Assembly: GCA_039812725.1 (NCBI GenBank)
Contig: JBDIBD010000001.1
Location: 3,550 to 67,549, forward strand
DNA from: Vicinamibacteria bacterium
GTDB taxonomy: Bacteria; Acidobacteriota; Vicinamibacteria; Fen-336
DNA length: 64,000 bases
Direction: 5' to 3'
The notes beneath the pieces were generated by a model, which worked only from the letters and a program-made list of their open reading frames with translations, searched no databases and had not been told where the DNA came from. Numbering within the stretch: position 1 is the first letter of the stretch; each line of letters begins with the position of its first letter. Made by a program: the position numbers and the translations under genes. Below, one piece after another: positions 1 through 64,000 of the stretch.

Positions 1-2040
1 GAACTGCAGATACTCGTACCAGCGCAGGCCGTGCTGAGCTGGTGTCTTGCCGAACATATTGCGCTCGGACAAGCTGGTTCGGTATGGCCAGAGAAACCGT
101 GCCAGCCCGTCCCTGGCCACTAGGGCCGGGAGCGTCCCGCTTCCCTCCTCGTATGGGAATAGGACCATCGCGTCCGGTACGACCATCCAGTCACGAACGA
201 GATCCCCAACGACCATGGGTCGCGCCGGCAGTCCGCGGATGTGAGCCAGTCGCTGGCCCAACACGAAGAAGTCGTCCTCACCCGTGATGGCCATAAACCC
301 GATCGACTCGACGTAGTCGCTGAGTCGTGCACACGCCTTTTCGTCAAGGAGGGTCTTCAGCTCTGCCGCGCCACCGCCACCAAGACTCCATGGGTGCTTC
401 TCTAGGGCAGCACGGGCAACATCGGTGACGCTCACGTAGGCATTGGCGGAGTGTGGTTGGTCCAGCTGGCCGAGAATCGAGCTCCAGACCCGCCCGCATC
501 TAGGATCTTCAGGCGTCGCCGGTTCACCCTTAATCCCCATGACCGCTCGAATTGTCATGCTCTGTGGCCGCTGGTGCCGGCCGAAGATGATCACGGTCGG
601 AGTACCGTGGCCCGGGATGTAGGCTCCTGATGTGTCGATGACGTGCGTGAGGTCCCAGCGTGGGATGTACTCCTCGATTAGCTTCCTGCCGAACTCGCGC
701 TTCATGAAGCTGTTCGAGGTGATCATTCCGACAAACCCAGCCTGGTCACCGGGGGAATTGAGGCCATCGCCCATGGCAAGGGCCAACTCAAAGAAGCGCT
801 CCATGAAGGGAACAGCAAGGGAGTACTTCATGTGGCAGGATCCATACCGGTCTCGATACGCCTCGCTCTGGGCGCGGTCCTTTGCCACGATATATGGTGG
901 GTTACCGACGACGGCGTGATACTGGCGACTGAGCAGGCGGCCGACCGCCTCACCGTCCTCGCTGGCGTAGAAGTGCTCCAGACGGTCCTCGCCAATCAGC
1001 TTCCTCTGGACGCCAGGCTCGGCCCGACGCGAGGTGCCAATTTGCCAGCGTGTGCCGTGCAGGAGCGAGTCTCCGGTCGCCAGCTGGATACGGAAGGCTG
1101 GCGCGTCCTTGAGCCGCTCGGTTCCCGACGCACGCAACGCCGCCACAAGGAGTCGGAACCGCGCGATGGCGACCGCGAAAGGGTTCAGGTCTACACCGCA
1201 CACGGCGTCAAGCACCCGCTGAGCTAGTTCTCGGGAGTTTGTTCCGGGCTCGTGCTTTGCCCAGAGATCGAGCAAACGAACAAACGCACCCAGCAGGAAG
1301 TGCCCCGACCCACAGGTCGGGTCGATGAGCCGCACCTCCCGCCACCCGAACGCCTCGATAGCTGGGGTCAGCGTCCGATCGAGGATGAACTCCTCGACGA
1401 ACTCGGGCGTCTGCAGGAGGGCGTACTTCTTCCGCGCTGCCTCGGACAGGTCCTGGTACAGGTCCCCCAGGAACCGGGTGTTCCACTCCGGGTCCGTGAA
1501 GTCATGGACCAGCTCCCCGCTCGACGGCTCGATCCGCTGCCAGAAGCCCATCAGGGCCCCAGCCCCGTCGCCAGTCGGGCCCAGCCGCCAGAGGGGGTTG
1601 TGCGCCTTGTCGTACAGCGCCCCGCCGGCCGGGAGCGCGGCCACCTGCTCGAACACGTCCAGCAGGTACTCGCGGTCGGTCTCGCTGGGGTGCTTCTGGA
1701 AGTACACCGTGCGCCGGTCCGAGGCCAGTTGCCGGCGCGCGCCCGGACCGGACAGGTACGGTGCCTCGGCCGCGTCCCGGGGATGGGCGATGAGGCCGTT
1801 GTCCTCCAGGAACCGCACGAACACGCAGCCCAGGATCCAGTGCACGGCCGACTGGGTGATGAGGTCGTCGCGCCACTCCTCGTAGGCCTGGGCCGTGCGC
1901 GAGCGCTGCTTGGCCTGGGCGAACTCGGCCCGCAGGGGCTGGTCGACCTCGGACTGGCTCTCACACCGGCCGCGCATGTCGTCCTCGAGCAAGCGAAGCA
2001 GGGGGGTGAGGTCTTCGAGGAGCCGGGCGGCGTCGATCAT
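1..2040 (-). CDS. pglX: BREX type 2 PglX N6-adenine DNA methyltransferase, partial (C-terminus lies beyond window start)
   Basis: Manual translation of minus strand from ATG at 2038-2040 gives MIDAARLLEDL... with DPTCGSGHFL (SAM-binding) and VVGNPPYI (NPPY catalytic) motifs; RBS GAGGA 7 nt upstream; directly downstream of pglW. Absent from ORF track because no stop in window. Confidence 0.8.
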   Translation of the reverse strand, partial: MIDAARLLEDLTPLLRLLEDDMRGRCESQSEVDQPLRAEFAQAKQRSRTAQAYEEWRDDLITQSAVHWILGCVFVRFLEDNGLIAHPRDAAEAPYLSGPGARRQLASDRRTVYFQKHPSETDREYLLDVFEQVAALPAGGALYDKAHNPLWRLGPTGDGAGALMGFWQRIEPSSGELVHDFTDPEWNTRFLGDLYQDLSEAARKKYALLQTPEFVEEFILDRTLTPAIEAFGWREVRLIDPTCGSGHFLLGAFVRLLDLWAKHEPGTNSRELAQRVLDAVCGVDLNPFAVAIARFRLLVAALRASGTERLKDAPAFRIQLATGDSLLHGTRWQIGTSRRAEPGVQRKLIGEDRLEHFYASEDGEAVGRLLSRQYHAVVGNPPYIVAKDRAQSEAYRDRYGSCHMKYSLAVPFMERFFELALAMGDGLNSPGDQAGFVGMITSNSFMKREFGRKLIEEYIPRWDLTHVIDTSGAYIPGHGTPTVIIFGRHQRPQSMTIRAVMGIKGEPATPEDPRCGRVWSSILGQLDQPHSANAYVSVTDVARAALEKHPWSLGGGGAAELKTLLDEKACARLSDYVESIGFMAITGEDDFFVLGQRLAHIRGLPARPMVVGDLVRDWMVVPDAMVLFPYEEGSGTLPALVARDGLARFLWPYRTSLSERNMFGKTPAQHGLRWYEYLQF

Positions 2041-2047
2041 GGTTTCC

Positions 2048-5000
2048 TCAGGCGGCCGGGGGCGCCCCGGCGCGGTGGACGCTGTGCAGCCATCCGTCGG
2101 GGATGCGGGCGCACTCGCCTGTGGTCAGGACGGGAATGGCTTTGCCGTCCAGGACCGGCAGGGCCTGCTGGCCGTCCGAAGCCAGCAGGACCCAGACGGT
2201 GGGTACGCGGCCGGCGTGGCCAGCCACGTCGCGTAGGCGCGTCAACAGGCCGACCTGGTCATAGCGCGCCAGGAGGCTGGCGCGGACCAGGAGGGTGGGC
2301 TGCTGGGCCGCGGCCAGGTCTTGTTCGATGGGCCCCACGGCGCGGGCGACGAGCAGCATGAGGTTGCGCCACTCGGCGCTGGCGGCCCCGGCGGCATCGG
2401 CCCGCCGGACGACGTCCCACTCGGCGCCGGCCTCGGCCGCGGTCTGGCGCATCTGCTCGATCAGGCGCTCCTCCAGGCTGTGGCGCTGCACCGGGAAGTC
2501 GGCCAGGAGTTGCTTCTCGGCCTGGCGGAGGTGTCGCGGCTCGACGGTGAGGGCCAGGAAGCCGCCGCGCTTGAGCGAGTGCTGCAGGCGCTCGTGGAAC
2601 TGGCGCGCCTCGGCGGCCTCGGGGTTGGGCTGGCCGGGCGGTCCCACGGGCCCGATGGGCGTGAGAAGGGTCGGCGTGAAGCTGACGCTGTGGAAGTCCC
2701 TGAGCGGAGTTCGATAGGCGCCCTGTCCGCCGAGCGCGGCGGGGTTCCACGTCAGTCCCAGGCCGGCGTCGCGCAGCAGCCCGTCGAGATTGGGCCGGGC
2801 CGGCAGGGGCTGGGCCTCGGGATAGCGGCTGCGCACGCGCTCCGCCAGCTCTTCGACGGCGAGCTGCGGCACCAGCAGGGCCTGCTGGGCGAGCTTGAGG
2901 GCCCGCAGGGCGTCCATCTGGCGCGGGTAGATCTCCAGGCGGCTGGAGAGCGCGGCCTTGCTCGAGGCGGCCACGGCCAGGGGCGCCAGGCGCGACTGGC
3001 TGAGGGGCGTCACGCCCGCGGGCGTCTTGAGCGCTTCCAGCGACTCGAGCACCCGCGCCGGGGAGGCCAGGGGCTCCAGTGCTGCCAGCCGATCGGCAAC
3101 CTCCCCGAGCCGCCCGGCGTAGTCGGCCAGGTCGGGGCTGGACGCCACCAGGACGACGTCACCTGAGCGGCTGAGGCCGAAGCGGGGCGTCTCCTGGCTC
3201 TGCTCGGCCTCCACCACGGCCCGGGCGACGGCCGAGGCCACCTGGGAGCGCCGCGGCTCGGCCTCGGCCGATCCGCGGACGGTCAGGATGGCGGCCACCA
3301 GCTCTGCGGCGCTGACCACGCCGCCCTGGGAGTCGATGAACTGCGCGATCTCGTCCCCTAGGCTGGAGAGCGCCGGCTGGCGCGCCCACCGGATTCGGGC
3401 CTTGGCGATGATCTGCCCCACCCGGGCGCGGGTGACACTCAGGCGACGGGCCACGTCGGTCTGGCTGGTCCAACTGCCCCGGGGCTTGCGGCTCTCGTCG
3501 AGGCCCAGGAGGGCCTGCAGGCCGCGGGTCTCGGAGGTGTCGGCCCCGCGGCGCGGCTTGGGGACGAGCTTGCCCACGATGAGGTCCAGGCTCTGGACGT
3601 TCGCGGGCAGGCAGTCCTCGTCCTCCGTCGCCGGAGCGCTGGGGGCGCCCGTGCGCGGGTGGTCGGGGAAGCGCGCCGCCAGTTGTGTGATGGCGTCGGC
3701 CAGCTCGCGGCGGGTCTTATGGCCCACCCCGCGCATGTGATAGATGGCCGAGCTGGGCACCGAGAGCAGGCCGCTCACGGTGGTGACGTTCACGCGCTCG
3801 AGGGCGTTGAGGGCCCGGGTCCCGAGGCCCAGGATGGACAGGGGCGTGTCGAGCCGGGCCTGGGCCAGGGCCTCGGGGCTGATGGCCGGCCAGGCCTCCC
3901 CCTCCACGGTCGGCTGGGGCCGGCGCACGCTGGCCGTGAACACCTGCTGCCAGGCCCGCAGCATCTCCTCCGCATTGCCGAAGCGTTGCTGCCAGTCGCG
4001 CCGCAGGGCGCGCTGGAAGAAGACCAGCAGCCCGTCGCGCAGATCCGGGTCGAAGCGCTCGGCGTCGAGCGCGGCCTCGTCGTCGATGACCGCGGGGTCG
4101 CTGTGGCCGTCGCCCCAGCGCGGCAGGGTGCCCGTGGCCATCTCGTAGAGGGTCATGGCCGCGGCGAAGCGCTCGGCGTGGAGGTCCCAACGCGCCGGCC
4201 GGCGCAGGGACAGGAACGGGTCGAGGTATGGCACGGTGCCGGCCCGGATGTTCTCGGCGGGCGTGCGCGAGAGGGAGAAGTCGAACAGGACCAGATGCAG
4301 GCGGTCGCCCCGGCCGACGGGGCTGATGCCGATGTTGTCGGGCTTCACGTCGCGGTGCGGGATGCCCTTCTGCTCGAGCCAGTCGATGGTCTGCAGCAGG
4401 TCCTCGCCAAAGCGCTGGAGGAGGTCCACGTGCAGGGGGCCCTCGCGGCGGAGGCGCTGGCCCAGGGTCTCGTCGCCAGCCTTGTCGAGCACCAGCGCCA
4501 GCCGGCCGCCGATCTCCTCGAGGCCCCGATAGCCACAGACGTGCTGGTGTGTCAGGGCGTTGAGCGCCTCGGCCTCAGCCCGCAAGCGGTCGTGCTGCTC
4601 GGGGTTCAGGGCCACCTTCAGGACGCACTCGCGTCCTTCCTCTTCGACGAGGAGCGCCACCGCGGTGGCCCCCTTGCCCAGGCGCCTCTTCACCTTGAAG
4701 CGGCCGAGCTGGTCGCCAGCCTTGGCCTCGAGCGGGTCGAGCTGCTCGACGGCCTCGGGACGCGTGAGCTCCTCCTCGAACTGGTCGAGCCCTCCGAGGA
4801 ACTCGGCCACGGATTCGAGGCGGCTGGTGACCGACGGGCTGGTGCTGGTGAGCACCAGGAGCTGGAGCGCCTCGGCCGCACCGTCGAGCACGGAGGCCAG
4901 GCGCAGGCCGTCGCCTTCGCGCAGCTTCTCCACCAGCTCGACCGCGGACTTGGCCGGCGGCGTGCCGGAAAAGAGCAGGTGCGCGAGAGCCCCCAGCGAG

Positions 5001-6229
5001 AAGACGTCGAGCGCCTCGGGGTCGGCGTTCAGGTCAGTGAAGGCCTCGGGGGCCATGTATACGCGGGCCGCGTCCTCGACCAGCTCGCCCAGGTGGGTGG
5101 TGCCGGTGGAGCTGCGGCCCGTGGCCTCGCGCCGCGCCGACTGCCAGTTGAAGACCTGCACGCGAGGCTGCGGCGCCTCCGGGTCGACGACCAGGATGCT
5201 CTGGGGCGAGAGAGAGCGGTGATACAGCTTGTGCCGGTGGGCGTGCTGGATCGCCTCGGCCACCTGGCGCAGGAGCTGGAGGCGCACGTCGAGGCTCAGC
5301 CGCTCGCCCCGCTCGCGGAGGAAGTGGTCGAGCCGCAGCGAGCCCGGCGAGTGCTCGAACACCAGAGCGGGGCCGCGCTCGTGGTCGCGATAGTCGACGG
5401 CCTTGAGGATCCCGGCGTGCTGGATGCCCTCGAGGATCTGGAACTCGCGCTGGGCCGCCCGGCGGAGCTGCTCACGGCTGCTGGCGCTCTCGGCCCGGGC
5501 CAGCGGATAGAGACGGATGCGGCGGCGGACCTTGGGGAGCGAGACGTGGCCCGCCTCCCAGTCCTGGAAGCCCTGCCCCTCCCCGAGCAGCTTCTCGAGG
5601 ACGTAGTCCCCCACCCGGCGCGAGGCCTCGTGGGGTCGGATGCCGGCCTGGTCCATGGCCTGGTGAAGCAGGCGGGCCACGGTGCGGTCGATCATGCCTC
5701 TCCCGAGCGGGGCGCCCTCGGTCAGCACGGAGACGATCCCCGGCGGGTCGCCGGGCTGGGGCTGCGGCCGATCCCGCAGGTGGACGGACAGGCGCGTCCT
5801 GGCGTCGAGCTGGCAGCGCAGGCCCGCGGCCGAGAGGAACACCCGGGCCTCGACGAACGGCGGCCGCCCCCGGCTGAAGGCCCGCATCCCCCGCAGGAGG
5901 GAGGCGAGCCGCTTGGCCTTGCTGTTGGCGAGAAACGTCGGGTTGTCCAGGGTGATCCGGCGTCCCTCGTGGGTCCAGGTCCACGTTCCGGCGTCGCCCT
6001 CGACGACGCCCGGCCGGCTCTTGATCTCGATCAGGAACAGCCCGCGGGGGGTCAGGACCAGCAGGTCCACTTCGTTGATCGAGCCGTCCTCGCCGATGAA
6101 CTCGAAGTTCGACCACGCCAGGTAGGGGTCGCGGTCGGGTAGCCGCTCGCGCACGAACTCAAGCGCCTCCCGCTCCCAGGGGTACTGGGACGGCGTGACT
6201 TCCTTCCAGCGGGGTGAGTCGGCCTTCAT
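2048..6229 (-). CDS. pglW: PglW-like BREX type 2 protein: N-terminal NERD domain, pseudokinase-like domain, Ser/Thr protein kinase domain (HRDVKPDNI), C-terminal RNAP alpha-CTD-like HhH region
   Basis: 1393-aa ORF; NERD-like FEFIGEDGSINEVDLLVLTPRGLFLIEIK; kinase catalytic loop HRDVKPDN; GxGxxA glycine loop LGKGATAVA; HhH LGTRALNALERVNVTTVSGL; gene order pglW-pglX as in Streptomyces Pgl. Confidence 0.85.
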   Translation of the reverse strand: MKADSPRWKEVTPSQYPWEREALEFVRERLPDRDPYLAWSNFEFIGEDGSINEVDLLVLTPRGLFLIEIKSRPGVVEGDAGTWTWTHEGRRITLDNPTFLANSKAKRLASLLRGMRAFSRGRPPFVEARVFLSAAGLRCQLDARTRLSVHLRDRPQPQPGDPPGIVSVLTEGAPLGRGMIDRTVARLLHQAMDQAGIRPHEASRRVGDYVLEKLLGEGQGFQDWEAGHVSLPKVRRRIRLYPLARAESASSREQLRRAAQREFQILEGIQHAGILKAVDYRDHERGPALVFEHSPGSLRLDHFLRERGERLSLDVRLQLLRQVAEAIQHAHRHKLYHRSLSPQSILVVDPEAPQPRVQVFNWQSARREATGRSSTGTTHLGELVEDAARVYMAPEAFTDLNADPEALDVFSLGALAHLLFSGTPPAKSAVELVEKLREGDGLRLASVLDGAAEALQLLVLTSTSPSVTSRLESVAEFLGGLDQFEEELTRPEAVEQLDPLEAKAGDQLGRFKVKRRLGKGATAVALLVEEEGRECVLKVALNPEQHDRLRAEAEALNALTHQHVCGYRGLEEIGGRLALVLDKAGDETLGQRLRREGPLHVDLLQRFGEDLLQTIDWLEQKGIPHRDVKPDNIGISPVGRGDRLHLVLFDFSLSRTPAENIRAGTVPYLDPFLSLRRPARWDLHAERFAAAMTLYEMATGTLPRWGDGHSDPAVIDDEAALDAERFDPDLRDGLLVFFQRALRRDWQQRFGNAEEMLRAWQQVFTASVRRPQPTVEGEAWPAISPEALAQARLDTPLSILGLGTRALNALERVNVTTVSGLLSVPSSAIYHMRGVGHKTRRELADAITQLAARFPDHPRTGAPSAPATEDEDCLPANVQSLDLIVGKLVPKPRRGADTSETRGLQALLGLDESRKPRGSWTSQTDVARRLSVTRARVGQIIAKARIRWARQPALSSLGDEIAQFIDSQGGVVSAAELVAAILTVRGSAEAEPRRSQVASAVARAVVEAEQSQETPRFGLSRSGDVVLVASSPDLADYAGRLGEVADRLAALEPLASPARVLESLEALKTPAGVTPLSQSRLAPLAVAASSKAALSSRLEIYPRQMDALRALKLAQQALLVPQLAVEELAERVRSRYPEAQPLPARPNLDGLLRDAGLGLTWNPAALGGQGAYRTPLRDFHSVSFTPTLLTPIGPVGPPGQPNPEAAEARQFHERLQHSLKRGGFLALTVEPRHLRQAEKQLLADFPVQRHSLEERLIEQMRQTAAEAGAEWDVVRRADAAGAASAEWRNLMLLVARAVGPIEQDLAAAQQPTLLVRASLLARYDQVGLLTRLRDVAGHAGRVPTVWVLLASDGQQALPVLDGKAIPVLTTGECARIPDGWLHSVHRAGAPPAA

Positions 6230-6305
6230 TCCCTGGCCTGCCTCCGGGATGCAGTTCCTGACGGATGGTCGTGGGGGTGATTTTACGGGGGCGGAGGCCT
6301 CGGTG

Positions 6306-6875
6306 CTATCGGCCCGCCCGGGCCAGGTCGCGATGCCAGTTGAGGAAGCGGGGCCCCGTGACGACCCTGGCGCGGATGGCCTCGTCGAACAGGCCGGCGA
6401 GCCCGTCCCAGGGCTCGACCGATGCCGGAAGAAGCGTCCACCGGAGCTCGTCCAGAAGCCAGTGCCCCTTGATGTCCTGGCACCGGTAGCAGGCCGTCAC
6501 CAGGTTGGCCGCGTCGCCCGACCCGCCTCTTGACCGTGGCGTGATGTGGTCGGCGGAGGCCGTCAGGTCCCAGACCAGCGGGTGCGTCGAGTCCCTCTTC
6601 CAGTTGGGGTGGATCGGAATCAAGTCGGGGAAACGGGCGCTCAACAAGGGGAGGACCGGCGGGAAGAGAGTCCTCCGGCCGCAGTAGCGGCAGGTGAAGT
6701 TGTCGCGCCGGAAGACCTCGATCTGGAGGCGCCTGGGCGCCGGCCTGGCGGCCGGCAGTTCCTCTGGCCGCCAAGCTACCGGCGTCAAGGCCCGCCGACC
6801 AGCTGCATCGTCGCCTCGCAAGAGGGCCTTCAGCGCGGCCTCGACGCTGCCCAACGACTCGCTCGAGCCGGTCAT
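6306..6875 (-). CDS. HNH endonuclease family protein
   Basis: 189 aa; CRYCGRRT...ADHITPRSRGG...NLVTACYRCQ matches HNH/zinc-finger nuclease layout; 76 bp upstream of pglW on same strand. Confidence 0.7.
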   Translation of the reverse strand: MTGSSESLGSVEAALKALLRGDDAAGRRALTPVAWRPEELPAARPAPRRLQIEVFRRDNFTCRYCGRRTLFPPVLPLLSARFPDLIPIHPNWKRDSTHPLVWDLTASADHITPRSRGGSGDAANLVTACYRCQDIKGHWLLDELRWTLLPASVEPWDGLAGLFDEAIRARVVTGPRFLNWHRDLARAGR

Positions 6876-7090
6876 GTCTGCGGCCCCCCGCGCACGCCAA
6901 ACGGCAGAACCGTCAGTTTCGTCAGTGCAGCCGCGCCCATGCGTGACCTGCCCCTCCCTTCCTCTCCTATGGCCACTTCAGACCCTTCGGTCTCAAACAT
7001 ACAATGCAGCCGGTCCCGCGTAGTCGTGGCCCGGACGGGACGAGCGTCGCGCAGTCACCCTGCGTGGCCAAGCTGGAGGGAGACCCGATC

Positions 7091-9283
7091 ATGGAAACAC
7101 TGGTGCGCACCCCCCAGACCGTCTTCATGCAGCCCCAGCGGCTCATGGTCCCTCTGTTCCAGCGGCCCTACGTCTGGAACGAGGACGATCAGTGGGAGCC
7201 GCTCTGGAACGACGTGGTTCGTGTGGCCAACAGGCTGCTGGCCGGGCCGCACACCCGACTTCAGTCGCACTTTCTTGGTGCCGTGGTGCTGCAGCAGGTT
7301 CAGCGGCAGATCGGCCTGATGCAGGAACGCACCATCATCGACGGGCAGCAGCGGCTGACCACGCTGCAGCTCTTCATGGATGCCCTCCACGCCGAGCTGC
7401 TCGCCGCGGGCCAACAGCCTCCTGCCCTGCGGCTCGAGCCGCTCGTCACCAATGCCCAAGCCTTCTGCGCCAAGCCCGAGGACCGCTTCAAAGTCTGGCC
7501 GACGAACCGGGATCGGCCGGCCTTCAACGCCGTCATGAGCGCCACGCCGCCGGTGGATCACGACGCCCTCGGCCACTCCGGTGCCCGGATGGTCGAGGCG
7601 CATCGGTTCTTCAGCGAGCAAGTCCGTGCTTGGCTCTCCTCCGCCGGTCCTGACGGAGTGGAGGCGCGAGCGCTGGCGATCGAGACCGTCGTGCGCGACC
7701 ACCTCCAGATGGTCGTGATCGACCTGGGCGTCGATGAGAACGCCCAGGAGATCTTCGAGACGCTGAACGCGCGAGGGGCACGCCTCACCGCGGCCGACCT
7801 CATCAAGAATTTCGTCTTCCAGCGGCTCCTCGAGGCCGGCGCGGATGTCGAGCGCGCCTACCAGCGCGACTGGCAGGACTTCGAGACCGGGTTCTGGGAG
7901 ACCGAGATCAGCGTCGGCCGGGTCAAGGAGCCGCGCTCGTCGATCTTCCTCAACCACTGGCTGATCGCCCGTACCGGCGAGGAGATCGTCGCGCGCGAGG
8001 TCTTCACCCGCTTCAAGAGCTTCGCGTCGTTCGATGCCGGCCTCCCCATGGAGGCCCTGCTCCAGCAGGTCCAGCGGGCGGCAACGGTCTATCGTCGCTT
8101 CGTCACGAGCGCTTCCACCCTGACCGGCCCGGTGGACCGCCTCGGGCTCTTCGGCTACCGCACGGGCATCCTGGAGAGCGAGGTCATCAAGCCGCTCGTG
8201 ATGCACCTCCTCGATCCCGAGGAGGCCCCAGTCCCGGAGGAACAGCTCTACGGCGCTCTCGACGCCGTGGAGGCCTGGATGGTGCGACGGATGCTCGTTC
8301 GCGCTACGACCAAGAACTACAACCAGGTCGTCGCCGAGCTCATCAGGGAGCTGCGCGCCTCTGCCCGGACGCAAGCGGGGACCGTGGTGGTGCGGTATCT
8401 GGCGCGCCAGACGAGCGCGAGCCGCTACTGGCCGGACGACGAGGAGGTGCTGGGCGAGCTGAGGACGCTCTTGGCGTATCGGCGCCTCGGACGCGGCCGC
8501 CTCCGCATGGTCCTCGAGGCCGTCGAGGACCACCTGCGTGGCTGGAGGGACGGCGGCGTCGGACTGGGCGGCGAGCGAGTCGCTCGCGGCCAGTACGCCA
8601 TCGAGCACGTCATGCCTCGGAAGTGGGCTGCACACTGGCCAGCCGCCGAGGGGTTCCGGAGCGAGGCCGACCGCGACCAGCTCATCCACACGATCGGAAA
8701 CCTCACACTTCTGACGGGCAAGCTGAACAGCAAGGTCTCGAACGGCCCATGGCTTGGCCCTGACGGGAAACGGCAGGGGCTCGAGGGGCACGATGTCCTC
8801 CTGCTCAACCGCGAGCTTCTGAGAGCCAATCGGGACGCATGGACGGATGCGGCGATCCGTGGGCGGTCGGAGGAACTGGCGAAGCTCATCCTCGCGATCT
8901 GGCCTGCGCCCGCCGGGCATCGTTCCGGTTTCGCGGAGAAGGCCAAGACCCACTCGCGGCACAAGATCCACCTCGCCGACCTCATCAGTGCCGGACTGCT
9001 CGAGGCCGGCATGCCCCTCTATGCACGCCGCAGGCAGTTCGCCGACCGCCTGATCACCCTTCTCCCTGATGGGCGGGTCGACGTCGAAGGCACGGCGTAT
9101 GCCAAGCCGTCCACGGCGGCGACAGCGCTCACTGGTAGGCCGACGAACGGCGTGTGGTTCTTCCTCGTCGATCGCGTCTCCCGCCGCTCCTTGCGGGACG
9201 TGCTCCGCGACTACGTCGACTCACGCGCGGTCGACGCCGAGGATGACGAGGGTGAGGAAGACGGCGACGACGAGGAGGCCTAG
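7091..9283 (+). CDS. GmrSD/BrxU-like type IV restriction endonuclease (N-terminal DUF262 ParB-like NTPase, C-terminal DUF1524 His-Me finger nuclease), acidic C-terminal tail
   Basis: DGQQRLTT motif (DUF262), C-terminal AIEHVMPRKW...IGNLTLLTGKLNSKVSNGPW (DUF1524); ATG at 7091 preceded by GGAGGGAG RBS; track ORF starts earlier at 7004 but lacks RBS. Confidence 0.85.
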   Translation: METLVRTPQTVFMQPQRLMVPLFQRPYVWNEDDQWEPLWNDVVRVANRLLAGPHTRLQSHFLGAVVLQQVQRQIGLMQERTIIDGQQRLTTLQLFMDALHAELLAAGQQPPALRLEPLVTNAQAFCAKPEDRFKVWPTNRDRPAFNAVMSATPPVDHDALGHSGARMVEAHRFFSEQVRAWLSSAGPDGVEARALAIETVVRDHLQMVVIDLGVDENAQEIFETLNARGARLTAADLIKNFVFQRLLEAGADVERAYQRDWQDFETGFWETEISVGRVKEPRSSIFLNHWLIARTGEEIVAREVFTRFKSFASFDAGLPMEALLQQVQRAATVYRRFVTSASTLTGPVDRLGLFGYRTGILESEVIKPLVMHLLDPEEAPVPEEQLYGALDAVEAWMVRRMLVRATTKNYNQVVAELIRELRASARTQAGTVVVRYLARQTSASRYWPDDEEVLGELRTLLAYRRLGRGRLRMVLEAVEDHLRGWRDGGVGLGGERVARGQYAIEHVMPRKWAAHWPAAEGFRSEADRDQLIHTIGNLTLLTGKLNSKVSNGPWLGPDGKRQGLEGHDVLLLNRELLRANRDAWTDAAIRGRSEELAKLILAIWPAPAGHRSGFAEKAKTHSRHKIHLADLISAGLLEAGMPLYARRRQFADRLITLLPDGRVDVEGTAYAKPSTAATALTGRPTNGVWFFLVDRVSRRSLRDVLRDYVDSRAVDAEDDEGEEDGDDEEA

Positions 9284-9370
9284 CAGGGGTCGGCTCCCAT
9301 CTGTGCCAGCCCATGACCCTCACGGGCTCTCGGCTGGGTACTTCAACCTCGGCAGGGCGGAGTGACTCGC

Positions 9371-9880
9371 CTACTCGTGGGTTGCGTGTCCGGGTGGCGG
9401 GAGGGGGATGGTGACATCCCGGCCGATTGTCTTCAGGACGTACCGATAGTCACCGTCGTCAGTTTGGTCGTTCCAACTGATCGGCAGGGCGTCGGGATAG
9501 GTGACGTGGAGCATGTGCAGGTACCAACCTGCGTAGGCCCAGTCTTGGCCATAGCCCAACTGGGCAATCCTCGGGAAGCGCTCGAGGATGACGTCGGCGA
9601 GCTCACTCGGATGAGCGTGAGAGACGTCCTGCCAACCCCAGAATGTCGACCCGGATGCGCTGCTGTACCGCGCGATGGCATCGTCCGGCACGTCCCTCGC
9701 CCACCGCGCCCCGTGCTCCTTGCTGATGTGGCAAGCGGGCAGGATGCTGCAACGCCAAGTTCCGAGGTTGTAGAGAGAGGGCACGATGCGGACACGCTGA
9801 AAGCCCCGCACATGGAGCTCTCCCACGGCCCGGAGGAGCTTCCGGCAACGCCTGATTCCATTCTGTGCGGCCGTAGGCAC
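9371..9880 (-). CDS. hypothetical protein
   Basis: GTG start at 9880 with AGGAGG RBS 4 nt upstream; high GC3; no recognised domain. Confidence 0.45.
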   Translation of the reverse strand: MPTAAQNGIRRCRKLLRAVGELHVRGFQRVRIVPSLYNLGTWRCSILPACHISKEHGARWARDVPDDAIARYSSASGSTFWGWQDVSHAHPSELADVILERFPRIAQLGYGQDWAYAGWYLHMLHVTYPDALPISWNDQTDDGDYRYVLKTIGRDVTIPLPPPGHATHE

Positions 9881-9985
9881 CCCCCTCCTTGCGCGCGAAT
9901 CCGGTCGGCTAGCGACCGAGCCTGAGCGCGTGCAGGCCACTCAGGAGCGCCGTGGGGCGCCTGCGCCGAGACGCCGCTCGCCGCC

Positions 9986-11134
9986 TCACCCCCGAATGAT
10001 CCGCGCCATGCACTCCGCCAGCTTCTCCGGCGTGCACACCAGGATGTCCATCCCGACCTTCCGAAGCCGCTTGGCAGTCGTCCGGTTGTAGGCCGGCCGG
10101 GCGTCGTACCCCAGCGCCCCGAGCCCGATCATCCGCACTCCCGCTTGGGCCAAATCCTCGGTCTGCCGCACCAAGTCGTCCTCGCTCCCCCCCTCGTAGA
10201 AGTCCGTAATGAGAACGATGATGGTACGGGACGGCTGCCGCACGAGTTGGGCGCCGTACCGGAGCGCCTGGGCGATGTCCGTCCCACCGCCGAGCTGGAC
10301 CTTCATCAGCACGTCCACCGGCTGACCCACCTGGTCCGACAGGTCCACCACTTGGGTGTCGAAGAGGAACAGCGACGTCCGGACCGCCGGCAGCTCGTAG
10401 AAGATCGAGGCCATCACGGCGGAGAACACAGCCGAGTCGAGCATCGAGCCGGACTGGTCGACGGCGATGATCACGTGCCAGGGCCGCCGGCGCCGCTCAG
10501 CCGCGAAGTAGTACACCCGCTCCACCAGCAGGCGCTCGCTCTCCCGGTTGTAGTGCTTGAGGTTCCGACGCAGGGTGGTCTTCAGGTCCAGGTTCCGGTA
10601 CACCTTGCGGGGCGAATGCCGATCGCGCCGCAGTGCCCCCGTGATGGCCGACTCCACAGCCACCTGCATACGCCGCTTTAGCTCCTCCACCACCCGCTCG
10701 ATGATCTTGCGGGCCAGCACACGTGTGTTCTCGTTGAGCAGTTCCTTGTGCGTGAGAAGGGTCTTGACCAACTCGACGTTCGGCTCGACCTTCTCGAGTA
10801 GCTCTGGCTGGTCGAGCAACGCCCGGATCCCCCGCCGCTTGACGAGCTCGCGCTGGAGGACCTCCTGGGCCGAGTGCGGGAACAGTTCGGCGACCTCGTC
10901 GATCCAGGTCGGGACGCTCAGCATCGACTCACCGCGGCCGCCCTTCCGGTCCCCTGACCCCTGAGAGCCCTGCTCGCCGCTCCCTTCGAAGAGAAACCCG
11001 ACGAGCGCCTCGATGCGCTGCAGCCGCGAGTCGTTCCCGACTGTCAGGCCCTCGGCCTCGGCCTCCCGGCCGAGGACCAGCCGCCACCGAGCGACGGTGC
11101 GCGGGTCCGCCGGAACGCCGCTCACAGGTCCCAC
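9986..11134 (-). CDS. VWA domain-containing protein (MoxR-associated, CoxE-like)
   Basis: 382 aa; N-terminal RWRLVLG motif, VWA MIDAS-like IIAVDQSGSM ... GGGTDI; start overlaps upstream DUF5682 gene by 13 nt. Confidence 0.8.
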   Translation of the reverse strand: MGPVSGVPADPRTVARWRLVLGREAEAEGLTVGNDSRLQRIEALVGFLFEGSGEQGSQGSGDRKGGRGESMLSVPTWIDEVAELFPHSAQEVLQRELVKRRGIRALLDQPELLEKVEPNVELVKTLLTHKELLNENTRVLARKIIERVVEELKRRMQVAVESAITGALRRDRHSPRKVYRNLDLKTTLRRNLKHYNRESERLLVERVYYFAAERRRRPWHVIIAVDQSGSMLDSAVFSAVMASIFYELPAVRTSLFLFDTQVVDLSDQVGQPVDVLMKVQLGGGTDIAQALRYGAQLVRQPSRTIIVLITDFYEGGSEDDLVRQTEDLAQAGVRMIGLGALGYDARPAYNRTTAKRLRKVGMDILVCTPEKLAECMARIIRG

Positions 11135-13566
11135 CCCGCCAGGATCCGGCCCACCTGCTCGTCGATGTGCGCCATCAGAGCCCCGGCGGCCACGGAGGTC
11201 CCGAGGCGGATTAGCTCGTCGCTGGTCTTTAGCCCGTGACGGCGGGCCACGCGGTCGGCCAGGGTCAGCCGCTGCCGTTCGTGCAGGCGCTCGAAGGCCC
11301 CGCGCAGCCGCGGCAGCATGACGAGGAAGGAGTCGTGCTCAGCCACCCGCAGCAACTCGTCGACAGCCTCCACGAGGTGTTCCGCCCCGAGGAGCAGCGA
11401 GGTGCGGGAGGTGGCCAACGCTCCGTCGAGGAACTCCCCTGCGACGGTCATCCGGTCGGCTGGCTCCTGGGCGAAGGCGGCCAGGTGCCCGGCCAGGGTT
11501 TCGGCCGAAATCACCCGCAGCTCGGCCAGCAGGCCTAGAAAGGCTCCCCTCAGGAAGGGCACCGTGCTCGCGCCTGCCGCGCTCTCGACGTGCTGGATGA
11601 GCACGTCGCGGTCGAGCCGCTCCTGCTCCCCCAACAGCGCCTCCGCCACCACCCGAAGGGCCTCGATCACGGCTTCCTGTTCGTCCGCGGGGACGTTGGC
11701 GGCTTCCGGAAGCGCGAAGCAGGCGCGGTCAAAGCACTGCTCAACCAGCTCGTCGAGCGCCCCCTCGCGGAACTGCCGATAGGAGAGGTGCCGCCTCAGG
11801 AGCAGCAAGTGGTGGAGGGCCTCGGCCAACGAGACGAAGCGGCCGTCGACGCCGATGGCGGCACGGCAGGCCCGCTCCAGCTCGTCGGCCAGGGTTGGCA
11901 GCTCCATGTCGAGCGCCGCCCGCAGGCGCCCCGCGATGGCCCCCGCCTTGCCCGCGTGCTGGGCCAGTTCCTCCCGCAGCCGGGCCAACGCCGCAGCCTC
12001 CACTGTGTCGCCCAGCAGGGCGCGCTCGGTCAGCTCCGTCTCGACGTCGGGGCTCCAGAGCAGCCGCCACACTTCGCGGAAGATTGTGCCAGAGTCGAGG
12101 TTCCCTCCCCCGCCCTCCAGGAGTTGGACGAGGGGCACGCCCAGGACCCGCAGGCGGTGCAGGAAGGCGGAGCGGCGCCGCCCCAACTCCTCGCGCTTGT
12201 CGAGCCTCAGGGTCAGGCGCTTCTCTTGATCGACCACCTGGCCCAACTCCAGCGCGTCGAGCTCCCCATAGAAGTCCGAGAGGAGCGGAAGCCGGCCGAG
12301 GGCCGGCGTGACCGCGCCGATGCGCGAGCCGATGTCGACGGCGTCGATGGCGGTGCGCAGCCCGCGTCCATGCCGTTCCGGGCTGCCCTTGCAGCAGCAG
12401 GTCAGGATCGCGTCGTGAACGTCGTCGAGCACGGGGTGCGGCCGGCGACGCAGGGACGCCAGCAGCCTCGCATGCTGGGCGATGCTGATGGCGTCCGCCG
12501 AGGAGACCGTCTCGCCCTCCTTCCGCGCCCGCTTGAGCACCGCCACGACGTGCCGCGCGAGCAGCTCGTCGCGGTCTCCGGCCAAGCCGGCCTCAAACAG
12601 CGACTGATAGAACCGCGGGGCGCGGTTCCCGGCCCCGTATCCAGAAAGCTCCGAGACCCGGAAGTAGGAATACGGCACCACGGAGGTGCGGACCGTCCCC
12701 GGCGGGGCGATGGGCGGCGGGCTCGGGTCCGCGCGGTCGAGGAGAAGGTGGAAGCCCCCGCAAACTACCAGGGCCTCGCCCGGGGTGAGCTCGTGCCGCT
12801 CCAGCGCTGCTTGGATGGCGCGCCACATGAACCGCTCGCGCTCGAGGGTCCCGTCGGCGAGCAGGCGCTCCGGCACGGTCGTGGCGCGCGCCGCCGCGCA
12901 GAAGGTCAGCAGGTCGCGACGGAAGGCCTCGCGGTCTGTGGCGTGCGGACCGAACTCGAACAGGCAGTCCCAGGCCTCGTCCCAGTTCCGGTACCCGCCC
13001 GCCCGCGCCAGGGCCTGATAGAAGCCACTATCCAAGAAGACCGCATCCGGCCGGGAGTCCGGCGGAGTTTGGCTTCCGGGGCCCGGGCCGTCGTCCTTCG
13101 GCCGTGGGCGGATCAGGGCCCAGTGCGGCAGGTCGATGAACTCGACCTGGGCCCCGATCGCGGCGGCCGTCTTCATGGCCACGTACTCGGGCGAGTAGGC
13201 CAGCAGCGGGTACCAGGCCGGGAACCGTGCCGGGATGGACTCGCTGGGGCTGGCGATGCCGGCCAGTCCGAGGACGTTCTGGTCGTCCCGGTAAGACGAG
13301 TAGAGCGCCACCGGTGGGCGCGTGCGCTTGTCCACGACGTGAGGAACGAGGTCGGTGGCCTCAGAAGGCCCCTCGATCAGGACCAGGCGCGGCCGCCGCT
13401 CGCGAATGGCGGCCTCGACGTGCCAGGCCACCGCCGGGGAGTGGTGGCGCACAGGGAACCAGTAGATCTCGTCGGCCAGCACCCGCGCGACGACATCCTG
13501 CACGGCCTCCAGATCGAGGCCGGGAACCGGAGGCAGCTCGGGAAGGCCGGCCACGGCCTGTGTCAT
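11122..13566 (-). CDS. DUF5682 family protein
   Basis: 814 aa; typical DUF5682 N-terminus (IYWFPVRHHSPA); positioned between MoxR ATPase and VWA gene as in conserved actinobacterial clusters. Confidence 0.75.
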   Translation of the reverse strand: MTQAVAGLPELPPVPGLDLEAVQDVVARVLADEIYWFPVRHHSPAVAWHVEAAIRERRPRLVLIEGPSEATDLVPHVVDKRTRPPVALYSSYRDDQNVLGLAGIASPSESIPARFPAWYPLLAYSPEYVAMKTAAAIGAQVEFIDLPHWALIRPRPKDDGPGPGSQTPPDSRPDAVFLDSGFYQALARAGGYRNWDEAWDCLFEFGPHATDREAFRRDLLTFCAAARATTVPERLLADGTLERERFMWRAIQAALERHELTPGEALVVCGGFHLLLDRADPSPPPIAPPGTVRTSVVPYSYFRVSELSGYGAGNRAPRFYQSLFEAGLAGDRDELLARHVVAVLKRARKEGETVSSADAISIAQHARLLASLRRRPHPVLDDVHDAILTCCCKGSPERHGRGLRTAIDAVDIGSRIGAVTPALGRLPLLSDFYGELDALELGQVVDQEKRLTLRLDKREELGRRRSAFLHRLRVLGVPLVQLLEGGGGNLDSGTIFREVWRLLWSPDVETELTERALLGDTVEAAALARLREELAQHAGKAGAIAGRLRAALDMELPTLADELERACRAAIGVDGRFVSLAEALHHLLLLRRHLSYRQFREGALDELVEQCFDRACFALPEAANVPADEQEAVIEALRVVAEALLGEQERLDRDVLIQHVESAAGASTVPFLRGAFLGLLAELRVISAETLAGHLAAFAQEPADRMTVAGEFLDGALATSRTSLLLGAEHLVEAVDELLRVAEHDSFLVMLPRLRGAFERLHERQRLTLADRVARRHGLKTSDELIRLGTSVAAGALMAHIDEQVGRILAGWDL

Positions 13567-13576
13567 CCCCGGGCGC

Positions 13577-14746
13577 TCACTTGCTGGGCAGCACTTCCTG
13601 GAGTCCGTCGAAGAAGGCGCTCCAGTCGGCGTCCTTGGCGGCCCGCTTCTTGGCCACCAACGTCGCGTACTCCTTCAGGGCCGCCAGGTCGCCCACGTCT
13701 TCCTTGACGACCGAGCCCACGATGTTCCGCGCGATGTCGCCCCCGCCAACCTTGTGCTTGCCGAAGAACGAGGCTCTCAAGGCCGACTCGACCGCCACGC
13801 CGATGGCCTCCGCAGTCGACAGCGTGGTGGAGGGTTGCTTGAGGCTGGTGCCGTCCGCGCTCCGACCTTCCCGAATCTCCCGGAAGGCGGTGGCAATCAG
13901 CTGGGCCATCTTGGGCGGCACCTCGAGCGGCACCCGATAACGCGACAGGAGCTCGGCCGATCGCTGCCGGACGATCTCGACCTCGGTCTTGGCGTCCTCG
14001 ACCACGGGTATGTGGATGTAGTTGAAGCGGCGCTTCAGTGCGGCCGAGAGCTCGTTCACCCCTTGGTCGCGGGTGTTGGCCGTGGCGATCAGGTTGAAGC
14101 CCGGGCGGGCCCAGACCATGTTGGCCTCGGGCAACTCGGGCACGGCGATGGCCTTGTCGGAGAGGATCGAGACCAGCGCGTCCTGGACGTCGGGGACGCA
14201 GCGGGTGATCTCCTCGAAGCGCAGCAGGCTGCCCGTGCGCATCGCGACCATGGTCGGAGCCGGGATCAGATTCTGGGGCGTCGGGCCCTCGGCGATCACC
14301 CGGGCGATGTTCCAGGAGTACTTGATCTGCTCCTCCGTGGTACCTGCCGTGCCCTGGATCGTGAGGGTCGAGGTGCCGCTGATGGCGGCCGCCAGGTGCT
14401 CCGAGAGCCAGCTCTTGCCGGTGCCAGGATCGCCCAGCAGCAGCAGGGCCCGTTCGGAGGCCAGCGTCACGATGGCGCGCTCGACGATGGACCGGTCGCC
14501 GTAGAACTTGGTGGTGATCGCCACCGACCTCTTGGCACCGTCGATCTTGGCCTCCACCGTAGCGCCGCCCAGGATGTACGCCAGAACCGCGCGTGGGGAC
14601 AGGCGCCAGCTCTCCGGGCGGTCGTCCTTGTCGGTGGCAGCCAGGGCCTCGAGCTCCTCCCGGTAGCGAACCTCGGCAGGGTCTCGCAGCCGCTCCCCGG
14701 TCGAGGGGCTCTCCGCTGCAGGCTGCGACTTCTCCTTCGAGGCCAT
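13577..14746 (-). CDS. MoxR-like AAA+ ATPase
   Basis: 389 aa; Walker A GDPGTGKS, Walker B-like, AAA_5/MoxR layout; strong RBS GAAGGAG before ATG at 14746. Confidence 0.9.
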   Translation of the reverse strand: MASKEKSQPAAESPSTGERLRDPAEVRYREELEALAATDKDDRPESWRLSPRAVLAYILGGATVEAKIDGAKRSVAITTKFYGDRSIVERAIVTLASERALLLLGDPGTGKSWLSEHLAAAISGTSTLTIQGTAGTTEEQIKYSWNIARVIAEGPTPQNLIPAPTMVAMRTGSLLRFEEITRCVPDVQDALVSILSDKAIAVPELPEANMVWARPGFNLIATANTRDQGVNELSAALKRRFNYIHIPVVEDAKTEVEIVRQRSAELLSRYRVPLEVPPKMAQLIATAFREIREGRSADGTSLKQPSTTLSTAEAIGVAVESALRASFFGKHKVGGGDIARNIVGSVVKEDVGDLAALKEYATLVAKKRAAKDADWSAFFDGLQEVLPSK

Positions 14747-14756
14747 GAGGACTCCT

Positions 14757-15866
14757 TCAGGTGAACTTGAGCGCCTTCACGAGTGCGGCGGCGTCGAACG
14801 TCTCCTTGCTGAGCAGGAGCGCCTCCGGCCCCCGGGCCGTGAAGAGAGTCAGGGGCTGCAACATGAACCGGCACATCTCGTAGTGCACGATGCCGAAAAG
14901 GCGGGCGTCCTGGGGCTGCTTCCACGAGTCCAATGCGCCTCGCAACAGGGCGTCGTCGGGCCCCTGCCCGGCCAGCACGTGGCAGGTGAGCGTACCCGCG
15001 ACCAGGGGGACCCGCTGTAGCTGCTCGCGGGGGACATCCTCCGGCTCCCCAGTGCGGAAACCGGTCAGGACGACTTCCTCCTGGAGCTCCACCTCGAGGT
15101 CGAAGGGGCCCGGCGTGCAGCCCGTGATTCGGTCGAGGGCCCCGCGAGCGTCCCAGGTCAGGAACCTGTCCCAGTCCTCGAAGGGCTCGGCCCGCGAGGC
15201 GACCTTCGACTCTCGGGTCAGGCTGAGGCGTCCCTCGTCCGAGACGACCGCGGCGGTCACGCGGTTGACCTGGCCCGGGAGAAAGGCGGCAGCCTTGAAG
15301 CCCTGAGGCTGCGGAAGGTGCAGGAACGCGTCCGGGGGCACATCGGAGCCGCCCCGCAGGGGGAACACGATCGACCACGACAACGGCGCGCCGGCGGCCA
15401 AGCCGTCGACCGCCTCGAGCGCCCGCAGGCGAAAGTCGAAGGCCGCGAAGGCCCCCCGCACGACGCGCTTGCCGACGCCGAGCGTCACCACCTCGAGATT
15501 CGGGAGGGGGCGGCTACCACCGAGCCCCGCCAGCAGGCGCCAGCGGGGCTCGTCCTCGGCCTCGAGCGCCTTGCGCAGGCCGCGACTGAGCATCCAGGCC
15601 CTGTTCAGGAAGAAGCCGTACCGCCGGCGGGAGAACCCCGTGTCGTTCTTGGCGAAGCGCCCCAGCTCCTCAGTGGCAACCCGCAGAGTGAAGCCCAGCC
15701 TCAGGAGCCGCATGCGCGATGCCGCCTCGAACGAGACCGCGAGGGTGCGGCGCGTGGCCTCAGACGCGGCCGCGAGGCCGGTCAGGAGGAGATCCTCGAC
15801 GGCTTGCTCGAGGTCTCGGAGCAGCCGCTGGAGGCCCTCACGCTCGGCAGCCGGAGGCAGGCTCAT
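14757..15866 (-). CDS. hypothetical protein (operon member, no recognised domain)
   Basis: 369 aa; start overlaps (ATGA) the upstream small ORF; stop 10 nt before MoxR gene; GC3-biased codons. Confidence 0.6.
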   Translation of the reverse strand: MSLPPAAEREGLQRLLRDLEQAVEDLLLTGLAAASEATRRTLAVSFEAASRMRLLRLGFTLRVATEELGRFAKNDTGFSRRRYGFFLNRAWMLSRGLRKALEAEDEPRWRLLAGLGGSRPLPNLEVVTLGVGKRVVRGAFAAFDFRLRALEAVDGLAAGAPLSWSIVFPLRGGSDVPPDAFLHLPQPQGFKAAAFLPGQVNRVTAAVVSDEGRLSLTRESKVASRAEPFEDWDRFLTWDARGALDRITGCTPGPFDLEVELQEEVVLTGFRTGEPEDVPREQLQRVPLVAGTLTCHVLAGQGPDDALLRGALDSWKQPQDARLFGIVHYEMCRFMLQPLTLFTARGPEALLLSKETFDAAALVKALKFT

Positions 15867-16213
15867 GCCGGTTCGCCTTCCGAATCCCCATCAGGTCCTT
15901 CGATGGCTCCGGCGAGCGTCCGCAGTTGGCCTGCCGCCACTTCCAGGGTCAGGACGCGTTCGAAGACGCGCAGGCTGGCCTGCGTCCGAGCCAGGGCCGC
16001 CGCCGCCTCCCGGCGGTCGCCCGACACGGCCTCCACGAGGGCCCCGAGCCGGCTGGCGAGGTGCGAGGCGCCGACCTGCGCCAGATCCTCCTGCACGGCC
16101 CTCAAGACGGGGAGGCGCTCGGGGCCCGAGACCCGAAGCCCGCCAACTGCCAAGTCCTCGAGCTCCGCCTGCAGCCGGCCGAGCGCATAGGTGATCTCGG
16201 CCAGCTCGGTCAC
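15863..16213 (-). CDS. small hypothetical protein (116 aa), operon member
   Basis: Start overlaps (ATGA) the stop of the BRCT-SWIM gene; helical, Ala/Leu-rich. Confidence 0.45.
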   Translation of the reverse strand: MTELAEITYALGRLQAELEDLAVGGLRVSGPERLPVLRAVQEDLAQVGASHLASRLGALVEAVSGDRREAAAALARTQASLRVFERVLTLEVAAGQLRTLAGAIEGPDGDSEGEPA

Positions 16214-17259
16214 AGGGCGTAGTAGTCCTCAGGAACCGTCTCGGTCGGGCGCCAGTCGATCTCGCCGGCCTGGGCGCTCTTGAGGCGAAGAACGAGCTCG
16301 GCGCTCGCCTGGGGCTCCTCGACCGGCGATTCCCGCGAGGCAACCTGGGCCCAGCCATGCGCCACGCGAGCGTCGAGGAGCCCCTTGCTCGCCAGCCCGA
16401 CCAGGAGCACCACAAGGTGCTTGCAGATGTCGCCCCGCATCCCCATGCACAGGCGCATGTTCCCGTCGAAGCAGCTGAAGCTCCCGTCGTCCTGCATCCA
16501 GCAAGCGTAGTACGCCTCGGGTTCGGTCTGGCTTCTGACGATCCCACCAACCGAGGAGGCGGTCGTCAGATGGTAGAGCTGCAGAGCGCCCTCTTTGAGC
16601 ATGCGGATGGCACGCTCGACCTTCTTCGGGTCGGTCAGCGTCCGCAGGTGGACTGCGAGACCGCGAGCGTCGTACCCCGATTCCCCGGGACGCCGGAGGC
16701 ATGCCATAAGGTCCAGGAACTCGTCCTCGTCTAGGACCCTCAGGGACGGGCGAGCGACCTGGAGCTCCTTCAAGCGGGCCAACTCCGCCTGCTTGCCCCT
16801 GCCCCGTCCACTGCCCACCACGGCGAAGTCGACCGCGTCGGTGGCCTCAGTGATGACCTGCCCCCCGGCGGCTACGACCATGGCCGAGGGGCTCTCAAGA
16901 TCAAGGCCGCGCGACAACCCGCCTACGAAGAGGAATGCCTTGCCGGCGATCTTGGGTCGCAGGAGAAAGAGGAAGCTCGTCGGGTCGAGCGTCTGCGGAC
17001 CTCGCCCCTCGGCTCGGAGCCGCTCGGCCTTGCGCAACGCCTCGGCCTTCCCCTTGCCAGGCTTGTTCCCTACGACCAGGAAGTCCGCATCCTCGAGCCG
17101 TGACACGAGTCGGGCGTTACGCCGCCTGAGATGCGGCTCGGGCCCTCCCTCAGGGAGGACGCTTGGCCAGTCGTCGAACCCCCACTTCCCCACCAGGAAG
17201 AACCGCTTGCCCCTGAGGTCCTCGGCGTACTCCAGCACCGGCGCACTCGACCTAGCCAT
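16210..17259 (-). CDS. SWIM zinc finger protein with BRCT-like N-terminal repeats
   Basis: 349 aa; SWIM motif CWMQDDGSFSCFDGNMRLCMGMRGDICKHLVVLL (CxC...CxH); two BRCT-like units (FFLVGKWGF..., FLFVGGLSRGL...); C-terminal AQAGEIDWRPTETVPEDYYAL shared with neighbouring paralog. Confidence 0.75.
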   Translation of the reverse strand: MARSSAPVLEYAEDLRGKRFFLVGKWGFDDWPSVLPEGGPEPHLRRRNARLVSRLEDADFLVVGNKPGKGKAEALRKAERLRAEGRGPQTLDPTSFLFLLRPKIAGKAFLFVGGLSRGLDLESPSAMVVAAGGQVITEATDAVDFAVVGSGRGRGKQAELARLKELQVARPSLRVLDEDEFLDLMACLRRPGESGYDARGLAVHLRTLTDPKKVERAIRMLKEGALQLYHLTTASSVGGIVRSQTEPEAYYACWMQDDGSFSCFDGNMRLCMGMRGDICKHLVVLLVGLASKGLLDARVAHGWAQVASRESPVEEPQASAELVLRLKSAQAGEIDWRPTETVPEDYYAL

Positions 17260-17262
17260 GGT

Positions 17263-18681
17263 TCAGTAGGCGTAGAAGTCCTCAGGGATCGTCTCGGTCG
17301 GCCGCCAGTCGATCTCGCCGGCCTGGGCTCCCTTGTACTTCAGCAGCACCACGCCAAGAGTGTCCTTGTCGAGGACCGGCCGGTGTAGGGTGCTGCGTTG
17401 CACCCAGTCGTCGAGCGTGTCGGGGTGGATCTCGTGGGCCTGGGCCAGCCCGACGACGAGGACCAGCAGGTGCTTGCACAGCGACCCGCGCAGCCCCCCG
17501 CAGATGTTGAGGTTCTGGGTGCAGCAGGAAAAGGCGCCGTGGGCGCTGAGGGTGCAGGAGTAGACCAGGTCTGGATCGCTCTGGCTCTTGACCACGCCCG
17601 TCAGCCGCGCATCTTCGACCTCCACGAAGAGCTGAAAACGCTCGCCCTTGAGCATGTTCAGCGCCTTCCGGAGCCTGGGCTTCTCGATAGAGGCCTCCAG
17701 CCGCTTCATGAACGCGGCCAGGTCCACCGGGCCCTCGGTCTTCTTGCGCTCGGTGATCGCGGCCAACGCAACCGGGCTCGGCCCCTGGCCCATCCAACGG
17801 AGCCCCTCGGGGAACGGCCCCCCCTCGGGCCAGGTGGTGGCCGCGTCGTACTGAGCGCCAACCCACTGCGCCCCGTGGAGGCGGGCCCCTGTGAACACGG
17901 CGCCCTGGAGGCGCGCGTGGCTCAGGTCCGCTCCCGTCAGGTCGGCACCCCCGAAGTGCGCCTGTTTGAGGACGGCGCCCTTGAGGAGTGCCCGGCCCAG
18001 CCTCGCGCTGGTGAAGGTGGCCTTCGAGAAGTCGCGACCGCTGAGGTCGGCCTCCGCCAGCACCGCGGCGTCGAAAGATGCTCCGGGCATGTCGACGAGC
18101 CGAGCCCCTGTCAGGTCGCACCCAATCAGCTTGACGCGCTTCAGGGGCGCGAGTGCCGAGGCCTCCTTCACGCGCGCGTTCCACTGCTCCACGCCAGGCG
18201 CTCCGGCGGCCAGCAAGGCGAGAAGCTGCTTCTGCCGGCTCTTCGCGCCGGCCCGTTCCTCCTGCTCGGCCGCCCGCTTGGCCTGGCGACGTGCTGTCAC
18301 CTCTTCCGCCGCCGGTGGCGCCTCGCCGAAAGCCTCGTACCACGCCGCCAGGCACAAGTCGGTCAACTCTTGTCCGCCGACCGGGCACTTGCTCCCGCTG
18401 CCCTTGACGGAGTCGGCCACAAGGCTGCCCTGCCCGGCCAGACGGGACGCCAAGGCAACCATCGCCTCGGAGGCCGTTCGCGTTCGGCGCCAGTCCTGGG
18501 GTCGCCCGGCAATCACGCTCTTGCCCAGCGCCGAGGTGCCCTGGGCGTCGCTGCTCTGCCGGACCTCGAGGTCGAAGACCCCGCCGCCTGTCCGAACGAA
18601 TTGGGCGCGCGCAACGATCGTCTTCGCCAGGCGAGCAACTCGCTCCAACTCCACGAGACTGGGCCCAAGGGTGGCTGTCAT
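17263..18681 (-). CDS. pentapeptide-repeat protein with C-terminal SWIM zinc finger
   Basis: Pentapeptide repeats (ADLSGRDFSKATFTSARLGRALLKGAVLKQAHFGGADLTGADLSHARLQGAVFTGARL); SWIM CTLSAHGAFSCCTQNLNICGGLRGSLCKHLLVLV; internal ATG at 18681 (MTATLGPSLVEL) preferred over track start 18936, which lies in a low-complexity leader. Confidence 0.75.
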   Translation of the reverse strand: MTATLGPSLVELERVARLAKTIVARAQFVRTGGGVFDLEVRQSSDAQGTSALGKSVIAGRPQDWRRTRTASEAMVALASRLAGQGSLVADSVKGSGSKCPVGGQELTDLCLAAWYEAFGEAPPAAEEVTARRQAKRAAEQEERAGAKSRQKQLLALLAAGAPGVEQWNARVKEASALAPLKRVKLIGCDLTGARLVDMPGASFDAAVLAEADLSGRDFSKATFTSARLGRALLKGAVLKQAHFGGADLTGADLSHARLQGAVFTGARLHGAQWVGAQYDAATTWPEGGPFPEGLRWMGQGPSPVALAAITERKKTEGPVDLAAFMKRLEASIEKPRLRKALNMLKGERFQLFVEVEDARLTGVVKSQSDPDLVYSCTLSAHGAFSCCTQNLNICGGLRGSLCKHLLVLVVGLAQAHEIHPDTLDDWVQRSTLHRPVLDKDTLGVVLLKYKGAQAGEIDWRPTETIPEDFYAY

Positions 18682-19046
18682 CGCGGAACGGATTGTGCCA
18701 TGGGCCGAAGCCTCCAGCCCCGGGCCCTCGGCGAGTCGGCTCGGCTGAGGCCTCGGACGCGATGCCAGGCATGACCCTGAAGTCGCAGGCAAGGGCACCG
18801 ACCGCTCCGCAGGGATGACTCGGCAACAGCTTGAGCTGGCCGACGTCGTGCCAGCGTTCCAGCAAGAAAAAACCACCTGATTTTTCTTCGAGGTGCTGCG
18901 CCGCCCCACCCGCTCAACCCCAAGGCCATCGCTCAAGTTCCATCAAGTCAATCCGTTGGGCGCCGTGGCGGGTACTGGCACGCCCCATGCATTCTCTTCT
19001 GGCCAATGGTGAACAGCCAGCGACGAAGACCGACAAGGAGAAAGAG

Positions 19047-19964
19047 ATGACAGAACCTCAGATGAGCAGGGCGACGCCGCGAGACGTCCTCGAACGAGCG
19101 TGTGCAGTGATCGCGAAGCCGACCCGCGCCAACCGGGTGGCGACGGCCGCGTGGCTCGCTGCGTGGCTGATCCGGCGGTCTGTGCCATCAATGATCCTCG
19201 CGCCCCCGTCTGACTGCCCGACCCTCAACACCCTCGTCCGGCGGTTACTTGGACCCCACGGTACCGAGCGACCGCCGGCGGCACCCCTGTTGGTCATGAA
19301 TGCAGACTGGCACGGCGCCAGCACGGTTGAGGTGTATCTGCACGACCCCCTCTATGTTCTCGCGCCCGTCCCGTCGTTGGGCCTGAAGGCTGGGGACTTT
19401 GTGCACGTTCGGGACATTGATTACGCGGCACAGGGCGCCAAGGTGACTGTGGCGACGTCGGGCGGCGAGGTGACCTGCGTCCTACCCTCCGACGCACGCG
19501 ATGCGCTCCCACTGGCGGTCGGATACGCAGTGCCGGCGAGTCTGCCGGTGCGAGGTCAGCATGGGGTGCTCATCATGGTCGACGACGGCGCCTACCCTCT
19601 GGTCCTGAGCGCTCCCGCGCGCGCGCACGAGTGGATGGACTCGGCGGCGGGCACTGTCGTGGTCAGCGACTCGTACTCCAGACTCGAGCGGGGCGCCTAC
19701 GAGACGCTGACCACGGGCTCCTATCGCCCGTGGGAGCACAGCCTATTCGGATGGAAGCCGTACCCCGAGGACGAGATCGACTGGGCACTCGAGCAAGCAG
19801 CGAACCTGGCCTTCTGCAGGCGGCGAGGTGGTGACGGTCCAGACGACATCCCAGTCGAACAAGCAAGGCAACTGCTCAGTCAGGCATCGGGCTCGCCTCC
19901 TGGGATGGCTGCCCTCTGCTCATGGCTCAGTTCCGTTAGTCCATTTCGCACCTTCGGACGCTAG
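19047..19964 (+). CDS. hypothetical protein
   Basis: ATG at 19047 with AAGGAG RBS 8 nt upstream; 305 aa; no recognised domain; lies in GC-poorer junction after the SWIM operon. Confidence 0.55.
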   Translation: MTEPQMSRATPRDVLERACAVIAKPTRANRVATAAWLAAWLIRRSVPSMILAPPSDCPTLNTLVRRLLGPHGTERPPAAPLLVMNADWHGASTVEVYLHDPLYVLAPVPSLGLKAGDFVHVRDIDYAAQGAKVTVATSGGEVTCVLPSDARDALPLAVGYAVPASLPVRGQHGVLIMVDDGAYPLVLSAPARAHEWMDSAAGTVVVSDSYSRLERGAYETLTTGSYRPWEHSLFGWKPYPEDEIDWALEQAANLAFCRRRGGDGPDDIPVEQARQLLSQASGSPPGMAALCSWLSSVSPFRTFGR

Positions 19965-19984
19965 TCCTGATTAGGAGGAGAATC

Positions 19985-20185
19985 ATGAAACTGAAGACGC
20001 TGTTGAATATCCGGACCGTCAGCGCGATGACCGCGCGATCGCGGAGCTCGATCTACCGCGACGTGCGCGCGGGCAAATTCCCGCCGCCGCTGCAGATCGG
20101 CCCCCACAGCGTGGCGTTCCGGCTCGACGACATCGAGTCATGGATCGCGAGCCGGCCCGTCGCCGGCGGGGGAGGCCGCTCGTGA
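19985..20185 (+). CDS. AlpA family phage regulatory protein / excisionase-like HTH
   Basis: 66 aa; LLNIRTVSAMTARSRSSIYRDVRAGKFPPP matches AlpA/MerR-like HTH; RBS AGGAGGAG 5 nt before ATG. Confidence 0.75.
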   Translation: MKLKTLLNIRTVSAMTARSRSSIYRDVRAGKFPPPLQIGPHSVAFRLDDIESWIASRPVAGGGGRS

Positions 20186-20445
20186 GAGCCGCACGCGGAT
20201 GGGTCTCACCGCTCCAGCGCGTGGAGAACATCACCCTCAACCTGCGGCTGCCCGCGAGCCTCGTCGCCGAGCTGGACGCGTACGCCGAGTACGTGGGGGG
20301 CGAGTCGGATCGGCGCTACGTCGCCCACCAGATCGTCGCGTCCTACCTCGCGAGGGACAAGGAGTTCCGCAACTGGCTGGAGTCCCGGCCGACCCGCGAA
20401 ACCCCGCCGGCGGGGCCCGCGCCGGTCGTGCCGCCCCGCCCCTAG
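20182..20445 (+). CDS. hypothetical protein (possible RHH-like small protein)
   Basis: GTG overlapping the AlpA stop (GTGA), GGGGGAGG upstream; 87 aa. Confidence 0.4.
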   Translation: MRAARGWVSPLQRVENITLNLRLPASLVAELDAYAEYVGGESDRRYVAHQIVASYLARDKEFRNWLESRPTRETPPAGPAPVVPPRP

Positions 20446-20666
20446 CCGCACAGGACCGAGGGCCTGCTCGAGCGCAGGCCCTCGGCTCCCCCCGGGTCCA
20501 GGGCAGAGCCCTGGCACTGCGGCGCCCCCGGGGGCGCCCACCTGCGAAGCCCGGCGCCAGCCGCACTTCACGGGGGACACACGCCGACTCGCAGCACCCA
20601 GCCGGCTCGCGACCGCAACCACCCACCCCGCGGAATCAGCCCTCGCGCTCTCCCCAGCTTTCCGTC

Positions 20667-23504
20667 CTAGCGTTCGATTCCGCTGCTCCGGTTCTTCTCG
20701 ACCAGACTCTCCATGCCCTTCCCGTCGCCCAGTCCAAGGCCCAGATCCTCGAAGGCTGCAGCGTCCTCCTCCTCGACTGAGAGACCCGCGGGCTGGTCAT
20801 CGAGGCGGATCTCGGGCTCGTGCTCCGGGCGCTGAGCCTCCCAGTCGCGTCTGACCTCGTCCGGGCTGGGCTGTTCCTTCCGCTGCTGCCTCACCCGCTC
20901 GAGAACCTCGATGGCGGTCTCCGTATCGTCGGTGATGAGCGTGGCCTCGCGCCGGCCTCGGCTGAGCGCGACGTAGGCCACTTCGGGGTTGATGTAGCGC
21001 GCCGCGGTGGAGAGGATCACGCGGTCGACGGTGCGTCCCTGGGCCCGGTAGGTCGTCGAGGCGTAGCCGTAGTCGAGCGCGATCGGGAAACTGAGCGCCA
21101 TCGACAGGAAGGTCTTCCGCTGGCCTTCGCCCGGCCGATCGAGCTCGACCAGGAGGCTATCGGGCTGGATCGCCCGAACCGTTCCCACGCTCCCGTTGTC
21201 GATGCCGAGGTTCCGGAACGCCTCCCGAAACTCGATGCGCTCCCCCACCGCCAGCTCGCGCCTTATCGGCTCGTAGACAGCGAGCTTCAGGATTTCCCTG
21301 GGCTTGAAGGTCGCCAGTCGGCCGTCCGCCATGCGCAGGTTCACCCACGCCTTGCTCGAGCTCACGACCTGTCCCCGCTCCCCGGCCCGGAACAGGTCGC
21401 TCTTGTGATGGAACACGACTGTGTCGCCGCGGCGGAAGTTCCGGGCGTCCCGGCGATCGACCTCCGTCAGGTCGCGGGGGCTCAGGCACTCGAGCTTGAC
21501 GCCCTCGCGCGCCACCTGCCCCGCCTCGATCCGGAGGGCCCGCACGCCGTCGTTGACCGCGTGACGCTCGGCGTTGGTGCCCGTGCAGACGAGCACTGTC
21601 CCCAGCTCGCTGGCTGCCATGTAGCGGGCCACGGCTTCCTCGAGGCGTCCCTGGCCGGTGCGCTTTGGCACCACCGAGCCCAGGTCCGAGAGGCGCTCCA
21701 GCGCCTCCTGCATCCGGCCCTCGGCTGCGGCCTCCACCACCGCCTTCAGCTCGGGGGCATCCCTCTGGCGCTGGATGTCCTTGAGAAGCCTGGACTGCAT
21801 ACCCTTCTCGAGGAGCTGCGCGAACGGCCGGCCGGCGGCCACCGCGCCGTGCTGGGCGGGGTCACCCAGGAAGACGATCCGTGCGCCGGCCGCGCGGGAG
21901 CGCGCCAGCGCCGCCTCGAAGAGCCGGGAGTCCATCATCCCGGCCTCGTCGAAGAGCCAGAGCTGGCGCCCGGCCTGGTTCCGGGGCCCGTGGGAGGCCA
22001 GTCCCTGTGCCGTGTCCGCCGCGAGCTGGATCTCCTGGAGGCCCCTCGTCGCGGGCCCCGTGGGGGCGAAACCCGCGACCTGCCAGCCGGCGTCGATGAG
22101 GATCTGGTGGAGCGCCTTCGTCAGGTGCGTCTTGCCGACGCCGGCCCGGCCCACCACGCCGACCATCTCGTCGCGCGACGAGAGGATCATCCGGATGGCG
22201 TCGGCCTGCTCGCCGGACAGGCCCCACCCTTCCAGGTCGGGGACGCTCTCGAAGACCGGCCGGTAGCGGCCGCAGCCGGCGCGCCATCCCCCGATGATGC
22301 GCTCCCGGCTCTGGACGGCCTCCGGAGTGGTCACCCAGCCCTTGGCGACGTAGATGGCGGCCGGGTTGTCGGGGGCGAACGCCGAGCGCCGGTTGATCTC
22401 GGCATCCACATGTTCGGGCGTTGCGAAACCCCGGGCCCGGGCCAGCCCCTCCGCTTTCAGGTCCATCAGCCTGAAGGTCTCCTGGCGCTCGGACAAGTGA
22501 GAGAGGGCCTGATCGACCGCCTCCCAGGCCATGGCCGGCCCCGGCACCGGCCTCTCGGACTTGCGCCCCAGCGTGCGCAGCTCAGCCAGAGAGGGGATCT
22601 TCAACTCGGCCGCCAGCTCGCGCCAGGCGGCGTACCGCTCGGCGCGTTCGGGCAGGCTCTTGGGCGGTTGGGTGCGGGACGCTGCGGCCCCCATCTGGCG
22701 GCCCCGGAGCGGCCCGAAGTCCGGCAATTCACCCTTCCCGGCCGCGGCGTCGATGATCTCCATCCGGCGGCTGCTGAGCGCCTCGATCTGCGCGCGCGTG
22801 ATCCCGGCGATCTCGGGCTGGCCCTGCGAGCCGAACTCGATCCCGTAACCGAGCCCCCGCAGTTCCTGGGTGAGGGCCTGCCGATAGACCGCCGTGGCCA
22901 GCCGCTGCGCGTTCCACATCTCACGCTGCTCCACGGCACGGAAGGCACCGTCTGGGCGGAAGGTGACGTTGCACAGGGGTGCGTGGGAGTGGAGGTGCGG
23001 CTCGTTGGTCCGGCTGGCGTCGTGGTGGAAGATCCCGAAGAGCGCCTCGCCGGTGTGGATCTTCAGGCGCCCGCCGGCGGCCCAGGCCTGGATGTGCTTC
23101 TCCAGCTCGCCCAGGGCCGCCCGAGTGGCTTTCTGGTGAGCCCCGATCACGCCCTGGTCCCCCAGGACCAGGCCCACGATCGAGACCGACTTCGGAGCAG
23201 CCGCCATGAAGTCGCCCAGCAGGCGGGGACCGTCCTTTGGGGTGCGCCCGCCGGCCCCGTGGAGGCGCGTCCCGTCAGCCAAGCGCCCCTCTCGCAGAGC
23301 CGCGAAGTCCTTGGGATCGATGGCGCTACCAGCCGGAAGGCCCACTCGGTCGCCGAGCTTCCCGAACCACTCCGTCTCGACCCCGGGCTCTTCCCAGTAG
23401 TACATCGGGTCCTCGTACTGGAGCCCTGGGCGAATCACTGCGGCGGCACCTCCACTCGGGAATATAGATCCATTTCTAGGGATCTGTCGAGTGCCCACTA
23501 CCAT
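20667..23504 (-). CDS. MobF-family conjugative relaxase (TrwC/TraA-like) with C-terminal RecD-like helicase
   Basis: N-terminal TrwC signature (MVVGTRQ...YEDPMYYWEE...EWFGKLGDRVGL); 3-His metal site HLHSHAP; helicase P-loop GRAGVGKTH; ATG at 23504 chosen by TrwC N-terminal homology (track ORF extends to 23663 through an Arg-rich leader). Confidence 0.85.
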   Translation of the reverse strand: MVVGTRQIPRNGSIFPSGGAAAVIRPGLQYEDPMYYWEEPGVETEWFGKLGDRVGLPAGSAIDPKDFAALREGRLADGTRLHGAGGRTPKDGPRLLGDFMAAAPKSVSIVGLVLGDQGVIGAHQKATRAALGELEKHIQAWAAGGRLKIHTGEALFGIFHHDASRTNEPHLHSHAPLCNVTFRPDGAFRAVEQREMWNAQRLATAVYRQALTQELRGLGYGIEFGSQGQPEIAGITRAQIEALSSRRMEIIDAAAGKGELPDFGPLRGRQMGAAASRTQPPKSLPERAERYAAWRELAAELKIPSLAELRTLGRKSERPVPGPAMAWEAVDQALSHLSERQETFRLMDLKAEGLARARGFATPEHVDAEINRRSAFAPDNPAAIYVAKGWVTTPEAVQSRERIIGGWRAGCGRYRPVFESVPDLEGWGLSGEQADAIRMILSSRDEMVGVVGRAGVGKTHLTKALHQILIDAGWQVAGFAPTGPATRGLQEIQLAADTAQGLASHGPRNQAGRQLWLFDEAGMMDSRLFEAALARSRAAGARIVFLGDPAQHGAVAAGRPFAQLLEKGMQSRLLKDIQRQRDAPELKAVVEAAAEGRMQEALERLSDLGSVVPKRTGQGRLEEAVARYMAASELGTVLVCTGTNAERHAVNDGVRALRIEAGQVAREGVKLECLSPRDLTEVDRRDARNFRRGDTVVFHHKSDLFRAGERGQVVSSSKAWVNLRMADGRLATFKPREILKLAVYEPIRRELAVGERIEFREAFRNLGIDNGSVGTVRAIQPDSLLVELDRPGEGQRKTFLSMALSFPIALDYGYASTTYRAQGRTVDRVILSTAARYINPEVAYVALSRGRREATLITDDTETAIEVLERVRQQRKEQPSPDEVRRDWEAQRPEHEPEIRLDDQPAGLSVEEEDAAAFEDLGLGLGDGKGMESLVEKNRSSGIER
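23466..23485. promoter_or_regulatory. AT-rich inverted repeat AGATCC-N8-GGATCT immediately upstream of relaxase start; candidate oriT/nic region or divergent promoter
   Basis: Seen in sequence: locally GC-poor (aatatagatccatttctagggatctg); adjacent CCATTTC direct repeats; coordinates approximate. Confidence 0.25.
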
Positions 23505-23533
23505 TTCCTTTGTCACCGGAGTATGATCCACCC

Positions 23534-24034
23534 GTGGCCCGACCCCGAAAGCTCCCCGCCGCCACCTCCTCCGCCCACCGTGACGCCGCCTACGCCCTCG
23601 GACGCCGTGTCCTCGAGCGCCAGGGTTTCCAGCACTTGGGCCAGATCGCTCTCGAGGCCGCACGCTCTGACGCCGACATCGCCCGCGTCCTGCTCACCCA
23701 CGTCCACAACTGGACCCACCTGAACGCCCTCAAGAACGCCAACGCCCGCGCCGCCCTCGAGCCCTTCGTCGGAGCGCTGGAAGATGCGGCCGAGATCAAG
23801 CCGCCGGGCCAGGACGGCCCGGAGGTGGAGCGGCTGTTCCGAGCGCTGTCCACCGCGGCTCACTACATGGGGCTCGAGCAGGCTGCGGCCCTGGCGGGAA
23901 TCCCAGGCCGCAGCGGCGAGCGCGTCCTCGAGCTGGCTCGTGCCTACTCGCACCTGTTCGTCGTGAACGAGCGAGACAAGACCGTCGGCGCTCGGGACCG
24001 GTTCCGACTCTTCGGCACGCCGGGGCGGGGCTGA
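23534..24034 (+). CDS. hypothetical protein
   Basis: Strong GC3 bias; GTG at 23534 with GGAG 12 nt upstream (track TTG start at 23510 would abut the relaxase start); start uncertain. Confidence 0.4.
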   Translation: MARPRKLPAATSSAHRDAAYALGRRVLERQGFQHLGQIALEAARSDADIARVLLTHVHNWTHLNALKNANARAALEPFVGALEDAAEIKPPGQDGPEVERLFRALSTAAHYMGLEQAAALAGIPGRSGERVLELARAYSHLFVVNERDKTVGARDRFRLFGTPGRG

Positions 24035-24326
24035 AAGTCGCGCCGCCGGCCCGGGTGGACCCCGGGCGGCACAGTCGCGGGTACGGTGGGAGCATGAAGT
24101 CTCGCGGCTCAGCTCGGGGGCTCCGGCCGGAGCCTCTCCCCCACACCTCAGACCACAGAGTCGAGGCGCGGCTTTGGAGAGCCGACCGTGGGCGCCTCGA
24201 GCGGATCCGCCGCCTGGTCCTCGGAGGTGTCAAGGAGGCCGAGCGCCCGGCGGCGCCTGCCGCTGCAGGTGCCTGCGCTTGCCTGGAAGGCGTCACGCCG
24301 AGTCCGTGCGAGAACAGGGGGAATCG

Positions 24327-24728
24327 ATGACTGCGAGCCTTGTCGAATTCGAGCGCGCACGTGCGGCACGCACCGAGAAGCGGGACGCCGCCGCTCTCCA
24401 CGCCTACCGCAAGGCCCTGACCGACGGCCAGGACACCATCGGCGCGATCCTGGCCACGGCCGCGGTCTGCCTCGACATCGGCGACAACAAGAAGGCCCGC
24501 ATCCTCCTCGCCTCGGCCGTCATCCTGCTGCCCATCGAGCGTGTCGAGGGCCGCGACCCGCGCGCCGGCGAGGTCTACGGCATGCTGGGCGTCGCCTGGG
24601 CTCGCCTCGGCAACCTCGACGAGGCCCGCCACGCGCTGGCGAAGTCCATCGCCGAGGACGAAGGCGACTTCATCGCCAGCTGCCCCGAGGCCCAGGAGGC
24701 GTCCCAGAAGGCCTGGACCTTCCAGTGA
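24327..24728 (+). CDS. hypothetical protein (133 aa)
   Basis: ATG at 24327 with AGGGGGA RBS; a fragment homologous to its 3' end recurs inverted at 61619-61750. Confidence 0.5.
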   Translation: MTASLVEFERARAARTEKRDAAALHAYRKALTDGQDTIGAILATAAVCLDIGDNKKARILLASAVILLPIERVEGRDPRAGEVYGMLGVAWARLGNLDEARHALAKSIAEDEGDFIASCPEAQEASQKAWTFQ

Positions 24729-25294
24729 GCTCCAAGGCGGGCGCGCTCAGCACAGCCGAGCTGCTCGACGTGCACCGGGAGCTCGCCCGAAACAACCCGG
24801 ACGACCCAGAGGCCTGGGCGCTTCTCTCCGCGGCCTACCTGGCCGTGGGGCAGCGCGCCCAGGCCATCCACGCCAAACGGATCGGCGTCGAAGCCCAGAT
24901 CGCTCGCGTTCCCGCGCTGGAACGCACCCTCCGCGGGCCCCAGCTGGCCATGCCGCTCCAGGGCCTGGCCGAGGTGTTCCTCAGGGAAAAGCTGTTCGAC
25001 GACTCGCTCGACATGTTGCGCCGGGCCGCACGGGTGGCCGAGGACCGCGGCACCTCCCTGAGCTACGCTCGCATGCTCGGCGCCTACGGCCGGCCCGAGC
25101 AGGCCATCTCCGAGCTCCGACGGATCACTCGACGCTGGCCCGACGCGGAGACCTACGGCCTCCTCGGCCTGGCCTGCGCCCAGTTCGGCCGAGACGGCGA
25201 AGCGCGCGACGCGCTCGTCCTCAGCCATGAGCTCGACCCGGCCTGGGTCAACGACGACTGCGATCGCCAAGACCTACTCATCGCACTCCTCTAG
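24725..25294 (+). CDS. TPR-like repeat hypothetical protein
   Basis: GTG overlapping the upstream stop (GTGA), translational coupling; helical repeat composition (AWALLSAAYLAVGQRAQA...). Confidence 0.5.
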   Translation: MSSKAGALSTAELLDVHRELARNNPDDPEAWALLSAAYLAVGQRAQAIHAKRIGVEAQIARVPALERTLRGPQLAMPLQGLAEVFLREKLFDDSLDMLRRAARVAEDRGTSLSYARMLGAYGRPEQAISELRRITRRWPDAETYGLLGLACAQFGRDGEARDALVLSHELDPAWVNDDCDRQDLLIALL

Positions 25295-25870
25295 TGCGAG
25301 GGCGCAGGCGCCACATCTACAGGACGATGGAAGGCGAGCGATTGGTCGTCCACGGCCCGCACGCCCCCGGCTTCCGGGGCGGCGATGCCAGCCTCGACTG
25401 CCTCCGCTACCAGGTCGGGGTCTTGGTGGTCGATCACGCCGGGGCCTCCGGCCACTACGGCTTCGTTAACCGGGTGGCCGGGCGCTCCTCCTTGGCGACG
25501 GGGCCTTGGCGGCGCCCCCCACTGCGCGTCCTCGGCCAGACCGACCACCGTCTACACCCGCACCAGGAGGCGGTCCCAGGCGGGCCCCGGCCCGCCCACC
25601 GCGACAAGGACTGCCACGGCCGTCGTGTCCTGGTCCAGCAGGAAGTGCTGGGCCGCGCGCAGGAGCGGGTCGGCTTCGGTCACGCAGCTAGTCTGGACCG
25701 CACTGCCGGGGCGCGACCGGGGCCTTGTGACGCGTTCGCGGGCGACACAACTAGGGAGGGCTCCGTCCCACCCCGGCGGCCCTGGGGCCAGTTGCGCGCC
25801 GCGTCGGTCCAAGGCCATGCTCGCCCTACTCGCAGGGTCCACACCTGCGCACGACGGGGAGGTTGGCCAG

Positions 25871-28126
25871 ATGAGACCGAAGGTCCTGGCGGCAGTGACA
25901 GTCCTCTCCATGGCCTCCCCCCCGGCTTTCGCCGAGGAACTCTCGCGCCAGGAGCAGCTCACGCGGCTCCTGAGCGCGCCGCGCATCGAGTCGCCCACGG
26001 TCAGTCCCGACGGCCAGTGGGTGGCCTACCTCCTCGAAGACGGGGTCTGGCGGGTCCATACCGCCGGGGGCGAGCCGGAGCGGCTCATGGACGAACAGGA
26101 AAGCCTCGGGGCGCTGTCCTGGAGCCCCACGGGCCAATGGCTCTCGTACGTCGCCGACGACAGGAATGCGCGCTCGCAGCTAAGGGCCTTGCCGGCCCGG
26201 ATGGGCGGGCCGCGCCAGTTCACATCGCTGCGCTCTGGCCAGATCGTCGAGTACGAGTGGTCCCCGAACGGCAGCCAGGTGGCTGTCCTGATCGAGGAGC
26301 CGGTCGAGATCCAGAAGTCAACGGGTTCGCCTCGCTACACCGGCGACCCGATCTCCCTCGAGTACAAGGACGCTGACGTTCGGGACGTCCTGCTGAAGTT
26401 CGGCGAAATCAGCGGCCTCAGCTTCCTGATCGACGGGGACGTGAGCGGCAGGGTGACACTGCGCCTTGACCAGGTCCCTTGGGACCAGGCGCTGGACGTC
26501 ATCCTGAAGTCGGCCGGACTGAGCTACGTCTTGGACGACACCATCGTCCGCATTGGACACCTCTCCACCCTGACTTCGGACAAGCCCCAGCCGCCCTCCG
26601 AGCCGCTGGTGATCCGGACGCTCGACTTCAAGCGCGAGGGCACGGGATACCAGCGGGCAACCAGGATGCGCGTGACGGTGGTCGACGTCCCCTCCGGAAA
26701 GGAGCACCCGCTCGACCTCGCCGGTCTCAAGGCCAGCGACCTGGCCTGGGCGCCGGACGGCAAGACCCTGGCGTTCTCGGGCGCGCCGCCGCCAACCCCA
26801 CCGGACAACGCACGCACCGACTACGACCTGTACGTCGTCCCCCTGGACGGCTCGTCCCCGCCGCGCGTCGTGGTGTCTGGCGACGGCGACCAGGATGCAC
26901 CAGCCTTCTCGCGGGACGGGAAGATGCTGGCCTTCAGGACCGAGCACGACCCCGCAGCGTACCCATACTCCGGGTACGACCTGGCCTTGGCAAGCCTGGC
27001 AGATGGTGCGCAGCGGCGCCTTGGCCCGCCGCTCGATCGTGACTTGGGGCGACCTCAGTTCACCGCTGACGGCAAGGGCCTCCTCTTCCTGCTCGAGGAC
27101 GGGGGGGCCGTGCACCTGGCCCGGATGGACGTGGGCTCCGGGCGACTGGATCGGATGGTGGCAGGCGATCGTACGGTGGAGGCGGCCAGTCGGGTGCCGG
27201 ACGGCCGGTTCGTCGTGCTGGAGGGCGATGGCCAGAGGGCCGCCGAGCTCTCGCTGTTCGCGGCAGGCAAGGCACGCCTGCTTGTTCCGACCAACAAAGC
27301 CTTGGACGGTGTAGCCCTGGGTAAGGTGGAGCGCTGGCGGGTGCGTTCGACCGATGGCACCTGGGTCGACGGTTTCATCGTGAAGCCTCCGAACCCTAGC
27401 CCGCAGCCGGGGCCGGGGATCCTCTGGTTGCACGGTGGTCCGAACACGCAAGCCACGGCATCCCTGAATCGCGACTGGCAGGCACTCGCCCTGGCCGGCT
27501 ACACCGTGATCGCACCGAACCCTCGCGGTTCGTCGGGCTATGGCACTGCCTACGCCGCGGCGATCAAGGGCGCCTGGGGCACCCACGACTTCGACGACGC
27601 CATGGCCGCTCTCGATGCCGCGGTCAGCGCAGGCCTGGTCGACCCCCAACGCCTGGGCGTCGGGGGCTGGAGCTACGGAGGCTGGCTCACGAACCACATC
27701 CTGACCCGCACGACGCGCTTCCGCGCCGCTGTGTCGGGAGCGGGACTCTCAAACCTCTTTGCGGATCTGGGGGTGAGCGACACGGCGACGAGGATGGAGG
27801 CCGAGTTGGGTCTGCCGTGGGAGAATCCTGAGGCCTGGCGCCGCCATTCGCCGTGGTTCGAGGCGCAGAAGGTCAAGACACCCACGCTGGTGCTGTGCGG
27901 CCAGAACGACGTGCGCACGCCACCATCCCAATCCGAGCTGTGGTACTTCGCGCTGCGCCGGCTCGGGGTCGAGAGCGAGCTCGTGATCTACCCGGGCGAA
28001 GGCCACGGGGCCCGAAGCCGTGAGACCGCGAAGGACCGCATCGAGCGCACTCTTGCCTGGTTCGACCGCTTCCTTGCGGCGGACGGGCCGGCCCCACGCC
28101 CTACGACCGCTCCTGCCAGCCCGTGA
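25871..28126 (+). CDS. secreted S9 family serine peptidase (prolyl oligopeptidase/acylaminoacyl-peptidase-like) with beta-propeller and an inserted secretin-N (PilQ N-domain-like) module
   Basis: Signal peptide MRPKVLAAVTVLSMASPPAFA; secretin-N-like DVRDVLLKFGEISGLSFLIDGDVSGRVTLRLDQVPWDQALDVILKSAGLSYVL; catalytic GGWSYGG (GxSxGG) and C-terminal S9 hydrolase fold; RBS GGGAGG. Confidence 0.8.
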   Translation: MRPKVLAAVTVLSMASPPAFAEELSRQEQLTRLLSAPRIESPTVSPDGQWVAYLLEDGVWRVHTAGGEPERLMDEQESLGALSWSPTGQWLSYVADDRNARSQLRALPARMGGPRQFTSLRSGQIVEYEWSPNGSQVAVLIEEPVEIQKSTGSPRYTGDPISLEYKDADVRDVLLKFGEISGLSFLIDGDVSGRVTLRLDQVPWDQALDVILKSAGLSYVLDDTIVRIGHLSTLTSDKPQPPSEPLVIRTLDFKREGTGYQRATRMRVTVVDVPSGKEHPLDLAGLKASDLAWAPDGKTLAFSGAPPPTPPDNARTDYDLYVVPLDGSSPPRVVVSGDGDQDAPAFSRDGKMLAFRTEHDPAAYPYSGYDLALASLADGAQRRLGPPLDRDLGRPQFTADGKGLLFLLEDGGAVHLARMDVGSGRLDRMVAGDRTVEAASRVPDGRFVVLEGDGQRAAELSLFAAGKARLLVPTNKALDGVALGKVERWRVRSTDGTWVDGFIVKPPNPSPQPGPGILWLHGGPNTQATASLNRDWQALALAGYTVIAPNPRGSSGYGTAYAAAIKGAWGTHDFDDAMAALDAAVSAGLVDPQRLGVGGWSYGGWLTNHILTRTTRFRAAVSGAGLSNLFADLGVSDTATRMEAELGLPWENPEAWRRHSPWFEAQKVKTPTLVLCGQNDVRTPPSQSELWYFALRRLGVESELVIYPGEGHGARSRETAKDRIERTLAWFDRFLAADGPAPRPTTAPASP

Positions 28127-28188
28127 GACGCCTCAACGCAGGCCCAGCCAGGCCCTTCGCTTGCCGTCGAACGTACACGGAGGAACCC

Positions 28189-28389
28189 GTGCCGACGACG
28201 CCAGAAGAGAAGCTGAAGAGGCTGGAGAAGCTGGCGGACGCCATCCTGGACTGCCGGGAGAGATGTCAACAGCAGCCGGGCGAGTCGGAGGAGGCGTTCC
28301 CGGCGCGGCTCGACGCGATGCCGGAGGAGGACCAAGGCCTGCTGCTCCTGGGGCTCCTCGGATCCCAGAGCACTCTCAATAGGACATGA
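28189..28389 (+). CDS. small hypothetical protein (66 aa)
   Basis: GTG with GGAGGA RBS; mostly GC3-biased; weak. Confidence 0.3.
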   Translation: MPTTPEEKLKRLEKLADAILDCRERCQQQPGESEEAFPARLDAMPEEDQGLLLLGLLGSQSTLNRT

Positions 28390-28460
28390 CTCGCCCCCCA
28401 TTTCTTCGCGAACTGGGGCGCCGGACCCTCTATCATCATTCCCAAGCCCGGGGGAACCCC

Positions 28461-31343
28461 ATGCGCCTGTCACGCCGAGTCGTGGTGCTGATCGCCCTCG
28501 TCCTCGCTTCCCTGCCGGCCGCTGGAGTTGCCGGCGAGAAGGCCACCGACACACCCGAGGAGCTGATCCGAAGAGCCAACCTGGGCGACGCTGAGGCGCA
28601 GACCAACCTTGGGCTCAAGTACTACAAGGGCGAGGGCGTCTCCAAGGACCCGGTCAAGGCCGCGCAGCTCTGGGAGAAGGCCTGCGCCTCCGACTACGCC
28701 CGTGCGTGCTTCGGCCTCGGACTCCGCTACGACGATGGCAAGGGCGTCCCCAAGGACCCAGCCAAGGCGGTGCAGCTTTGGCAGAAAGCCTGCGACGGCG
28801 GGCATGCGCGCGCATGCTTCATCCTAGGACTCCGCTACGAGGACGACGAGAGCGTACGCATAGACCCAGCCAAGGGGGCACAGCTCTACCAGAAGGCCTG
28901 CACCGCAGGTGAACCGGACGCGTGCTTCATCCTCGGGATCAAGTACTACGAGGGGGTGGGCGTCCCTCAGGACGCGGTCAAGGCCGCGCAGTTTTGGGAC
29001 AAGGCCTGCGCCGCAAACGACTATGTTCGCCCGTGCTACGGGCTCGGCCTCGGCTACGACGCCGGTGTAGGTGTCCCCAAGGACCCCGCCAAGGCTGCGC
29101 AGCTCTGGCAGAAGGCCTGCGACGCCGGCTACGCCCGTGCGTGCTACAACTTGGGGCTCCGCTACGACGCCGGGGTGGGCGTGACCAAGGACCCAGCCAA
29201 GGCCGCACAGCTCTACCAGAAGGCCTGCGATGCCGGCGATGCGGAGGCGTGTTCCGGACTTGGCAGCAGCTACTACCAAGGCGTGGATGTTCCGAAGGAC
29301 CTAGCTAGGGCTGCGAGGCTCTGGCAGAAGGCCTGCGACGCCGACTACGCGGAGGCGTGCGTGTACCTTGGCTCCAGCTACGGTGCTGGCGAGGGCGTGC
29401 CCAAGGACCCAGCCAAGGCGGCGCAGCTCTACCAGAAGGCCTGCGACGCCGACTACGCCCGTGCGTGCGCCGGGCTCGGCGTGGCCTACTATCAGGGCGC
29501 AGGCGTTGCCAAGAATGCAACCAAGGCCGCGCAGCTCTGGCAGAAGGCCTGCGACGCCGACCACGCGGCTGCGTGCTTCAACCTCGCGGTGGCCTACGGC
29601 GAGGGCGTGGGCGTCCCCAAGGACCCCGCCAAGGCGGCGCAGCTCTACCAGAGAGCCTGCGACGCTCGCGATGCGGATGCGTGCTTCAACCTCGGACACC
29701 GCTACGATGCCGGGGAGGGCGTGACCAAGGACCCATCCAAGGCCGCACAGCTCTGGCAGAAGGCCTGCGATGCAGGCGCTGCGAGCGGGTGCTTCAACCT
29801 TGCCCTCCGCTACGATGCCGGGGAGGGCGTGACCAAGGACCCATCCAAGGCCACACAGCTCTGGCAGAAGGCCTGCGATGCAGGCGCTGCGAGCGGGTGC
29901 TTCAACCTTGCCCTCCGCTACGACGCCGGCGAGGGCGTCCCCAAGGACCCAGCCAAGGCCGCACAGCTCTACCAGAAGGCCTGCGACGCCGACTACACGG
30001 AGGCATGCTTCAACCTCGGGCTCCGCTACGATGCTGGGGAGGGCGTGACCAAGGACCCCGTCAAGGCCGCACAGCTCTGGCAGAAGGCCTGCGAGGCAGG
30101 CGCGCCGCGCGGGTGCTTCAACCTCGGACTCCGCTACGACGCCGGCGAGGGCGTCCCCAAGGACCCAGCCAAGGCCGCTCAGCTCTGGCAGAAGGCCTGC
30201 GACGCCGACCACGCGGCTGCGTGCTTCATCCTCGCGGTGGCCTACGGCGAGGGCGGGGGCGTGACCAAGGACCCAGCCAAGGCCGCTCAGCTCTACCAGA
30301 AGGCCTGCGACGCCGACTACACGGAGGCATGCTTCAACCTCGGGCTCCGCTACGATGCTGGGGAGGGCGTGACCAAGGACCCCGTCAAGGCCGCACAGCT
30401 CTGGCAGAAGGCCTGCGATGCCGACTACGGCGCCGCGTGCTTCAACCTCGGGGCCAGCTACGCCAGCGGGTTCGGGGTGCTAAGGAGCGGCGGTGCTGCC
30501 GCCGAGTCTTACTACAAGGCCGGACTTGCCCACCTCAAGCGCGGCGAGAAGGCGAAGGCGCTCCTGTGCGTGGAGCGAATTCAGAACCTCACCAAGGTAC
30601 TGGGCCTGACGGTGCCGAACGGCTTCCTCGCGGACGCGTTGCTCAAGGCAGCCTACGCGGGCGACCACGCATCAGGAAGGGCACCAGTGGAGGGCTCACC
30701 CTCGGACCAAGCCACAGCGAAAGCGTTCGGCACCGGCTGGGTGGTTGGTCACCACGTGGTCACCAACCATCACGTCGTATCCGGCGCGACGAAGATCCGC
30801 CTAGTGCTCGCTGACGGCACGTCCCTTGGCGCGCGCGTCGCGGTGTCGGATGCCACCAACGACCTCGTCCTGTTGGCACCAGAGCCGGGCGCTGGTCTTC
30901 CGCCTCCGCTGCCGCTCGCCACACAGCCGCCCCGCAGCGGCGAGACGGTGTTCACAATTGGCCATCCCTATCCCACGCTCCTGGGGTCCGAGGCGAAGGT
31001 TACCGATGGCGTCATCAGTGCCACCTCGGGGCTCGGGAACGACCCCCGCCTCCTGCAGGTCAGTGTGCCCATCCAGCCAGGGAACAGCGGTGGTCCGCTC
31101 GTCAACATGCGGGGCCAGGTCGTGGGGGTCGTGATCTCCAAGCTGAACGCGGCCGAAGTCTTCCGCTGGAGTGGCGATCTGCCGGAGAACGTGGGCTATG
31201 CCATCAAGCTCGCCTATCTCGTGCCGATACTGCCGACGCAGCAGCCAGCCCCGATGGCGTCTCGCATCACGGCGATTCAAGGGCTCGCTGACCTCGTGGC
31301 GCGGGTGAAGCCGTCTATCGTGCTGGTCGTCGCCGTCAAGTAG
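28461..31343 (+). CDS. secreted Sel1-like repeat (SLR) protein fused to C-terminal trypsin-like (S1/HtrA-like) serine protease
   Basis: Signal peptide MRLSRRVVVLIALVLASLPAAGVAG; ~22 Sel1 repeats (KDPxKAAQLWQKACDxG...AC); protease catalytic residues (VTNHHVV His, D, GNSGGPL Ser). Confidence 0.85.
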   Translation: MRLSRRVVVLIALVLASLPAAGVAGEKATDTPEELIRRANLGDAEAQTNLGLKYYKGEGVSKDPVKAAQLWEKACASDYARACFGLGLRYDDGKGVPKDPAKAVQLWQKACDGGHARACFILGLRYEDDESVRIDPAKGAQLYQKACTAGEPDACFILGIKYYEGVGVPQDAVKAAQFWDKACAANDYVRPCYGLGLGYDAGVGVPKDPAKAAQLWQKACDAGYARACYNLGLRYDAGVGVTKDPAKAAQLYQKACDAGDAEACSGLGSSYYQGVDVPKDLARAARLWQKACDADYAEACVYLGSSYGAGEGVPKDPAKAAQLYQKACDADYARACAGLGVAYYQGAGVAKNATKAAQLWQKACDADHAAACFNLAVAYGEGVGVPKDPAKAAQLYQRACDARDADACFNLGHRYDAGEGVTKDPSKAAQLWQKACDAGAASGCFNLALRYDAGEGVTKDPSKATQLWQKACDAGAASGCFNLALRYDAGEGVPKDPAKAAQLYQKACDADYTEACFNLGLRYDAGEGVTKDPVKAAQLWQKACEAGAPRGCFNLGLRYDAGEGVPKDPAKAAQLWQKACDADHAAACFILAVAYGEGGGVTKDPAKAAQLYQKACDADYTEACFNLGLRYDAGEGVTKDPVKAAQLWQKACDADYGAACFNLGASYASGFGVLRSGGAAAESYYKAGLAHLKRGEKAKALLCVERIQNLTKVLGLTVPNGFLADALLKAAYAGDHASGRAPVEGSPSDQATAKAFGTGWVVGHHVVTNHHVVSGATKIRLVLADGTSLGARVAVSDATNDLVLLAPEPGAGLPPPLPLATQPPRSGETVFTIGHPYPTLLGSEAKVTDGVISATSGLGNDPRLLQVSVPIQPGNSGGPLVNMRGQVVGVVISKLNAAEVFRWSGDLPENVGYAIKLAYLVPILPTQQPAPMASRITAIQGLADLVARVKPSIVLVVAVK
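28560..30470 (+). repeat. tandem array of ~108-bp Sel1-repeat coding units, several near-identical (e.g. ~29725-29832 vs ~29833-29940)
   Basis: Seen in sequence/translation: repeated ...GVTKDPSKAAQLWQKACDAGAASGCFNLALRYDAGE... units. Confidence 0.7.
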
Positions 31344-31409
31344 CAGGAAGGGGGCCATGGCCCATGGCATCGTCGCCACCTGACGGGGACAGGGTGGGCC
31401 CGCCTCCTG

Positions 31410-32006
31410 TCAGCGCGCCGGGCCGCCGTCGCGCCCTGGCGCACCCAGCCACCGGCGGTCCCACGTCCGCAGGCGCAGAGCGGCCTCGGCCACGCGGTCG
31501 GGGAACAGCCGCTCCACCAGCACCAGGAAGTTCGCCTTCAGGGTGCGCAGGTCCGTCACGGCCGAGGTCATCTCCTCCTCGAACCGCGGCAGCAGGACGT
31601 CGAGGTCCAGCGGCGGCTGCATCCTCTCGATCGCCTCGAGGTCGTGCTCGTACCCGCGGATGACCTTCATCAGCGCCAGGTCGTGCCTCTCGGGCACCAG
31701 CACCACCAGGCGCCGCAGGCCAGGCAGCGCGCGCTGCAGCCGGTCCTCGAGCTCGTACGGCCCGTCCGCGACCCCGCTCTTGCCGAACGGGACGTCCAGG
31801 CCACAGGCCTTCCTCGCACGCTCCACCGCCGCCTCGAGCTGCGGCGGCACCACCGACCAGGTGTCGATGTCCGTCGTGGCCACGGCCACACCGTACTGGA
31901 TCGCCGCCGCGGCGCCGCCGATCACCACCACCTCGACGCGCTCCTCGAGCACCTCGTCCACGGACGCCAGGAACCGGCTCAGCTCCGGGCCCGAGAACGT
32001 CCTCAC
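31410..32006 (-). CDS. putative nucleotidyltransferase-fold protein (DUF6036/MNT-like), second gene of a 2-gene module
   Basis: 198 aa; VVVIGGAAAAIQYGVAVATTDIDTW resembles the pol-beta NTase GS...D.D motif; start overlaps (ATGA) the upstream wHTH gene. Confidence 0.5.
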   Translation of the reverse strand: MRTFSGPELSRFLASVDEVLEERVEVVVIGGAAAAIQYGVAVATTDIDTWSVVPPQLEAAVERARKACGLDVPFGKSGVADGPYELEDRLQRALPGLRRLVVLVPERHDLALMKVIRGYEHDLEAIERMQPPLDLDVLLPRFEEEMTSAVTDLRTLKANFLVLVERLFPDRVAEAALRLRTWDRRWLGAPGRDGGPAR

Positions 32007-32773
32007 GGCCGGCCGGCCGCGTGCTTCTCGAACAGGCTCGCGAAGCTGTCCAGGCCCACGTTCATCACGAAGCCCCAGCGCCGGGCCACGGCGGGCGTGG
32101 TGCGCCGCGCGGCCGCCAGCGCCAGCGGCCCCCGGCCGCCCCGGAAGAACGGCTCGACACGCCGCCGTCGGCCGTCACGCAGGCGCCGGGCGGCGGCCCT
32201 GAAGGCCGCGGACCGGCCCAGCTGGCCCGCCAGCTCCAGGAAGAACCCCAGGGCCTGCCGCTCGTCCCGCCTCGTTGCCTCAGCCGTAAGCCGGGCGACG
32301 TCCACGTCGTCCCGCCGGCGCCACAGCAGGAGCGGCATCACCCTGGCCACCGTGGCGTCCCGGTGCGCGAGGGCCAGGCCCTCCGCCAGCACCACCTCGA
32401 GCGCCGGGCTGGGCTCCTCCGCAGGCTCCGCCAGGAGCGGCGCACCGGCCTCGGCCAACCAGCTCCGCGCGAGCGCATCCCCGGGCTCGCCGCCCCGGGG
32501 GGCCTCGGGCCCACCCAGCTTCAACAGGGCACCAAGAGCCGCGCTCACCTCCGGCCCTGCCTGTGGCCGGGCCCGGACCACCAGGCGGCCACCCACGCGC
32601 TCCGACTCGGCCAGGCCGGCAGTACGCATGGCCGCCAGCTCCCGGTGCACCGCCGCGTAGCGCGCCCCGACACGCCGCGCCAGGTCGCTCACGCTGCTCG
32701 ACACACCCTCGCCCCACAACAGCCCCAGCAGGGCGCGCCGCACACGGCTCGTGACCAGGTACTCCAGCAGCAT
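32003..32773 (-). CDS. winged-HTH (ArsR-like) domain protein, first gene of HTH-NTase module
   Basis: 256 aa; N-terminal LEYLVTSRVRRALLGLLW...VSDLARRVGARYAAVHRELAAMRTAGL typical wHTH. Confidence 0.5.
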   Translation of the reverse strand: MLLEYLVTSRVRRALLGLLWGEGVSSSVSDLARRVGARYAAVHRELAAMRTAGLAESERVGGRLVVRARPQAGPEVSAALGALLKLGGPEAPRGGEPGDALARSWLAEAGAPLLAEPAEEPSPALEVVLAEGLALAHRDATVARVMPLLLWRRRDDVDVARLTAEATRRDERQALGFFLELAGQLGRSAAFRAAARRLRDGRRRRVEPFFRGGRGPLALAAARRTTPAVARRWGFVMNVGLDSFASLFEKHAAGRP

Positions 32774-32861
32774 GGGATCAGAGTATCACCAGGTGTGATA
32801 ACTCTGCGCGCTTTCGGGACCGCTGGCCAACGGCCAGGGTGGCCGCGAGGCCCGGGGAGAG

Positions 32862-33635
32862 CTACTTCCCGTAGACGGCTTTCAGGAGGGCATCCGCCAG
32901 GAAGGCGTTCGGGACAGTGAGGCCCATCTTCTCGAGCTCTCGGATGCGCTCGGCGCACATCACGACGTTCGCCGTCTCGCCGCGCTTCAGGTAGGCCTGG
33001 CCGGCCGTGTGGTACCACTCTGCTGCTGCACCACCGCTCTTGGGCACGCCCTGGCCCGAGGCGTAGGCGCCGGCGAGACCGTAACACCCATCCGCGTCGC
33101 CACTGGCGCAGGCCTGCCGGTGAAGCTGCGTTGCCCGGACGCCGTCCTTGGGGACACCCTCGCCCTCTGCGTAGGCCCGGCCGAGCCGCGCGCACGCTGC
33201 GGCGTCGCTACGGTCGCAGGCCAGGCGGTACAGCTCCGCCGCCCGGCCCGCATCTCTGGCAACACCCTCACCGTGGGAGTAGGCGATGCCGAGGTTGTAG
33301 CACGCACCCGCCTCGCCGGCGTCGCAGGCCTTCCGAAATAGCCGCACGGCCCGGGCAAGGTCCCTGGGAACTCCATTCCCATTGCCGTAGGCGATGCCGA
33401 GGCTATGGCACGCACCCGCGTGACCGAGATCGCAGGCCTTCTGGTACAGCACCAGTGCTCGCGATGTGTCCCCGGGGACACCGCGGCCGAAGTCGTACAT
33501 GCCCCCAAGCGTCGCGCAGGCTGGCGCTGCGCCACCGTCGCACGCCTCCTGCAGGGCCGGCAGCGACTGGTCCTGAGCTCGCGCCACAACGCTCGCGAAC
33601 ACGAGCACTGGGAGAAGATTCGCGGTCTTCCTCAT
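32862..33635 (-). CDS. secreted Sel1-like repeat protein (paralog of the repeat domain of 28461..31343)
   Basis: Signal peptide MRKTANLLPVLVFASVVARA; Sel1 repeats; C-terminal GGAAAEWYHTAGQAYLKRGE...GLTVPNAFLADALLKAVYGK matches an internal segment of the large SLR-protease; ATG at 33635 with GGAGG RBS. Confidence 0.75.
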   Translation of the reverse strand: MRKTANLLPVLVFASVVARAQDQSLPALQEACDGGAAPACATLGGMYDFGRGVPGDTSRALVLYQKACDLGHAGACHSLGIAYGNGNGVPRDLARAVRLFRKACDAGEAGACYNLGIAYSHGEGVARDAGRAAELYRLACDRSDAAACARLGRAYAEGEGVPKDGVRATQLHRQACASGDADGCYGLAGAYASGQGVPKSGGAAAEWYHTAGQAYLKRGETANVVMCAERIRELEKMGLTVPNAFLADALLKAVYGK

Positions 33636-33747
33636 GGACGCCACCTCCGGAGAGGAACTCCCAGCAATTCTACGGTGGGCGGGCTCCCGGGACGTCGCTT
33701 ATGCTGGCACTCTCCAGCCCGCAGTGAGGCTTGCTCACGGAGGTGTC

Positions 33748-34941
33748 GTGGTCTTCAGCAAGAGCATCGACCAGCTGACGCGCGAGGACGTCGTGGCCCT
33801 CGTCGCCAACGGTGTCTCCGAGAGCCGCACGCTCGACTACAAGGACCAGCTCCCCACCTGGAACGACAAGGCCAGGCACGACCTTCTCGCAGACTTCTCG
33901 GCCTTCGCCAACACCGCCGGTGGCTGGATCCTCTACGGCGTCTCCGAGAAGCGCGACGACGGGGGCACCCAGACCGGCGTCCCAGAGGCAGCCCAAGGCC
34001 TCGCCGGTGTCACCCTGGATCAGGAGATCCTCCGCATCCATCAGATCCTCGACGCCGGCCTCGACCCACGCATCCCGGGCGTGCAGCTGCGCGCGATCGA
34101 CGGCTTCCCCAACGGGCCCGTCCTGGTCGCCCACATCCCGCGCAGCTGGCTCCGGCCCCACATGCTCACCAACCGGAGCAGCCCGTTCTACGGGCGCAAC
34201 AGCCGGGGGTGCTACCCGCTCGACGTCCAGGAGGTCCGCACCGTCGTGCTCGGCACGGCCGACGCCGGCGAGAAGCTCCGACGCTTCCGCCAGGACCGCC
34301 TCGCGGCCATCCTCAGCGGGGAAGCGGCCGACCTCCTACCCGGGCTGCCACGACTCGTCCTTCACGCTGTGCCCCTCGACGCTCTCGGCGAGCCGGGCTC
34401 GCGGCCCCAGCTCGACGTCCGGCGCCTCGAGCCTATGCCACTACCGCTTGGTGGCGCCGCCTATGAGTACCGCTTCAACTACCACGGACGCTTCGGGTAC
34501 GCCGTCGGAAAGGACGCGGCGGGCCACACGCGCATCAAACGCTATGTCCAAGTGTTTCGTGCGGGTGTGATTGAAGCGCTCGACTGCGTCGGGCTTGGGC
34601 GCGATACCGGGCGTAACCTCCCCGGCCTCTCTCTCGAGCAGGACATCATCAGGACTCTGGCTGACCATCTCAAGGCACTCCCCGCATGGGGAGTCGCCCC
34701 CCCAGCCGTCGTCATGCTGTCGCTCGTCGGAGCCTCTGGGTGGCGGCTAGCCTCGGACCCATCCCCCTGGCCCGACCAGTGGGTGCCTTTCGAGGTCGAC
34801 CTCATCGCCCTGCCCGAGGTCCTCGTGGAGAACTTCTCCCAGGATGCTGCGACCGTCCTGCGCCCCGCCCTCGACGTGCTGTGGCAGGCGGCGGGACGCC
34901 CCCAGAGCCCTTACTACAACGACGACGGGACCCATAGGTGA
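33748..34941 (+). CDS. AlbA_2 (Schlafen-like divergent AAA/DNA-binding) domain protein
   Basis: LDYKDQLP...DLLADFSAFANTAGGWILYGV matches AlbA_2/Schlafen box; GTG at 33748 after GGAGG (track start 33634 would overlap the convergent Sel1 gene). Confidence 0.6.
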   Translation: MVFSKSIDQLTREDVVALVANGVSESRTLDYKDQLPTWNDKARHDLLADFSAFANTAGGWILYGVSEKRDDGGTQTGVPEAAQGLAGVTLDQEILRIHQILDAGLDPRIPGVQLRAIDGFPNGPVLVAHIPRSWLRPHMLTNRSSPFYGRNSRGCYPLDVQEVRTVVLGTADAGEKLRRFRQDRLAAILSGEAADLLPGLPRLVLHAVPLDALGEPGSRPQLDVRRLEPMPLPLGGAAYEYRFNYHGRFGYAVGKDAAGHTRIKRYVQVFRAGVIEALDCVGLGRDTGRNLPGLSLEQDIIRTLADHLKALPAWGVAPPAVVMLSLVGASGWRLASDPSPWPDQWVPFEVDLIALPEVLVENFSQDAATVLRPALDVLWQAAGRPQSPYYNDDGTHR

Positions 34942-34984
34942 CGGGTGGCCGGCGCCGGGACACAATGGCCTGCGAGGAGGCGCC

Positions 34985-35152
34985 ATGGGCTTTGCCAGCA
35001 TGAATGAGGACGCTCAGGACTCCTACGATGAGGCGATGGCCGACCGCGAGTCCGAAGCCGACGACTCCGGGTCCACTTCCGACAACGACTCGGGCTCCAA
35101 CGACGATTCGGGCGCGAACTCCAACAACGGCGACGACAGCAGCGACAAGTAG
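34985..35152 (+). CDS. small hyper-acidic Ser/Asp-rich protein (55 aa)
   Basis: MGFASMNEDAQDSYDEAMADRESEADDSGSTSDNDSGSNDDSGANSNNGDDSSDK; GAGGAGG RBS upstream of ATG. Confidence 0.4.
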   Translation: MGFASMNEDAQDSYDEAMADRESEADDSGSTSDNDSGSNDDSGANSNNGDDSSDK

Positions 35153-35182
35153 TGGCGCGGCGTCGGGTGGGCGGGGTGTGCA

Positions 35183-35395
35183 ATGGCTGACACGCGGATG
35201 CAGCTGGTCGTGGTCTTCGACCCGGAGGCCGCGAGCGGCGCCGTCCATCGGTCTCTGACCCAGGTGCGCCGGATCGGCCGCGAGGGGCTCTTCGACGGGG
35301 AGGACGTCCTCCCGGGCTTCAGCTGCCGCATCACCGAGATCCTCGAGCACCACGGGCCACTGGGGGCGCGGACCGCAACCGCAGCCCGCAGCTGA
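35183..35395 (+). CDS. hypothetical small protein (70 aa)
   Basis: ORF only; weak RBS. Confidence 0.25.
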   Translation: MADTRMQLVVVFDPEAASGAVHRSLTQVRRIGREGLFDGEDVLPGFSCRITEILEHHGPLGARTATAARS

Positions 35396-35448
35396 AGGCC
35401 CCGGCCGACGTCGGTCGGGGCCTGTGCGATCATGGGCGCTGGGACAGC

Positions 35449-35793
35449 ATGGACCCGAGGAACCCGCACCGCCTGAACGACCTCCGCAGCCTGGCGATTC
35501 ATCGCCTGATCGCGGAGCGCATCGAGGCGGACCCGGGCTTGCTCGAAGGGGTTCGCCGACGGCTGGGGGACTTGGCCACACGGGGCGTCCTGCACCCCCG
35601 CTACGCCGCCGCGTGGGCGGAGCTGCTCGACGGCCCACTCGATCGGCTGCTGAGGACGCTGCGTGACGACGGCGAGCGGGCCACGGCCCTGCGCCAAGCA
35701 TCCCCCTTCTCCGGCATCATCGACCAGGCCACGCGTTGGCGCGTCTGGAAGGACGTCACGGCTGCCTGGCGGGCAGACCGGGGAGCGGCATGA
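35449..35793 (+). CDS. hypothetical helical protein, upstream partner of NTase-like gene (putative antitoxin)
   Basis: 114 aa; stop overlaps (ATGA) the start of the downstream gene. Confidence 0.45.
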   Translation: MDPRNPHRLNDLRSLAIHRLIAERIEADPGLLEGVRRRLGDLATRGVLHPRYAAAWAELLDGPLDRLLRTLRDDGERATALRQASPFSGIIDQATRWRVWKDVTAAWRADRGAA

Positions 35794-36359
35794 CCCGCAG
35801 CCAGCTCGAGCATGTGTTGCGGGCCGCGGCTGCCATCAGCGAGTGCTCGACGATCATGGTGGTCGGAAGCCAGGCCATCCTCGGTGAGCACCCCGACGCG
35901 CCCCCGGAGCTGCTCGTCTCGATGGAGGTCGACATCTACCCGCTCGAGCGCCCGGAGAGGGCCGACCTGATCGACGGCGCCATCGGCGAGGTGTCCGCCT
36001 TCCACGAGACCTTCGGCTACTACGCGCAAGGCGTGGGCCCCGAGACGGCGACGCTGCCAAGGGGCTGGGAGCGGCGGCTTGTACGGATCGTCGCCAGCCC
36101 CGCGGTCGGCCTGTGTCCCGAGACGCACGACTTGGTCCTGTCGAAGTACGCCGCTGGGCGGGAGAAGGACCGAGACTACGTCCGCGCCGCCGCACGCCAT
36201 GCACTTGTCCGGCAGGATGTGCTGCTCGCGAGGCTCGAGGACCTGCCCATCACCGAAGAGCACAGGATCCGCCTTCGCGGCCTCATCGGACAGGATTTCG
36301 CCCCCGGCCACGGGCTGGAGCAGTTCCAGACGGAGCCCGGGCCCGACCGGGAGCGCTGA
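35790..36359 (+). CDS. putative nucleotidyltransferase-fold protein (DUF6036-like); C-terminal 14 aa encoded by the palindromic repeat element
   Basis: MVVGSQAILGEHPD...MEVDIYP NTase-like; ends ...GLEQFQTEPGPDRER inside repeat copy A. Confidence 0.5.
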   Translation: MTRSQLEHVLRAAAAISECSTIMVVGSQAILGEHPDAPPELLVSMEVDIYPLERPERADLIDGAIGEVSAFHETFGYYAQGVGPETATLPRGWERRLVRIVASPAVGLCPETHDLVLSKYAAGREKDRDYVRAAARHALVRQDVLLARLEDLPITEEHRIRLRGLIGQDFAPGHGLEQFQTEPGPDRER

Positions 36360-36390
36360 CCGCGTCAGCGCCCCCGGGCCGGGACCGGCG
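36314..36390. repeat. GC-rich palindromic repeat element copy A (core GCGCTGACCGCGTCAGCGC, TGA on both strands)
   Basis: Seen in sequence; 8-bp perfect arms GCGCTGAC/GTCAGCGC flanked by CCCGGGCCCGACCGGG / CCGGGCCGGGACCGG arms. Confidence 0.7.
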
Positions 36391-36464
36391 AGCGGGTCAA
36401 TGTGGTCCTGGAGCACGGCCCACACCCGCGCCTCGACGGTCAGCAGCGCTACACTGCATGGGGC

Positions 36465-37052
36465 ATGGCGACCACGAGTCAGCGACCCACGGACGCCGAT
36501 CTTCTGGCGCTACCGCGTGTCGGCAAACACGAGGTGCTCGAGGGCGTGGTCCGCGTGAGACCAGCGAGCTGGGCTCACGAAGAGATCGTGGCCCGGATCA
36601 TCTACGAGCTCTCTGCGCACGTCCGAGCCAACCGGCTCGGGACCGTTCTCGGGTCCAACACGCTCTACTGCCTGCCTGGCGGCAACCAGCGCGCCCCCGA
36701 CGTGAGTTTCGTCGCCGCCGGCAGGCTCCAGCAAGCCGGAGCTGGCCCGTTCCCGCAGCTCGCCCCCGACCTCGCCGTCGAGATCCTATCCCCCGGACAG
36801 AGCCCCCGAGCGGTCGGAGATGCCGTCGGTGAGTATCTGGCCGCGGGAGTCCGCCTCGTTTGGGTGATCGACCCCGCCAAGCGTTGTGCGGCCTCGTACC
36901 GCTCGCTCACCGACGTGCAACACGCCGAGCTGGGTGGCTACCTCGACGGTCACGACGTCCTTCCCGGGCTCCGCTGCGCCCTCCAGGATCTCCTGCCGAC
37001 CCCTGGCCTGGAGCAGTTCGGGCCGGAACCGGGGCCCGACCGGGAACGCTGA
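36465..37052 (+). CDS. Uma2 family endonuclease (DUF820, PD-(D/E)XK-like)
   Basis: 196 aa; typical Uma2 layout; ATG at 36465; C-terminus ...GLEQFGPEPGPDRER lies in repeat copy B. Confidence 0.75.
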   Translation: MATTSQRPTDADLLALPRVGKHEVLEGVVRVRPASWAHEEIVARIIYELSAHVRANRLGTVLGSNTLYCLPGGNQRAPDVSFVAAGRLQQAGAGPFPQLAPDLAVEILSPGQSPRAVGDAVGEYLAAGVRLVWVIDPAKRCAASYRSLTDVQHAELGGYLDGHDVLPGLRCALQDLLPTPGLEQFGPEPGPDRER

Positions 37053-37080
37053 CCGCGTCAGCGACTCCGGTCCAGCTCCG
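37001..37080. repeat. palindromic repeat element copy B (ACGCTGACCGCGTCAGCG) providing stop codons for convergent genes 36465..37052(+) and 37058..37747(-)
   Basis: TGA at ~37050-52 (+) and TCA at ~37058-60 (= TGA on minus) both sit inside the palindrome. Confidence 0.7.
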
Positions 37081-37747
37081 GCGCGGGGCCCTCCAGGACT
37101 TCTCGCACCGCCGCCTCGACCGGGTCGATGTGGTCGTGGAGCACGGCCCATACGCGCTCCGGCTCGGCCACGGCGTAGCCGTGGATCAGGACGTGCCTGA
37201 GAGCCGTGATCTGCTCGGCTGGGATTTCCGGGTGCTCGGCCTTGAACCTCGGGCTCAGCTTGTACACCGCCTCGCCCAAGATGGTGAGGCAGCGTTCGGC
37301 GGCGAGCCGCTTCTCGTCCTGGGCGAGGTACGCCTCCCGCGTGACACCCGTGAGAACCAGGCGGGCCTTCGCGATGGCGCTGAGCACGTCCTGGAGGCGC
37401 TCCCGGTCGGTCATCCCCTCTTCGCCGGTGTCCGCGTCCGGCAGTTCGTCGAGCGGGCGCGCCTGCGCCAGGATCTTGTGGTGTCGCCCGGGCTCGAGGG
37501 TGTTGCGGGTGACGACGTCGACACGGCGGCCAAGGATCGCCTCAGCCTCGTCGTGGAAGGCTGCGATCTCGACCGCGCTGACGTCCGGGGGCGGATCGAC
37601 GAGGAGGTCCACGTCGCTGTCGGGCCGAGCCTGCCCGCGCGCGACGGAGCCGAACACGAGCACCGGGCCCATGCGCCGACGCTGCGCCGCGGCGGCCAGC
37701 GCGCGAGCAGCTGACGCCGTGATGACATTCACGCTCGGGCCCTTCAT
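37058..37747 (-). CDS. fused MNT-HepT protein (N-terminal minimal nucleotidyltransferase, C-terminal HEPN/DUF86)
   Basis: GSVARGQARPDSDVDLLVD (MNT motif); RHVLIHGY (HepT Rx4HxY); single 229-aa polypeptide. Confidence 0.75.
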   Translation of the reverse strand: MKGPSVNVITASAARALAAAAQRRRMGPVLVFGSVARGQARPDSDVDLLVDPPPDVSAVEIAAFHDEAEAILGRRVDVVTRNTLEPGRHHKILAQARPLDELPDADTGEEGMTDRERLQDVLSAIAKARLVLTGVTREAYLAQDEKRLAAERCLTILGEAVYKLSPRFKAEHPEIPAEQITALRHVLIHGYAVAEPERVWAVLHDHIDPVEAAVREVLEGPAPELDRSR

Positions 37748-37914
37748 GGTGCAATCACTCTACACCGCCACTCATGGAGCCGCTCCAGCCGGAACCCGGC
37801 CCGCACGCGAGTTGGCGGGCATGGAGCTGCTCCGGCCAGGGCCCAGCGGCGGCCGGGGACCCTGGCCCGGGGCCGGTCCCGCCCTCGATCCAGGTGGGCG
37901 TAGGCTACGGCCGC

Positions 37915-38289
37915 ATGAGAGAGGACTTGGAGGCGGAGCTGGTCGCACTCGCGCCGCCCTGGTTCGGCCAGGGGTTCCGCTTCTACTGCGGCGACGGCTG
38001 GTACTCGCTGCTGCGCGACCTGGTGGTGGCCCTGCGCGCCGTGGATCCTCCGGCCGGCTTCGAGATCACCCACGTGAAGGAGAAGTTCGGAACGCTCCGC
38101 GTCAGGTTCGAGGGCGGCTCGCAAGCCGTCGCGGACATGGTCATGGCCACGCAGCTTCGGAGCGAGAGCGTCTGCGAGGAGTGCGGCGCCTCCGCCGAGA
38201 CGACGCTGCGCAAGCTCGGTGGCCGCTGGGCAACACGATGCGGGCGGTGCCACCTGGGCGCGCAGACCGAGACCGCAACGCGTAGTTGA
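37915..38289 (+). CDS. hypothetical protein with C-terminal CxxC...CxxC zinc ribbon
   Basis: 124 aa; ...CEECGASAETTLRKLGGRWATRCGRC; internal ATG chosen (track ORF starts at 37774 through a Pro/Gly-rich leader). Confidence 0.4.
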   Translation: MREDLEAELVALAPPWFGQGFRFYCGDGWYSLLRDLVVALRAVDPPAGFEITHVKEKFGTLRVRFEGGSQAVADMVMATQLRSESVCEECGASAETTLRKLGGRWATRCGRCHLGAQTETATRS

Positions 38290-38341
38290 CGGACCTGAGG
38301 CGCCAACGGCACCAACTTGCCAAGCGTGGCATATTGGTGCC

Positions 38342-38974
38342 GTGCGCTACGAAGACCTTCTCGGAATCGTCGGGCGATGGCCCACGTTCGAGACCGGCTC
38401 GCTGCTGATCGGGCGTTGGGATCCCGCCGACGTGCGCCGTCAGCTGTCGCGCTGGGTGGCCAGTGGCCGTGTGCTGCAGCTGCGGCGGGGCCTGTACGCC
38501 CTCGCGCCGCCCTACCGGCGCGTCGAGCCCCACCCGTTCCACGTCGCCAACCAGCTCATCCTGGGCTCCTACGTGAGCCTGCAGGCGGCCCTGGCCCACT
38601 ACGGGATGATCCCCGAGGCCACCTTCAGCGTCACGAGCGTGACGCACCGCCGCGCTCGCGACTTCGACACGCCGCTGGGCCGGTTCATCTACCGCAACGT
38701 GAAGCAGGACCTCTTCGCCAGCTACGTGGCCGTCGAGCTCGGCCCAGGCGTCACGTACCACATCGCGACGCCGGAGAAGGCTCTGGCCGACCTGATCCAC
38801 GTGACGCCGCACGGGGACGACCCGGGCTATCTGGCCGAGCTGCGCCTGAACCTGTCCCGCTTCCGCTGGCGCGCCTTCGCCGGTTGGGCCGCCCACAGCG
38901 AGCGTGTGAAGCGTGCCCTGCCGCACGTCCGGGCCCTGCTGCGCGCCGAGGCGGACTTCAAGGAGCTCGCATGA
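38342..38974 (+). CDS. abiEi: type IV TA system AbiEi-family antitoxin
   Basis: N-terminal GRWPTFETGSLLIGRWDPADVRRQLSRWVASGRVLQLRRGLYAL (AbiEi_4-like); GTG at 38342; stop overlaps the abiEii start. Confidence 0.75.
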   Translation: MRYEDLLGIVGRWPTFETGSLLIGRWDPADVRRQLSRWVASGRVLQLRRGLYALAPPYRRVEPHPFHVANQLILGSYVSLQAALAHYGMIPEATFSVTSVTHRRARDFDTPLGRFIYRNVKQDLFASYVAVELGPGVTYHIATPEKALADLIHVTPHGDDPGYLAELRLNLSRFRWRAFAGWAAHSERVKRALPHVRALLRAEADFKELA

Positions 38975-39822
38975 GAGAGGACCTGCTGGCCCTGGCTCGG
39001 AGGCACGAGACCCCGGACGCGCGCCTGAACGTGGTCCGCGAGTGGCTCCAGGCCGCGATACTCAAGGGCCTCGAGCGCCGTGGGGCCATGGCAGCGCTGG
39101 CCTTCCACGGCGGCACGGCCCTGCGCTTCGTCTACGGCATCGGCCGCTACTCGGAGGACCTGGACTTCGCCTGGCACGGACCCCGGACGGCGGGCCAGCC
39201 CGCCGGCTGGCTCGGCCAGGTCAAGACCGACCTGTCCAACCTCGGCATCGCCTGTCGGGCGGGAGTCGCCGAACGGGAGCGCATGGTCGAGGCACGCTTC
39301 GAGTTCCCGGCGCTTGGGAAGGATCTGGGCCTGGAGGCCCTCACCGTCAAGGTCGTGATCGCCCTCCGCGCACCCGCCGCGGCTGGCCTCGAGGTGTCCA
39401 CGGTCACGCGCTTCCAGACGCTGTCGGTGAGGCACCACGACCGGCCGACCTTGTTCGCGGGGAAGCTCCACGCGCTCCTCCATCGGCGCCACACCAAGGG
39501 CCGCGACTACTACGACCTGCTCTGGTACCTGGGCCACCCCAGCTGGCCGGAACCGAACCTGCCGTTCCTGAACGACGCCCTGCGCCAGGTCGCCTGGAAG
39601 GGCGGAGAGCTGACGGCCCCGACCTGGCGCCCTGCCGTGCTCGCCCGCCTACAACGCGTGGACTGGGCCGCCGCCCGCCGTGACGTCGAACCGTTCCTCG
39701 AAGACCCCGAGGAGGCGCGCCTGCTCACGCGCGACGCCCTCGAACGGGCGCTTGCTGCGCCTCAGCGGACCTTCAGCATGCGTGACCTCGCCGATCCTCC
39801 CGGATCCGACCGGGAGCGCTGA
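38971..39822 (+). CDS. abiEii: AbiEii/DUF1814 nucleotidyltransferase toxin
   Basis: FHGGTALRFVYGIGRYSEDLDF signature; AAGGAG RBS; ATGA overlap with abiEi; C-terminus ...PPGSDRER from repeat half-copy C. Confidence 0.85.
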   Translation: MREDLLALARRHETPDARLNVVREWLQAAILKGLERRGAMAALAFHGGTALRFVYGIGRYSEDLDFAWHGPRTAGQPAGWLGQVKTDLSNLGIACRAGVAERERMVEARFEFPALGKDLGLEALTVKVVIALRAPAAAGLEVSTVTRFQTLSVRHHDRPTLFAGKLHALLHRRHTKGRDYYDLLWYLGHPSWPEPNLPFLNDALRQVAWKGGELTAPTWRPAVLARLQRVDWAAARRDVEPFLEDPEEARLLTRDALERALAAPQRTFSMRDLADPPGSDRER

Positions 39823-39830
39823 CGGCGGCA
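39800..39830. repeat. palindromic repeat element, left half-copy C (CCGACCGGGAGCGCTGAC)
   Basis: Seen in sequence. Confidence 0.5.
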
Positions 39831-39897
39831 CAGGGCAACGCAGCCCCCGGGGGGCTTTCGCCGCACCCGGTGCGTTGAATCGTGTCACAATCGACGC

Positions 39898-41079
39898 ATG
39901 TCGGACAGGGTCTACATCTGGCAGCAGCCCGACTGGCCACGGTGGCGCTACGACGCCGCGCACGTCAGCGGCGCTCTGGCCCAGGCGCACCACGCCCAGG
40001 GCCACCTCCTCGGGCGTACGGGCGACCTGGGCTTCGAGGTGCAGGGCCGGGCCCGACTCGACGCGCTGACCGAAGAGGTCCTGAAGACCAGCGCGATCGA
40101 GGGCGAGACGCTGCGGGTCGAGGCTGTGCGTTCGTCCGTCGCGCGGCGCCTGGGCGTCGACATCGGGGCCCTCGGCCCGGCCGACCGGCACGTGGACGGT
40201 GTCGTGGACATGGTGCTCGACGCGACCGCGCGCCATGACCAGCCACTCACGGCGGAACGCCTTTGCGCCTGGCACGCGGCGCTGTTTCCCACGGGCTACA
40301 GCGGCCTCCGGAAGATCCGCGCGGGGGCCTGGCGCGACGACGCCTCGGGACCCATGCAGGTCGTGTCCGGCGCCCTGGGCCGGGAGGAGGTCGTCCACTA
40401 CCAGGCCCCGCCGGCCGCCGGGCTCGAGGCCGACCTGGCCGCCTTCCTGGCCTGGTTCAACTCGGACGAGCCGGGCGACCCGCTGATCAAGGCCGGCCTG
40501 GCGCACCTGTGGCTCGTGACGCTGCACCCGTTCGACGACGGGAACGGCCGCATCGCTCGCGCGGTGGGGGACATGGCGCTGGCTCGCGCCGAGCGCTCCT
40601 CCCAGCGCCTCTACAGCCTCTCCGCCCAGGTGCAGCGCGAGCGCGCGGACTACTACGCCGTCCTCGAGCGCACCCAGGCCGGCTCGCTCGACGTGACCGA
40701 CTGGCTCGCCTGGTACCTGCGCTGCCTGCTGCGGGCGCTGCAGGGCGCCGAGCTGACCTTCGACGCGGTGCTGCACAAGGCCCGCTTCTGGCAGCGCTGG
40801 GCCGGCACGACCTTCAACGCCCGCCAGGTGAAGCTGCTCAACCGGCTGCTCGACGGGTTCGACGGCAAGCTGACCAGCAGCAGGTGGGCGGCGCTCGCCA
40901 GGTGCTCGCACGACACCGCCCTGCGCGACATCTCGGCCCTGCTCGAGCGCGGGGTGCTGGTGCGCGCCGCGGCCGGCGGCCGCAGCACCCACTACCTCCT
41001 CGGTGACGCGCCCTCGGGCTTGGACCGCGGCATGGAGCAGTTCCAGCCGGAGCCCGGCGGGACCGACCGGGAACGCTGA
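39898..41079 (+). CDS. Fic family protein (N-terminal DUF4172 + Fic/DOC domain)
   Basis: Fic motif HPFDDGNGRIARA; 393 aa; C-terminus ...MEQFQPEPGGTDRER from repeat half-copy D. Confidence 0.85.
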   Translation: MSDRVYIWQQPDWPRWRYDAAHVSGALAQAHHAQGHLLGRTGDLGFEVQGRARLDALTEEVLKTSAIEGETLRVEAVRSSVARRLGVDIGALGPADRHVDGVVDMVLDATARHDQPLTAERLCAWHAALFPTGYSGLRKIRAGAWRDDASGPMQVVSGALGREEVVHYQAPPAAGLEADLAAFLAWFNSDEPGDPLIKAGLAHLWLVTLHPFDDGNGRIARAVGDMALARAERSSQRLYSLSAQVQRERADYYAVLERTQAGSLDVTDWLAWYLRCLLRALQGAELTFDAVLHKARFWQRWAGTTFNARQVKLLNRLLDGFDGKLTSSRWAALARCSHDTALRDISALLERGVLVRAAAGGRSTHYLLGDAPSGLDRGMEQFQPEPGGTDRER

Positions 41080-41085
41080 GCAGGC
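41034..41085. repeat. palindromic repeat element, left half-copy D
   Basis: GAGCAGTTCCAGCCGGAGCCCGGCGGGACCGACCGGGAACGCTGA. Confidence 0.5.
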
Positions 41086-41111
41086 ACCTCGGCGCGCGGG
41101 GCCTGGACTTC

Positions 41112-41531
41112 CTACAGTTCGGCCAGGCTCCTGACGTGGCGGGCCAGGGGGCCTACCCCCAAGGCCCGAACAAGACGCTCGTCGGCCGTCACCAGGGTGC
41201 AGTCGTGGGCGACTGCCAAGGCCACGTAGATCGCGTCGTAGACCGTTCTCCCGTGAGCCAGCGCAATCTCCAGCGCGGCCGCCGTCAGGTCCCGACTCGG
41301 CGTCACCGCCAGCGGCACCTTGCTGATCCCCGAGAGCACGGCCCTGGCTTCGGCGGTGGTCAGCTCCCGGCGAGACACCTTCTTCCAGAGGACGTTCCCC
41401 AGCTCCGCGAACAGGAGGTCCGGCGCCAGCAGGTCCCGTGTCCCGTCCAGCAGCCCTTCGGCCTCAGCCGACAGCTCTTCCGGGACGAACCACTTGATCG
41501 CGACCGCGCAGTCGACCACCACAGCGCTCAA
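41112..41531 (-). CDS. vapC: VapC (PIN domain) toxin
   Basis: 139 aa; PIN layout (VVVDCAVAIKW..., conserved acidic residues); overlaps vapB by ATGA. Confidence 0.8.
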   Translation of the reverse strand: MSAVVVDCAVAIKWFVPEELSAEAEGLLDGTRDLLAPDLLFAELGNVLWKKVSRRELTTAEARAVLSGISKVPLAVTPSRDLTAAALEIALAHGRTVYDAIYVALAVAHDCTLVTADERLVRALGVGPLARHVRSLAEL

Positions 41532-41758
41532 CGCGCGCGATCCTCCCGCAGCAGATCCACGCTGTCGGTGTGGCTCCGGCCGCCCAGCTTCCGACGCAGC
41601 TGCGCCGCCAGCGTCCGGACCCCAGCCCAGTCCTCGGCAGCGGCGGTCTCGAGAATCACGCGCAGCTCGGCCTCCAAGGACCGCCCCCGACGCTTGGCGC
41701 GGTCCTTGAGCTTCGCGACCACGGCGCCGTCGAGGTCTCGAATCAGCACTTGTGCCAC
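41528..41758 (-). CDS. vapB: VapB-type antitoxin (RHH/FitA-like)
   Basis: 76 aa; MAQVLIRDLDGAVVAKLKDRAKRRGRSLEAELRVIL typical RHH antitoxin. Confidence 0.7.
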   Translation of the reverse strand: MAQVLIRDLDGAVVAKLKDRAKRRGRSLEAELRVILETAAAEDWAGVRTLAAQLRRKLGGRSHTDSVDLLREDRAR

Positions 41759-41770
41759 GGCCCCCCCAAG

Positions 41771-41792
41771 ACGCTAGCTAGCAGAATGCTAG
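41771..41792. promoter_or_regulatory. GCTAGC-repeat palindromic motif (CGCTAGCTAGCAGAATGCTAGC) just upstream of vapB; candidate operator/promoter for VapB autoregulation
   Basis: Seen in sequence; RHH antitoxins bind palindromic operators (established); coordinates approximate. Confidence 0.35.
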
Positions 41793-41860
41793 CACCGAGA
41801 CGTGCAGCCGGCCACCTGCCGCGAGCGGCGCCCACGCTGGCGCGGGCGTCCCTGCGCCCC

Positions 41861-41935
41861 CGCGTCAGCGGCCCCGGTCCGGCTCCCGGGAAGGGGGTGG
41901 GGCCAGGTCGGCCATGGTCATCCGGCGGACCGGCA
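41861..41935. repeat. palindromic repeat element, right-half long variant copy E (CGCGTCAGCGGCCCCGGTCCGGCTCCCGGGAAGGGGGTGGGGCCAGGTCGGCCATGGTCATCCGGCGGACCGG), not attached to a gene
   Basis: Same ~72-bp sequence recurs at 43866-43935 and 51403-51475. Confidence 0.65.
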
Positions 41936-42046
41936 GGAGGCTGGGCCGTGTACGCCGCCTTTCACTCATCGGCCCGCCTGGCGCAGTGTTGCCAATTGGT
42001 GCGACATCGGGTAATATTCCTACCCACAAGCAGACTCTGTAGCAAC

Positions 42047-42844
42047 ATGAACACGGTGGCCTTCCTGCAAACCCGGCAGGTCTTCAGCCTCGAGGACGCG
42101 CGGCGCGCGCTCAAGCCGAGCGCGTCCAGCGGGACGATGCAGGCGCGGCTGAAGTACTACGTTCGCACCGGACGGCTGCTGCCTGTGACCCGCGGCGTGT
42201 ACGCGGCCGTCCCGCACGGCCTCGAGGCCGTGCGCTTCCACCCCGACCCGTTCCTCGTCGCGGCGACGGTCCGGCCGGACGCGGTGTTCACGTTCTACTC
42301 GGCGCTGTCGCTCCTCGGGGCAGCTCGCGTGGACTGGAACGTCGTTACCGTCGCGACCTCGAGGCGCCGGCGCCCGTTGGCGGTGGCCGGCGTCCAGGTC
42401 GACTTCCTGTCGATAGCGCCGAGCCTGGCTCGCCTCCACAAGCAGGGCGTCGGCCTGAGGACCGTTGACCGGGTGGGCCGGCTGCTGCGAGTCACCGGCC
42501 CCGAGCGCACCCTCGTCGAGGGCTTCCGCGAGCCTGGGCGGATGGGAGGAGTGAGCGAGCTCGTGGAGGCCGCCGCGGGCCTTCCCGTGCTGGACCTGGA
42601 CCTCGTCGAGCGCTTCCTCCGCGCCTTCGACGAGAAGGTGCTGTGGGCCGCGGTCGGCTGGTTCCTCGAGCGCCACCGGAGGTCCTTCTCCGTCCCCGAT
42701 GCGTACCTGGCCCGGCTGGAGCGGCACCGGCCGCGCTCGCGTTTGTACCTCGTGCGCCGCGAGGGCCGTGGGCGCCTCGCCTCGCGCTGGAACCTCATGC
42801 TCCCAGAGCGGGTCATGCAGGCCGGAGAGCCCGATGAACGTTAG
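42047..42844 (+). CDS. abiEi: type IV TA system AbiEi-family antitoxin
   Basis: ATG at 42047; AbiEi-like N-terminus (…RLKYYVRTGRLLPVTRGVYA); overlaps downstream abiEii by 11 nt. Confidence 0.7.
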   Translation: MNTVAFLQTRQVFSLEDARRALKPSASSGTMQARLKYYVRTGRLLPVTRGVYAAVPHGLEAVRFHPDPFLVAATVRPDAVFTFYSALSLLGAARVDWNVVTVATSRRRRPLAVAGVQVDFLSIAPSLARLHKQGVGLRTVDRVGRLLRVTGPERTLVEGFREPGRMGGVSELVEAAAGLPVLDLDLVERFLRAFDEKVLWAAVGWFLERHRRSFSVPDAYLARLERHRPRSRLYLVRREGRGRLASRWNLMLPERVMQAGEPDER

Positions 42845-43832
42845 CCGACAGACGCTCGACTCGCTCGCTGCCCAGACGGGCTTCCGGCCAGGCACGCTGG
42901 AGAAGGTGGTCCGTCTCGGCCAGCTCGCGGCCGACATCAGCCGGCAGCCAGTGCTCTCACGAGTGCTCGCCCTGAAGGGAGGCACAGCGCTCAATCTCGG
43001 CTTCGGCCCCCCGAGCCGCCTGTCCGTGGACCTCGATCTCAACTACGTCGGGAGCGCTGACCGGGAGGCAATGCTCCGCGACCGGCCCATCGTCGAGCGG
43101 CTGATCGAGCAGATAGGGAGGGGCCAGGGCTACCGCCTGCAGTGGTCGGCCGACGAGCACGCGGGGCGCAAGGTGTACCTGCGCTTCCAGAGCCCGCTCG
43201 GCGGCGCCGACGACGTGCAGATCGACTTGAACTTCCTCTTCAGGGTTCCGCTCGGCGAGCCCGGCGTGAGGGAGCTTTGGCAGCCAGGTGACCTTGCCCG
43301 GCCCAGCCTTCGCATGGCGGCCTTCGTTGAGATCGCGGCGGGCAAGCTCGTCGCCACCCTCGCGCGAGGCCTCCCGCGGGATCTCTATGACACCGCACGC
43401 CTGCCGCGGCTCGATGCTGACAACTGGGCCCACCCAAGCCTTAGGCGCACGTTCGTAGCCTTGGCCGGTGTGCTCGACAGACCGTTGACGGCCTACAACG
43501 AAGACCGCATGCGGGTCACGGATGAGCAAGTGCGCCAGCAGCTGGATCCTATGCTCGCACGGCACACCCGGATCTCGGCCGCGGATCTCAATGCGGGTGC
43601 CTGGCAGGTTCTCTCTCCACTGCTGGACCTCACCGCCGCCGAACGGGAGTACACGGAGCGACTGCAGCGCGGTGAACTACAGCCGGACCTGCTGTTCCCG
43701 GACGACAGCGAGATGGCCAAACGGCTGAGCCATCATCCGGCCCTTCTCTGGAAGATGGCCAACGCCCGAGAGCACGTGGCGAAGCGCCTGGAGCGGTTCC
43801 CTCCTGCACCACGGGGCGATTTCGACCGCTGA
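42834..43832 (+). CDS. abiEii: AbiEii/DUF1814 nucleotidyltransferase toxin
   Basis: LKGGTALNLGFGPPSRLSVDLDLNY signature; 332 aa. Confidence 0.8.
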   Translation: MNVSRQTLDSLAAQTGFRPGTLEKVVRLGQLAADISRQPVLSRVLALKGGTALNLGFGPPSRLSVDLDLNYVGSADREAMLRDRPIVERLIEQIGRGQGYRLQWSADEHAGRKVYLRFQSPLGGADDVQIDLNFLFRVPLGEPGVRELWQPGDLARPSLRMAAFVEIAAGKLVATLARGLPRDLYDTARLPRLDADNWAHPSLRRTFVALAGVLDRPLTAYNEDRMRVTDEQVRQQLDPMLARHTRISAADLNAGAWQVLSPLLDLTAAEREYTERLQRGELQPDLLFPDDSEMAKRLSHHPALLWKMANAREHVAKRLERFPPAPRGDFDR

Positions 43833-43844
43833 GCGCTGCGCCGG

Positions 43845-43935
43845 CGGATCCGACCGCGAGCGCTGACCGCATCAGCGGCCCCGGTCCGGCTCCCGGGAAG
43901 GGGGTGGGGCCAGGTCGGCCATGGTCATCCGGCGG
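43845..43935. repeat. palindromic repeat element copy F (GCGCTGACCGCATCAGCGG + long right variant); supplies stop and last ~20 codons of the minus-strand ATPase gene
   Basis: Seen in sequence. Confidence 0.65.
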
Positions 43936-44098
43936 ACCGGCTCCGGAAGCTCGAGCGCGAAGCGCCACGCGGGCCGCACCGGCACCTGGCGGCCGTCGCA
44001 CAGCTGCAGCGGCTCGGATTCGAGGCGTGACACGACCAGGGGTGTCGCCGAAGGGTGCTCCTCGAGCGCCTCGGCGAGGGCGCGCGACTCGCGCTCCC
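43866..44098. repeat. ~230-bp segment (3' end of ATPase gene + repeat) duplicated at 51400-51623 (~93% identity)
   Basis: Direct comparison of both stretches in the window. Confidence 0.7.
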
Positions 44099-45263
44099 GC
44101 GCCTGCTCCGAGCTCAGGTCCGCACACGACTGCACGAGCAGCGTCTCGTCGCCCCGAACCGCCAGGAAGTCCACCTCATAGCCCGAGCGCGTGCGGACGT
44201 AGCGCAGCTCGTACCCCCGCCGGCGCAGCTCGAGGAAGACCGCGTTCTCGAGCAGGTGCCCGGTGCCCTCACCCGCGCGGGCATAGAGCCTGGCGAGGCC
44301 CGTGTCGACCGCATAGACCTTGCGCGGGTTCGAGTGCTCCACCCGCAGCGAGCTGGCGGCGATCGGGACGGTGAACACCAGATAGGCGTCCTCCAGGTAC
44401 TCCAGGTACTCGTACACGGTGTTCTTGCTGACGAGCAGGCCCTGCGAGCGCATGTCGTTGTGCACACGATGCACGCTGAAGAGCCCCCCGACGTTCGCCA
44501 GGAGGCTGGCCTGCAGGTAGCGCAGCGCGGGCACGTTGGCGATGCGGTAGCGGTCCACGATGTCGCGCATCAGGACGACGCTGACGTAGCCGCGCAGGAT
44601 CTCCCGGAACGTGGCGTCGTCGCGGATCTCCTGGACCGCCGGGAAGCCGCCCTGCTGGAGGAAGAGATCGAAGGCCGACGCGAGGGTGTGCCTCTCGCCG
44701 GCCGGGGGCGGGAAGCGCTTCGGCACCGGCAGCCGGGCATGCCTGAGCGACTCGTCGAACCCGAAGGGCAACAGCTCCGTGGTCACGCTGCGACCGCGCA
44801 TGGCGGTGCCGATCTCCCGTGAGAGCAGCTTCGAGGACGACCCGCTCAGGACCACCCGCACTCCGTCGTCGAGCAGGCGCCGCACGAACGGCTCCCAGCC
44901 CGGGACGTTCTGGATCTCGTCCAGGTAGAACTGGGCCTGTTGCGGCCGCGTGGCGGGGTGCCGCCGGAAGAAGGCCTCGGGAACGAGCTGCAGCTCGTCC
45001 GCGCGCAGGCCGAGCAGACGCTCGTCCTCGAAGCTCAGGTACAGGAGCCGGTCGCGGCCTACGCCCGCGCGCTCCTGCTCCTGGATCTGCTGCAGCATGA
45101 GGGAGGTCTTCCCGCTCCGGCGCATGCCGATGACGACGTCTGCCTGGCCGGGAACGGCGGGCAGGCGGACCCTGCGGGGCGTGAGCGCTGGCAGCGACCG
45201 CGTCTCGAAGTCGGCCACCAAGGTCTCGATGACGCTGGCGCGGCCCCCGACCTGTCTCTCCAC
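43872..45263 (-). CDS. AAA+ ATPase with DUF4143 (AAA_14 family)
   Basis: 463 aa; P-loop GMRRSGKTS; DUF4143-like C-terminal region; GTG start at 45263. Confidence 0.8.
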   Translation of the reverse strand: MERQVGGRASVIETLVADFETRSLPALTPRRVRLPAVPGQADVVIGMRRSGKTSLMLQQIQEQERAGVGRDRLLYLSFEDERLLGLRADELQLVPEAFFRRHPATRPQQAQFYLDEIQNVPGWEPFVRRLLDDGVRVVLSGSSSKLLSREIGTAMRGRSVTTELLPFGFDESLRHARLPVPKRFPPPAGERHTLASAFDLFLQQGGFPAVQEIRDDATFREILRGYVSVVLMRDIVDRYRIANVPALRYLQASLLANVGGLFSVHRVHNDMRSQGLLVSKNTVYEYLEYLEDAYLVFTVPIAASSLRVEHSNPRKVYAVDTGLARLYARAGEGTGHLLENAVFLELRRRGYELRYVRTRSGYEVDFLAVRGDETLLVQSCADLSSEQARERESRALAEALEEHPSATPLVVSRLESEPLQLCDGRQVPVRPAWRFALELPEPVRRMTMADLAPPPSREPDRGR

Positions 45264-45370
45264 GAGGGACAGATTATCACGAATGTGTCCCTTGGCGGGA
45301 GATACATTTCAGGCAGCAGCTCAACCTCTGCCGGCATTCGCTTGCGCATAGCTGCGCCCAGCGTTACTTT

Positions 45371-46174
45371 ATGGGCGTGGATGCGGGGATCCGCGCCTCT
45401 GACGCAGTGGACGACCTTGCGGCCCGGGGACGGTACTCCTTCACCACGGCAGAGATGCGCCGCCTGCTCGGCACCTCGGACGTGGCCACGCGCGCGGCCC
45501 TGCGCCGCCTCACCGCCAAGGGCAAGCTGGCCATGCCCGCTCGTGGCTTCCACGTCATCGTCCCGCCCGAGTACCGCACCCTGGGCTGCCTTCCCGCAGC
45601 GCAGTTCGTGCCCGACCTCATGCGGCACCTGCGGCTGCCGTACTACGCCGGCCTGCTGACGGCCGCCGCGTATCACGGCGCCAGCCACCAGGCGGTCATG
45701 GTCTTCCAGGTGGTCCTCCCCAGGACCCGCCGCCCGATCGAGTGCGGCCGCGTCCGGGTCGAGTTCGTGGCGCGCAAGAACGTCGACGCCGTGAAGTGCC
45801 AGGAGATGGCCACGCCGCGTGGGATGCTCCGCGTCTCCGCGCCCGAGGGCACCGCCCTCGACCTGGCCGGCTACCCGCACCACGCCGGCGGCCTGTCGAG
45901 CGTCGCTACCGTCCTGGCCGAGCTGCGCGAGCGCCTCGACCCGGCCGGGCTCGCACGCGCGGCCGAGTCCGTCCCGGTGCCCTGGGCGCAGCGTCTGGGC
46001 TTCCTCCTCGACCTGGTCGGCGGGGGGGACTGCACGCCCCAGCTCGCGGCGCACGTGGCCCGCCGGGCCAAGGACTACGTCCTCCTCGCCCCCGGCCGAC
46101 CGGCCCAGAACGCCACCAGGGACAAGCGCTGGCGCGTGCGGGTCAACGCACCCGTCGAGCCCGACGACCTGTGA
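45371..46174 (+). CDS. abiEi: type IV TA system AbiEi-family antitoxin
   Basis: 267 aa; AbiEi N-terminal HTH-like region (AEMRRLLGTSDVATRAALRRLTAKGKLAMPARGFHV). Confidence 0.75.
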   Translation: MGVDAGIRASDAVDDLAARGRYSFTTAEMRRLLGTSDVATRAALRRLTAKGKLAMPARGFHVIVPPEYRTLGCLPAAQFVPDLMRHLRLPYYAGLLTAAAYHGASHQAVMVFQVVLPRTRRPIECGRVRVEFVARKNVDAVKCQEMATPRGMLRVSAPEGTALDLAGYPHHAGGLSSVATVLAELRERLDPAGLARAAESVPVPWAQRLGFLLDLVGGGDCTPQLAAHVARRAKDYVLLAPGRPAQNATRDKRWRVRVNAPVEPDDL

Positions 46175-47022
46175 TCCCGGCCGACTACATCGCGGAGTGG
46201 CGCACGCTCGGCCCGGCGCCCTGGCCCACCGACGCCCAGGTGGAGCAGGACCTGCTCCTCAGCCGCGCCATCGTGGCCCTCTACTCCGAGCCGGACGTCG
46301 CGAAGGCTCTGGCCTTCCGCGGAGGCACCGCCCTCTACAAGCTCTACGTCCACCCACCACGGCGGTACTCCGAGGACATCGACCTCGTGCAACGCGAGGC
46401 AGGACCCATCGGTTCCACGATCGACGCCGTGCGCCGAGCGCTCGACGGCTGGCTGGGCCAGCCCAAGCGCACCATCAAGGACGGCCGCGTGGTCATGTAC
46501 TACCGCGTGCCGGGCTCCGGCGGGCCCGAGGAACGGCTCCGCATCAAGGTCGAGGTCGACACCCGCGAGCACTTCTCCTCCTACGGCATCGTCACGCGCA
46601 CCGTGCGCATGGCCTCGCGCTGGTCTGCGGGGGAGGCTCGCGTGCGGACCTACGTCCCCGACGAGCTGCTCGCCACCAAGCTGCGAGCCCTGTACCAGCG
46701 CAAGAAGGGGCGGGACCTGTTCGACCTCTGGACGGCCTGCCAGGCCCTCACCATCGACCCGGCACGCGTGGTGCGCAGCTTCCTCGACTACATGGCCCAC
46801 GACGGACTGCGCGTGTCCAGGGCCGACTTCGAGGCCAACCTGCGCGAGAAGCTCGCCGACCCGGAGTTCTGCGCCATCGACAACCTCCTGGCCCCCGGCA
46901 CTCCCTGGAGTCCCGACCAGGCCGGCCAGCTCGTGCTCGACGCCTTCCTCCCGCTCCTCGAGCGCGAGAGGCCCGGCGTGGAGCGCTTCCGGCCAGCGCC
47001 CCGGCGCGGCCCGGAGCGCTGA
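46171..47022 (+). CDS. abiEii: AbiEii/DUF1814 nucleotidyltransferase toxin
   Basis: FRGGTALYKLYVHPPRRYSEDIDL signature; GTG overlapping abiEi stop (GTGA). Confidence 0.85.
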   Translation: MIPADYIAEWRTLGPAPWPTDAQVEQDLLLSRAIVALYSEPDVAKALAFRGGTALYKLYVHPPRRYSEDIDLVQREAGPIGSTIDAVRRALDGWLGQPKRTIKDGRVVMYYRVPGSGGPEERLRIKVEVDTREHFSSYGIVTRTVRMASRWSAGEARVRTYVPDELLATKLRALYQRKKGRDLFDLWTACQALTIDPARVVRSFLDYMAHDGLRVSRADFEANLREKLADPEFCAIDNLLAPGTPWSPDQAGQLVLDAFLPLLERERPGVERFRPAPRRGPER

Positions 47023-47153
47023 GCGGGCGAACCCTGGCCCGGCTCCGTTCGCCGTCTCCCCCGGATGGCCCCTGCTCCAGGAGGAGCGCCGGCAAGAGCG
47101 ACCGACAAGGTCCGCGGCAGTCTGTGGTATGTTCTTTTCCGAAAGGAACGGAC

Positions 47154-47741
47154 ATGAATGCCGTCCGCCTGGAACCGGGACGAGTCTATAGAACCCGCGA
47201 CCTCGCTCGCTGGACCAGCAATCCGCCACGGCTGGCCCGCCAACTCGTGCGAGAGGGCGCGCTCACGCGTCTCAGCCGTGGGCTCTTCGCGAGCCCGACG
47301 CCCAGCCGGTTCGGGCCGGCCCCCCCCACGGACACGGCCCTCTTGCGCGGCTTCCTCCACAACAGCCCCTTCGTAGTCACAGGGCCGGAGCGCTGGAACG
47401 CCCTCGGCCTCGGTACGACCGCGGTCTTCCCCTCGACGCTCGTCTACAACACCAAGCGCTCCGGCCGTTTCAGACTGGGCGGGAGGAGCTTCACCCTGCG
47501 GCGCGTGGCGTTCCCCAAGAACCCAGCGCCCGAGTGGTTCGTCGTGGACCTGCTCGAGAACGCAGCGCACGTGGGCTCCGACGCGGCCACCATCTTGGCC
47601 GCCGTGCGCGTGGCGCTGGCACAACGACGGTTCGATCCGACCGGGCTGCTCACGATGGCAGACCGCTACGGGACACGAGCCACCCTGCGGTCGATCTCCC
47701 AGGCGGTGAAGGGCGCGTCCTCACCCGAGCGCGACCGGTAG
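47154..47741 (+). CDS. AbiEi_4-like N-terminal domain protein (solo, no AbiEii partner)
   Basis: MNAVRLEPGRVYRTRDLARWTSNPPRLARQLVREGALTRLSRGLFA; AAAGGAA RBS; followed 77 bp later by a metallophosphoesterase gene. Confidence 0.6.
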   Translation: MNAVRLEPGRVYRTRDLARWTSNPPRLARQLVREGALTRLSRGLFASPTPSRFGPAPPTDTALLRGFLHNSPFVVTGPERWNALGLGTTAVFPSTLVYNTKRSGRFRLGGRSFTLRRVAFPKNPAPEWFVVDLLENAAHVGSDAATILAAVRVALAQRRFDPTGLLTMADRYGTRATLRSISQAVKGASSPERDR

Positions 47742-47817
47742 AGGCCAGCGCGCGAGCCGCCCCCGAACCACAGCCGCGCGAAGCGCCCTGCGGCCCCCAG
47801 CCTGCTACGCTTCCGCG

Positions 47818-48651
47818 ATGCCTCTCGTGCGTCCGGGCTCGAAGGGCGACAAAGTCGCGCTGGCCATCCTGGTCTGCGGCACGGCCCTCGCCCTGTACGC
47901 CTTCCTGGTCGAGCCGTACTGGATCGCGGTCACGCGGCTGCACGTCCCCGCGCCCGTCGCCCGCAAGCTCGTCATCGCGCACGTGGCCGACCTGCACACC
48001 TACGGCCTCGGCCGGCGCGAGGAGACGCTGCTCGGCCTCCTCGAGCGGGAGCGCCCCGACGTGATCGTTCTCTCCGGCGACCACCTGGTCGACGGAGACC
48101 TGCGCAGCCCGCCGTTGGGCCTCCCTGACGACCCCAGCTACGCCATGGCCGCGCCGGTCCTGCGCCGCCTCTCGGCCCCGCTCGGCGTCTACGCCGTGCG
48201 TGGGAACTGGGAGGTGGCTCGCCACACCCCCGACGAGCGCGGGTTCTACGCGGGCGTGGGCGTGCGCCTCCTCGTCAACCAGGCGGCCCAGCTTGTCCCC
48301 GGGGTCTGGCTGGCCGGCCTCGACGATGCCGGGCCGAACGCGGAGGAGGCGGCCCGCGAGGTCCCGGCGGGGGCGTACGTCGTTGCCTTCTTCCACTCCC
48401 CGGCCATCTTCGACCGCGTGGCCGGACGTTGGCCCCTGGCCCTGGCCGGACACACCCACGGGGGGCAGGTCGTCATCCCCTTCTGGGGCGCGCCGTGGCT
48501 CCCACCCGGCAGCGAGCCCTACACTGCCGGCACCTACCTCAAGCTGGAGTCGCAGCTGCACGTCAGCCGCGGCATCGGCACGGCCATCCTGCCCGTCCGC
48601 TTCGCCTGCCGGCCCGAGCTGGTCCTGGTCACCCTCACGCCGGACTCTTGA
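47818..48651 (+). CDS. membrane-anchored calcineurin-like metallophosphoesterase
   Basis: N-terminal TM helix (VALAILVCGTALALYAFLV); MPE motifs AHVADLH, GDH, GNWE, GHTHGG. Confidence 0.8.
   Translation: MPLVRPGSKGDKVALAILVCGTALALYAFLVEPYWIAVTRLHVPAPVARKLVIAHVADLHTYGLGRREETLLGLLERERPDVIVLSGDHLVDGDLRSPPLGLPDDPSYAMAAPVLRRLSAPLGVYAVRGNWEVARHTPDERGFYAGVGVRLLVNQAAQLVPGVWLAGLDDAGPNAEEAAREVPAGAYVVAFFHSPAIFDRVAGRWPLALAGHTHGGQVVIPFWGAPWLPPGSEPYTAGTYLKLESQLHVSRGIGTAILPVRFACRPELVLVTLTPDS
48541..48625 (+). repeat. direct repeat copy 1 (3' end of metallophosphoesterase gene), ~95% identical to 48922-49005
   Basis: CAGCTGCACGTCAGCCGCGGCATCGGCACGGCCAT..TGCCCGTCCGCTTCGCCTGCCGG..CCGAGCTGGTCCTGGT present twice, flanking the Phd-like gene. 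Confidence 0.7.
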
Positions 48652-48670
48652 CCGGCTCCCGGAGGCGCCC

Positions 48671-48910
48671 TTGGTCACCATCGACATTCACGAAGCCAAG
48701 ACCCAGCTCTCAACGCTGGTCGATCAGGCCGCTCGGGGCCAGGCCTTCGTGATCACGAAGGCCGGCAAGCCCCTGGTCAAGGTAACGCGGCTGGGTGCGT
48801 CCGCGCGGCCACGCCGCCTGGGCTTCCTGGCCGGCGAGATCGAGGTGCCCCACGACTTCGACCGCATGGGCGTCACGGAAATCGAGACCCTGTTCGGGAG
48901 CGACGCGTGA
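48671..48910 (+). CDS. Phd/YefM (prevent-host-death) family antitoxin, apparently orphan
   Basis: TIDIHEAKTQLSTLVDQAARGQAFVITKAGKPLVKVTRL matches Phd/VapB-Phd type antitoxin; TTG start after GGAGG; no toxin gene follows. Confidence 0.55.
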   Translation: MVTIDIHEAKTQLSTLVDQAARGQAFVITKAGKPLVKVTRLGASARPRRLGFLAGEIEVPHDFDRMGVTEIETLFGSDA

Positions 48911-48921
48911 GGGTTCAGCCG

Positions 48922-49005
48922 GGGTCACAGCTGCACGTCAGCCGCGGCATCGGCACGGCCATATTGCCCGTCCGCTTCGCCTGCCGGGTCCGAGCTGGTC
49001 CTGGT
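48922..49005 (+). repeat. direct repeat copy 2 (duplicate of 48541-48625)
   Basis: See copy 1. Confidence 0.7.
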
Positions 49006-49022
49006 AAGGTCTGGTCAGCGCT

Positions 49023-49577
49023 TCAGGGCGTCAGGGCGCACCGCCAGCTCGCCTGGTCTCTCAAGCGTCTGCAGACGGGGTCATCCGCCAGGCGTCGACA
49101 CGCGGCGACAGCCTCCGCGTCACCACCCTTCGTGCCAACCCTGTGTGAGAACACCACTCTCTCCTCCCAGGGCCCGAGGAGCTCGGCACAGTAGAGGCAG
49201 TAGAGCGCGCCGGTCTGGCAGCTGACCAACCAGGTGCCCGTGGCCACCAGCCGCCCGGACTGAACCAAGGAGCAGTCCTTCTCACCGCGGGGGATCTTGC
49301 TGTTGATCGCCGCGATGCGCGCCACGTCGTCGTGGGGATCGTCGCGGCAGAAAAGGCGCGCGAGGCGTCTGTCCCCGGAGTGGATGCCGGCGTCGGCGCT
49401 GACGACCCTGTACTCGCCGGGGGTGGGCCGTATCGGGCCACTGTGTGCGGGCGCGGCGCTCCTGAGGGCCCGCGAGAACAACGCCCGCTGGGCGGCCACG
49501 CCCAGGAGCGAGACGGCCGCCGTCACGAACACGGCGACAACGAGGGAGCCGCGCAGCGAGGCACGAGGCAGGACCAT
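49023..49577 (-). CDS. membrane-anchored Cys-rich hypothetical protein
   Basis: ATG at 49577 with GGGAGG RBS 8 nt upstream; N-terminal TM (LVVAVFVTAAVSLLGVAAQ); 184 aa. Confidence 0.5.
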   Translation of the reverse strand: MVLPRASLRGSLVVAVFVTAAVSLLGVAAQRALFSRALRSAAPAHSGPIRPTPGEYRVVSADAGIHSGDRRLARLFCRDDPHDDVARIAAINSKIPRGEKDCSLVQSGRLVATGTWLVSCQTGALYCLYCAELLGPWEERVVFSHRVGTKGGDAEAVAACRRLADDPVCRRLRDQASWRCALTP

Positions 49578-49747
49578 GGGGGGACCTCCCGGTTTGCGAG
49601 AGACCAGCCGCCGCCAAGGGTAGCACCCAGCGGTGGCCTCCCAAGGGCCCAGAACTCGGCCAAGGGGCCGTCGAGCGCCTGGCCCCCGTGCTCGCGGGCC
49701 AACGTCCACATCCCAGATGGCATGCTACGATATGCCAGGTGGTGCAC

Positions 49748-50221
49748 ATGGGCGCAGCCCCAGCCGAGCTCGAGGAGTACCGCAGGGACATCGCCGCCGG
49801 CCGCGCCGGCGCGTACCGCTTCGTCGGCCTCATGGGCCTGCCCTCGCGCGACCCGCTCGACCTCGCCAGGCGCGTGGCCAGGGGCCTGTCCTTCGCGGCC
49901 CTGGAGCGCTTCCGGCGCAACGCCGGCCTGTCCCTGAGCGAGGTGGCGGACGCCACCGTCATCCCGCTCAGCACCCTGCACCGGCGCAAGAAGGAGCGGC
50001 GGCTCGAGCCACAGGAGTCGGACCGCCTGCTGCGCGTCTCGCGTGTCTTCGGCCGCGCCCTGGAGCTGTTCGAGGGCGACAACGACGCGGCGCGGCGCTG
50101 GCTCGCCACGCCCCAGCGCGCCCTGGGCGGGGAACGCCCCCTCGACCTCGCCAGGACCGACGTCGGAGCGCGCGAGGTCGAGGCCCTGGTCGAGCGGCTC
50201 GAGAACGGCGTCCTCACCTAG
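49748..50221 (+). CDS. Xre/MbcA/ParS-like antitoxin (DUF2384) of RES-Xre module
   Basis: 157 aa; C-terminal ...AARRWLATPQRALGGERPLDLARTDVGAREVEALVERLENG matches DUF2384; AGGTGG RBS. Confidence 0.75.
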   Translation: MGAAPAELEEYRRDIAAGRAGAYRFVGLMGLPSRDPLDLARRVARGLSFAALERFRRNAGLSLSEVADATVIPLSTLHRRKKERRLEPQESDRLLRVSRVFGRALELFEGDNDAARRWLATPQRALGGERPLDLARTDVGAREVEALVERLENGVLT

Positions 50222-50228
50222 CCGCACC

Positions 50229-50690
50229 GTGCCCAGCGCCTGGCGCCTCACCAAGACCAAGTACCTGTCCACCGCCTGGGATGGCGCCGGGGCGCGCCGG
50301 GCCGGCGGGCGCTGGAACAGCCCGGGCGTGCCCGTGGTCTACACGTCGGAGACCCTGGCCCTCGCGCTCGTCGAGATCCTCGTGCACCTGCCCAGTGGCC
50401 TGCTGCCGGCCTACTCGGCCATCCCGGTGGAGTTCGACGAGGGCCTGGTGACGACCGTGCGGCCGCGCCAGCTGCCCCACGACTGGCAGGCGAGCCCGCC
50501 TCCACCCGCCACCCAGGCGCTGGGCGACGCCTGGCACGCCGCCGCCACCAGCGTCATCCTGCGTGTCCCGAGCGCCGTCGTCCCGCAGGAGTGGAACTAC
50601 GTCGTCAACCCCGACCACCCCGACTTCGCCCGCCTTCGCATCGGGACGCCACGCACCTTCCCGTTCGATCCGCGCCTCGCCAAGCCCTGA
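50229..50690 (+). CDS. RES domain toxin (NAD+-targeting RES family)
   Basis: AWRLTKTKY...AGGRWNSPGVPVVYTSETLALALVEILVH matches the RES domain; GTG start 8 nt after antitoxin stop. Confidence 0.8.
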   Translation: MPSAWRLTKTKYLSTAWDGAGARRAGGRWNSPGVPVVYTSETLALALVEILVHLPSGLLPAYSAIPVEFDEGLVTTVRPRQLPHDWQASPPPPATQALGDAWHAAATSVILRVPSAVVPQEWNYVVNPDHPDFARLRIGTPRTFPFDPRLAKP

Positions 50691-50754
50691 TTCCGCCTGC
50701 GTGGGCCCCGCGCCCAACGCGATGCCCCTTCCCACAGGCGTATCCTGTGGGGCG

Positions 50755-51360
50755 ATGTCGCCCACCTACACCGAGTACGTCGAGCTCGAAGCGCGAAGTC
50801 CCGTGCGCCACGAGTTCGTGAACGGTGAGGTGTTCGAGATGGCGGGCGGCACGCCCGCCCATGGTGCGCTCGCCTCGGCGCTGGCCCGCGACCTGGGATC
50901 TGGCCTGCGTGGCAAGCCCTGCCGGGTCTTCTCCTCCGACGTGCGGGTGTTCGTGAAGGAAACCGGCCTCGCCACCTACCCGGACCTGTGCGTCGTCTAC
51001 GGCACCCTCGAAACGACCGACGAGGACAAGGACGCGCTCGTGAACCCGGTGCTGCTGGCCGAGGTGCTGTCTCCCTCGACGGAGGCCTGGGACCGAGGCG
51101 GCAAGGCGGCGCACTACCGCCGCATCCCCTCCCTGCGCGAGATCCTGTTCGTCAGCCCTGACGGGCGGCTGGAGGTCCAGCGCCGCAGCGAGCGTGGCGT
51201 CTGGGAGCTGGTCGACGCGCGGGTCGGAGAGAGCCTCGAGCTCACGTCCCTGGGTGTCGTGCTCGACGTCGCGGAGCTGTTCCACGACCCGCTCGCCTCG
51301 GGGCCCTCTGATCTGCAGCGCCTCGCCCAGGGCCCCGGCAGGTCCACGCCGGAGCGCTGA
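50755..51360 (+). CDS. Uma2 family endonuclease (second copy)
   Basis: 201 aa; Uma2/DUF820 layout; 3' end runs into repeat copy G (…GRSTPER*). Confidence 0.75.
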   Translation: MSPTYTEYVELEARSPVRHEFVNGEVFEMAGGTPAHGALASALARDLGSGLRGKPCRVFSSDVRVFVKETGLATYPDLCVVYGTLETTDEDKDALVNPVLLAEVLSPSTEAWDRGGKAAHYRRIPSLREILFVSPDGRLEVQRRSERGVWELVDARVGESLELTSLGVVLDVAELFHDPLASGPSDLQRLAQGPGRSTPER

Positions 51361-51478
51361 CGGTCCGCGGGCCGGCAGATCCGTGGCCGCGCCCCCGCTC
51401 AGCGGCCCCGATCCGGCTCCCGGGGAGGTGGTGGGGCCAGATCGGCCATGGTCATCCGACGGACAGGCTCCGGAAGCT
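51350..51478. repeat. palindromic repeat element copy G (split variant: AGCGCTGAC - ~37-bp insert - GCTCAGCGG + long right arm)
   Basis: Seen in sequence. Confidence 0.6.
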
Positions 51479-51623
51479 CGAGCGCGAAGCGCCACGCGGG
51501 CCGCACCGGCGCCTGGCGGCTGTCGCCCAGATGCAGCGGCTCGGATTCGAGGCGTGACACGACCAGGGGTGTCGCCGACGGGTGCTCCTCGAGCGCCTCG
51601 GCGAGGGCGCGCGACTCGCGCTC
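51399..51623 (-). pseudogene. 3'-terminal fragment of DUF4143 ATPase gene (duplicate of 43872-44098), no N-terminal part
   Basis: Encodes ...SRALAEALEEHPSATPLVVSRLESEPL(H/Q)L.D.RQ.PVRPAWRFALELPEPVRRMTMADLAPPP.REPDRGR, near-identical to the C-terminus of 43872..45263. Confidence 0.6.
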
Positions 51624-52353
51624 CCACCCGCTGGCGCGGTCGCTCGAGCAAGCTCGCCAGGTCGTGCTTCCGGTGTGGGGTCTTGGGGTCCAGGGGCCTT
51701 CGCCGCACACCACGAGATATAGCGCCATTTTCGTTGACAGCCCTATACCAGTCGCATAGGATCGGAGAGCTTTTCCGCGGTACGGTCGGCTCCGCCGGCG
51801 GGTTAGACCCGGGTTGGGCCGAAGACATTTTGCGAGTGGTGTTCGGGAAGCTCCCAGCTTCTCGGCTTGCTCTTGCGCGGAGAAGCCCCCAACCGTCTCT
51901 CCTCCAAGGTCGATGCCGGGTTCCTGGGCAAGAAAGAAGCGGTGAGCCGCTGCTGGTGGCTAGACCAGCGAGCGGCTCTGGGGAGACGGGCGACCGCCCC
52001 AAGGGCGATTCGCCGATGATGGGTGTCCAGCGCAAACCTATCACCGGCAGCAACCTCCGCAAAGTGGGCCCCCCAGCCTAGGGCGGGGAACGCTCTTGGA
52101 AAGCGGTGGTGAACTCTTGGGTCGGCATGATCGAGAGCGTCGGTCTCACCGTCCGCGCTTCTTTGCGAAGCGGAACGTGTTCCGCGTCGTCTTGAAGCTC
52201 GGGCTGTAGCAGACCATGCGTCCCCCGGAGACTCTCCGGGGGACGCTTCTTGCCGCTGGGTACGGTGCTCGGCTGGAAGTTGCCGCGATGACGTGGCCGA
52301 ACCAGCGCTGCTCGGTCCTCGTATTTCGTTGCGATTCTCCTGTGGAGGTTCCG

Positions 52354-52920
52354 ATGGTGCTTCGCTTTGTGCGGCGCGTCCTGGGTGCGGAGACCATGTC
52401 CGACGTGGCTGCTGACTTCCCAGCCCAGTTCGACTTGGTCCGCGTCATCCTAGCCAAGTGGCTCAGGGCCCTGCTCCGGGAGGAGATGCCGTTCGACGAG
52501 AACGTCTATGTCCCTGGCGTGCCGCAGGACGAAACGCCAGTCTGGCTGGCGGTGCAGCTGGTCAACATCCTGTTCGGAGACCCCGTGGCAATGCCCGAAG
52601 GCGTGGTGCACCCCGAAGGGATGCCCGCTCGTCTAGAGGAGGAATGGAACCTTGCCGGGCTTGCGGGCAACCTCATGGGACTGGAACAGTCCGCGTGGCT
52701 GCGGGAGGTCGTGGTCAAGACCCTGCGTGTCCGACTGGCGCTGCTCACGTACTACCAGGAGGAGGCCGCGCGCGCGGACGGGACGCTGGGTCGCATCAAG
52801 GCGCTTCTCATGCTGCATGGTGCTGAGTTCCCCAACCACCCGTCGCCGCGCGAGTACCGCGAGCTTGTCTACAGGCTGGTCTGTTGGGCTGAGAGCCCCG
52901 AGTTTCCAGGACGGGGCTGA
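52354..52920 (+). CDS. hypothetical protein (atypical, lower GC3 codon usage)
   Basis: ATG at 52354 with GGAGG 6 nt upstream; track ORF begins at 52216; start uncertain. Confidence 0.4.
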   Translation: MVLRFVRRVLGAETMSDVAADFPAQFDLVRVILAKWLRALLREEMPFDENVYVPGVPQDETPVWLAVQLVNILFGDPVAMPEGVVHPEGMPARLEEEWNLAGLAGNLMGLEQSAWLREVVVKTLRVRLALLTYYQEEAARADGTLGRIKALLMLHGAEFPNHPSPREYRELVYRLVCWAESPEFPGRG

Positions 52921-53212
52921 CGCTTCCGGGCCTCGGCGGCTGCCCCCGTCCACACCCCGCCCAGCCCACCCCGACTTCGCCCGGAACTCGTTCGCGACGG
53001 TTGCGGTAACTTGCCATCCGTGGCAAGTTGTAGCCGTGCGCTGGACGCCGTCCTCTCGGACCTGAAGCGACAGGGCTACGCGCCCGAGATCGCCCGGCTG
53101 CGTGACGCCAGGACCGTCCAGGCCGCGTTCGTGCGCTTCCCGGACCTCCTGACCGAGCTGGGCGTGGCTCGGCTCCGCACGAAGGCCCTCGCCATCCGCG
53201 ATCGACGAGTCC

Positions 53213-53530
53213 GTGCCGCGCGCGGCCGGCTACGACGGTTTCGTACGCTTCGGGCGCAGCCGCTACAGCGTGCCGCCCGAGTACGCCGGAGAGAAGGTCA
53301 CCGTCGGCCGTGAGGATCGACTCGTGGCCATCCGGGCGCGCGACATGGTCGTGGCCGAGCACCTGGCTGCAGAAAGACCCGGCTCGTGCGTGGCGGACCG
53401 CGCACACCTCGAGGCCCTCTGGAAGCTGTTGCTGCAGAAGCCCCAGAGCCCACCACCACCGCGCTGGCAGCTGACCTTCGACACAGGCGTCGAGACCACG
53501 CCACTGGCAGCCTACGAGGTGGCCCAGTGA
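53213..53530 (+). pseudogene. istA: IS21 istA transposase, C-terminal fragment only
   Basis: ...AAGYDGFVRFGRSRYSVPPEYAGEKVTVGREDRLVAIRARDMVVAEHLAAERPGS... matches the IstA C-terminal region; N-terminal HTH/DDE parts absent. Confidence 0.65.
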
Positions 53531-54329
53531 GCGTCACCAACGAGGACAAAGCCACGGCAGCGCTGGCCCAACTCGGCCTCGAGGTAGCCCAGGCCCAGCT
53601 CGGCCAGGCCGCTCAGCAGGCCGCCGCGGCCGCCTGGTCCTACACCCACTTCCTGGGCTACCTGCTCGAGGCCGAGATCGCCACCCGCCACGAGCGCACC
53701 GTGGCCCTCAACCTCAAATTTGCCAAGCTGCCCTATCTGAAACGCCTGGCCGACTTCGACTTCAAAGAGCAACCGAGCATCGACCGTCGGCTCATCGACG
53801 AGCTGGCCACCGCGGCCGCTTCCTGCACGAGGGGCGCAACGTCATCCTACCGGGCCCTCCGGGCGTGGGCAGGACCAACCTGGCCATAGCCCTCGGCGTC
53901 CTGACCGCCGAGATGGGACACCGCATCTACTTCACCACCGCCGTCGAGCTTGCTCGTCGCATGGCCAAGGCCATGGCCGACAATCGTCTCACCCGCGAGA
54001 TCACCAGCCTGGTGCGCCCCAAGCTGCTCATCGTCGACGAGGTCGGCTACCTCAGCCTGGAGCCGGCTCACGCCAGCCTTCTCTTCCAGGCCATCTCCGA
54101 GCGCTACGAGCGCCGCCAGGCCATCGTGCTCACCAGCAACAAGGCCTTCGCCGAGTGGGGGCAGGTCTTCGCTGGCGACCCGATCATGGCCTCAGCTGCC
54201 CTCGACCGGCTGCTGCACCGCTCGACCGTCATCAACATCCGCGGCGAGAGCTACCGCCTCAAGGAGAAGCGTCAGGCCCGCGCCGCGAGCACGAAGGAGG
54301 TGCCCCAGGACATCCCCCCGAGCATCTGA
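53527..54329 (+). pseudogene. istB: IS21 istB helper ATPase with 2-bp insertion frameshift near 53815-53830
   Basis: Frame A ...LIDELAT then frame B GRFLHEGRNVILPGPPGVGRTNLAIALG...LLIVDEVGY...DRLLHRSTVINIRGESYRLK; observed ACCGCGGCCGC where an in-frame ACCGGCCGC is expected. Confidence 0.7.
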
Positions 54330-54470
54330 ACTGACCCCTGGGGGGTCAATCCTGAATGCCCGAGAAGGGGTCACTTCTTCGTGCTCGTTGACACCCCCGC
54401 TCCCTGGGGGTAGCGTCGGTTCGAGAGGAGGCTCTGGCCGACGTGGCCGTTGCTCAAGGCCAAGGCCCGT

Positions 54471-54926
54471 CTACCAGATCCCCAGCCACCCTCTTGTCCT
54501 TCGTCCTGCACTCTTCCGGTTGCGCTCCCACGCCACCGCGACTGGCAGAACCTCGATTCTCGACAGGGGCTGTTGCCGCGCGCGCTTGCTCCATTCCTCG
54601 TCTGACAAGGGGCCAACGATGGTCTCGGCCCGCGCATCAAGAATCCACCAGCCCGGCCGCTCGCCTCCGGCCACTGGGGTGACCCGTGCCACGATGAACC
54701 TATCGTCCGATCCGAGATCGATCACACTGCCACCCATCGGGCCGTTGTCGGTTTCACCGTGTAGCCTAGCCCGCCAACTGCACCCGTTGACCGTGTAGGT
54801 CCATGAAATGTCGCTCCGCTCCAGGCAGTAGTTCCCAGCGATAGCGACGCTGTTGCCGTCGCTACCGCAGCCACTGAGGATACCCGCCAAGACCAGCAGC
54901 GCTACCGATCTCACTAGTTGGCGCAT
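54471..54926 (-). CDS. lipoprotein, candidate immunity protein for the upstream Rhs C-terminal toxin
   Basis: MRQLVRSVALLVLAGILSGC lipobox; overlaps the 3' end of the Rhs gene by 13 nt. Confidence 0.6.
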   Translation of the reverse strand: MRQLVRSVALLVLAGILSGCGSDGNSVAIAGNYCLERSDISWTYTVNGCSWRARLHGETDNGPMGGSVIDLGSDDRFIVARVTPVAGGERPGWWILDARAETIVGPLSDEEWSKRARQQPLSRIEVLPVAVAWERNRKSAGRRTRGWLGIW

Positions 54927-57900
54927 CCCGACGGCTCGGTCCAGGAGATGGAGATGGTCACGTTTCCGAACTCGGAGGGCTTGCCCCACGAGGATTGCGT
55001 GCCTAGGAACTCCGGCATGTGGAGAGCCAGCGAATTGAAGTTCATCGTATCACTGACCGTCACTGTCGTCGTTCCATTGCTGGACGGGGTCATGTCAACC
55101 CTGTAGGTGCCGAGGGCTTCGCGCCACGGATTCTCGATATTTGCTGGGTCTACTATGGGAGCGCCAGCGAGGCCTCCGGGCAGACTCGCTAAGGAGGGGT
55201 ACGCTTGCCCGGCCGTGGTGAACTGCCCCGCTTGACCATAGATATAGCTATTACCTGGACCGCGCACCGAGTGGCCGGGCGCGGCTCCACCGTATAGCCC
55301 GTATGAGGCGTTGTATCCTGACAGTCCCGTGCATCCCTTCTTCCGGTGTTCCTTGCGCGCGTTCTCGACGCCGGGTGCACCCTTCATTTGATTGGCCGCG
55401 TCGGACGTGCTCCCGACAATCACGATCTCGTTTTCCCCCTCGCCGGTGAAGAAGTCACGGAGAATGTCGACGACTCTGGGCTCGTGCGGCATCCGATCAA
55501 CCGGGTCCGGGTGGATGGTCGACTCCGGCTCGGTCAGGTAGATCAAAGGCGGTGCATTAGCCGTGACGGTTACGGTGTCGTTGCGGTAGACGTCGATCTC
55601 GTTCACGCTCGCGGACACCCACCCGTGGCCGTTCCAGCACTCGAACCCTGATCCTTGCTGTTCCGGCCTACAACTCGACAGCGGATACTGAAGCCCTGAT
55701 GGGTCTGAGAAACTCACCGGGTTGCCGCCGCTGTAGGAGTAGCGACTTGGGCCGACACCGCCCTTGGCGGGGTCAGCAGGATCGGCCGAAACAAAGACAC
55801 CAAGCTCACTATCATAGTAGCGAGCATGGAGATAGGTCAGACCGGTCTCCGCGTCCAGCCGCTCGCTGATGTAGCTCAGCGGCTCCCAGTAACTGGTGGA
55901 GTCGGCGACCTTCTGGCCGTACGGTCTGTAGGCACTGCGCAGGATGTTCACGCCAGTCCCGTCCGTCACCACTTGCACTGAGCCCAGCCGGTCCACGTGG
56001 AGCCAGCGGTTGACCGTACCGACACGCTCGCCGATCACGGTGCCGCCCAACCGTAGGTACTTCGTCACCTCGGCACCGCGGATCTCGTAGTCATCCCCCA
56101 GCGGATATAGCGTCGTCCCGCCCGGTGCCGTCTTCTTCAGCCGCGTACCGTCGCCCGCGTAGGCAAAGGATACGCCGTTGATCACCGTCGGCTTGTTCTC
56201 CACATTCCACTCGTAGGTCCGGCCGCGCCCCGAGAGCAGGTTGCCGTTCGGGTCGTAGGTCATCGCCTGTCCGGCCACGGTCGTAGGCGCGTGTGGTCTG
56301 GTCAAGCCGGGCAGAGGGTACGTGATGGCACCGATGCGCGAGTCCCAGGTCTTGCTTCCCACAATGTCGTACTGGAAGCTCTGGCTCTGCGCTGGGTCGT
56401 ACAGGCTCGTGGCTGTGGTCAGCCTGCCCAGCAGGTCGTAGCCGTAGCTCCAGCTCTCGTAGGGGAAGGGGCTGCTGACGCTCTGCACCCGCCCCAGCAC
56501 GTCCGGGGTGTACTGCAGGTCCTGGATTAGGCCGCCCGGCTCACCCGTCGAGGTGGTCTGGATGCGACGCAGCGCGCCGCGCTCGTCGAAGTCCCAGAAG
56601 GTGGTCGTGCCGTTGGCCTGGTAGCGCCACTTAGGCCGCCCGAGCGCGTCGTACGTGGCGTTCGTGACGAAGCCCGGCACGGTCTTCATGCGGCCCGCCG
56701 CGTCGTACGTGATCGGAGCGGCCGGCGTCCCGAAAGCGTCGCCGTCGGGCCAGGTGATCCCCGTCAGGTGGCCGCTCGTCGAGTAGCGTCGCTGCAGCGT
56801 GTACGTGACCCCGCCCAGCACGCGACTTTGTCGCACCTGCCGGCCGAGAGAGTCGTAGTCGTACTGTTCGGTGCCGTGGCCGTCGGTCATGGTCGTCAGC
56901 CGACCGGTGTTGAAGTAGCCCGTACGTTGCTCGCCGTAGCTGAAGGTGACGTTGGTACCGCCTGGGCCGTACGTGGTCTTGCGGATCGTCCGGCCGGTCG
57001 CGTCTGTCTGGGTCTCGGTGATCTGGCCCTTGGCGTCGGTCTGGGTGGTGGTGCGGTTGATCGTGTTGTAGGCCCAGCTCCAGGTTCCCGAATCGGGGTC
57101 GGCGCGCTGGAGCAGGCGTCCCAGCGAGTCGTACGTCCAGCTCCACTCGTTGCCCGCGGGATCGGTCATGCCCACCCGCTCGCCGCGCGCGTTGTAGGTC
57201 AGCTCGCTCGCCACGGCGCGGCCCTGGTCGTCCTCCTGTTCGGTGCGCCGTGTGCGGCCGAAGGCGTCCAGGTACGTCGTGGCCGTGCGGCCAAGCGGAT
57301 CCGTGGCGGTCTGCTGCCAGGCGCCGTAGGCCACCTGGATCTGGTGGTTGTCCGGCAGGACGGTTGTCACCACCCGGTCGAGGGCATCGTAGCCGTAGCT
57401 GGTCACCGGGCTGCTCGCTGCGCCGGCGTAGTACGGCTGCTTCTGCCACGCCAGGCCGCCGCGGGCGTTCTTGCCCTTCTCCGACACGATCGTCTCGGCC
57501 AGGCTGGGGCCCTTGCTCTCGGAGCGGTAGCTCCAGCCGAAGCCGTCGAAGTAGTCCTGCTTGAAGTAGTCGCCCGTGCCATCGCCGGGCGAGGGCGAGG
57601 GGCTCTCGGCCCGCGTGCGCTGTTGCGTAGGCGAACCCAGGTTCAGGTAGGTGTAGTTCTCGAACGTGCCCAGGGGGCCGCTGCGAGTCTGCACTCGGCA
57701 CAGGGCGTCATACGAGACCGTGGTGCTCAGGCCGTTCGCGTCCGTGGTGGTCGCCGGGGCGCTACAGATCCAGTCCCACTGAGCGGTCTGGGCCTCGTTC
57801 AGGGAGTTTCTCACCTCAGCCGGCCGGAGGTGATAGGCCGAGTCCATGGTGACGCTAACCGGGGCCGAGGAGGGGTAGCTAACCGTCTGGACGTTACCCC

Positions 57901-60900
57901 AGGCGTCGTAGGTCATCGTCGTGTCTTCGTAGGCTCCGACAGTGTCGAGCCACTTGCTCGAGCGGGTCAGGCGACCCGCCATCGGGGGCGTACCGGGGTC
58001 TTGGTAGTCATAGCCATAGGCCGTGCGCCGCACCAGCGTCCCCGCCGGCCCCGCTCCCTCGCGCAGCTCCTCGGCGGCGGGGCGGCTGACGATGTAGGCG
58101 GTGGTGTTGGCGGCATACTGCGTGACCGCCGTGCGCTCGTCGCCAGCGACGTCGTAGTCCCCGTGCTCTGTGACCTGGGTGGGGTTCCCGTAGGAGTTGT
58201 AGGCGTAGGTCGTGTACGTGCGCTTGCTCTCGCCACCCGTGCCGTAGGCGTAGCTCCACGACCCGGTGGGCAGGCGGAAGTACGGCGCGGCCGCCGGCAG
58301 GGCCGAGTACTCCTGCTCGCTCTTGGCCAGGAGCGCTCCGCCGCCGGCGTGCGCCTCTGTCCGCTCGAGGAGCGGACCCACCTTCGGATCCTGCAGGAAC
58401 CAGGTCTCGTTGTACGGACAGGCGGCTTCGCCGGGCAGGCAGGGCTTCGTGACGCGCGCGTAGCGGAAGCCCAGGTAGCGCCGCTCCAGGCGGTCCATGA
58501 AACCGCCCGAGTACGTGTAGGACGTGGTCGACACGCCCCCGCGCCCGTCGTTGGTGGTGATGCCCGTGACCGCGTAGCGCGGCGACGGGTTGTTCGTGCT
58601 CGGGAAGGCCGTCGTGGCCGTGTAGGTCACGCTGACCGTCCCGCCCAGGGGGTTCTGGTACCCCGCCAGCAGGTCGCGGCTCTGGCCCGACGTCCCGCCG
58701 AACGCCACGGGCGTCGCCAGCTTGTCGCACAGCAGGTCCATCTTGGCGTCGCCGTCGAAGTCTCCGCCCCGCAACTGCCCCTCGCACCAGCTCGTCTTCC
58801 AGGTTTCGGCCGCCCCCAGCCCGCTGGCGTCGCTCCAGTCGCGCACCTGGATGTCGTTCACCGCCCCGACCGCGTTGTTGCAGACGATCTCGCTGGCCCC
58901 GTCGCCGTCCACGTCGGCCGCGAAGACCTGGGTGGTGGGATCGGTCTCGCCAGGGACGAACGGGCACCACGTGCCGTACGTCCCCTGCTCGACGAAGCTA
59001 CGGCCGGTCGAGAGGGCGATCTTGCCGTTGTCGACGCAGTGGGCGTCGGTGCGCCCATCGCCGTTGAAGTCCCCCAGCACGTAGTGCGCCCCACAGAACG
59101 TCTGGCCCAGCTCCCCGAAGGAGGGGTACACGAAGGTGCTGCCGGTCGAGACGTAGACCTGCAGGTGGCCGTTGCCGATGCAGGCCCAGTCGTCCTTGCC
59201 GTCGCCGTCGAAGTCGATGGCGCTGGTCTGCTGATCGGCCGGCGGGGCGCAGCCCAGGTTGCCCCAGTACGAGAACTGGAAGGAGCTGCCGGTGGAGCGG
59301 CCGATGATGATCGGCGACTGGGCGACGTTTGGCGGTGGCGTCGTGCTGCTGTCCCAGTTCTGCCGGCATGAGACGTCCAGCCGGCCGTCCCCGTCGAAGT
59401 CGCCCGCCCCCAGCGCCACGTACGCGGTCTTGCAGTTGTAGTGGTAACCCGTGGCCGGGTCGGTGACGGCCGCGCTGCCCCAGTTGACCGCGTCTGCGAA
59501 GGCCGCGCCCGTCGACAGAGTGACGAGGAAGTCGGCGTTGTAGGGACTGAAGGCCGCCAGGTCGGTCTTGCCGTCGTTGTTGAAGTCGCCGGTGAGCGCC
59601 CGGCTGTAGTCATAGCCCGTGCGCCAGACCACGGGGTCGGCGAAGCCCGCCCCGGTCGAGAGCCGCACGCGCATCTGCTGCGTCTGGTTGGTGTAGCAGG
59701 CCTGGTCGGTGCGCCCGTCCCCGTTGAAGTCGCCCGTGAGGAGCTGCTCGCCCCAGCACCAGCCCGCCACGTTCTGCAGCGAGCCCGAGATCATGACCGA
59801 GCTGACCACGTCCTGCTTGCGGGTCAGGGTGGCGACGGCCGCCAGTGGATAGCCCACCTTCGAGCCCGCCGGGCGCTCGCGCAGGAGCTGGCCGTTCTTC
59901 TTCCACTGCACGGCGCCGTTGTTGACCTCGATGCGCAGCACGTCGCCGTAGTTGGCGTTCCAGGGACCGTAGGACGTGCTCTTCTCGTAGGCGTAGACGA
60001 CCACCGGGCCCGGCGAGCCGCCCTGCTCGCTGAAGGCGTAGTCGATCTCGGCCGGCGCGAAGTCCTTGACCTTGCGGCTCAGGCCCCAGCGCTTGGGATA
60101 GCCGCCGAGCGCCAGCGCCTCCATGTAGCCGTTGCCGCTCGACAGCGCCCGCGTCGAGCTGCCGCGGGCGTCGTAGTCGCCGTTGACGCCGTCGATCTTC
60201 TTCAGCGTGTTGGTGGGATCGACGGCCTCGGTCTTGACCAGCTCGGACCACTCCACCGGCTCCGTGGTGCCTCCCGGGGTGGGCGGCTGGGAGCCCTGGG
60301 ACACGAAGGTGCGGCCGGCAGCGTCGGTGGTGTAGGTGAAGGTGTGCGGCGGCAGCGAGGTGCCGCCGGTGATCAGGCCGTTCGTGTGGACGAGATCCTT
60401 GCCGAACTGCTGCACGCTGGCCAGCAGCGAGCGGCCCGTCTGCGGGCTGGTCGTGTAGGTCAGCTTGTAGCCCCGGATGTGGCCGACGCCCGGCATCCAG
60501 ACGATCACGCTCAACAGCCGCTCCGTCGTGCGGCCCAGGTCCGCTCCGCGGGCGTAGGTCAGCACGTCGGGACGAGCCTCCCGGGCCAGCCACACCGCGT
60601 AAGGCCCATAGGTGACCGTGCTCGGGTAGCAGTCCGTCGTGCACTGCCACGAGTAGTTGACGGTGTTGCCCAGGGTGTCGATCACCTGGCTCAGGCCCCA
60701 GCGGTAGGTCCCCTGGGCTGCGCTCATCAGCGACGTGTAGACGGAGCGCACGCCGCTTTTCTCCCAGACCGTCCAGGTGTTGCTGGCCGCGTCCAGCTTG
60801 ATGCGCTTGAAGTTCTCGTTCTCGGTGGCGTGCGTGCCGCCCGCCGCACAGCCCGGCGAGACCACGCCGGCCTGACAGGCCAGCATCTTGGCGCCGTCCA

Positions 60901-61204
60901 GCCGGAAGACGTCGCTGCCGTCCCAGCGCGGCGTGCCGCCCCCGGCGTTCGTGCGCTCGATCGTGCTGAAGCCCCCCAGACTCCAGCCGACGCCCACCAG
61001 CCCGTCGCGGCCCTCCGACGTGTAGCCGAGCGCCAGGTGTGGCTCGAGGCCGCGGAAGGGCGGGACTTCGATCGGAATGCCGTGGCCGAACGAACCGAAG
61101 AAGGGGCTCACCTGCTCGCTGGCCTTCTCCGCGGCCTGGGCGGCGGGGCTCGCGAGGGCGATCAGGACGACGACGAGGGCGAAACGGAGGGCACGCGAGT
61201 TCAT
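54914..61204 (-). CDS. SpvB/TcaC-N domain + FG-GAP/VCBS + RHS-repeat core polymorphic toxin (TcB/TcC-like fusion) with ~270-aa variable C-terminal domain of unassigned family
   Basis: Signal peptide; SpvB N-domain (HLALGYTSEGRDGLVGVGWSLGGFSTIERT); multiple GDFNGDGRTD FG-GAP repeats; YD repeats (YDALGR, YDSLGRLL); RHS core end ...YYDSELGVFVSADP...YSYSGGNPVSFSDPSGL, then variable CT domain. Confidence 0.9.
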   Translation of the reverse strand: MNSRALRFALVVVLIALASPAAQAAEKASEQVSPFFGSFGHGIPIEVPPFRGLEPHLALGYTSEGRDGLVGVGWSLGGFSTIERTNAGGGTPRWDGSDVFRLDGAKMLACQAGVVSPGCAAGGTHATENENFKRIKLDAASNTWTVWEKSGVRSVYTSLMSAAQGTYRWGLSQVIDTLGNTVNYSWQCTTDCYPSTVTYGPYAVWLAREARPDVLTYARGADLGRTTERLLSVIVWMPGVGHIRGYKLTYTTSPQTGRSLLASVQQFGKDLVHTNGLITGGTSLPPHTFTYTTDAAGRTFVSQGSQPPTPGGTTEPVEWSELVKTEAVDPTNTLKKIDGVNGDYDARGSSTRALSSGNGYMEALALGGYPKRWGLSRKVKDFAPAEIDYAFSEQGGSPGPVVVYAYEKSTSYGPWNANYGDVLRIEVNNGAVQWKKNGQLLRERPAGSKVGYPLAAVATLTRKQDVVSSVMISGSLQNVAGWCWGEQLLTGDFNGDGRTDQACYTNQTQQMRVRLSTGAGFADPVVWRTGYDYSRALTGDFNNDGKTDLAAFSPYNADFLVTLSTGAAFADAVNWGSAAVTDPATGYHYNCKTAYVALGAGDFDGDGRLDVSCRQNWDSSTTPPPNVAQSPIIIGRSTGSSFQFSYWGNLGCAPPADQQTSAIDFDGDGKDDWACIGNGHLQVYVSTGSTFVYPSFGELGQTFCGAHYVLGDFNGDGRTDAHCVDNGKIALSTGRSFVEQGTYGTWCPFVPGETDPTTQVFAADVDGDGASEIVCNNAVGAVNDIQVRDWSDASGLGAAETWKTSWCEGQLRGGDFDGDAKMDLLCDKLATPVAFGGTSGQSRDLLAGYQNPLGGTVSVTYTATTAFPSTNNPSPRYAVTGITTNDGRGGVSTTSYTYSGGFMDRLERRYLGFRYARVTKPCLPGEAACPYNETWFLQDPKVGPLLERTEAHAGGGALLAKSEQEYSALPAAAPYFRLPTGSWSYAYGTGGESKRTYTTYAYNSYGNPTQVTEHGDYDVAGDERTAVTQYAANTTAYIVSRPAAEELREGAGPAGTLVRRTAYGYDYQDPGTPPMAGRLTRSSKWLDTVGAYEDTTMTYDAWGNVQTVSYPSSAPVSVTMDSAYHLRPAEVRNSLNEAQTAQWDWICSAPATTTDANGLSTTVSYDALCRVQTRSGPLGTFENYTYLNLGSPTQQRTRAESPSPSPGDGTGDYFKQDYFDGFGWSYRSESKGPSLAETIVSEKGKNARGGLAWQKQPYYAGAASSPVTSYGYDALDRVVTTVLPDNHQIQVAYGAWQQTATDPLGRTATTYLDAFGRTRRTEQEDDQGRAVASELTYNARGERVGMTDPAGNEWSWTYDSLGRLLQRADPDSGTWSWAYNTINRTTTQTDAKGQITETQTDATGRTIRKTTYGPGGTNVTFSYGEQRTGYFNTGRLTTMTDGHGTEQYDYDSLGRQVRQSRVLGGVTYTLQRRYSTSGHLTGITWPDGDAFGTPAAPITYDAAGRMKTVPGFVTNATYDALGRPKWRYQANGTTTFWDFDERGALRRIQTTSTGEPGGLIQDLQYTPDVLGRVQSVSSPFPYESWSYGYDLLGRLTTATSLYDPAQSQSFQYDIVGSKTWDSRIGAITYPLPGLTRPHAPTTVAGQAMTYDPNGNLLSGRGRTYEWNVENKPTVINGVSFAYAGDGTRLKKTAPGGTTLYPLGDDYEIRGAEVTKYLRLGGTVIGERVGTVNRWLHVDRLGSVQVVTDGTGVNILRSAYRPYGQKVADSTSYWEPLSYISERLDAETGLTYLHARYYDSELGVFVSADPADPAKGGVGPSRYSYSGGNPVSFSDPSGLQYPLSSCRPEQQGSGFECWNGHGWVSASVNEIDVYRNDTVTVTANAPPLIYLTEPESTIHPDPVDRMPHEPRVVDILRDFFTGEGENEIVIVGSTSDAANQMKGAPGVENARKEHRKKGCTGLSGYNASYGLYGGAAPGHSVRGPGNSYIYGQAGQFTTAGQAYPSLASLPGGLAGAPIVDPANIENPWREALGTYRVDMTPSSNGTTTVTVSDTMNFNSLALHMPEFLGTQSSWGKPSEFGNVTISISWTEPSGCAN

Positions 61205-61618
61205 CGAGGCACCGTGAGGTTGTCGGGTTCGAGGGAAGGAGACGGCGCGGGCGGGAGGTCGGGCGTGCAGCTCGTTCGCCGGCTGGAGGGAAGACAGACC
61301 ACGCCACGAAAATCCAAGCGGCCTCCACGGGAGGGTCCACGCCGGACAGCGCGGACATGGAGCACGTCAGTTCAAACGGGCGGATGTGTATCAGACTCAC
61401 CCCCCCATACGTCAAGCACAATCTCTGGCACCCCGAACATGCTCCGCATTGTGAGGTATCCCAAATGGTGTATTCGGCTCATGGCTCTGCTGCCCGGTTT
61501 CGTCCACCGCCTCTGCGGAAGGTCCAGGAAGAGCCCGGCTGCGCCACTAGGTCCGCGGGGGCTCGCTCCTCCCCGAAAGCACCAGCCTGTGACGACGAGC
61601 GTACCTGGCTGCCGGTGC

Positions 61619-61750
61619 TCAACGTACGATCCAGGCCCTCCGCGCGGCCTCCTTGGCCTCGGGACAGCTGGCAACAAAGTCGCCCTCGTCCCCGGTGATG
61701 GGCTTCGCCAGTGCGTGCCGGGCCCCGTCGAGGTTTGCGTTCTGGCCGGG
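61619..61750 (-). pseudogene. gene remnant homologous to the 3' end (~40 codons) of 24327..24728, inverted
   Basis: Encodes ...NLDGARHALAKPITGDEGDFVASCPEAKEAARRAWIVR vs ...NLDEARHALAKSIAEDEGDFIASCPEAQEASQKAWTFQ; upstream part of the track ORF is Arg-rich non-coding-like. Confidence 0.4.
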
Positions 61751-61894
61751 TTGGGGCGGAGGGACCGGCCGGGCGGAATGGAGCACCGCGGGCCGGAGTC
61801 GGTCGAGATTCACATTCATACGGTGAGCGGAAACATACCGAACGCTCGTTATGTTTCTTGGCGTAGGATGGCCGTCAGCTGGAGGAGGTCCGCA

Positions 61895-62305
61895 ATGCTG
61901 AACGCCCTGGTTCCCCTGCTCATCGCGCTGGCTGTCTTGGCGCCTCCCCTGGCCGCGGGTGCGGCCGAACGCCCCGTGGCGGTGACGACGACGGCGCACG
62001 AGGTGGTCGAGGGAACCTTCGCCGGGGCCACCGCTGCGGGCGTCGCGGTCCGCGTCGCAGGCCAGCGGCTGGAGATCGCCTGGGAACAGGTGGCGACGCT
62101 GTCCTTCGTCGGTGCCGTGGCGGCCGGCGGGCCAGGAGCAGGCTCGTCCGCGCCGTCGGGTCTGATCGGGACGCCGCCGTCGAGCTCGGGCGCGGCGCGG
62201 CCGCCGTCGGGGGTTGGCCGCTGCCAGGCCACGACGCAGAAGGGCACGCAGTGCTCACGCAAGGCGCAGGCAGGCTCGAACTACTGCTGGCAGCACCAGC
62301 GGTAG
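61895..62305 (+). CDS. small secreted protein with C-terminal Cys/His-rich zinc-ribbon-like tail
   Basis: ATG with GGAGGAGG RBS; signal peptide MLNALVPLLIALAVLAPPLAAGAA; tail CQATTQKGTQCSRKAQAGSNYCWQHQR. Confidence 0.55.
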   Translation: MLNALVPLLIALAVLAPPLAAGAAERPVAVTTTAHEVVEGTFAGATAAGVAVRVAGQRLEIAWEQVATLSFVGAVAAGGPGAGSSAPSGLIGTPPSSSGAARPPSGVGRCQATTQKGTQCSRKAQAGSNYCWQHQR

Positions 62306-62514
62306 GGGTCTGGGCCCCGTGGAGGCCGACCGAATCCCGATACGTCCGGGGCGGGACCTACTCGTGCGGGCGGATGGGAGGTACCACAGATGAGGGCGGC
62401 CGCTCCCCCGCCCCACCGGGGACCTCGAGGTGGACCAGGGCGAGCTGCTTTCCCATGCGAGCGCGGCGCCACCCAGCTCGGCAACCACCTGCGACGCGAC
62501 CTCCAGCCATTGCG

Positions 62515-62721
62515 GTGGACTCGCGAGCGCTAGTGGGACGTCACTTGCGGCGCATCCGACACGAGCGCGGCCTTACCTAGGAGGCAGTGGCCGAGCTCTC
62601 AGGCTTGGACCGGAGCTTCCTGAGCCTCGTCGAGAGCGGCAAGCGGAGAACCTCGGTGGAGAATCTCTGCTCCCTTGCGGCCGCTCTTGAGGTGCACCCT
62701 AGAATCTTCCTCGAAGACTGA
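62515..62721 (+). pseudogene. XRE-family HTH regulator interrupted by in-frame TAG (at ~62578-62580)
   Basis: ...HLRRIRHERGLT*EAVAELSGLDRSFLSLVESGKRRTSVENLCSLAAALEVHPRIFLED; the stop replaces the conserved Gln of GLTQE. Confidence 0.5.
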
Positions 62722-63060
62722 TTAGCGCCTCGGTGCGACACGGGCCTAGCCAGCGAGTGCCGTCTGCTTGCGTCCGTGCTCCCACCCATCCCGGCCGTCA
62801 CCGCTGTCGCACTATCCCGCCCGCGCCTCCCGTCGCCGGGCCTAGGCGCTAGCCTCTTTCGCTCGCAGAACGACCCTAGCGCGACCCTAGCGTTGACCCT
62901 AGTGTCGGCGCGCGACCCGAAGCCCCTTGAGTGCGAGAGTCGCGGGCTGCCCAGGTGCCCCACGCGCTTCTGCTTGAGAGACAGGCATCGGCGCAGGCCT
63001 CATGTGGGGTCCACATTCGAGATGGACGGGTCCCACGCTCGCCGCTCAGGCCGACGACGA

Positions 63061-64000: not shown

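Follow-up and report, generated by a model that had tools for sequence, protein, structure and literature searches.

The left end of the 64-kb stretch of DNA analysed here (the window) carries the first genes of a BREX type 2 (Pgl) operon, with a GmrSD-family gene and an HNH nuclease gene as neighbours. Defence islands of this kind have already been described, and this one is genuine but unremarkable. To catalogues of defence islands it contributes one more stack of BREX type 2 and type IV restriction, from a high-GC uncultured lineage, and it leaves the understanding of BREX and type IV systems unchanged. The positions that a first-pass annotation had given for all four genes (pglX, pglW, HNH and GmrSD) were correct. 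We consider it probable that these genes lie at the margin of a defence island that is cargo next to a mobile-element backbone, and that they form three separately transcribed modules that would act in parallel and not as one machine. The first module would be the BREX operon, read leftwards through pglW and pglX and then presumably pglY and pglZ, probably with brxD and brxHI. The interval between pglX and pglY may house additional defence genes. The second would be a GmrSD-family type IV enzyme, encoded on the other strand under its own promoter, and the third a predicted solo HNH nuclease of 189 amino acids. The biochemical activities named below are predictions from sequence.

The BREX type 2 operon and the window edge

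In BREX (Pgl) systems, PglX methylates an adenine in a short asymmetric motif of the host DNA, and DNA whose methylation state is wrong is kept from replicating by the PglW/PglY/PglZ machinery. BREX type 2 has pglW as its signature gene, which here occupies positions 6229 to 2048 on the minus strand and encodes a protein of 1393 amino acids. Pfam models identify a NERD domain, two kinase domains and an RNAP-alpha-CTD-like domain in this protein, which also has a long C-terminal half. The first kinase domain is degenerate (HRS) and is a pseudokinase; the second carries the catalytic loop HRDVKPDN at residue 625. PglW scores 1608 bits against the PADLOC PglW model and is matched over residues 7 to 1385 by the NCBIfam BREX_PglW equivalog (1627 bits, cut-off 990). 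It is 95% identical to the homologue P0137.

The 5' part of pglX (2040 to 1, minus strand) lies directly downstream. Full-length PglX homologues have 1216-1225 amino acids, and the window holds the first 680 codons of about 1220; the 3' end is past position 1, and the C-terminal half (DUF7008 region) is outside the window. The available 680 residues match Eco57I and MmeI_Mtase in Pfam, score 917 bits against the PADLOC PglX model and 905 bits against the NCBIfam BREX_2_MTaseX equivalog (cut-off 400), and contain motif I (DPTCGSG) at residue 240 and NPPY at residue 380. The first-pass annotation had described an NPPY methyltransferase gene, truncated at the edge, directly downstream of a pglW with NERD and kinase domains, and had named the methyltransferase motifs of PglX as a check. 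The domains, motifs and scores agree with it on each of these points. By domain, motif and equivalog score, PglW is of the BREX type 2 kind and PglX is a BREX-2-type N6-adenine methyltransferase, and the curated equivalog models for the two proteins back the assignment to this type. As in the Pgl system of Streptomyces coelicolor and in homologous systems, PglW has its full architecture and the PglX methyltransferase gene follows directly, whereas only the first two genes of the system are seen in the window. The order pglW-pglX is common to every related locus that was fetched except L077, in which pglY and pglZ precede pglX.

No homologue of PglY, the BrxC-family ATPase, or of PglZ, the protein with an alkaline-phosphatase fold, was found within the 64-kb window. 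Sequence searches for a longer copy of the contig gave no match among plasmids (megablast) or viral contigs, no record of the exact PglW protein and no self-match among genomes and metagenomes; the identical GmrSD protein turned up solely on a Logan contig of 2.9 kb, which leaves pglY and pglZ to be judged by proxy. Among related BREX-2 loci that extend at least 9 kb past the start of pglX, pglY lies downstream of pglX on the same strand in 32 of 32. Two loci (L001 and L002) show the colinear order pglW-pglX-pglY-pglZ, and pglZ also follows pglY in many metagenome loci. By these proxies, which support it strongly, pglY and pglZ of the window's operon probably lie past position 1. About 90% of type 2 loci have the BrxD ATPase and the BrxHI helicase (PMC12839542); here their genes would follow pglZ, outside the window. 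In the nearest relative (L019; PglW 95% identical), whose locus covers the stretch up to pglY and ends within that gene, the order is pglW-pglX-OLD-SIR2-AIPR-pglY. Its pglY begins 4.8 kb past pglX, with three defence genes (OLD-TOPRIM, SIR2 and AIPR) between, an arrangement like that of the "embedded" defence genes described elsewhere (bioRxiv 10.1101/2024.01.29.577857). Because at least 1 kb is inserted between pglX and pglY in 16 of 38 loci, and three defence genes stand there in this relative, the expectation that pglY and pglZ lie "just outside" may mean several kilobases.

Since pglY and pglZ are unseen for this genome, a truncation or rearrangement may affect the operon shortly past the window edge. 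Such a remnant would keep pglW and pglX without functional pglY and pglZ, or have pglX disrupted just beyond position 1. The window does end within pglX and has neither later gene in its 64 kb, and degenerate loci are known: L008 and L011 have truncated PglW matches and no pglX, and L006 has pglW with no pglX inside 10 kb. Against this, the frames of pglX (680 codons, GC3 0.81) and pglW (1393 codons, GC3 0.94) are unbroken, strongly biased in codon use and intact in their catalytic motifs, and pglY is found downstream in every locus that is long enough, the nearest relative among them. A remnant is thus very improbable.

The divergent GmrSD-family gene

The GmrSD-family gene lies outside the BREX operon, on the opposite strand, and is divergently transcribed (7091, or 7004, to 9283, plus strand). 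Its product matches GmrSD_N (5.6e-35), GmrSD_C (2.1e-23) and RAMA (9.8e-11) in Pfam and the PADLOC models Orf5, mREase_IV and HEC-06. The predicted layout is a DUF262/GmrSD_N NTPase, then a DUF1524/GmrSD_C His-Me nuclease and a C-terminal RAMA domain. The divergent DUF262-DUF1524 protein reported by the first-pass annotation was therefore recovered; the RAMA domain had gone unmentioned there. The NTP-hydrolysis motif is intact (IIDGQQRLTTL at residue 113, with PLFQRPYVW upstream), as is the EH...N motif (IEHVMP at residue 534), and GNLTLL...NSKVSN is also present, with NLTLL at residue 566. In BrxU the nuclease motif reads DHIYP, compared with IEHVMP here (PMC8565348). By analogy with Eco94GmrSD and BrxU, the DUF262 domain would bind and hydrolyse NTP and so license the DUF1524 nuclease to cut DNA with modified bases; the NTP-dependent cleavage of the GmrSD family is directed at DNA with hmC, glc-hmC or 5mC. 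Phages that escape BREX by hypermodifying their DNA would then fall to this enzyme, and the RAMA domain may be a DNA-binding or modification-sensing module.

The size of the divergent intergenic region depends on where this gene begins. From the first ATG, at 7004, the longest open reading frame encodes 759 amino acids and the upstream gap is 128 bp. A start at ATG 7091 gives 730 amino acids and a gap of 215 bp (6876-7090). The later start is likely, because a Shine-Dalgarno sequence, GGAGGGAG, stands shortly before it, because in the nearest relative a 1-nt indel within 7004-7091 puts ATG 7004 out of frame and gene calling places the start at the counterpart of 7091, and because a sigma-70-like promoter on the plus strand (6977-7005) overlaps ATG 7004. 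This promoter was the one site in the scan, with 0.0 expected in shuffled sequences, and the divergent region is otherwise conserved in the relative. Against 7091, a gene caller took 7004 on another contig. The intergenic distance of about 215 bp proposed earlier holds if translation begins at 7091 and shrinks to 128 bp if it begins at 7004.

GmrSD and stand-alone HNH genes have been catalogued as auxiliary nucleases at BREX loci (PMC12839542). The window's genes resemble these auxiliary or back-up nucleases (GmrSD, HNH and OLD-TOPRIM) in adjoining the BREX core, but the two extra nucleases flank the operon and are not inside it. BrxU and BREX have been shown to be independent, complementary layers of defence in the pEFER island of Escherichia fergusonii (PMC8565348). 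As in the window, BREX there adjoins a fused DUF262+DUF1524 type IV enzyme, and the two systems would be expected to complement each other, covering unmodified and modified phage DNA between them. The two differ in that the pEFER BREX is of type 1 and the window's of type 2, and in that BrxU is embedded between brxC and pglX, while the window enzyme stands outside the operon on the opposite strand with an additional C-terminal RAMA domain. A sequence match to BrxU was undetectable: a phmmer search of PDB sequences, among which the BrxU structure is assumed to be, returned none even at E<=10, and the best matches were other DUF262 proteins and SspE. A specific similarity to BrxU was accordingly rejected. 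The description "BrxU-like" survives only in the sense of shared GmrSD-family membership and of the notion of complementary protection; it fails on recognisable sequence relationship and on embedding within the operon. The pairing of GmrSD with BREX-2 recurs independently, and GmrSD_N genes are embedded in three other BREX-2 lineages (L025, L030 and L034/L035). Of 25 other BREX-2 loci in which at least 3.5 kb of sequence precedes pglW, none has the GmrSD or the HNH gene of the window.

The stand-alone HNH gene

The predicted HNH nuclease gene (6306 to 6875, minus strand) encodes 189 amino acids with a confidently predicted HNH (beta-beta-alpha-Me) fold (Pfam HNH_5 and HNH) and with two CxxC pairs, D108-H109 and N123. 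In the window protein and its BREX-linked clade, Q132 stands where, past the second CxxC, most relatives carry an Asn that we take to be a metal ligand. Two CxxC pairs are shared with the HNH domains of Cas9 and IscB, EcoKMcrA, the Geobacter Gme HNH (4H9D) and the phage GVE2 HNH. The window protein differs from all of these in its helical extensions (residues 1-56 and 140-189) and its clade differs in Q132. Conserved residues of the extensions are W145 and W155-D-G-L, and the extensions match no solved structure or Pfam family. A full profile search, with clusters at 50% identity, gave 295 cluster representatives at E<=1e-30 and 3139 at E<=1e-10; an earlier view of a tiny family, drawn from 16 proteins in a word-indexed search, was withdrawn on this result. 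Homologues occur in seven other unrelated contexts that do not adjoin BREX, including a HEPN-MNT pair with Fic, a serine recombinase, HEAT-repeat and kinase genes, an HTH_17 gene, an acetyltransferase and one with no neighbour of note. At L083 and L084, a 47% identical homologue lies directly after mcrB-mcrC. A tblastx comparison of the flanks of six independent homologue loci found no meaningful conserved partner gene.

The HNH gene is most likely an independent passenger of the island and no Pgl subunit. The first-pass annotation had placed it 76 bp upstream of pglW on the same strand, a gap that proved exact (6230-6305), and the suggestion that it is an added effector of Pgl was a guess. 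The part of this gap immediately 5' of pglW is conserved in the alignment with the nearest relative. Read-through transcription from the HNH gene into pglW is conceivable in the window because only 76 bp without a terminator-like site lie between them. Together with reports of stand-alone HNH genes tightly linked to BREX loci as auxiliary nucleases (PMC12839542), and with a linkage kept in L019, L015 and L020, this could suggest a recruited auxiliary or back-up effector, co-transcribed with pglW and acting on Pgl-marked DNA. In those three loci, however, a convergent methyltransferase gene (in L019 encoding 272 amino acids, on an insert of about 1 kb) separates the HNH gene from pglW, so the two cannot share a transcript there. 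The absence of the HNH gene from all 25 other BREX-2 loci with upstream sequence, the homologues away from BREX and the replacement of the presumed metal-ligand Asn also argue against such an effector, which we regard as unlikely. Alternatively, the HNH protein might be a partner of the type IV enzyme, perhaps a second nuclease or a regulator, in a module expressed from the shared divergent region. The two genes do diverge from a single 215-bp region, also conserved in L019, and the homologue after mcrB-mcrC adjoins another type IV system. Yet only two of eight contexts are independent type IV associations, tblastx found no conserved neighbour, and GmrSD enzymes bear their own nuclease domain and act as single polypeptides (PMC8565348); a joint module is very unlikely. 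It is also quite unlikely that the family, undescribed at full length and comprising at least 295 clusters, is a dedicated accessory nuclease of type IV restriction. If it were, the window would hold a three-way functional unit of BREX-2, GmrSD and HNH beyond mere neighbours. The linkage of HNH, GmrSD and pglW is common to the window and L019, and carries little weight either way because the two are close relatives (about 90% nucleotide identity).

Island setting and the nearest relative

No RNA gene was detected across the window (Rfam at gathering threshold and a tRNA scan). A minus-strand reading frame at 6283-6900 had no family match and was rejected as a gene; another at 9362-9925 on the plus strand also had no family match and failed the GC3 filter. 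An AlpA-like gene, a DUF2274-like gene and a TrwC relaxase gene at about 20-23.7 kb form the mobile-element backbone. The AlpA/DUF2274-like pair is common to the window and L019, and the cargo between this pair and the GmrSD gene measures 10.7 kb in the window versus about 1.8 kb in L019.

The N-terminal 360 residues of PglX are mostly 88-100% identical between the two loci, and past about residue 510 the identity is only 20-50%. This divergence makes it likely that PglX of the window recognises a different motif from that of its nearest relative. The pair would thus amount to a natural experiment, in which the PglX specificity region has been swapped on a near-identical backbone; the two loci also differ in the presence or absence of the methyltransferase cassette and in their neighbouring cargo.

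The start of a BREX type 2 operon

Four genes within 1-9283, a region of about 70% G+C, were singled out by a codon-position filter (GC3 > 0.8). All four had been named in the first-pass annotation, and each was found where it had been reported. The pglX gene (2040..1, minus strand) has 680 open codons, and its frame exits the window edge. Its product matches the Pfam families Eco57I and MmeI_Mtase and scores 917 bits against the PADLOC PglX model and 905 bits against the NCBI BREX-2 PglX equivalog (cut-off 400). Its reading as a methyltransferase was upheld on the 680 available residues, in which both DPTCGSG (motif I, aa 240) and NPPY (aa 380) were found. The adjoining pglW (6229..2048, minus strand) encodes a protein of 1393 aa with NERD, two kinase domains and an RNAP-alpha-CTD-like domain (Pfam), and the NCBI PglW equivalog scores 1627 bits against it (cut-off 990). 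The HRDVKPDN loop of the second kinase is intact and the first kinase is degenerate. This architecture agrees with the published one, as given in a 2026 BREX survey (PMC12839542). Judged by these models and motifs, the locus is the genuine start of a BREX type 2 operon.

No homologue of PglY or PglZ was found across the whole 64-kb window, and the position of their genes was therefore judged by proxy. Loci carrying relatives of PglW or PglX were fetched (12 from genomes and 62 from metagenomes), and PglW, PglX, PglY and PglZ were placed on them by tblastn. In all 32 loci that extend 9 kb or more beyond the start of pglX, pglY lies downstream of pglX on the same strand, and in L001 and L002 PADLOC confirmed BrxC/PglY and PglZ in this downstream position. 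The pglY gene directly follows pglX in 17 of 38 loci, and in 16 of the 38 an insert of 1 to 8 kb separates the two. In BREX-2, the interval between pglX and pglY is a hot spot for insertions. Loci with such inserts include the nearest relative, contig JBQVBI010025029.1 (L014/L019; insert at L019 14198-18976), as well as L029, L037, L039, L042, L051, L056 and L070; the L019 insert contains genes for OLD ABC-TOPRIM, SIR2_2 and AIPR (Abi-like) proteins. The earlier proposal that pglY and pglZ lie just beyond position 1 is well supported by proxy, through the 32 loci and the gene order of L019, but "just outside" may mean several kilobases. The distance from position 1 to pglY may comprise about 1.6 kb of pglX and several kilobases of embedded cargo.

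Two PglW loci per genome were observed in some Vicinamibacterales (L001 and L004 on OZ244051.1; L008 and L011 on OZ251506.1). Among L004, L006, L008 and L011, some PglW copies are partial, matching aa 1-769 (L011 also matches a short C-terminal segment), and some lack a pglX within 10 kb. Such partial or pglX-less copies suggest decaying or rearranged BREX-2 systems.

In the orientation of the window, L019 carries pglY, the AIPR, SIR2 and OLD-TOPRIM genes, pglX and pglW, all leftward, followed by a rightward gene for a 272-aa methyltransferase, the leftward HNH gene and the rightward GmrSD-RAMA gene. Its DNA is about 90% identical to the window over window positions 344-6289, and the PglW proteins keep 95% identity throughout. 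PglX, unlike PglW, is mostly 88-100% identical over aa 1-360, and its identity is down to 20-50% from about aa 510 on. The diverged region (window 1-520, PglX aa ~510-680, compared with L019 10508-14182) suggests that the target-recognition region has been exchanged, which would imply that these two BREX-2 systems, nearly identical in other respects, methylate different motifs. In L019 the HNH gene and pglW are set apart by an additional cassette of about 1 kb, in place of which the window has only 76 bp (6230-6305); the cassette carries the methyltransferase gene (5333-6151, minus strand), which is convergent with the HNH gene. Its product has generic class-I SAM-methyltransferase domains (Methyltransf_31/25/12) and not those of DNA-methyltransferase families.

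The divergent GmrSD-family gene

The fourth gene of the locus ends at 9283 on the plus strand, and its product contains GmrSD_N, GmrSD_C and a C-terminal RAMA domain (Pfam). A start at ATG 7091 is favoured over ATG 7004 on four observations: GGAGGGAG sits immediately 5' of ATG 7091, the nearest relative differs by a 1-nt indel in the stretch between the two codons, the gene call in that relative begins at the position corresponding to 7091, and a sigma-70-like promoter (6977-7005) overlaps ATG 7004. The intergenic region of about 215 bp reported earlier matches the start at 7091. The DUF262 domain has the motifs PLFQRPYVW and IIDGQQRLTTL and the DUF1524 domain IEHVMP...GNLTLL...NSKVSN, whose counterparts in BrxU, the enzyme embedded in a BREX type 1 operon of Escherichia fergusonii, are DGQQR and DHIYP (PMC8565348). 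By these residues, the protein has the catalytic signatures of the GmrSD family. Its description as BrxU-like holds at this family level but goes no further. A phmmer search against PDB sequences returned other DUF262 proteins (20yv, 9jfl) and SspE, with no match to BrxU even at E<=10, the BrxU structure being presumed among those sequences. The window enzyme is thus not close to BrxU by sequence, and it differs further in being encoded outside the operon, in divergent transcription and in its RAMA domain.

A DGQQR motif scan of BREX-2 loci followed by Pfam identified GmrSD_N genes embedded in the operons of three other lineages. One lies between pglW and pglX (L025 8243-9292), two lie in tandem at the same junction (L030 5485-9734), only one of them with GmrSD_C, and one lies between pglX and pglY (L034/L035; L034 13929-15845, minus strand). 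Judging from these arrangements, the GmrSD/BREX-2 pairing recurs independently. Among the HNH-type auxiliary nucleases of BREX loci, GmrSD is already given as the most notable in the 2026 survey (PMC12839542).

The genes and motifs were observed directly, and the activities of their families would combine as follows. PglX would mark host DNA with N6-methyladenine, and PglW, PglY and PglZ would halt replication of wrongly methylated DNA. In the GmrSD enzyme, NTP binding and hydrolysis in DUF262 would license the His-Me nuclease against modified DNA, so as to cover phages that evade BREX via hypermodification; such cover of BREX-escaping phages has been shown for BrxU with BREX-1 (PMC8565348). 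The HNH protein would add a third nuclease. Earlier papers describe BREX type 2, GmrSD-family enzymes and solo HNH proteins, and also that they occur together (PMC8565348; PMC12839542).

The HNH gene and its possible partners

The HNH gene (6875..6306, minus strand; Pfam HNH_5 and HNH) encodes 189 aa and is separated by 76 bp from pglW, which lies downstream of it. A word-indexed search returned 16 related proteins, and a profile search over 1.84 billion representatives returned 295 at E<=1e-30. The idea of a tiny family was rejected on the latter count; most of the 295 match over their full length, and the family, which is unnamed, is moderately widespread. In the three BREX-linked members (the window protein, P0001 and P0002), residue 132 lies in CQD (Gln-Asp), and in every other member the second CxxC is followed by Asn, mostly within CNS, CNH or CNT. 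We take this position to be a metal ligand from our own reading of the motif.

Is the HNH protein a part of BREX, a partner of type IV enzymes, or neither? It had been suggested as an added effector, and its gene does lie 76 bp from pglW. In the nearest relative, however, the convergent methyltransferase gene intervenes, so that HNH and pglW cannot form one transcription unit there. Neither this HNH nor this GmrSD was found in any of the 25 other BREX-2 loci whose sequence extends 3.5 kb or more upstream of pglW. A role as a BREX auxiliary effector is therefore a minority reading. The same standing is given to a partnership with type IV enzymes, for which a homologue with 47% identity provides a second, independent link to modification-dependent restriction: in L083 (646-4297) and L084 it follows an Mrr_N-McrB/McrC pair at a distance of 105 bp and in the same orientation. 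Elsewhere, homologues follow a HEPN-MNT pair with a Fic gene close by (L085), adjoin DUF2924 and a serine recombinase (L016), lie amid HEAT-repeat and kinase genes (L017), adjoin an HTH_17 protein (L087), have an acetyltransferase near (one further locus) or have no notable neighbour (L086). No neighbour gene common to these contexts was found. A dedicated accessory role of the family in type IV restriction, as two of eight contexts might suggest, is quite improbable. The HNH gene is most likely an independent passenger of the island.

Variable cargo and mobile-element genes

Past the GmrSD gene, the defence genes are bordered on the right by a seven-gene operon (9986-18936, minus strand) whose stops and starts overlap or abut; it is absent at the same position in L019. 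Its products are VWA_CoxE, DUF5682 (814 aa), an AAA_5/MoxR ATPase, a pentapeptide-repeat protein and three without a family match. PADLOC gave one weak match only (mad8, E 1.1e-4, to the AAA_5 protein), and no mention of DUF5682 was found in the literature searched. The operon may encode a conflict system of the MoxR-vWA kind that is as yet uncharacterised.

Beyond it lie an AlpA-like gene (about 19985-20182) and a DUF2274-like gene (20140-20445), both on the plus strand and common to L019, and a TrwC relaxase gene with an AAA_30 helicase domain (20667-23663, minus strand). These genes (19985-23663) are a mobile-element backbone beside defence cargo. No integrase, tRNA or Rfam family match was found in the window. 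The cargo between the AlpA/DUF2274-like pair and the GmrSD gene measures 10.7 kb in the window vs about 1.8 kb in L019. Because this cargo differs from that of L019 and the rest of the window is accessory, the defence genes sit in variable cargo beside the backbone. Further conflict-type genes in this accessory part (28386-34941, 39898-41079, 43872-45263 and 54914-61204) encode a 985-aa protein with Sel1 repeats and a trypsin domain, a DUF6036 nucleotidyltransferase and its HVO_A0114-like partner, Schlafen/AlbA_2, DUF4172-Fic and AAA_14-DUF4143 proteins and a 2096-aa SpvB/TcdB/FG-GAP/RHS toxin (RHS/Tc).

What the first reader, a model, noticed from the sequence alone, without database searches (positions are those of the whole stretch)
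9986..18681. Seven-gene MoxR-VWA-DUF5682-SWIM/BRCT/pentapeptide operon inside a defence island: candidate uncharacterised system
Seen: seven minus-strand genes with overlapping or near-overlapping stop/start codons (ATGA overlaps, 3-13 nt gaps), which implies one translationally coupled operon. The genes encode a pentapeptide-repeat-SWIM protein, a BRCT-SWIM protein (tandem paralogs with the same C-terminal AQAGEIDWRPTET(I/V)PED(F/Y)YA tail), two hypotheticals, a MoxR AAA+ ATPase, DUF5682 and a VWA protein. Established: MoxR-VWA pairs act as chaperone/remodelling modules; SWIM and BRCT are nucleic-acid or phosphoprotein interaction domains; pentapeptide-repeat proteins can mimic DNA. Inference: the operon sits between a BREX/Pgl + GmrSD locus and a relaxase/AlpA mobile remnant, so it is a plausible undescribed anti-phage or genome-surveillance system rather than a housekeeping chaperone. 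To my knowledge no function has been assigned to this gene set.
Basis: partly seen in the sequence, partly recalled or inferred. Interest (0 to 1): 0.8.

Follow-up and report, generated by a model that had tools for sequence, protein, structure and literature searches.

The report
Uncharacterised MoxR-VWA-DUF5682 seven-gene cassette
This is a real seven-gene operon, a new variant of the widespread but never characterised YehL/YehM/YehP ATPase machine of E. coli, here carrying predicted DNA-binding and DNA-mimicking parts; it lies in a defence island in this genome, but its relatives elsewhere do not, so an anti-phage role is possible but not supported.

Summary
The seven translationally coupled minus-strand genes (9986-18681) are real. 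VWA_CoxE, DUF5682, MoxR/AAA_5 and pentapeptide repeats are confirmed. "SWIM" and "BRCT" are only partly confirmed. The MoxR-DUF5682-VWA core is orthologous and collinear with E. coli K-12 yehL-yehM-yehP, a known cassette with no assigned function, present in 5353 of 5426 complete E. coli genomes. The window belongs to a separate, rare clade (79 genome loci: Planctomycetota, Myxococcota, Melainabacteria, Acidobacteria). That clade lacks YehQ and DUF4132. Instead it has two family-less proteins (G4, G5; fused in Myxococcota) and 1-5 proteins that share a Zn-finger module with an invariant acidic tail, with pentapeptide, BRCT or no head. New here: models suggest G4 is a helix bundle plus tandem OB folds (HIN/SSB-like), and the DUF5682 N-terminus has a TraB/TIKI/EreA/ChaN-like fold with invariant His/Glu/His motifs. 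The defence-island context holds in the window. It does not hold among 273 flanking proteins at about 40 related loci, and the cassette is absent from phage collections and PADLOC. Best reading: an ATP-driven MIDAS remodelling machine acting on DNA or DNA-bound proteins. Anti-phage defence is a live but weaker rival. Classification: new variant of a known, uncharacterised kind.

The parts
17263..18681 (-). G7 (472 aa): conserved N-terminal region, pentapeptide-repeat beta-helix, and C-terminal Zn-finger docking module with acidic tail
   Evidence: Pfam Pentapeptide 3.8e-19. Orthologues are also 472 aa. 48 of 85 module proteins at related loci carry pentapeptide repeats.
17812..18174 (-). Pentapeptide-repeat region of G7 (about aa 170-290)
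   Evidence: Pfam and NCBIfam pentapeptide matches span about 173-287, including weak Qnr and MfpA matches.
17266..17745 (-). C-terminal module of G7: SWIM-like C-x7-C-x7-C-x-H motif plus tail GEIDWRPTETIPEDFYAY
   Evidence: Alignment A8: C74, C82, C90, K91, H92, D146, W147, R148, P149, E155 and D156 are invariant in 53 sequences. No Pfam family matches.
16210..17259 (-). G6 (349 aa): BRCT-like head (about aa 15-186) plus the same C-terminal module (16213-16692)
   Evidence: 38% identical to the G7 module, E 9e-37. BRCT E 0.096 in G6 itself and 1.9e-7 in homologues.
15863..16213 (-). G5 (116 aa): helical protein with no family; partner of G4
   Evidence: Present in 48 of 52 well-covered loci. 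In 12 loci labelled Myxococcota or Deltaproteobacteria, G5 runs into G4 in one open frame without a stop. The fusion also appears as 490-560 aa forms.
14757..15866 (-). G4 (369 aa): N-terminal helix bundle (15528-15851) plus two OB-fold-like beta domains (15183-15515 and 14820-15083)
13577..14746 (-). G3: MoxR AAA+ ATPase of the YehL subfamily; Walker A at 14411-14434
   Evidence: AAA_5 5.2e-34. 44% identical to E. coli YehL, E 1e-92. Invariant residues: the G105-K111 stretch of Walker A (six of its seven positions; G110 is not listed), F177-E178-E179 and R239-R240.
11122..13566 (-). G2: DUF5682 (YehM homologue). N-terminal TraB/TIKI/EreA/ChaN-like alpha/beta domain (12667-13512), then lid-like and alpha-solenoid helical region
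9986..11134 (-). G1: CoxE-type VWA protein (YehP homologue) with intact MIDAS (DxSxS at 10445-10459)
   Evidence: VWA_CoxE 8.6e-51. 41% identical to YehP, E 3e-97. D226, S228, G229, S230, T285 and D311 are invariant in 25 sequences, including E. coli, Bacillus and Agrobacterium.

Best explanation
The operon encodes one self-contained multi-protein machine of the YehL(MoxR)-YehM(DUF5682)-YehP(VWA) family. I propose that it remodels DNA-bound proteins or nucleoprotein complexes, for genome maintenance or surveillance, and is not a dedicated anti-phage system.

Shown:
- The MoxR ATPase and the VWA MIDAS site keep their catalytic and metal-binding residues.
- DUF5682 is always encoded between them.
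- G4, G5 and at least one Zn-module protein co-occur with this core in nearly every relative.
- G5 and G4 are fused in one lineage.

Inferred from models:
- G4 (helix bundle plus tandem OB folds), together with G5, is the nucleic-acid-binding subunit.
- The DUF5682 N-terminal TraB/TIKI-like domain, with invariant His/Glu/His motifs, is a metal-dependent hydrolase or peptide-binding site on a large helical scaffold.

Inferred by analogy with Rea1/Midasin, CbbQO and the chelatases (my own knowledge):
- The paralogous module proteins are adaptors or clients.
- Their invariant acidic C-terminal tail (..IPEDFYA) or Zn module docks on the VWA MIDAS or on DUF5682.
- Their heads (a pentapeptide beta-helix that mimics DNA; BRCT) select DNA-binding targets.
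- MoxR ATP hydrolysis drives loading, extraction or activation.
For: - Orthology and collinearity with yehLMP.
- A conserved cassette: of 52 loci with enough sequence on both sides, VWA is present in 52, MoxR in 51, G4 in 51, G5 in 48 and module proteins in 47. Gene order is conserved.
- G5-G4 fusion.
- Invariant Walker and MIDAS residues.
- G4 tandem-OB matches to HIN-200, SSB, RPA and telomere end-binding protein. Its invariant basic and aromatic residues include K133, F143, F145, R146, R148 and W164.
- DUF5682 TraB/EreA/ChaN fold matches and invariant RHHS, EGP and GGFH motifs.
- Module conservation, with pentapeptide or BRCT heads.
- The E. coli cassette neighbours a WGR protein, YehF.
- Context is not defence-linked and not mobile in relatives. 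The cassette is core in E. coli and absent from phages.
Against: - There is no experimental datum for any member of the family.
- Pentapeptide proteins are not always DNA mimics.
- The docking role of the tail is pure analogy.
- SWIM identity was not confirmed.
- The copy in the window does lie among strong defence genes.
- The family is patchy across phyla, which fits horizontally moving conflict cassettes.
- yehL and yehM are H-NS-silenced in E. coli (PMC3686432).
- The E. coli cassette is only 30-44% identical, so its core status may not transfer to this clade.
Confidence: 0.4

Rival explanations
1. It is an undescribed anti-phage or anti-mobile-element defence system. G4 (HIN/OB-like) senses invading DNA, the pentapeptide DNA mimic and BRCT proteins act as decoys or sensors, MoxR-VWA sets an activation threshold, and the TraB/TIKI-like domain of DUF5682 is the effector.
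For: - The window copy lies between PglX/PglW, GmrSD and a relaxase, with SoFic, AbiEi, PDC-S01 and a HepT toxin-antitoxin pair nearby.
- MoxR-vWA pairs recur in predicted conflict systems (PMC7159879; PMC12839542).
- The distribution is patchy across phyla, with no conserved neighbours.
- The copy number of module genes varies from 1 to 5.
- The clade is concentrated in Planctomycetota, Myxococcota and Cyanobacteria-related lineages.
- yehL and yehM are H-NS-silenced.
Against: - No PADLOC model matches any of the seven proteins.
- 273 flanking proteins at about 40 related loci gave only generic kinase, cyclase, AAA or protease matches among the PADLOC hits listed. The same library scores the window's own neighbours at E 1e-90 to 0.
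- The closest complete relative is flanked by metabolic genes.
- Flanking gene lengths and strands match between two Gemmata-lineage loci (L027, L054).
- It is absent from 50,697 phage records, apart from one weak hit, and from 2.9 million viral contigs.
- The E. coli homologue is core.
- There is no classical toxic effector domain.
- The heads are not hypervariable: only pentapeptide, BRCT or none.
Confidence: 0.25
2. It is a dedicated maturation or cofactor-insertion chaperone like CoxD-CoxE, NorQ-NorD, CbbQ-CbbO or the CobS-CobT-CobN and BchI-BchD-BchH chelatases. DUF5682 would be the large substrate-binding subunit, and the other proteins would be clients unrelated to DNA.
For: - The VWA is of the CoxE type and gives a weak cobaltochelatase match.
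- The AAA+, VWA and large third subunit layout parallels the chelatases.
- ChaN, a relative of the TraB fold, binds haem (hit 2g5g).
- Relatives have housekeeping-type neighbourhoods.
Against: - No candidate client enzyme is conserved next to the cassette: 176 and 195 different Pfam families, none recurrent.
- The conserved accessory proteins are OB-fold, BRCT, pentapeptide and Zn-finger types, and WGR in E. coli. These point to nucleic acids, not metallo-enzymes.
Confidence: 0.12
3. It is an NTPase-assisted topoisomerase protection module. The pentapeptide proteins act like Qnr or MfpA on gyrase or topoisomerase, and the MoxR-VWA-DUF5682 machine loads or recycles them, as the MfpB GTPase is reported to do for MfpA (my own knowledge).
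For: - G7 gives weak matches to MfpA (1.8e-5) and to Qnr families (4.5e-5 and weaker).
- A pentapeptide head is the commonest head (48 of 85).
- A nucleic-acid-binding partner, G4, is predicted.
Against: - All Qnr and MfpA scores are far below the family cut-offs.
- Many cassettes carry only headless modules.
- No topoisomerase gene is linked.
- This reading does not explain BRCT or the TraB-like domain.
Confidence: 0.08

Closest known systems
E. coli K-12 yehL-yehM-yehP-yehQ (YehL subfamily of MoxR ATPases; with yehI DUF4132 and yehF WGR upstream). Function unknown.
   Same: MoxR, DUF5682 and VWA are homologous (44%, 30% and 41% identity) and in the same order. MIDAS, Walker and DUF5682 His/Glu/His motifs are invariant across both. 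A Cys/His zinc-finger accessory protein is present. The same five-gene layout occurs on Bacillus mycoides and Agrobacterium vitis plasmids.
   Different: There is no DUF4132 and no canonical SWIM protein. G4 (helix bundle plus tandem OB) and G5 are specific to this clade (217 clusters worldwide). There are 1-5 module proteins with pentapeptide or BRCT heads and an invariant tail, placed upstream rather than downstream. hhalign finds no significant link of G4 or the module to YehQ or YehI.
MoxR-vWA ternary conflict systems (VMAP, iSTAND, beta-propeller; Kaur et al. 2020, PMC7159879)
   Same: A MoxR paired with a CoxE-like vWA and additional constant and variable partners. The taxa are enriched in organisationally complex bacteria. 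Pentapeptide repeats are among the associated domains.
   Different: bpMoxR scores 20.5 bits against a cut-off of 27. No VMAP, iSTAND or beta-propeller component was found. The vWA protein carries no C-terminal effector. The paper does not mention Yeh or SWIM.
CoxD-CoxE, and the CobS-CobT-CobN and BchI-BchD-BchH chelatases
   Different: No linked client enzyme. The third subunit has a TraB-like fold, not CobN or BchH. The accessory proteins are of nucleic-acid type.
TraB/PrgY/TIKI/EreA/ChaN superfamily (for the DUF5682 N-terminal domain)
   Different: No sequence-level hit. The domain is embedded in an 814-aa helical scaffold. Activity is untested.
HIN-200 (AIM2, IFI16, p202), SSB, RPA and telomere end-binding protein tandem OB folds (for G4)
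   Same: Foldseek E 6.5e-6 to 6e-4 across both beta domains. The strand-helix order in the model, with a helix between strands 3 and 4, fits an OB fold.
   Different: 9-12% identity, TM 0.43-0.47. There is an extra N-terminal helix bundle. No evidence of DNA binding.
Qnr and MfpA pentapeptide DNA mimics (for the G7 head)
   Same: Pentapeptide beta-helix repeats, with weak MfpA and Qnr hits.
   Different: Far below the family cut-offs. Fused to an unrelated N-terminal region and to the Zn module.

Membership tests
YehL-type MoxR-DUF5682-VWA cassette (E. coli yehLMPQ) | MoxR ATPase of the YehL subfamily | tested here: met
   44% identity over 370 aa to YehL, E 1e-92. Shared FEE Walker-B variant.
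YehL-type MoxR-DUF5682-VWA cassette (E. coli yehLMPQ) | DUF5682 (YehM) protein encoded directly after MoxR | tested here: met
   PF18934 2.4e-122. 30% identity to YehM, E 8e-44. Order as.
YehL-type MoxR-DUF5682-VWA cassette (E. coli yehLMPQ) | CoxE-type VWA protein (YehP) with intact MIDAS | tested here: met
   PF05762 8.6e-51. 41% identity to YehP. DxSxS, T and D are invariant.
YehL-type MoxR-DUF5682-VWA cassette (E. coli yehLMPQ) | YehQ-type SWIM zinc-finger protein (Pfam SWIM) | tested here: not met
   PF04434 hits YehQ at 1.2e-7 but none of the modules, even at E<=10. hhalign E 0.057-0.067.
YehL-type MoxR-DUF5682-VWA cassette (E. coli yehLMPQ) | DUF4132 protein (YehI type) | tested here: not met
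   No DUF4132 hit in any of the seven proteins. hhalign of G4 and of the module against a DUF4132 alignment gave E 0.41-0.58.
MoxR-vWA ternary conflict systems (Kaur et al. 2020) | System-specific MoxR (for example bpMoxR) plus a VMAP, iSTAND or beta-propeller third component and a vWA with a fused effector | tested here: not met
   bpMoxR 20.5 bits, below the cut-off of 27. Only P-loop-level nSTAND hits. The VWA protein is 382 aa with no extra domain.
Known or candidate defence systems in PADLOC-DB v2 | A match of the component proteins to a system model | tested here: not met
   Only P-loop-level hits at E>=1e-4 on MoxR, and none on the other six proteins. Positive control: the window's neighbours score 1e-37 to 0.
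Defence-island-associated gene family (guilt by association) | Relatives enriched next to defence or mobile genes | tested here: not met
   273 flanking proteins from 33 and 32 loci. The PADLOC hits listed were only generic kinase, cyclase, AAA or protease matches. No recurrent Pfam family, and no integrase or transposase among the listed families. Limits: my own gene caller was used, and only the 25 commonest families are listed per call.
SWIM zinc finger (PF04434) | CxCxnCxH signature and a profile match | tested here: inconclusive
   The invariant pattern is C-x7-C-x7-C-x-H followed by a hydrophobic helix. No profile match. No PDB sequence relative.
BRCT domain (PF00533) in G6 | Profile match | tested here: inconclusive
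   G6 itself scores E 0.096, 13.4 bits against a cut-off of 21.3. 13 of 85 family members match down to 1.9e-7. LigA BRCT region E 0.0057.
Pentapeptide-repeat proteins | Tandem A(D/N)LXX repeats with a profile match | tested here: met
   PF00805 3.8e-19, 68 bits against a cut-off of 20.
TraB/TIKI/EreA/ChaN fold (DUF5682 N-terminal domain) | Fold similarity and a His/Glu/His metal site | tested here: inconclusive
OB-fold nucleic-acid-binding proteins (G4) | Five-stranded barrel with a helix between strands 3 and 4, and nucleic-acid binding | tested here: inconclusive
   Foldseek probability 1.00, E 6.5e-6 to 6e-4 to HIN-200, LEF-3, telomere end-binding protein and SSB. The topology in the model fits. 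Binding is not testable here.

The most novel reading that the evidence does not exclude
The cassette is a decoy-gated DNA sensor. In the resting state the pentapeptide beta-helix, a DNA mimic, occupies the tandem-OB (HIN-like) DNA-binding surface of G4/G5. Foreign, damaged or aberrant DNA displaces it. The freed module tail is captured by the VWA MIDAS. MoxR ATP hydrolysis then switches on the TraB/TIKI-like hydrolase of DUF5682. This would be a bacterial analogue of AIM2/p202-type DNA sensing coupled to a Midasin-like motor. It would also give the whole YehLMPQ superfamily, including the core E. coli genes, its first function.
Probability: 0.12. Interest if true: 0.85.

Novelty: new variant of a known kind. 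Interest (0 to 1): 0.55.

Why it matters
YehL is one of the seven MoxR subfamilies, and it has no known client. yehLMPQ is in nearly every E. coli genome, and DUF5682 has no literature at all. This window shows a compact sister clade whose accessory proteins are easier to read than YehQ or YehI: tandem OB, BRCT, pentapeptide, and a tail-bearing Zn module. It also yields two concrete structural leads, a TraB/TIKI-like site in DUF5682 and an OB-fold DNA binder. Together they turn "function unknown" into testable hypotheses about ATP-driven remodelling of nucleoprotein complexes. It is also a caution: one copy in a defence island was not evidence for the family.

Tried and rejected
- Literature searches for DUF5682, yehL/M/P/Q, YehL with MoxR, SWIM/WGR/DUF4132 and yehLMPQ found no functional study. 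One search was wasted on "swim".
- PDB sequence-profile searches with G4, DUF5682 and the module gave nothing significant.
- hhalign of G4, G5 and the module against YehQ-like and DUF4132 alignments was not significant (E 0.06-0.6). The idea that G4 plus the module is a split YehQ is therefore unproven.
- A G4 profile search of 1.84 billion proteins found only the clade itself, with no distant link among the 150 best hits listed.
- The host taxon could not be determined. There are no tRNA genes. The relaxase is 31% identical to MobF plasmids. PglW is closest to proteobacterial plasmids at 44-46% and to Streptomyces at 34%. Megablast found only a Fic gene. Exact look-ups carried no names. I therefore do not claim cross-phylum transfer into this host.
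- There are no att-like direct repeats around the cassette.
- There is no promoter or terminator signal above chance.
- I rejected ORFs 9371-9940 and 18831-19964 as members of the cassette.
Full report
**1. The observation**

The region 9986-18681 holds seven minus-strand ORFs with the third-position GC bias of real genes in this 70% GC window (GC3 0.83-0.90). The junctions are a 3-nt gap, a GTGA overlap, an ATGA overlap, two 10-nt gaps (one with AGGAG) and a 13-nt overlap. Promoter- and terminator-like sites inside the operon do not exceed chance. One translationally coupled operon is the natural reading.

Pfam confirms VWA_CoxE (G1, 8.6e-51), DUF5682 (G2, 2.4e-122), AAA_5/MoxR (G3, 5.2e-34) and pentapeptide repeats (G7, 3.8e-19). 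G4, G5 and G6 match nothing. G6 and G7 share a 160-residue C-terminal module and the quoted tail. The tail also shows as a 67-nt DNA repeat at 91% identity.

- **SWIM.** Pfam SWIM does not match the modules even at E<=10, although it matches E. coli YehQ at 1.2e-7. The invariant pattern is C-x7-C-x7-C-x-H. "SWIM-like" is the most that can be said.
- **BRCT.** BRCT is below threshold in G6 itself (E 0.096), but 13 homologues match it (best 1.9e-7).

The neighbouring ORFs 9371-9940 and 18831-19964 do not travel with the cassette elsewhere.

**2. Context in the window**

The neighbours are PglX (4e-276), PglW (1608 bits), a GmrSD/type IV enzyme with a RAMA domain, AlpA and a TrwC/MobF relaxase. 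Further on come a Sel1-trypsin protein, a DUF6036 nucleotidyltransferase, a Schlafen/AlbA_2 protein, a fused MNT-HepT, SoFic, PDC-S01 (AAA_14/DUF4143), AbiEi and a 2150-aa Rhs/Tc toxin. The host organism could not be identified.

**3. The core is a known, uncharacterised cassette**

G3, G2 and G1 are homologous to E. coli K-12 YehL, YehM and YehP, at 44%, 30% and 41% identity (E 1e-92, 8e-44 and 3e-97), and lie in the same order. YehL names one of the seven MoxR subfamilies (PMC3893208). The wider family has a five-gene layout of DUF4132, MoxR, DUF5682, VWA and SWIM. It is seen in E. coli (yehI..yehQ, with the WGR protein YehF upstream) and on Bacillus mycoides and Agrobacterium vitis plasmids. 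tblastn hits also occur in plasmid records of Streptomyces, Rhizobium, Deinococcus and others.

I found no functional study. The only relevant note is that yehL and yehM are de-repressed in hns/stpA mutants (PMC3686432). In E. coli the cassette is in 5353 of 5426 complete genomes, in single copy and chromosomal. It is therefore a core gene set there, not an accessory one.

**4. The window belongs to a distinct, rare clade**

The nearest DUF5682 relatives are 68% identical and come from Vicinamibacteria (Acidobacteria) MAGs. The next are 45-60% identical and come from Planctomycetota, Myxococcota and Obscuribacterales/Melainabacteria. The exact protein is a singleton cluster.

A scan of 185,579 species genomes returned 79 loci:

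| Group | Loci |
|---|---|
| Planctomycetota | 48 |
| Myxococcota / "Deltaproteobacteria" | 17 |
| Melainabacteria-type | 7 |
| Acidobacteria | 3 |
| Proteobacteria | 3 |
| Unassigned | 1 |

No locus came from an actinobacterium.

tblastn and a self-trained gene caller show one conserved order: [module protein x1-5]-[G5]-[G4]-[MoxR]-[DUF5682]-[VWA]. Several Myxococcota-type loci carry an extra BRCT-module gene after VWA. Among 52 loci with enough sequence on both sides, VWA is present in 52, MoxR in 51, G4 in 51, G5 in 48 and module proteins in 47.

In 12 loci labelled Myxococcota or Deltaproteobacteria, G5 runs into G4 in one open frame without a stop. The fusion reappears as 490-560 aa forms in a search of 1.84 billion representatives. 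That search found only 217 clusters in all, and no distant relatives among the 150 best hits listed. None of 120 G4 homologues has a Pfam domain.

The module is strongly conserved. C74, C82, C90, K91, H92 and the tail residues D146, W147, R148, P149, T152, P154, E155 and D156 are invariant in 53 sequences. Among 85 module proteins the heads are pentapeptide repeats (48), BRCT (13) or nothing recognisable. Headless versions of about 170 aa are common. hhalign gives no significant link of G4, G5 or the module to YehQ or DUF4132.

**5. Structural leads**

*Motor and MIDAS.* The MIDAS residues of G1 (D226, S228, S230, T285, D311) are invariant across both clades. So are the Walker A, FEE Walker-B variant and arginine residues of G3.

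**6. The neighbourhood test**

The closest complete relative, an Acidobacteria contig of 163 kb, has all seven genes. They lie between formate-THF ligase, GDPD, an M48 peptidase, sulphur-transport proteins, dihydroorotate dehydrogenase and PFOR.

| Flank set | Loci | Proteins | Pfam families | Largest family | PADLOC hits at E<=1e-10 |
|---|---|---|---|---|---|
| Two nearest genes each side | 33 | 132 | 176 | 3 members | 19 families, each in 1-2 proteins; generic kinase (PD-T4-6), cyclase (PycC), ClpB-like AAA and trypsin-like matches |
| Genes 3-7 out | 32 | 141 | 195 | 6 members (Ser/Thr kinases) | 55 families; the 25 listed are kinase-domain models, each matching 4-6 proteins |

 Ser/Thr kinases are, from my own knowledge, abundant in these phyla. 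No restriction-modification, BREX, CRISPR, Abi, integrase or transposase family appears among the listed families.

The same library scores the window's own neighbours at 1e-37 to 0. This serves as a positive control. Flanking gene lengths and strands match between two Gemmata-lineage loci (L027, L054). The cassette is essentially absent from 50,697 phage records (one weak hit) and from 2.9 million viral contigs.

There are limits. I used my own gene caller. Only the 25 commonest families are printed per call. PADLOC-DB dates from 2023.

**7. Mechanism**

- *Shown:* a conserved set of six or more genes with an intact AAA+ motor and an intact MIDAS site; DUF5682 always lies between them; G5 and G4 are linked by fusion; the module proteins are paralogous and share an invariant acidic C-terminus.
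- *Inferred from models:* G4/G5 binds nucleic acid; DUF5682 offers a TraB-like metal site on a large scaffold.
- *Inferred by analogy (my own knowledge):* MIDAS domains engage an acidic residue of the client in Rea1/Midasin, CbbQO and integrins. The ..IPEDFYA tail is therefore a candidate MIDAS ligand or a DUF5682 substrate. The pentapeptide (DNA-mimic) and BRCT heads would select DNA-binding targets.

I commit to an ATP-driven remodeller of nucleoprotein complexes, serving genome maintenance or surveillance, at confidence 0.40. Anti-phage or anti-element defence remains possible at 0.25. It rests mainly on this window's context, on the family's patchiness, and on the recurrent use of MoxR-vWA pairs in predicted conflict systems (PMC7159879, PMC12839542). 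A CoxD/E- or chelatase-like maturation role (0.12) and a Qnr/MfpA-like topoisomerase role (0.08) are weaker.

**8. Comparison and novelty**

The cassette passes the membership tests for the MoxR-DUF5682-VWA core of the YehL type. It fails those for the YehQ-type SWIM protein and for DUF4132. It fails the tests for the VMAP, iSTAND and beta-propeller ternary systems, and for every PADLOC model.

It is best filed as a new variant, a sister clade, of a known but uncharacterised kind. The gene set as such is not new. New here are three things:
- the definition of the clade-specific parts: G4, G5 and the tail-bearing module;
- the two fold assignments;
- the negative neighbourhood result.

Interest is moderate (0.55). 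It offers a route into a long-standing orphan of E. coli genomics. It is not a demonstrated new immune system.

Noticed in passing
window 1-9283: A type-2 BREX/Pgl fragment: PglX (cut by the window start, PADLOC 4e-276) and PglW (NERD plus two kinase domains plus an RNA polymerase alpha-CTD-like domain, 1608 bits), followed by a GmrSD-type enzyme carrying a C-terminal RAMA domain. The best plasmid matches to PglW are proteobacterial (44-46%), not Streptomyces (34%).
   Followed up: partly
window 19940-23663: An AlpA-like excisionase/regulator gene next to a 998-aa TrwC/MobF relaxase-helicase that is only about 31% identical to any plasmid relaxase in PLSDB. No integrase was seen nearby and there are no tRNA genes in the window.
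   Followed up: partly
window 25295-31343: Two large unusual proteins: an S9 prolyl-oligopeptidase with PD40 repeats and a secretin/TonB STN domain, and a 986-aa protein with 16 Sel1 repeats fused to a trypsin-like protease.
   Followed up: no
window 31410-48651: A dense run of toxin-antitoxin and defence-type genes: a DUF6036 nucleotidyltransferase, Schlafen/AlbA_2, a fused MNT-HepT (PDC-S09), SoFic (DUF4172-Fic), PDC-S01 (AAA_14/DUF4143), AbiEi and a metallophosphoesterase.
   Followed up: partly
window 54914-61366: A 2150-aa Rhs/Tc-type toxin (SpvB, TcdB mid/N, FG-GAP and RHS repeats). Its 3' end falls in the lowest-GC stretch of the window (0.63 at 54-56 kb), as expected for a swapped toxin tip.
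   Followed up: no
window 16216-16282 and 17269-17335: A 67-nt direct repeat at 91% identity, at the 3' ends of G6 and G7. The two modules are only 38% identical as proteins. This reflects either extreme constraint on the tail or gene conversion.
   Followed up: partly
L023, L029, L030, L031, L035, L037, L039, L045, L057, L067, L070, L075 (about 7.3-8.8 kb in most): In these Myxococcota-type loci, G5 runs into G4 in one open frame without a stop. A second, BRCT-headed module gene follows VWA in L029, L030, L031, L035 and L067, and in L058, where G4 stands alone.
   Followed up: yes
L017 and L040: In these two Planctomycetota loci no MoxR, G4, G5 or module gene is detected anywhere in the fetched sequence (10 kb upstream of DUF5682 in L017, 5.8 kb in L040), although DUF5682 and VWA are present. 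They may be rearranged or degraded cassettes.
   Followed up: no
L032 (427-6979) and L077 (1013-6911): These Gemmata and Frigoriglobus loci carry five tandem module genes of very different lengths (about 170-850 aa). This is a local expansion of the adaptor family.
   Followed up: partly
L001 (E. coli K-12 2196474-2210944): Upstream of yehLMPQ lie yehF (WGR domain, PF05406), the pseudogene yehH, yehI (DUF4132, 1210 aa) and yehK. The WGR link to DNA-break sensing has not been explored for this cassette.
   Followed up: no
L083 1-7001: The closest metagenomic relative of the window cassette (G4 73% identical) is preceded by seven small ORFs and a 1040-aa protein, none with any Pfam hit. This neighbourhood differs from the Acidobacteria one.
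   Followed up: no

Follow-up and report, generated by a model that had tools for sequence, protein, structure and literature searches.

An island of 16-22 kb in a high-GC genome (~70% GC) appears, on balance, to be a hypervariable array of self-contained toxin-antitoxin (TA) and defence modules that recombine within, or at the edge of, 3' tails shared by otherwise unrelated genes. The island, which comprises about a dozen small modules, lies in a stretch of 64,000 nt (the window) from a Vicinamibacteria bacterium (GCA_039812725.1, contig JBDIBD010000001.1), where genes were called with a codon-bias model and assigned to families by Pfam and PADLOC scans. Between 35449 and 51360, 18 of the 22 called genes matched TA or defence families: three AbiEi/AbiEii pairs, an orphan AbiEi, a fused MNT-HepT, VapBC, Xre-RES, a SoFic-like Fic, two Uma2, a DUF4143 ATPase, a DUF6036 nucleotidyltransferase and an orphan Phd (Table 1). 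The layout resembles an integron or a pdif-module array, yet contains no attC or Xer-type sites.

An earlier note on this DNA had described a dense TA and abortive-infection island, and its gene list is borne out by the family matches. Its statement that almost every gene is of this kind applies to the 18 genes above, the remainder being a metallophosphatase (47827-48651) and three small ORFs (35449-35793, 37894-38289 and 49023-49577). The three AbiE pairs and two Uma2 genes were counted correctly, but a fourth, orphan AbiEi (47154-47741), whose intact AbiE-4 pair is present in the relative L099, and a third Uma2, preserved as a C-terminal fragment (35183-35395), were missed. The limits that it set, 35449-51360, enclose the core only, since remnants (a further DUF6036 pair at 31410-32773 and what is left of a fifth AbiE module at 52995-53205) widen the island to about 31.4-53.2 kb. 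The signature GGTAL...RYSED(L/I)D, attributed to all three AbiEii, is found in AbiEii-1 and AbiEii-3, whereas AbiEii-2 reads GGTAL...RLSVDLD. The three AbiE pairs are mutually only 27-32% identical, which indicates independent acquisitions and not local duplicates. MNT and HepT, a single ORF here, are annotated as two genes in most of the plasmid homologues listed. The surrounding segment is rich in defence and mobile-element genes, with a MobF/TrwC relaxase 12 kb away, restriction genes and an Rhs toxin, and the candidate defence families PDC-S01, S03 and S09 occur in the island region beside restriction genes. Searches of the 64-kb window and of the relatives' contigs gave no integrase, RAYT or transposase (beyond an IS21 remnant).

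Table 1. Modules, joints and remnants of the island, with positions in the window.
Feature	Position	Strand	Basis and remarks
DUF6036 nucleotidyltransferase 31410-32006 + wHTH/AbiEi_4-like partner 32003-32773	31410..32773	-	Pfam; outlying module; L118 ortholog 95% identical, its partner matching AbiEi_4
Uma2 C-terminal fragment, 70 aa, third Uma2	35183..35395	+	tblastn, 41.5% identical to Uma2-1 residues 150-202; 93% nt identity to 3' part of intact Uma2 of L116
Module: 114-aa partner 35449-35793 (no family match) + DUF6036 nucleotidyltransferase 35790-36359	35449..36359	+	nucleotidyltransferase C-terminus is tail A (...GHGLEQFQTEPGPDRER, stop)
Palindromic joint: tail A (+), then inverted orphan copy of HepT 3' end	36310..36432	.	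centre GCGCTGA-CCGCG-TCAGCGC
Uma2 module 1 (PD-(D/E)XK, PDC-S03), tail A at end	36402..37052	+	Pfam, PADLOC; true start probably ATG at 36465
Palindromic joint: Uma2-1 tail A vs inverted MNT-HepT tail	37002..37103	.	
Fused MNT-HepT, single ORF, ends ...PELDRSR, stop	37058..37747	-	Pfam, PADLOC; NTP_transf_2 at residues 29-97, HepT at 122-217
Tail debris: 2 partial direct tails + 1 inverted piece	37748..37893	.	
AbiE-1 module: promoter + operator palindrome, AbiEi 38342-38974, AbiEii 38971-39822	38306..39826	+	limits set by homology with L099, L112, L117; AbiEii-1 ends ...SMRDLADPPGSDRER, stop
4.0-kb block	39827..43846	.	missing from relative L112
Fic (DUF4172 + Fic, SoFic-like)	39898..41079	+	Pfam, PADLOC; 22-aa tail PSGLDRGMEQFQPEPGGTDRER, stop
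VapC (PIN) 41112-41522 + VapB (FitA-like RHH) 41528-41749	41112..41749	-	Pfam; module without tail
Orphan tail B: 75-nt copy of ATPase 3' end (99% identical) + AGGAGGCTGGGCC	41860..41947	-	also in L110, including the same 13 nt
AbiE-2 module: sigma-70-like promoter 41989-42017, AbiEi 42047-42844, AbiEii 42834-43832	41948..43869	+	AbiEii-2 has its own tail-like end (...LERFPPAPRGDFDR, stop), then duplicated tail core 43844-43869
AAA_14-DUF4143 ATPase (PDC-S01)	43872..45263	-	Pfam, PADLOC; last ~23 residues (...MADLAPPPSREPDRGR, stop) are tail B
AbiE-3 module: AbiEi_1 45371-46174, AbiEii 46171-47022	45339..47029	+	Pfam; AbiEii-3 ends ...GVERFRPAPRRGPER, stop
760-nt insert: inverted degenerate tail 47023-47090 + orphan AbiEi-4 47154-47741	47035..47790	.	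missing from L112
Calcineurin-like metallophosphatase, non-TA	47827..48651	+	Pfam
Phd insertion with orphan Phd 48671-48910 (no toxin)	48613..49018	+	missing from L112; flanked by ~100-nt direct repeat of metallophosphatase 3' end, 48542-48643 and 48917-49018
184-aa ORF, no family match	49023..49577	-	
Xre (MbcA/ParS-type) antitoxin 49739-50221 + RES toxin 50229-50690	49739..50690	+	Pfam
Uma2 module 2, degenerate tail at end (...GPGRSTPER, stop)	50755..51360	+	
ATPase 3' fragment including tail B	51396..51625	-	95% nt, 93% aa identical to 43872-44098
Fifth AbiE module remnant: promoter/operator joined to internal AbiEii fragment	52995..53205	+	abuts IS21 remnants; module intact in L113/L114

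The tail exists as tail A, of ~50 nt (GGCATGGAGCAGTTCCAGCCGGAGCCCGGnGGGnCCGACCGGGARCGCTGA), and tail B, of ~75-88 nt, and is fused in frame to the 3' ends of unrelated genes, whose products then end in ...G[LM]EQFQPEPGxDRER. Taking the place of the native stop, it supplies a TGA and adds roughly 15-25 residues; this TGA ends the reading frames of the DUF6036 nucleotidyltransferase, three kinds of Uma2, four kinds of AbiEii, Fic, MNT-HepT and the ATPase. Homologues of AbiEii, HepT and the ATPase from elsewhere leave the tail uncovered, which marks it as an add-on. The closest ATPase family members outside the lineage are at most 56% identical and mostly ~430-460 aa long, and plasmid homologues of AbiEii-3 (283 residues) extend no further than its residue 266. 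A Variovorax Fic homologue (67% aa identity, 372 aa) terminates at residue 371 of the window Fic, where the tail starts, which shows that the tail has replaced the native stop of Fic. Of the reading frames of the tail, a single one has a stop, as read from the sequence. One tail in L099 follows a native stop codon and several tails are orphan, so that translation of the tail is not obligatory. Converging tails, or a tail facing an orphan inverted one, can form a GC-rich hairpin of ~20 bp at the stop codons, with a loop or spacer between the arms that varies in length (4-5 nt) and sequence; conservation within the tail is highest at the centre, GACCGGGARCGCTGA. Since single joints have modest folding z-scores (-0.1 to -2.5) and only one of the 20 pairs of the consensus hairpin covaries, selection for the hairpin structure is unproven. 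The earlier note had neither recognised the palindromes as shared, translated 3' tails nor seen that many rearrangements break there.

The repeats are not a product of chance. The 17-mer CCGACCGGGAGCGCTGA, with up to three mismatches, occurs 11 times where 1.4 occurrences are expected, a number reached in none of 100 shuffles, and the palindromic repeats and duplicated fragments reported previously are real. All 12 significant hits of the tail profile lie within 36310-51452; the remaining ~48 kb of the window gave none. The family is lineage-restricted: an 18-mer of the tail gave only single chance matches in 185,579 species reference genomes, no true copies were found in JGI metagenomes or viral contigs, and 1.84 billion protein representatives yielded only two true matches, both from the same lineage (a C-terminal fragment of AbiEii-1 and a chimera). 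A third match, from the 5.8-billion set, is a truncated VapC fused to the tail. The confinement to the island is known from the 64-kb window and the short metagenomic contigs of relatives.

These relatives comprise six independent related assemblies (L099, L110, L112/L116, L113/L114, L117 and L118), 72-97% identical to the window in nucleotide sequence over the shared modules. Module order or content differs from the window in all six, and an identical, conserved gene order was found in none of them, in support of the earlier suggestion of a hotspot for acquisition of defence cassettes. MNT-HepT converges with Uma2-1 in the window, with another Uma2 in L116, with AbiE-1 in L099 and with an AbiE-3-like pair in L118. 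The slot preceding the ATPase 3' end is occupied by AbiE-2 in the window, by AbiE-1 in L112 and by an unknown three-gene cassette in L117. The Fic module is found in three different contexts, and about 19 kb of the island are missing in L113. Many of the breakpoints coincide with the shared palindromic tail. L112 has a single joint where the window has the 4.0-kb block between duplicated 22-nt tail cores (GGATCCGACCG(G/C)GAGCGCTGAC, direct repeats at 39803-39826 and 43847-43870), of which the second is an isolated core after the complete tail of AbiEii-2; the left junction of the block is confirmed in an independent contig (L098, 100% identical). The insertion point of AbiEi-4 lies ~12 nt past a tail TGA. 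The same gene body can also carry different tails, as seen for AbiEii-1 in the window and L099 and for the L116 Uma2 and its fragment in the window. Over 52 nt, the window Fic tail and that of the L116 Uma2 are 100% identical, and the L116 Fic tail resembles a hybrid in which the 5' half of the Fic tail is followed by a different 3' half. At the orthologous Fic-VapC joint of the window and L117, the tail is ~82% identical, compared with ~96-97% for its flanks. Two of the three indels relative to L112 do not have tails as flanking repeats (one shows microhomology only and the other ~100 nt of a gene 3' end), indicating that general recombination also shapes the region.

We propose an array in which every module comprises a promoter of its own, in several cases with an operator-like palindrome, one or two genes and mostly a lineage-specific 3' tail, and in which modules could be gained, lost, replaced and moved by recombination breaking in or at the edge of the tails. 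The most likely route would be the recombination of small excised circles, or of incoming related DNA, with a resident tail, which would leave duplicated tail cores and hybrid tails, with ordinary short-homology and illegitimate events presumably acting in the region as well. The hairpin probably doubles as a bidirectional terminator insulating autoregulated modules. The TA genes would serve as addiction and abortive-infection modules, as described for their families, with AbiEii predicted to be a nucleotidyltransferase, RES an NAD+-degrading toxin, VapC a PIN RNase and HepT an RNase controlled by MNT, and Fic predicted to act by AMPylation.

Several of these observations could also be explained, although we hold it unlikely, by a selfish palindromic element of the REP/BIME, ERIC or MITE type (the A+/B- unit measuring ~110-130 nt) that is specific to the lineage and has spread into the 3' ends of island genes, selection keeping the copies framed to the TGA of the element and the rearrangements being a by-product of many close-packed repeats. 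The imperfect palindromes with their 4-5-nt loops of variable sequence, the orphan and partial copies, the tandem debris and the fast evolution of a lineage-restricted family are consistent with such a repeat, as are the near-identical tails at non-orthologous joints (100% in L116 and 96.8% in L118 to the window Fic tail) and the recurrence of the A+/B- unit as a block in the window, L099, L110 and L112. As a single frame contains the stop, selection alone could enrich in-frame copies. However, no copy lies in the ~48 kb of window sequence beyond the island or in those parts of the relatives' contigs that are outside the shared modules, and nearly all tail-A copies preceded by a gene are in frame and begin at the native protein end, the one exception standing behind a native stop; moreover, the right arms are genuine gene 3' ends, of the ATPase and of HepT, and no RAYT or transposase was met with in the window or the relatives' contigs. 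We find it quite improbable that a dedicated site- or structure-specific recombinase whose gene lies outside the window, for instance on the relaxase-bearing element, recognises the tail hairpin and inserts or excises modules in the manner of IntI at attC or, as is assumed, of Xer at pdif. The 22-nt core at both ends of the 4-kb block, the second of them isolated past the AbiEii-2 tail, points in this direction, together with the hybrid-looking tail pattern in L116, insertions at or no more than ~12 nt from the palindrome centre, the peak of tail conservation at the centre, the inverted tails that bound Uma2-1 and AbiE-2 in the window as well as the L099 Uma2, and the proximity of the MobF relaxase. 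Against it, no recombinase gene was found in the window or the relatives' contigs, the variable 4-5-nt spacer misfits a tyrosine-recombinase core with its fixed 6-8-bp overlap, no attC R''/R' motif pair is present, and other indels in the region use unrelated repeats.

A classical integron cassette array, or a CALIN (an attC cluster without integrase), is very improbable in spite of the cassette-like layout, the palindromic sites at ORF 3' ends and the abundance of TA modules, in which sedentary chromosomal integrons are also rich (PMC13108822). This reading is contradicted by the attC motif test, in which no RYYYAAC...GTTRRRY pairs at ~40-150 nt spacing were found on either strand of 35000-53500; in addition, the modules have their own promoters and both orientations, the sites are inverted along with them, and the 64 kb encode no IntI. 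A static, vertically inherited TA cluster with chance GC-rich palindromes, for which only the high GC content speaks, has practically no probability left, being refuted by the shuffle tests and by the differing gene orders in the six related assemblies.

Compared with known systems, the proposed array of recombining modules is close to the pdif (Xer) modules of Acinetobacter plasmids, which are likewise small, very often TA systems, placed side by side between inverted short palindromic sites, present, absent or inverted between close relatives, with hybrid sites at junctions, and found in a conjugative-element setting with a mobility mechanism still unproven (PMC7885321). However, pdif sites are 28-bp XerC/XerD sites with a fixed 6-bp spacer, whereas the island joints have arms of 50-90 nt and a 4-5-nt loop, overlap genes, are translated as gene ends, and are GC-rich and lineage-specific. 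Integron arrays and CALINs share with the island small, TA-rich cassettes reshuffled between relatives and an imperfect palindrome near or overlapping the ORF end, but the island lacks attC core motifs and IntI, its modules have their own promoters and occur in both orientations, and its site is in frame within the coding sequence. REP/BIME, ERIC and RPE are, like the tail, lineage-specific imperfect palindromes acting as recombination hotspots, and Rickettsia palindromic elements (RPE) reportedly lie in frame inside protein-coding genes. In contrast to these, the tail is confined to the TA island in the available sequence, is very C-terminal and provides the stop codon, and its arms are often the true 3' ends of convergent neighbours. 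CIMEs are integrase-less elements that accrete in tandem at the att site of an ICE; the ~22-nt direct repeats, the integrase-less 4-kb block and the adjoining relaxase segment recall such accretion, but the island has many joints and not one att site, no integrase in view, units of 0.4-4 kb and palindromic joints. As in other defence or TA islands, AbiE, Fic, HEPN/MNT, RES, PIN and candidate defence genes are densely co-located beside restriction genes; a shared translated joint sequence was not found described for such islands in the literature searched. Marks of decay, in the form of orphans, fragments and deletions, on which the earlier note had not remarked, run across much of the island.

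Clustering and rapid turnover are known features of toxin-antitoxin (TA) and defence genes. The window being approximately 70% GC, its genes were called with a codon-bias model trained on its own long genes, and 18 of the 22 genes called in 35449-51360 matched TA or defence families in Pfam and PADLOC. The dense TA/abortive-infection region reported by the earlier note is therefore real at these coordinates, and the clustering of defence and TA genes that defines a defence island is observed. All the families announced from the sequence were recovered (three AbiEi/AbiEii pairs, an MNT-HepT fusion, VapBC, Xre-RES, Fic, two Uma2, a DUF4143 ATPase and an orphan Phd). The proposed limits hold for this dense part, but the island is larger, with a DUF6036 pair and Uma2, ATPase and AbiE remnants lying outside them. 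The AbiE-5 stump consists of an AbiEi promoter/operator (ACTTGCCATCCGTGGCAAGT) fused straight to an internal fragment of AbiEii, is 95% identical in nucleotides to the related contigs L113/L114 and is directly followed by the IS21 remnant. GmrSD, an MmeI/Eco57I-like methylase, a NERD-kinase and HNH, also defence-type genes, flank the island. In most of the plasmid homologues listed, MNT and HepT are annotated as separate genes; in the window they form one protein.

Features of the island and of its surroundings, in window coordinates
Feature	Position	Strand	Remarks
Defence-type block	1-14746		Methylase cut by window edge, NERD protein, HNH, GmrSD with RAMA domain, VWA(CoxE)-DUF5682-AAA_5 trio
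MobF/TrwC relaxase + AAA_30 helicase	20667-23438	-	923 aa, ~31% identical to plasmid MobF relaxases
Sel1-repeat proteins, two paralogues	28482-31343, 32862-33644		Bracket the outlying DUF6036 module
Further DUF6036 pair	31410-32773		Outside 35449-51360
Uma2 fragment	35183-35395		Outside 35449-51360
DUF6036 nucleotidyltransferase + upstream partner gene	within 35449-51360		Partner without family match
Uma2, two genes	within 35449-51360		Pfam/PADLOC
AbiEi/AbiEii, three pairs	within 35449-51360		Pfam/PADLOC
AbiEi, fourth copy	within 35449-51360		Without toxin
Fic, SoFic-like	within 35449-51360		Pfam/PADLOC
VapBC	within 35449-51360		Pfam/PADLOC
AAA_14-DUF4143 ATPase	within 35449-51360		PADLOC PDC-S01
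Phd, orphan	within 35449-51360		Pfam/PADLOC
Xre(MbcA/ParS)-RES pair	within 35449-51360		Pfam/PADLOC
Fused MNT-HepT	37058-37747	-	One ORF, 229 aa; Pfam/PADLOC
Inverted repeats upstream of modules	38306-38341, 41989-42046, 49700-49738, 53010-53040
ATPase fragment	51396-51625		Outside 35449-51360
Fifth AbiE module, stump	52995-53205		Outside 35449-51360; abuts IS21 remnants
IS21 remnants	53213-54329		IstA C-terminal piece (Mu-transpos_C_2); IstB as two ORFs, 53527-53889 and 53865-54329
SpvB/TcdB/FG-GAP/RHS-repeat toxin-like protein	54914-61204	-	2096 aa; beside island

The three AbiE pairs are predicted type IV TA systems, each having the toxin domain, an overlapping AbiEi gene and the nucleotidyltransferase motif. 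The AbiEii/DUF1814 domain (PF08843) was found in three genes, which score 82-123 bits where 22.5 is the cutoff; AbiEii-1 reached 177 bits with the PADLOC AbiEii model, AbiEi-3 171 bits with AbiEi_1 and AbiEi-1 151 bits with the PADLOC AbiEi model, AbiEi-1 and AbiEi-2 staying under the Pfam AbiEi_4 cutoff (22-23 bits versus 25). Within each pair AbiEi lies upstream of AbiEii and overlaps it by 4-11 nt. GGTAL and D[LI]D are present in all three toxins; the longer signature GGTAL...RYSED(L/I)D, previously ascribed to the three of them, was recovered in two, AbiEii-2 reading GGTAL...RLSVDLD. Pairwise identity among the pairs is only 27-32%, which rules out local duplication as their source and indicates separate arrivals. 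Inverted repeats (TTGCCA...TGGCA or TGGCAT...ATGCCA), probably autoregulatory operators, stand just 5' of AbiEi-1, AbiEi-2, Xre-RES and the AbiE-5 stump.

Unrelated genes of the island have their last ~50 nt in common and in frame. This sequence, tail A (GGCATGGAGCAGTTCCAGCCGGAGCCCGGnGGGnCCGACCGGGARCGCTGA), is translated as ...G[LM]EQFQPEPGxDRER before the stop, and its TGA terminates the reading frames of the DUF6036 nucleotidyltransferase, both Uma2, AbiEii-1, AbiEii-3 and Fic, AbiEii-2 ending with a degenerate version. On the opposite strand the same ending is found in MNT-HepT (...PELDRSR before the stop) and, as the longer tail B, in the ATPase (...MADLAPPPSREPDRGR before the stop). The palindromic repeats noticed earlier between the genes do exist, and arise at each meeting of a direct tail with an inverted one; CGCTGA-N4-5-TCAGCG forms their centre, and 20 pairs make up the consensus hairpin. 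As the hairpins at these joints carry no T-run, it is from their position only that we infer a terminator function. The 17-mer tail core occurs 11 times in the window, against 1.4 expected, and a tail profile gave 12 significant copies, all in 36310-51452 and none in the other ~48 kb. Another 17 copies were counted in the seven related contigs searched. The non-island parts of the relatives' contigs contained no copy. The Uma2 fragment (35360-35395) and a 131-aa ORF (38254-38289) have similar 3' ends (...TATAARS and ...TETATRS before the stop, ~27 of 36 nt identical), a weak similarity that may reflect another tail type or chance.

Comparison with homologues shows that the tail is an addition to the gene body. 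The nearest Fic outside the lineage (76% nucleotide and 67% amino acid identity) is on a Variovorax paradoxus replicon; it has 372 aa and ends exactly at residue 371 of the window protein, which runs on for 22 residues, the tail. The plasmid homologues of AbiEii-3 end at or before residue 266 of 283, and nearly all the listed homologues of MNT-HepT end no later than residue 219 of 229, the exceptions being three that reach 226-228. The relatives of the ATPase (at most 56% identity, mostly ~430-460 aa) leave its last ~23 residues uncovered. The likeness between the Fic gene (39911-40959) and its counterpart on the 2.5-Mb Variovorax replicon points to a rather recent exchange among distantly related bacteria of similarly high GC content.

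Related contigs from six other sources, reached by exact-protein look-ups, differ in gene order or content, which supports the earlier proposal of a hotspot for defence cassettes. This lineage is represented in the runs SRR14610242, SRR1027651, SRR28579827, SRR17604962, ERZ15185814 and ERZ28614894 and in assembly GCA_054403255.1. Relative to contig L112 (95-97% nucleotide identity), the window has three extra pieces. The largest, 39827-43846, carries Fic, VapBC, an orphan tail B and AbiE-2, and is flanked in the window by the 22-nt direct repeat GGATCCGACCG(G/C)GAGCGCTGAC, where L112 has one ordinary A|B joint (tail A facing inverted tail B); an independent contig, 100% identical, confirms the left junction. 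The piece 47035-47790, an inverted degenerate tail with the orphan AbiEi-4, begins ~12 nt past the TGA of the AbiEii-3 tail and shows only microhomology at its junction. The third is the Phd insertion of 375 nt, with ~100 nt of the metallophosphatase 3' end repeated on either side. The duplicated fragments that had been seen between genes are genuine. In L116, from the same sequencing run as L112, the Fic module stands between an HTH gene, orthologue of 32003-32773, and a Uma2 upstream of MNT-HepT. L117 retains Fic-VapBC and has, in the AbiE-2 slot of the window, a three-gene cassette with a tail and no known identity. The partner converging on MNT-HepT is an AbiE-3-like pair in L118, AbiE-1 in L099 and Uma2-1 in the window. 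In L113/L114 the 3' end of the 31410 gene runs straight into the 3' portion of RES, ~19 kb being missing, and AbiE-5 is intact, its AbiEii ending in ...RGMEQFQPEPGGADRKR before the stop. L110 holds only the last 150 nt of AbiEii-1 and an A|B joint beside an FGE-sulfatase gene. With the more distant L115, only an S9 peptidase (63% amino acid identity) is common to both, so that core flanks are not definable. A Schlafen/AlbA_2-domain protein of 397 aa (33748-34941), followed by a 55-aa, very acidic Ser/Asp-rich ORF (34985-35152), occupies the stretch that separates the outlying module from the array; L116 lacks it.

Tails and gene bodies also occur in varying combinations. One body has different tails for AbiEii-1 (window versus L099) and for Uma2 (L116 compared with fragment 35183-35395 of the window); in the latter case the homology ends exactly at the body/tail boundary. 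Conversely, one tail is found on different bodies, the Fic tail of the window being 100% identical over 52 nt to the L116 Uma2 tail and 96.8% identical to that of the AbiE-3-like pair of L118. The Fic tail of L116 combines the 5' half of the Fic tail with a different 3' half, the pattern expected if the Uma2 module came in by a crossover inside the tail. At the orthologous Fic/VapC joint of the window and L117, the tail is ~82% identical and the flanks ~96-97%. These mismatches and the lower identity of the tail indicate that tails are exchanged or converted faster than their surroundings. Taken together, the comparisons show the tails to be preferred breakpoints, and the modules of promoter, genes and tail to be the units of gain, loss, replacement and relocation. 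The joints of module exchange are visible here: a lineage-specific palindrome, common to at least six unrelated gene families, takes the place of their stop codons and stands at many of the breakpoints seen between close relatives.

The repeat was searched for well beyond these contigs. Across 185,579 species-representative genomes, an 18-mer taken from the tail core had 97 matches, all single and due to chance, none accompanied by the rest of the tail; the palindrome centre and the two-part tail pattern had no true match in JGI metagenomes or IMG/VR, and the whole joint gave one spurious match only against plasmids (blastn). These genome, metagenome and virus scans rule out a widespread repeat family and, having given no true copies elsewhere, confine the repeat to one narrow, uncultured lineage. 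Among 1.84 billion protein representatives, the tail-peptide profile had two real matches, both of this lineage, an AbiEii-1 fragment and a 103-aa chimera with the N-terminus of AbiEii-3 and the C-terminus and tail of Fic; a word-indexed search of a 5.8-billion protein set added one, a 60-aa protein in which a truncated VapC carries the tail. With so few true matches, a widespread C-terminal peptide signal is excluded. In the chimera (L099, 6028-6339), the 55 N-terminal residues of AbiEii-3 run in frame into the 48 C-terminal residues of Fic plus tail; the intact AbiE-4 pair is also in L099. In P0005 the first ~35 aa of a VapC are fused to a Fic-type tail. Such ORFs are deletion products keeping the reading frame of the tail, in-frame fusions being the only ones detectable by the protein search that found them. 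Users of short-read data should be warned that assemblies break at the repeats, which also produce chimeric ORFs such as P0004 and P0005.

We favour recombination between tails, in which excised circles or DNA of related arrays could meet a resident tail. This accounts for the duplication of the core, for tails of hybrid make-up and for arms left as orphans, and is also compatible with the AbiEi-4 and Phd insertions, which are not tail events. The main ordinary rival is a selfish palindrome of REP or MITE type. The repeat is short, imperfectly palindromic and present in many copies, a feature that it shares with REP/BIME- or MITE-type elements. Such an element would explain why there are orphans and debris and why unrelated joints have near-identical copies; it leaves unexplained the confinement to the island and the fact that almost every copy starts where the native protein ends and is translated in the only frame with a stop. 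No RAYT or transposase cognate to the repeat was found in the sequences examined. A dedicated recombinase behind the array is possible, but neither the window nor the related contigs hold a recombinase gene, and the variable 4-5-nt spacer is unlike a tyrosine-recombinase core. In a more novel reading, which seems improbable to us, the tails are the sites of a new integron-like cassette-capture system; its recombinase, with a gene elsewhere on the element, would read the hairpin of two tails and insert or excise whole modules, each captured gene being fused at its stop codon to the shared translated joint. Were such an enzyme to act on the tails, the island would represent a third kind of cassette system; if there is none, it is a clear case in nature of short, scattered repeats that structure the exchange of modules and incidentally give unrelated proteins a shared peptide.

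Several known elements were rejected. For an integron or CALIN, whose attC sites measure 57-141 bp, no R'' (RYYYAAC)/R' (GTTRRRY) attC pair at ~40-150 nt was present on either strand in 35000-53500, no IntI with attI, which a CALIN can lack, was found and no tyrosine recombinase occurs among the scanned genes of the 64-kb window; the modules moreover have their own promoters and mixed orientation, three lying on the minus strand with inverted tails, and promoter-like and operator-like sequences precede modules. A tRNA- or tmRNA-targeted island is excluded by the lack of tRNA in the window, where no Rfam family reached its gathering score. Diversity-generating retroelements, homing elements and polymorphic-toxin orphan arrays were dropped because there is neither a reverse transcriptase nor a conserved 5' head, and because only the last ~50 nt are shared.

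The nearest described architecture is the pdif-module array of Acinetobacter plasmids, where TA systems and resistance genes lie between inversely oriented Xer sites and are gained or lost from one near-identical plasmid to another, with hybrid sites left behind (PMC7885321). As in those arrays, modules are bounded by inverted sites (Uma2-1, AbiE-2, the Uma2 of L099) and a hybrid-site type of difference is seen, L112 having one joint where the window has two. Unlike the 28-bp pdif sites, with 11-bp XerC/XerD arms and a fixed 6-bp spacer, the present centres have a spacer variable in length and sequence. Integron arrays are the second analogue, and the joints have the defining sequence features of neither system. 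The joint centres bear no resemblance to the dif consensus. To our knowledge, the physical joints of module exchange are undescribed for most islands, except for integrons and the still-unproven pdif modules. A modular island is itself of a known kind; what is new here is the translated joint that replaces the stop codon.

The whole window is accessory DNA. It also carries the MmeI/Eco57I-like methylase, NERD-kinase, HNH, GmrSD and VWA-DUF5682-AAA_5 set, the MobF/TrwC relaxase, Sel1 and TPR proteins and the Rhs/Tc toxin, and this gene set, relaxase included, means that the array may be part of an integrative or conjugative element. The MobF relaxase suggests an ICE, an IME or a plasmid as the origin of the segment; the scanned genes of the window include no identified T4SS or coupling-protein gene. 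In the defence-type block, the protein combining NERD, a Ser/Thr kinase and an RNAP-alpha-CTD has 1393 aa. The larger Sel1 paralogue has many internal repeats, and its C-terminal region resembles, by eye only, a trypsin-type protease.
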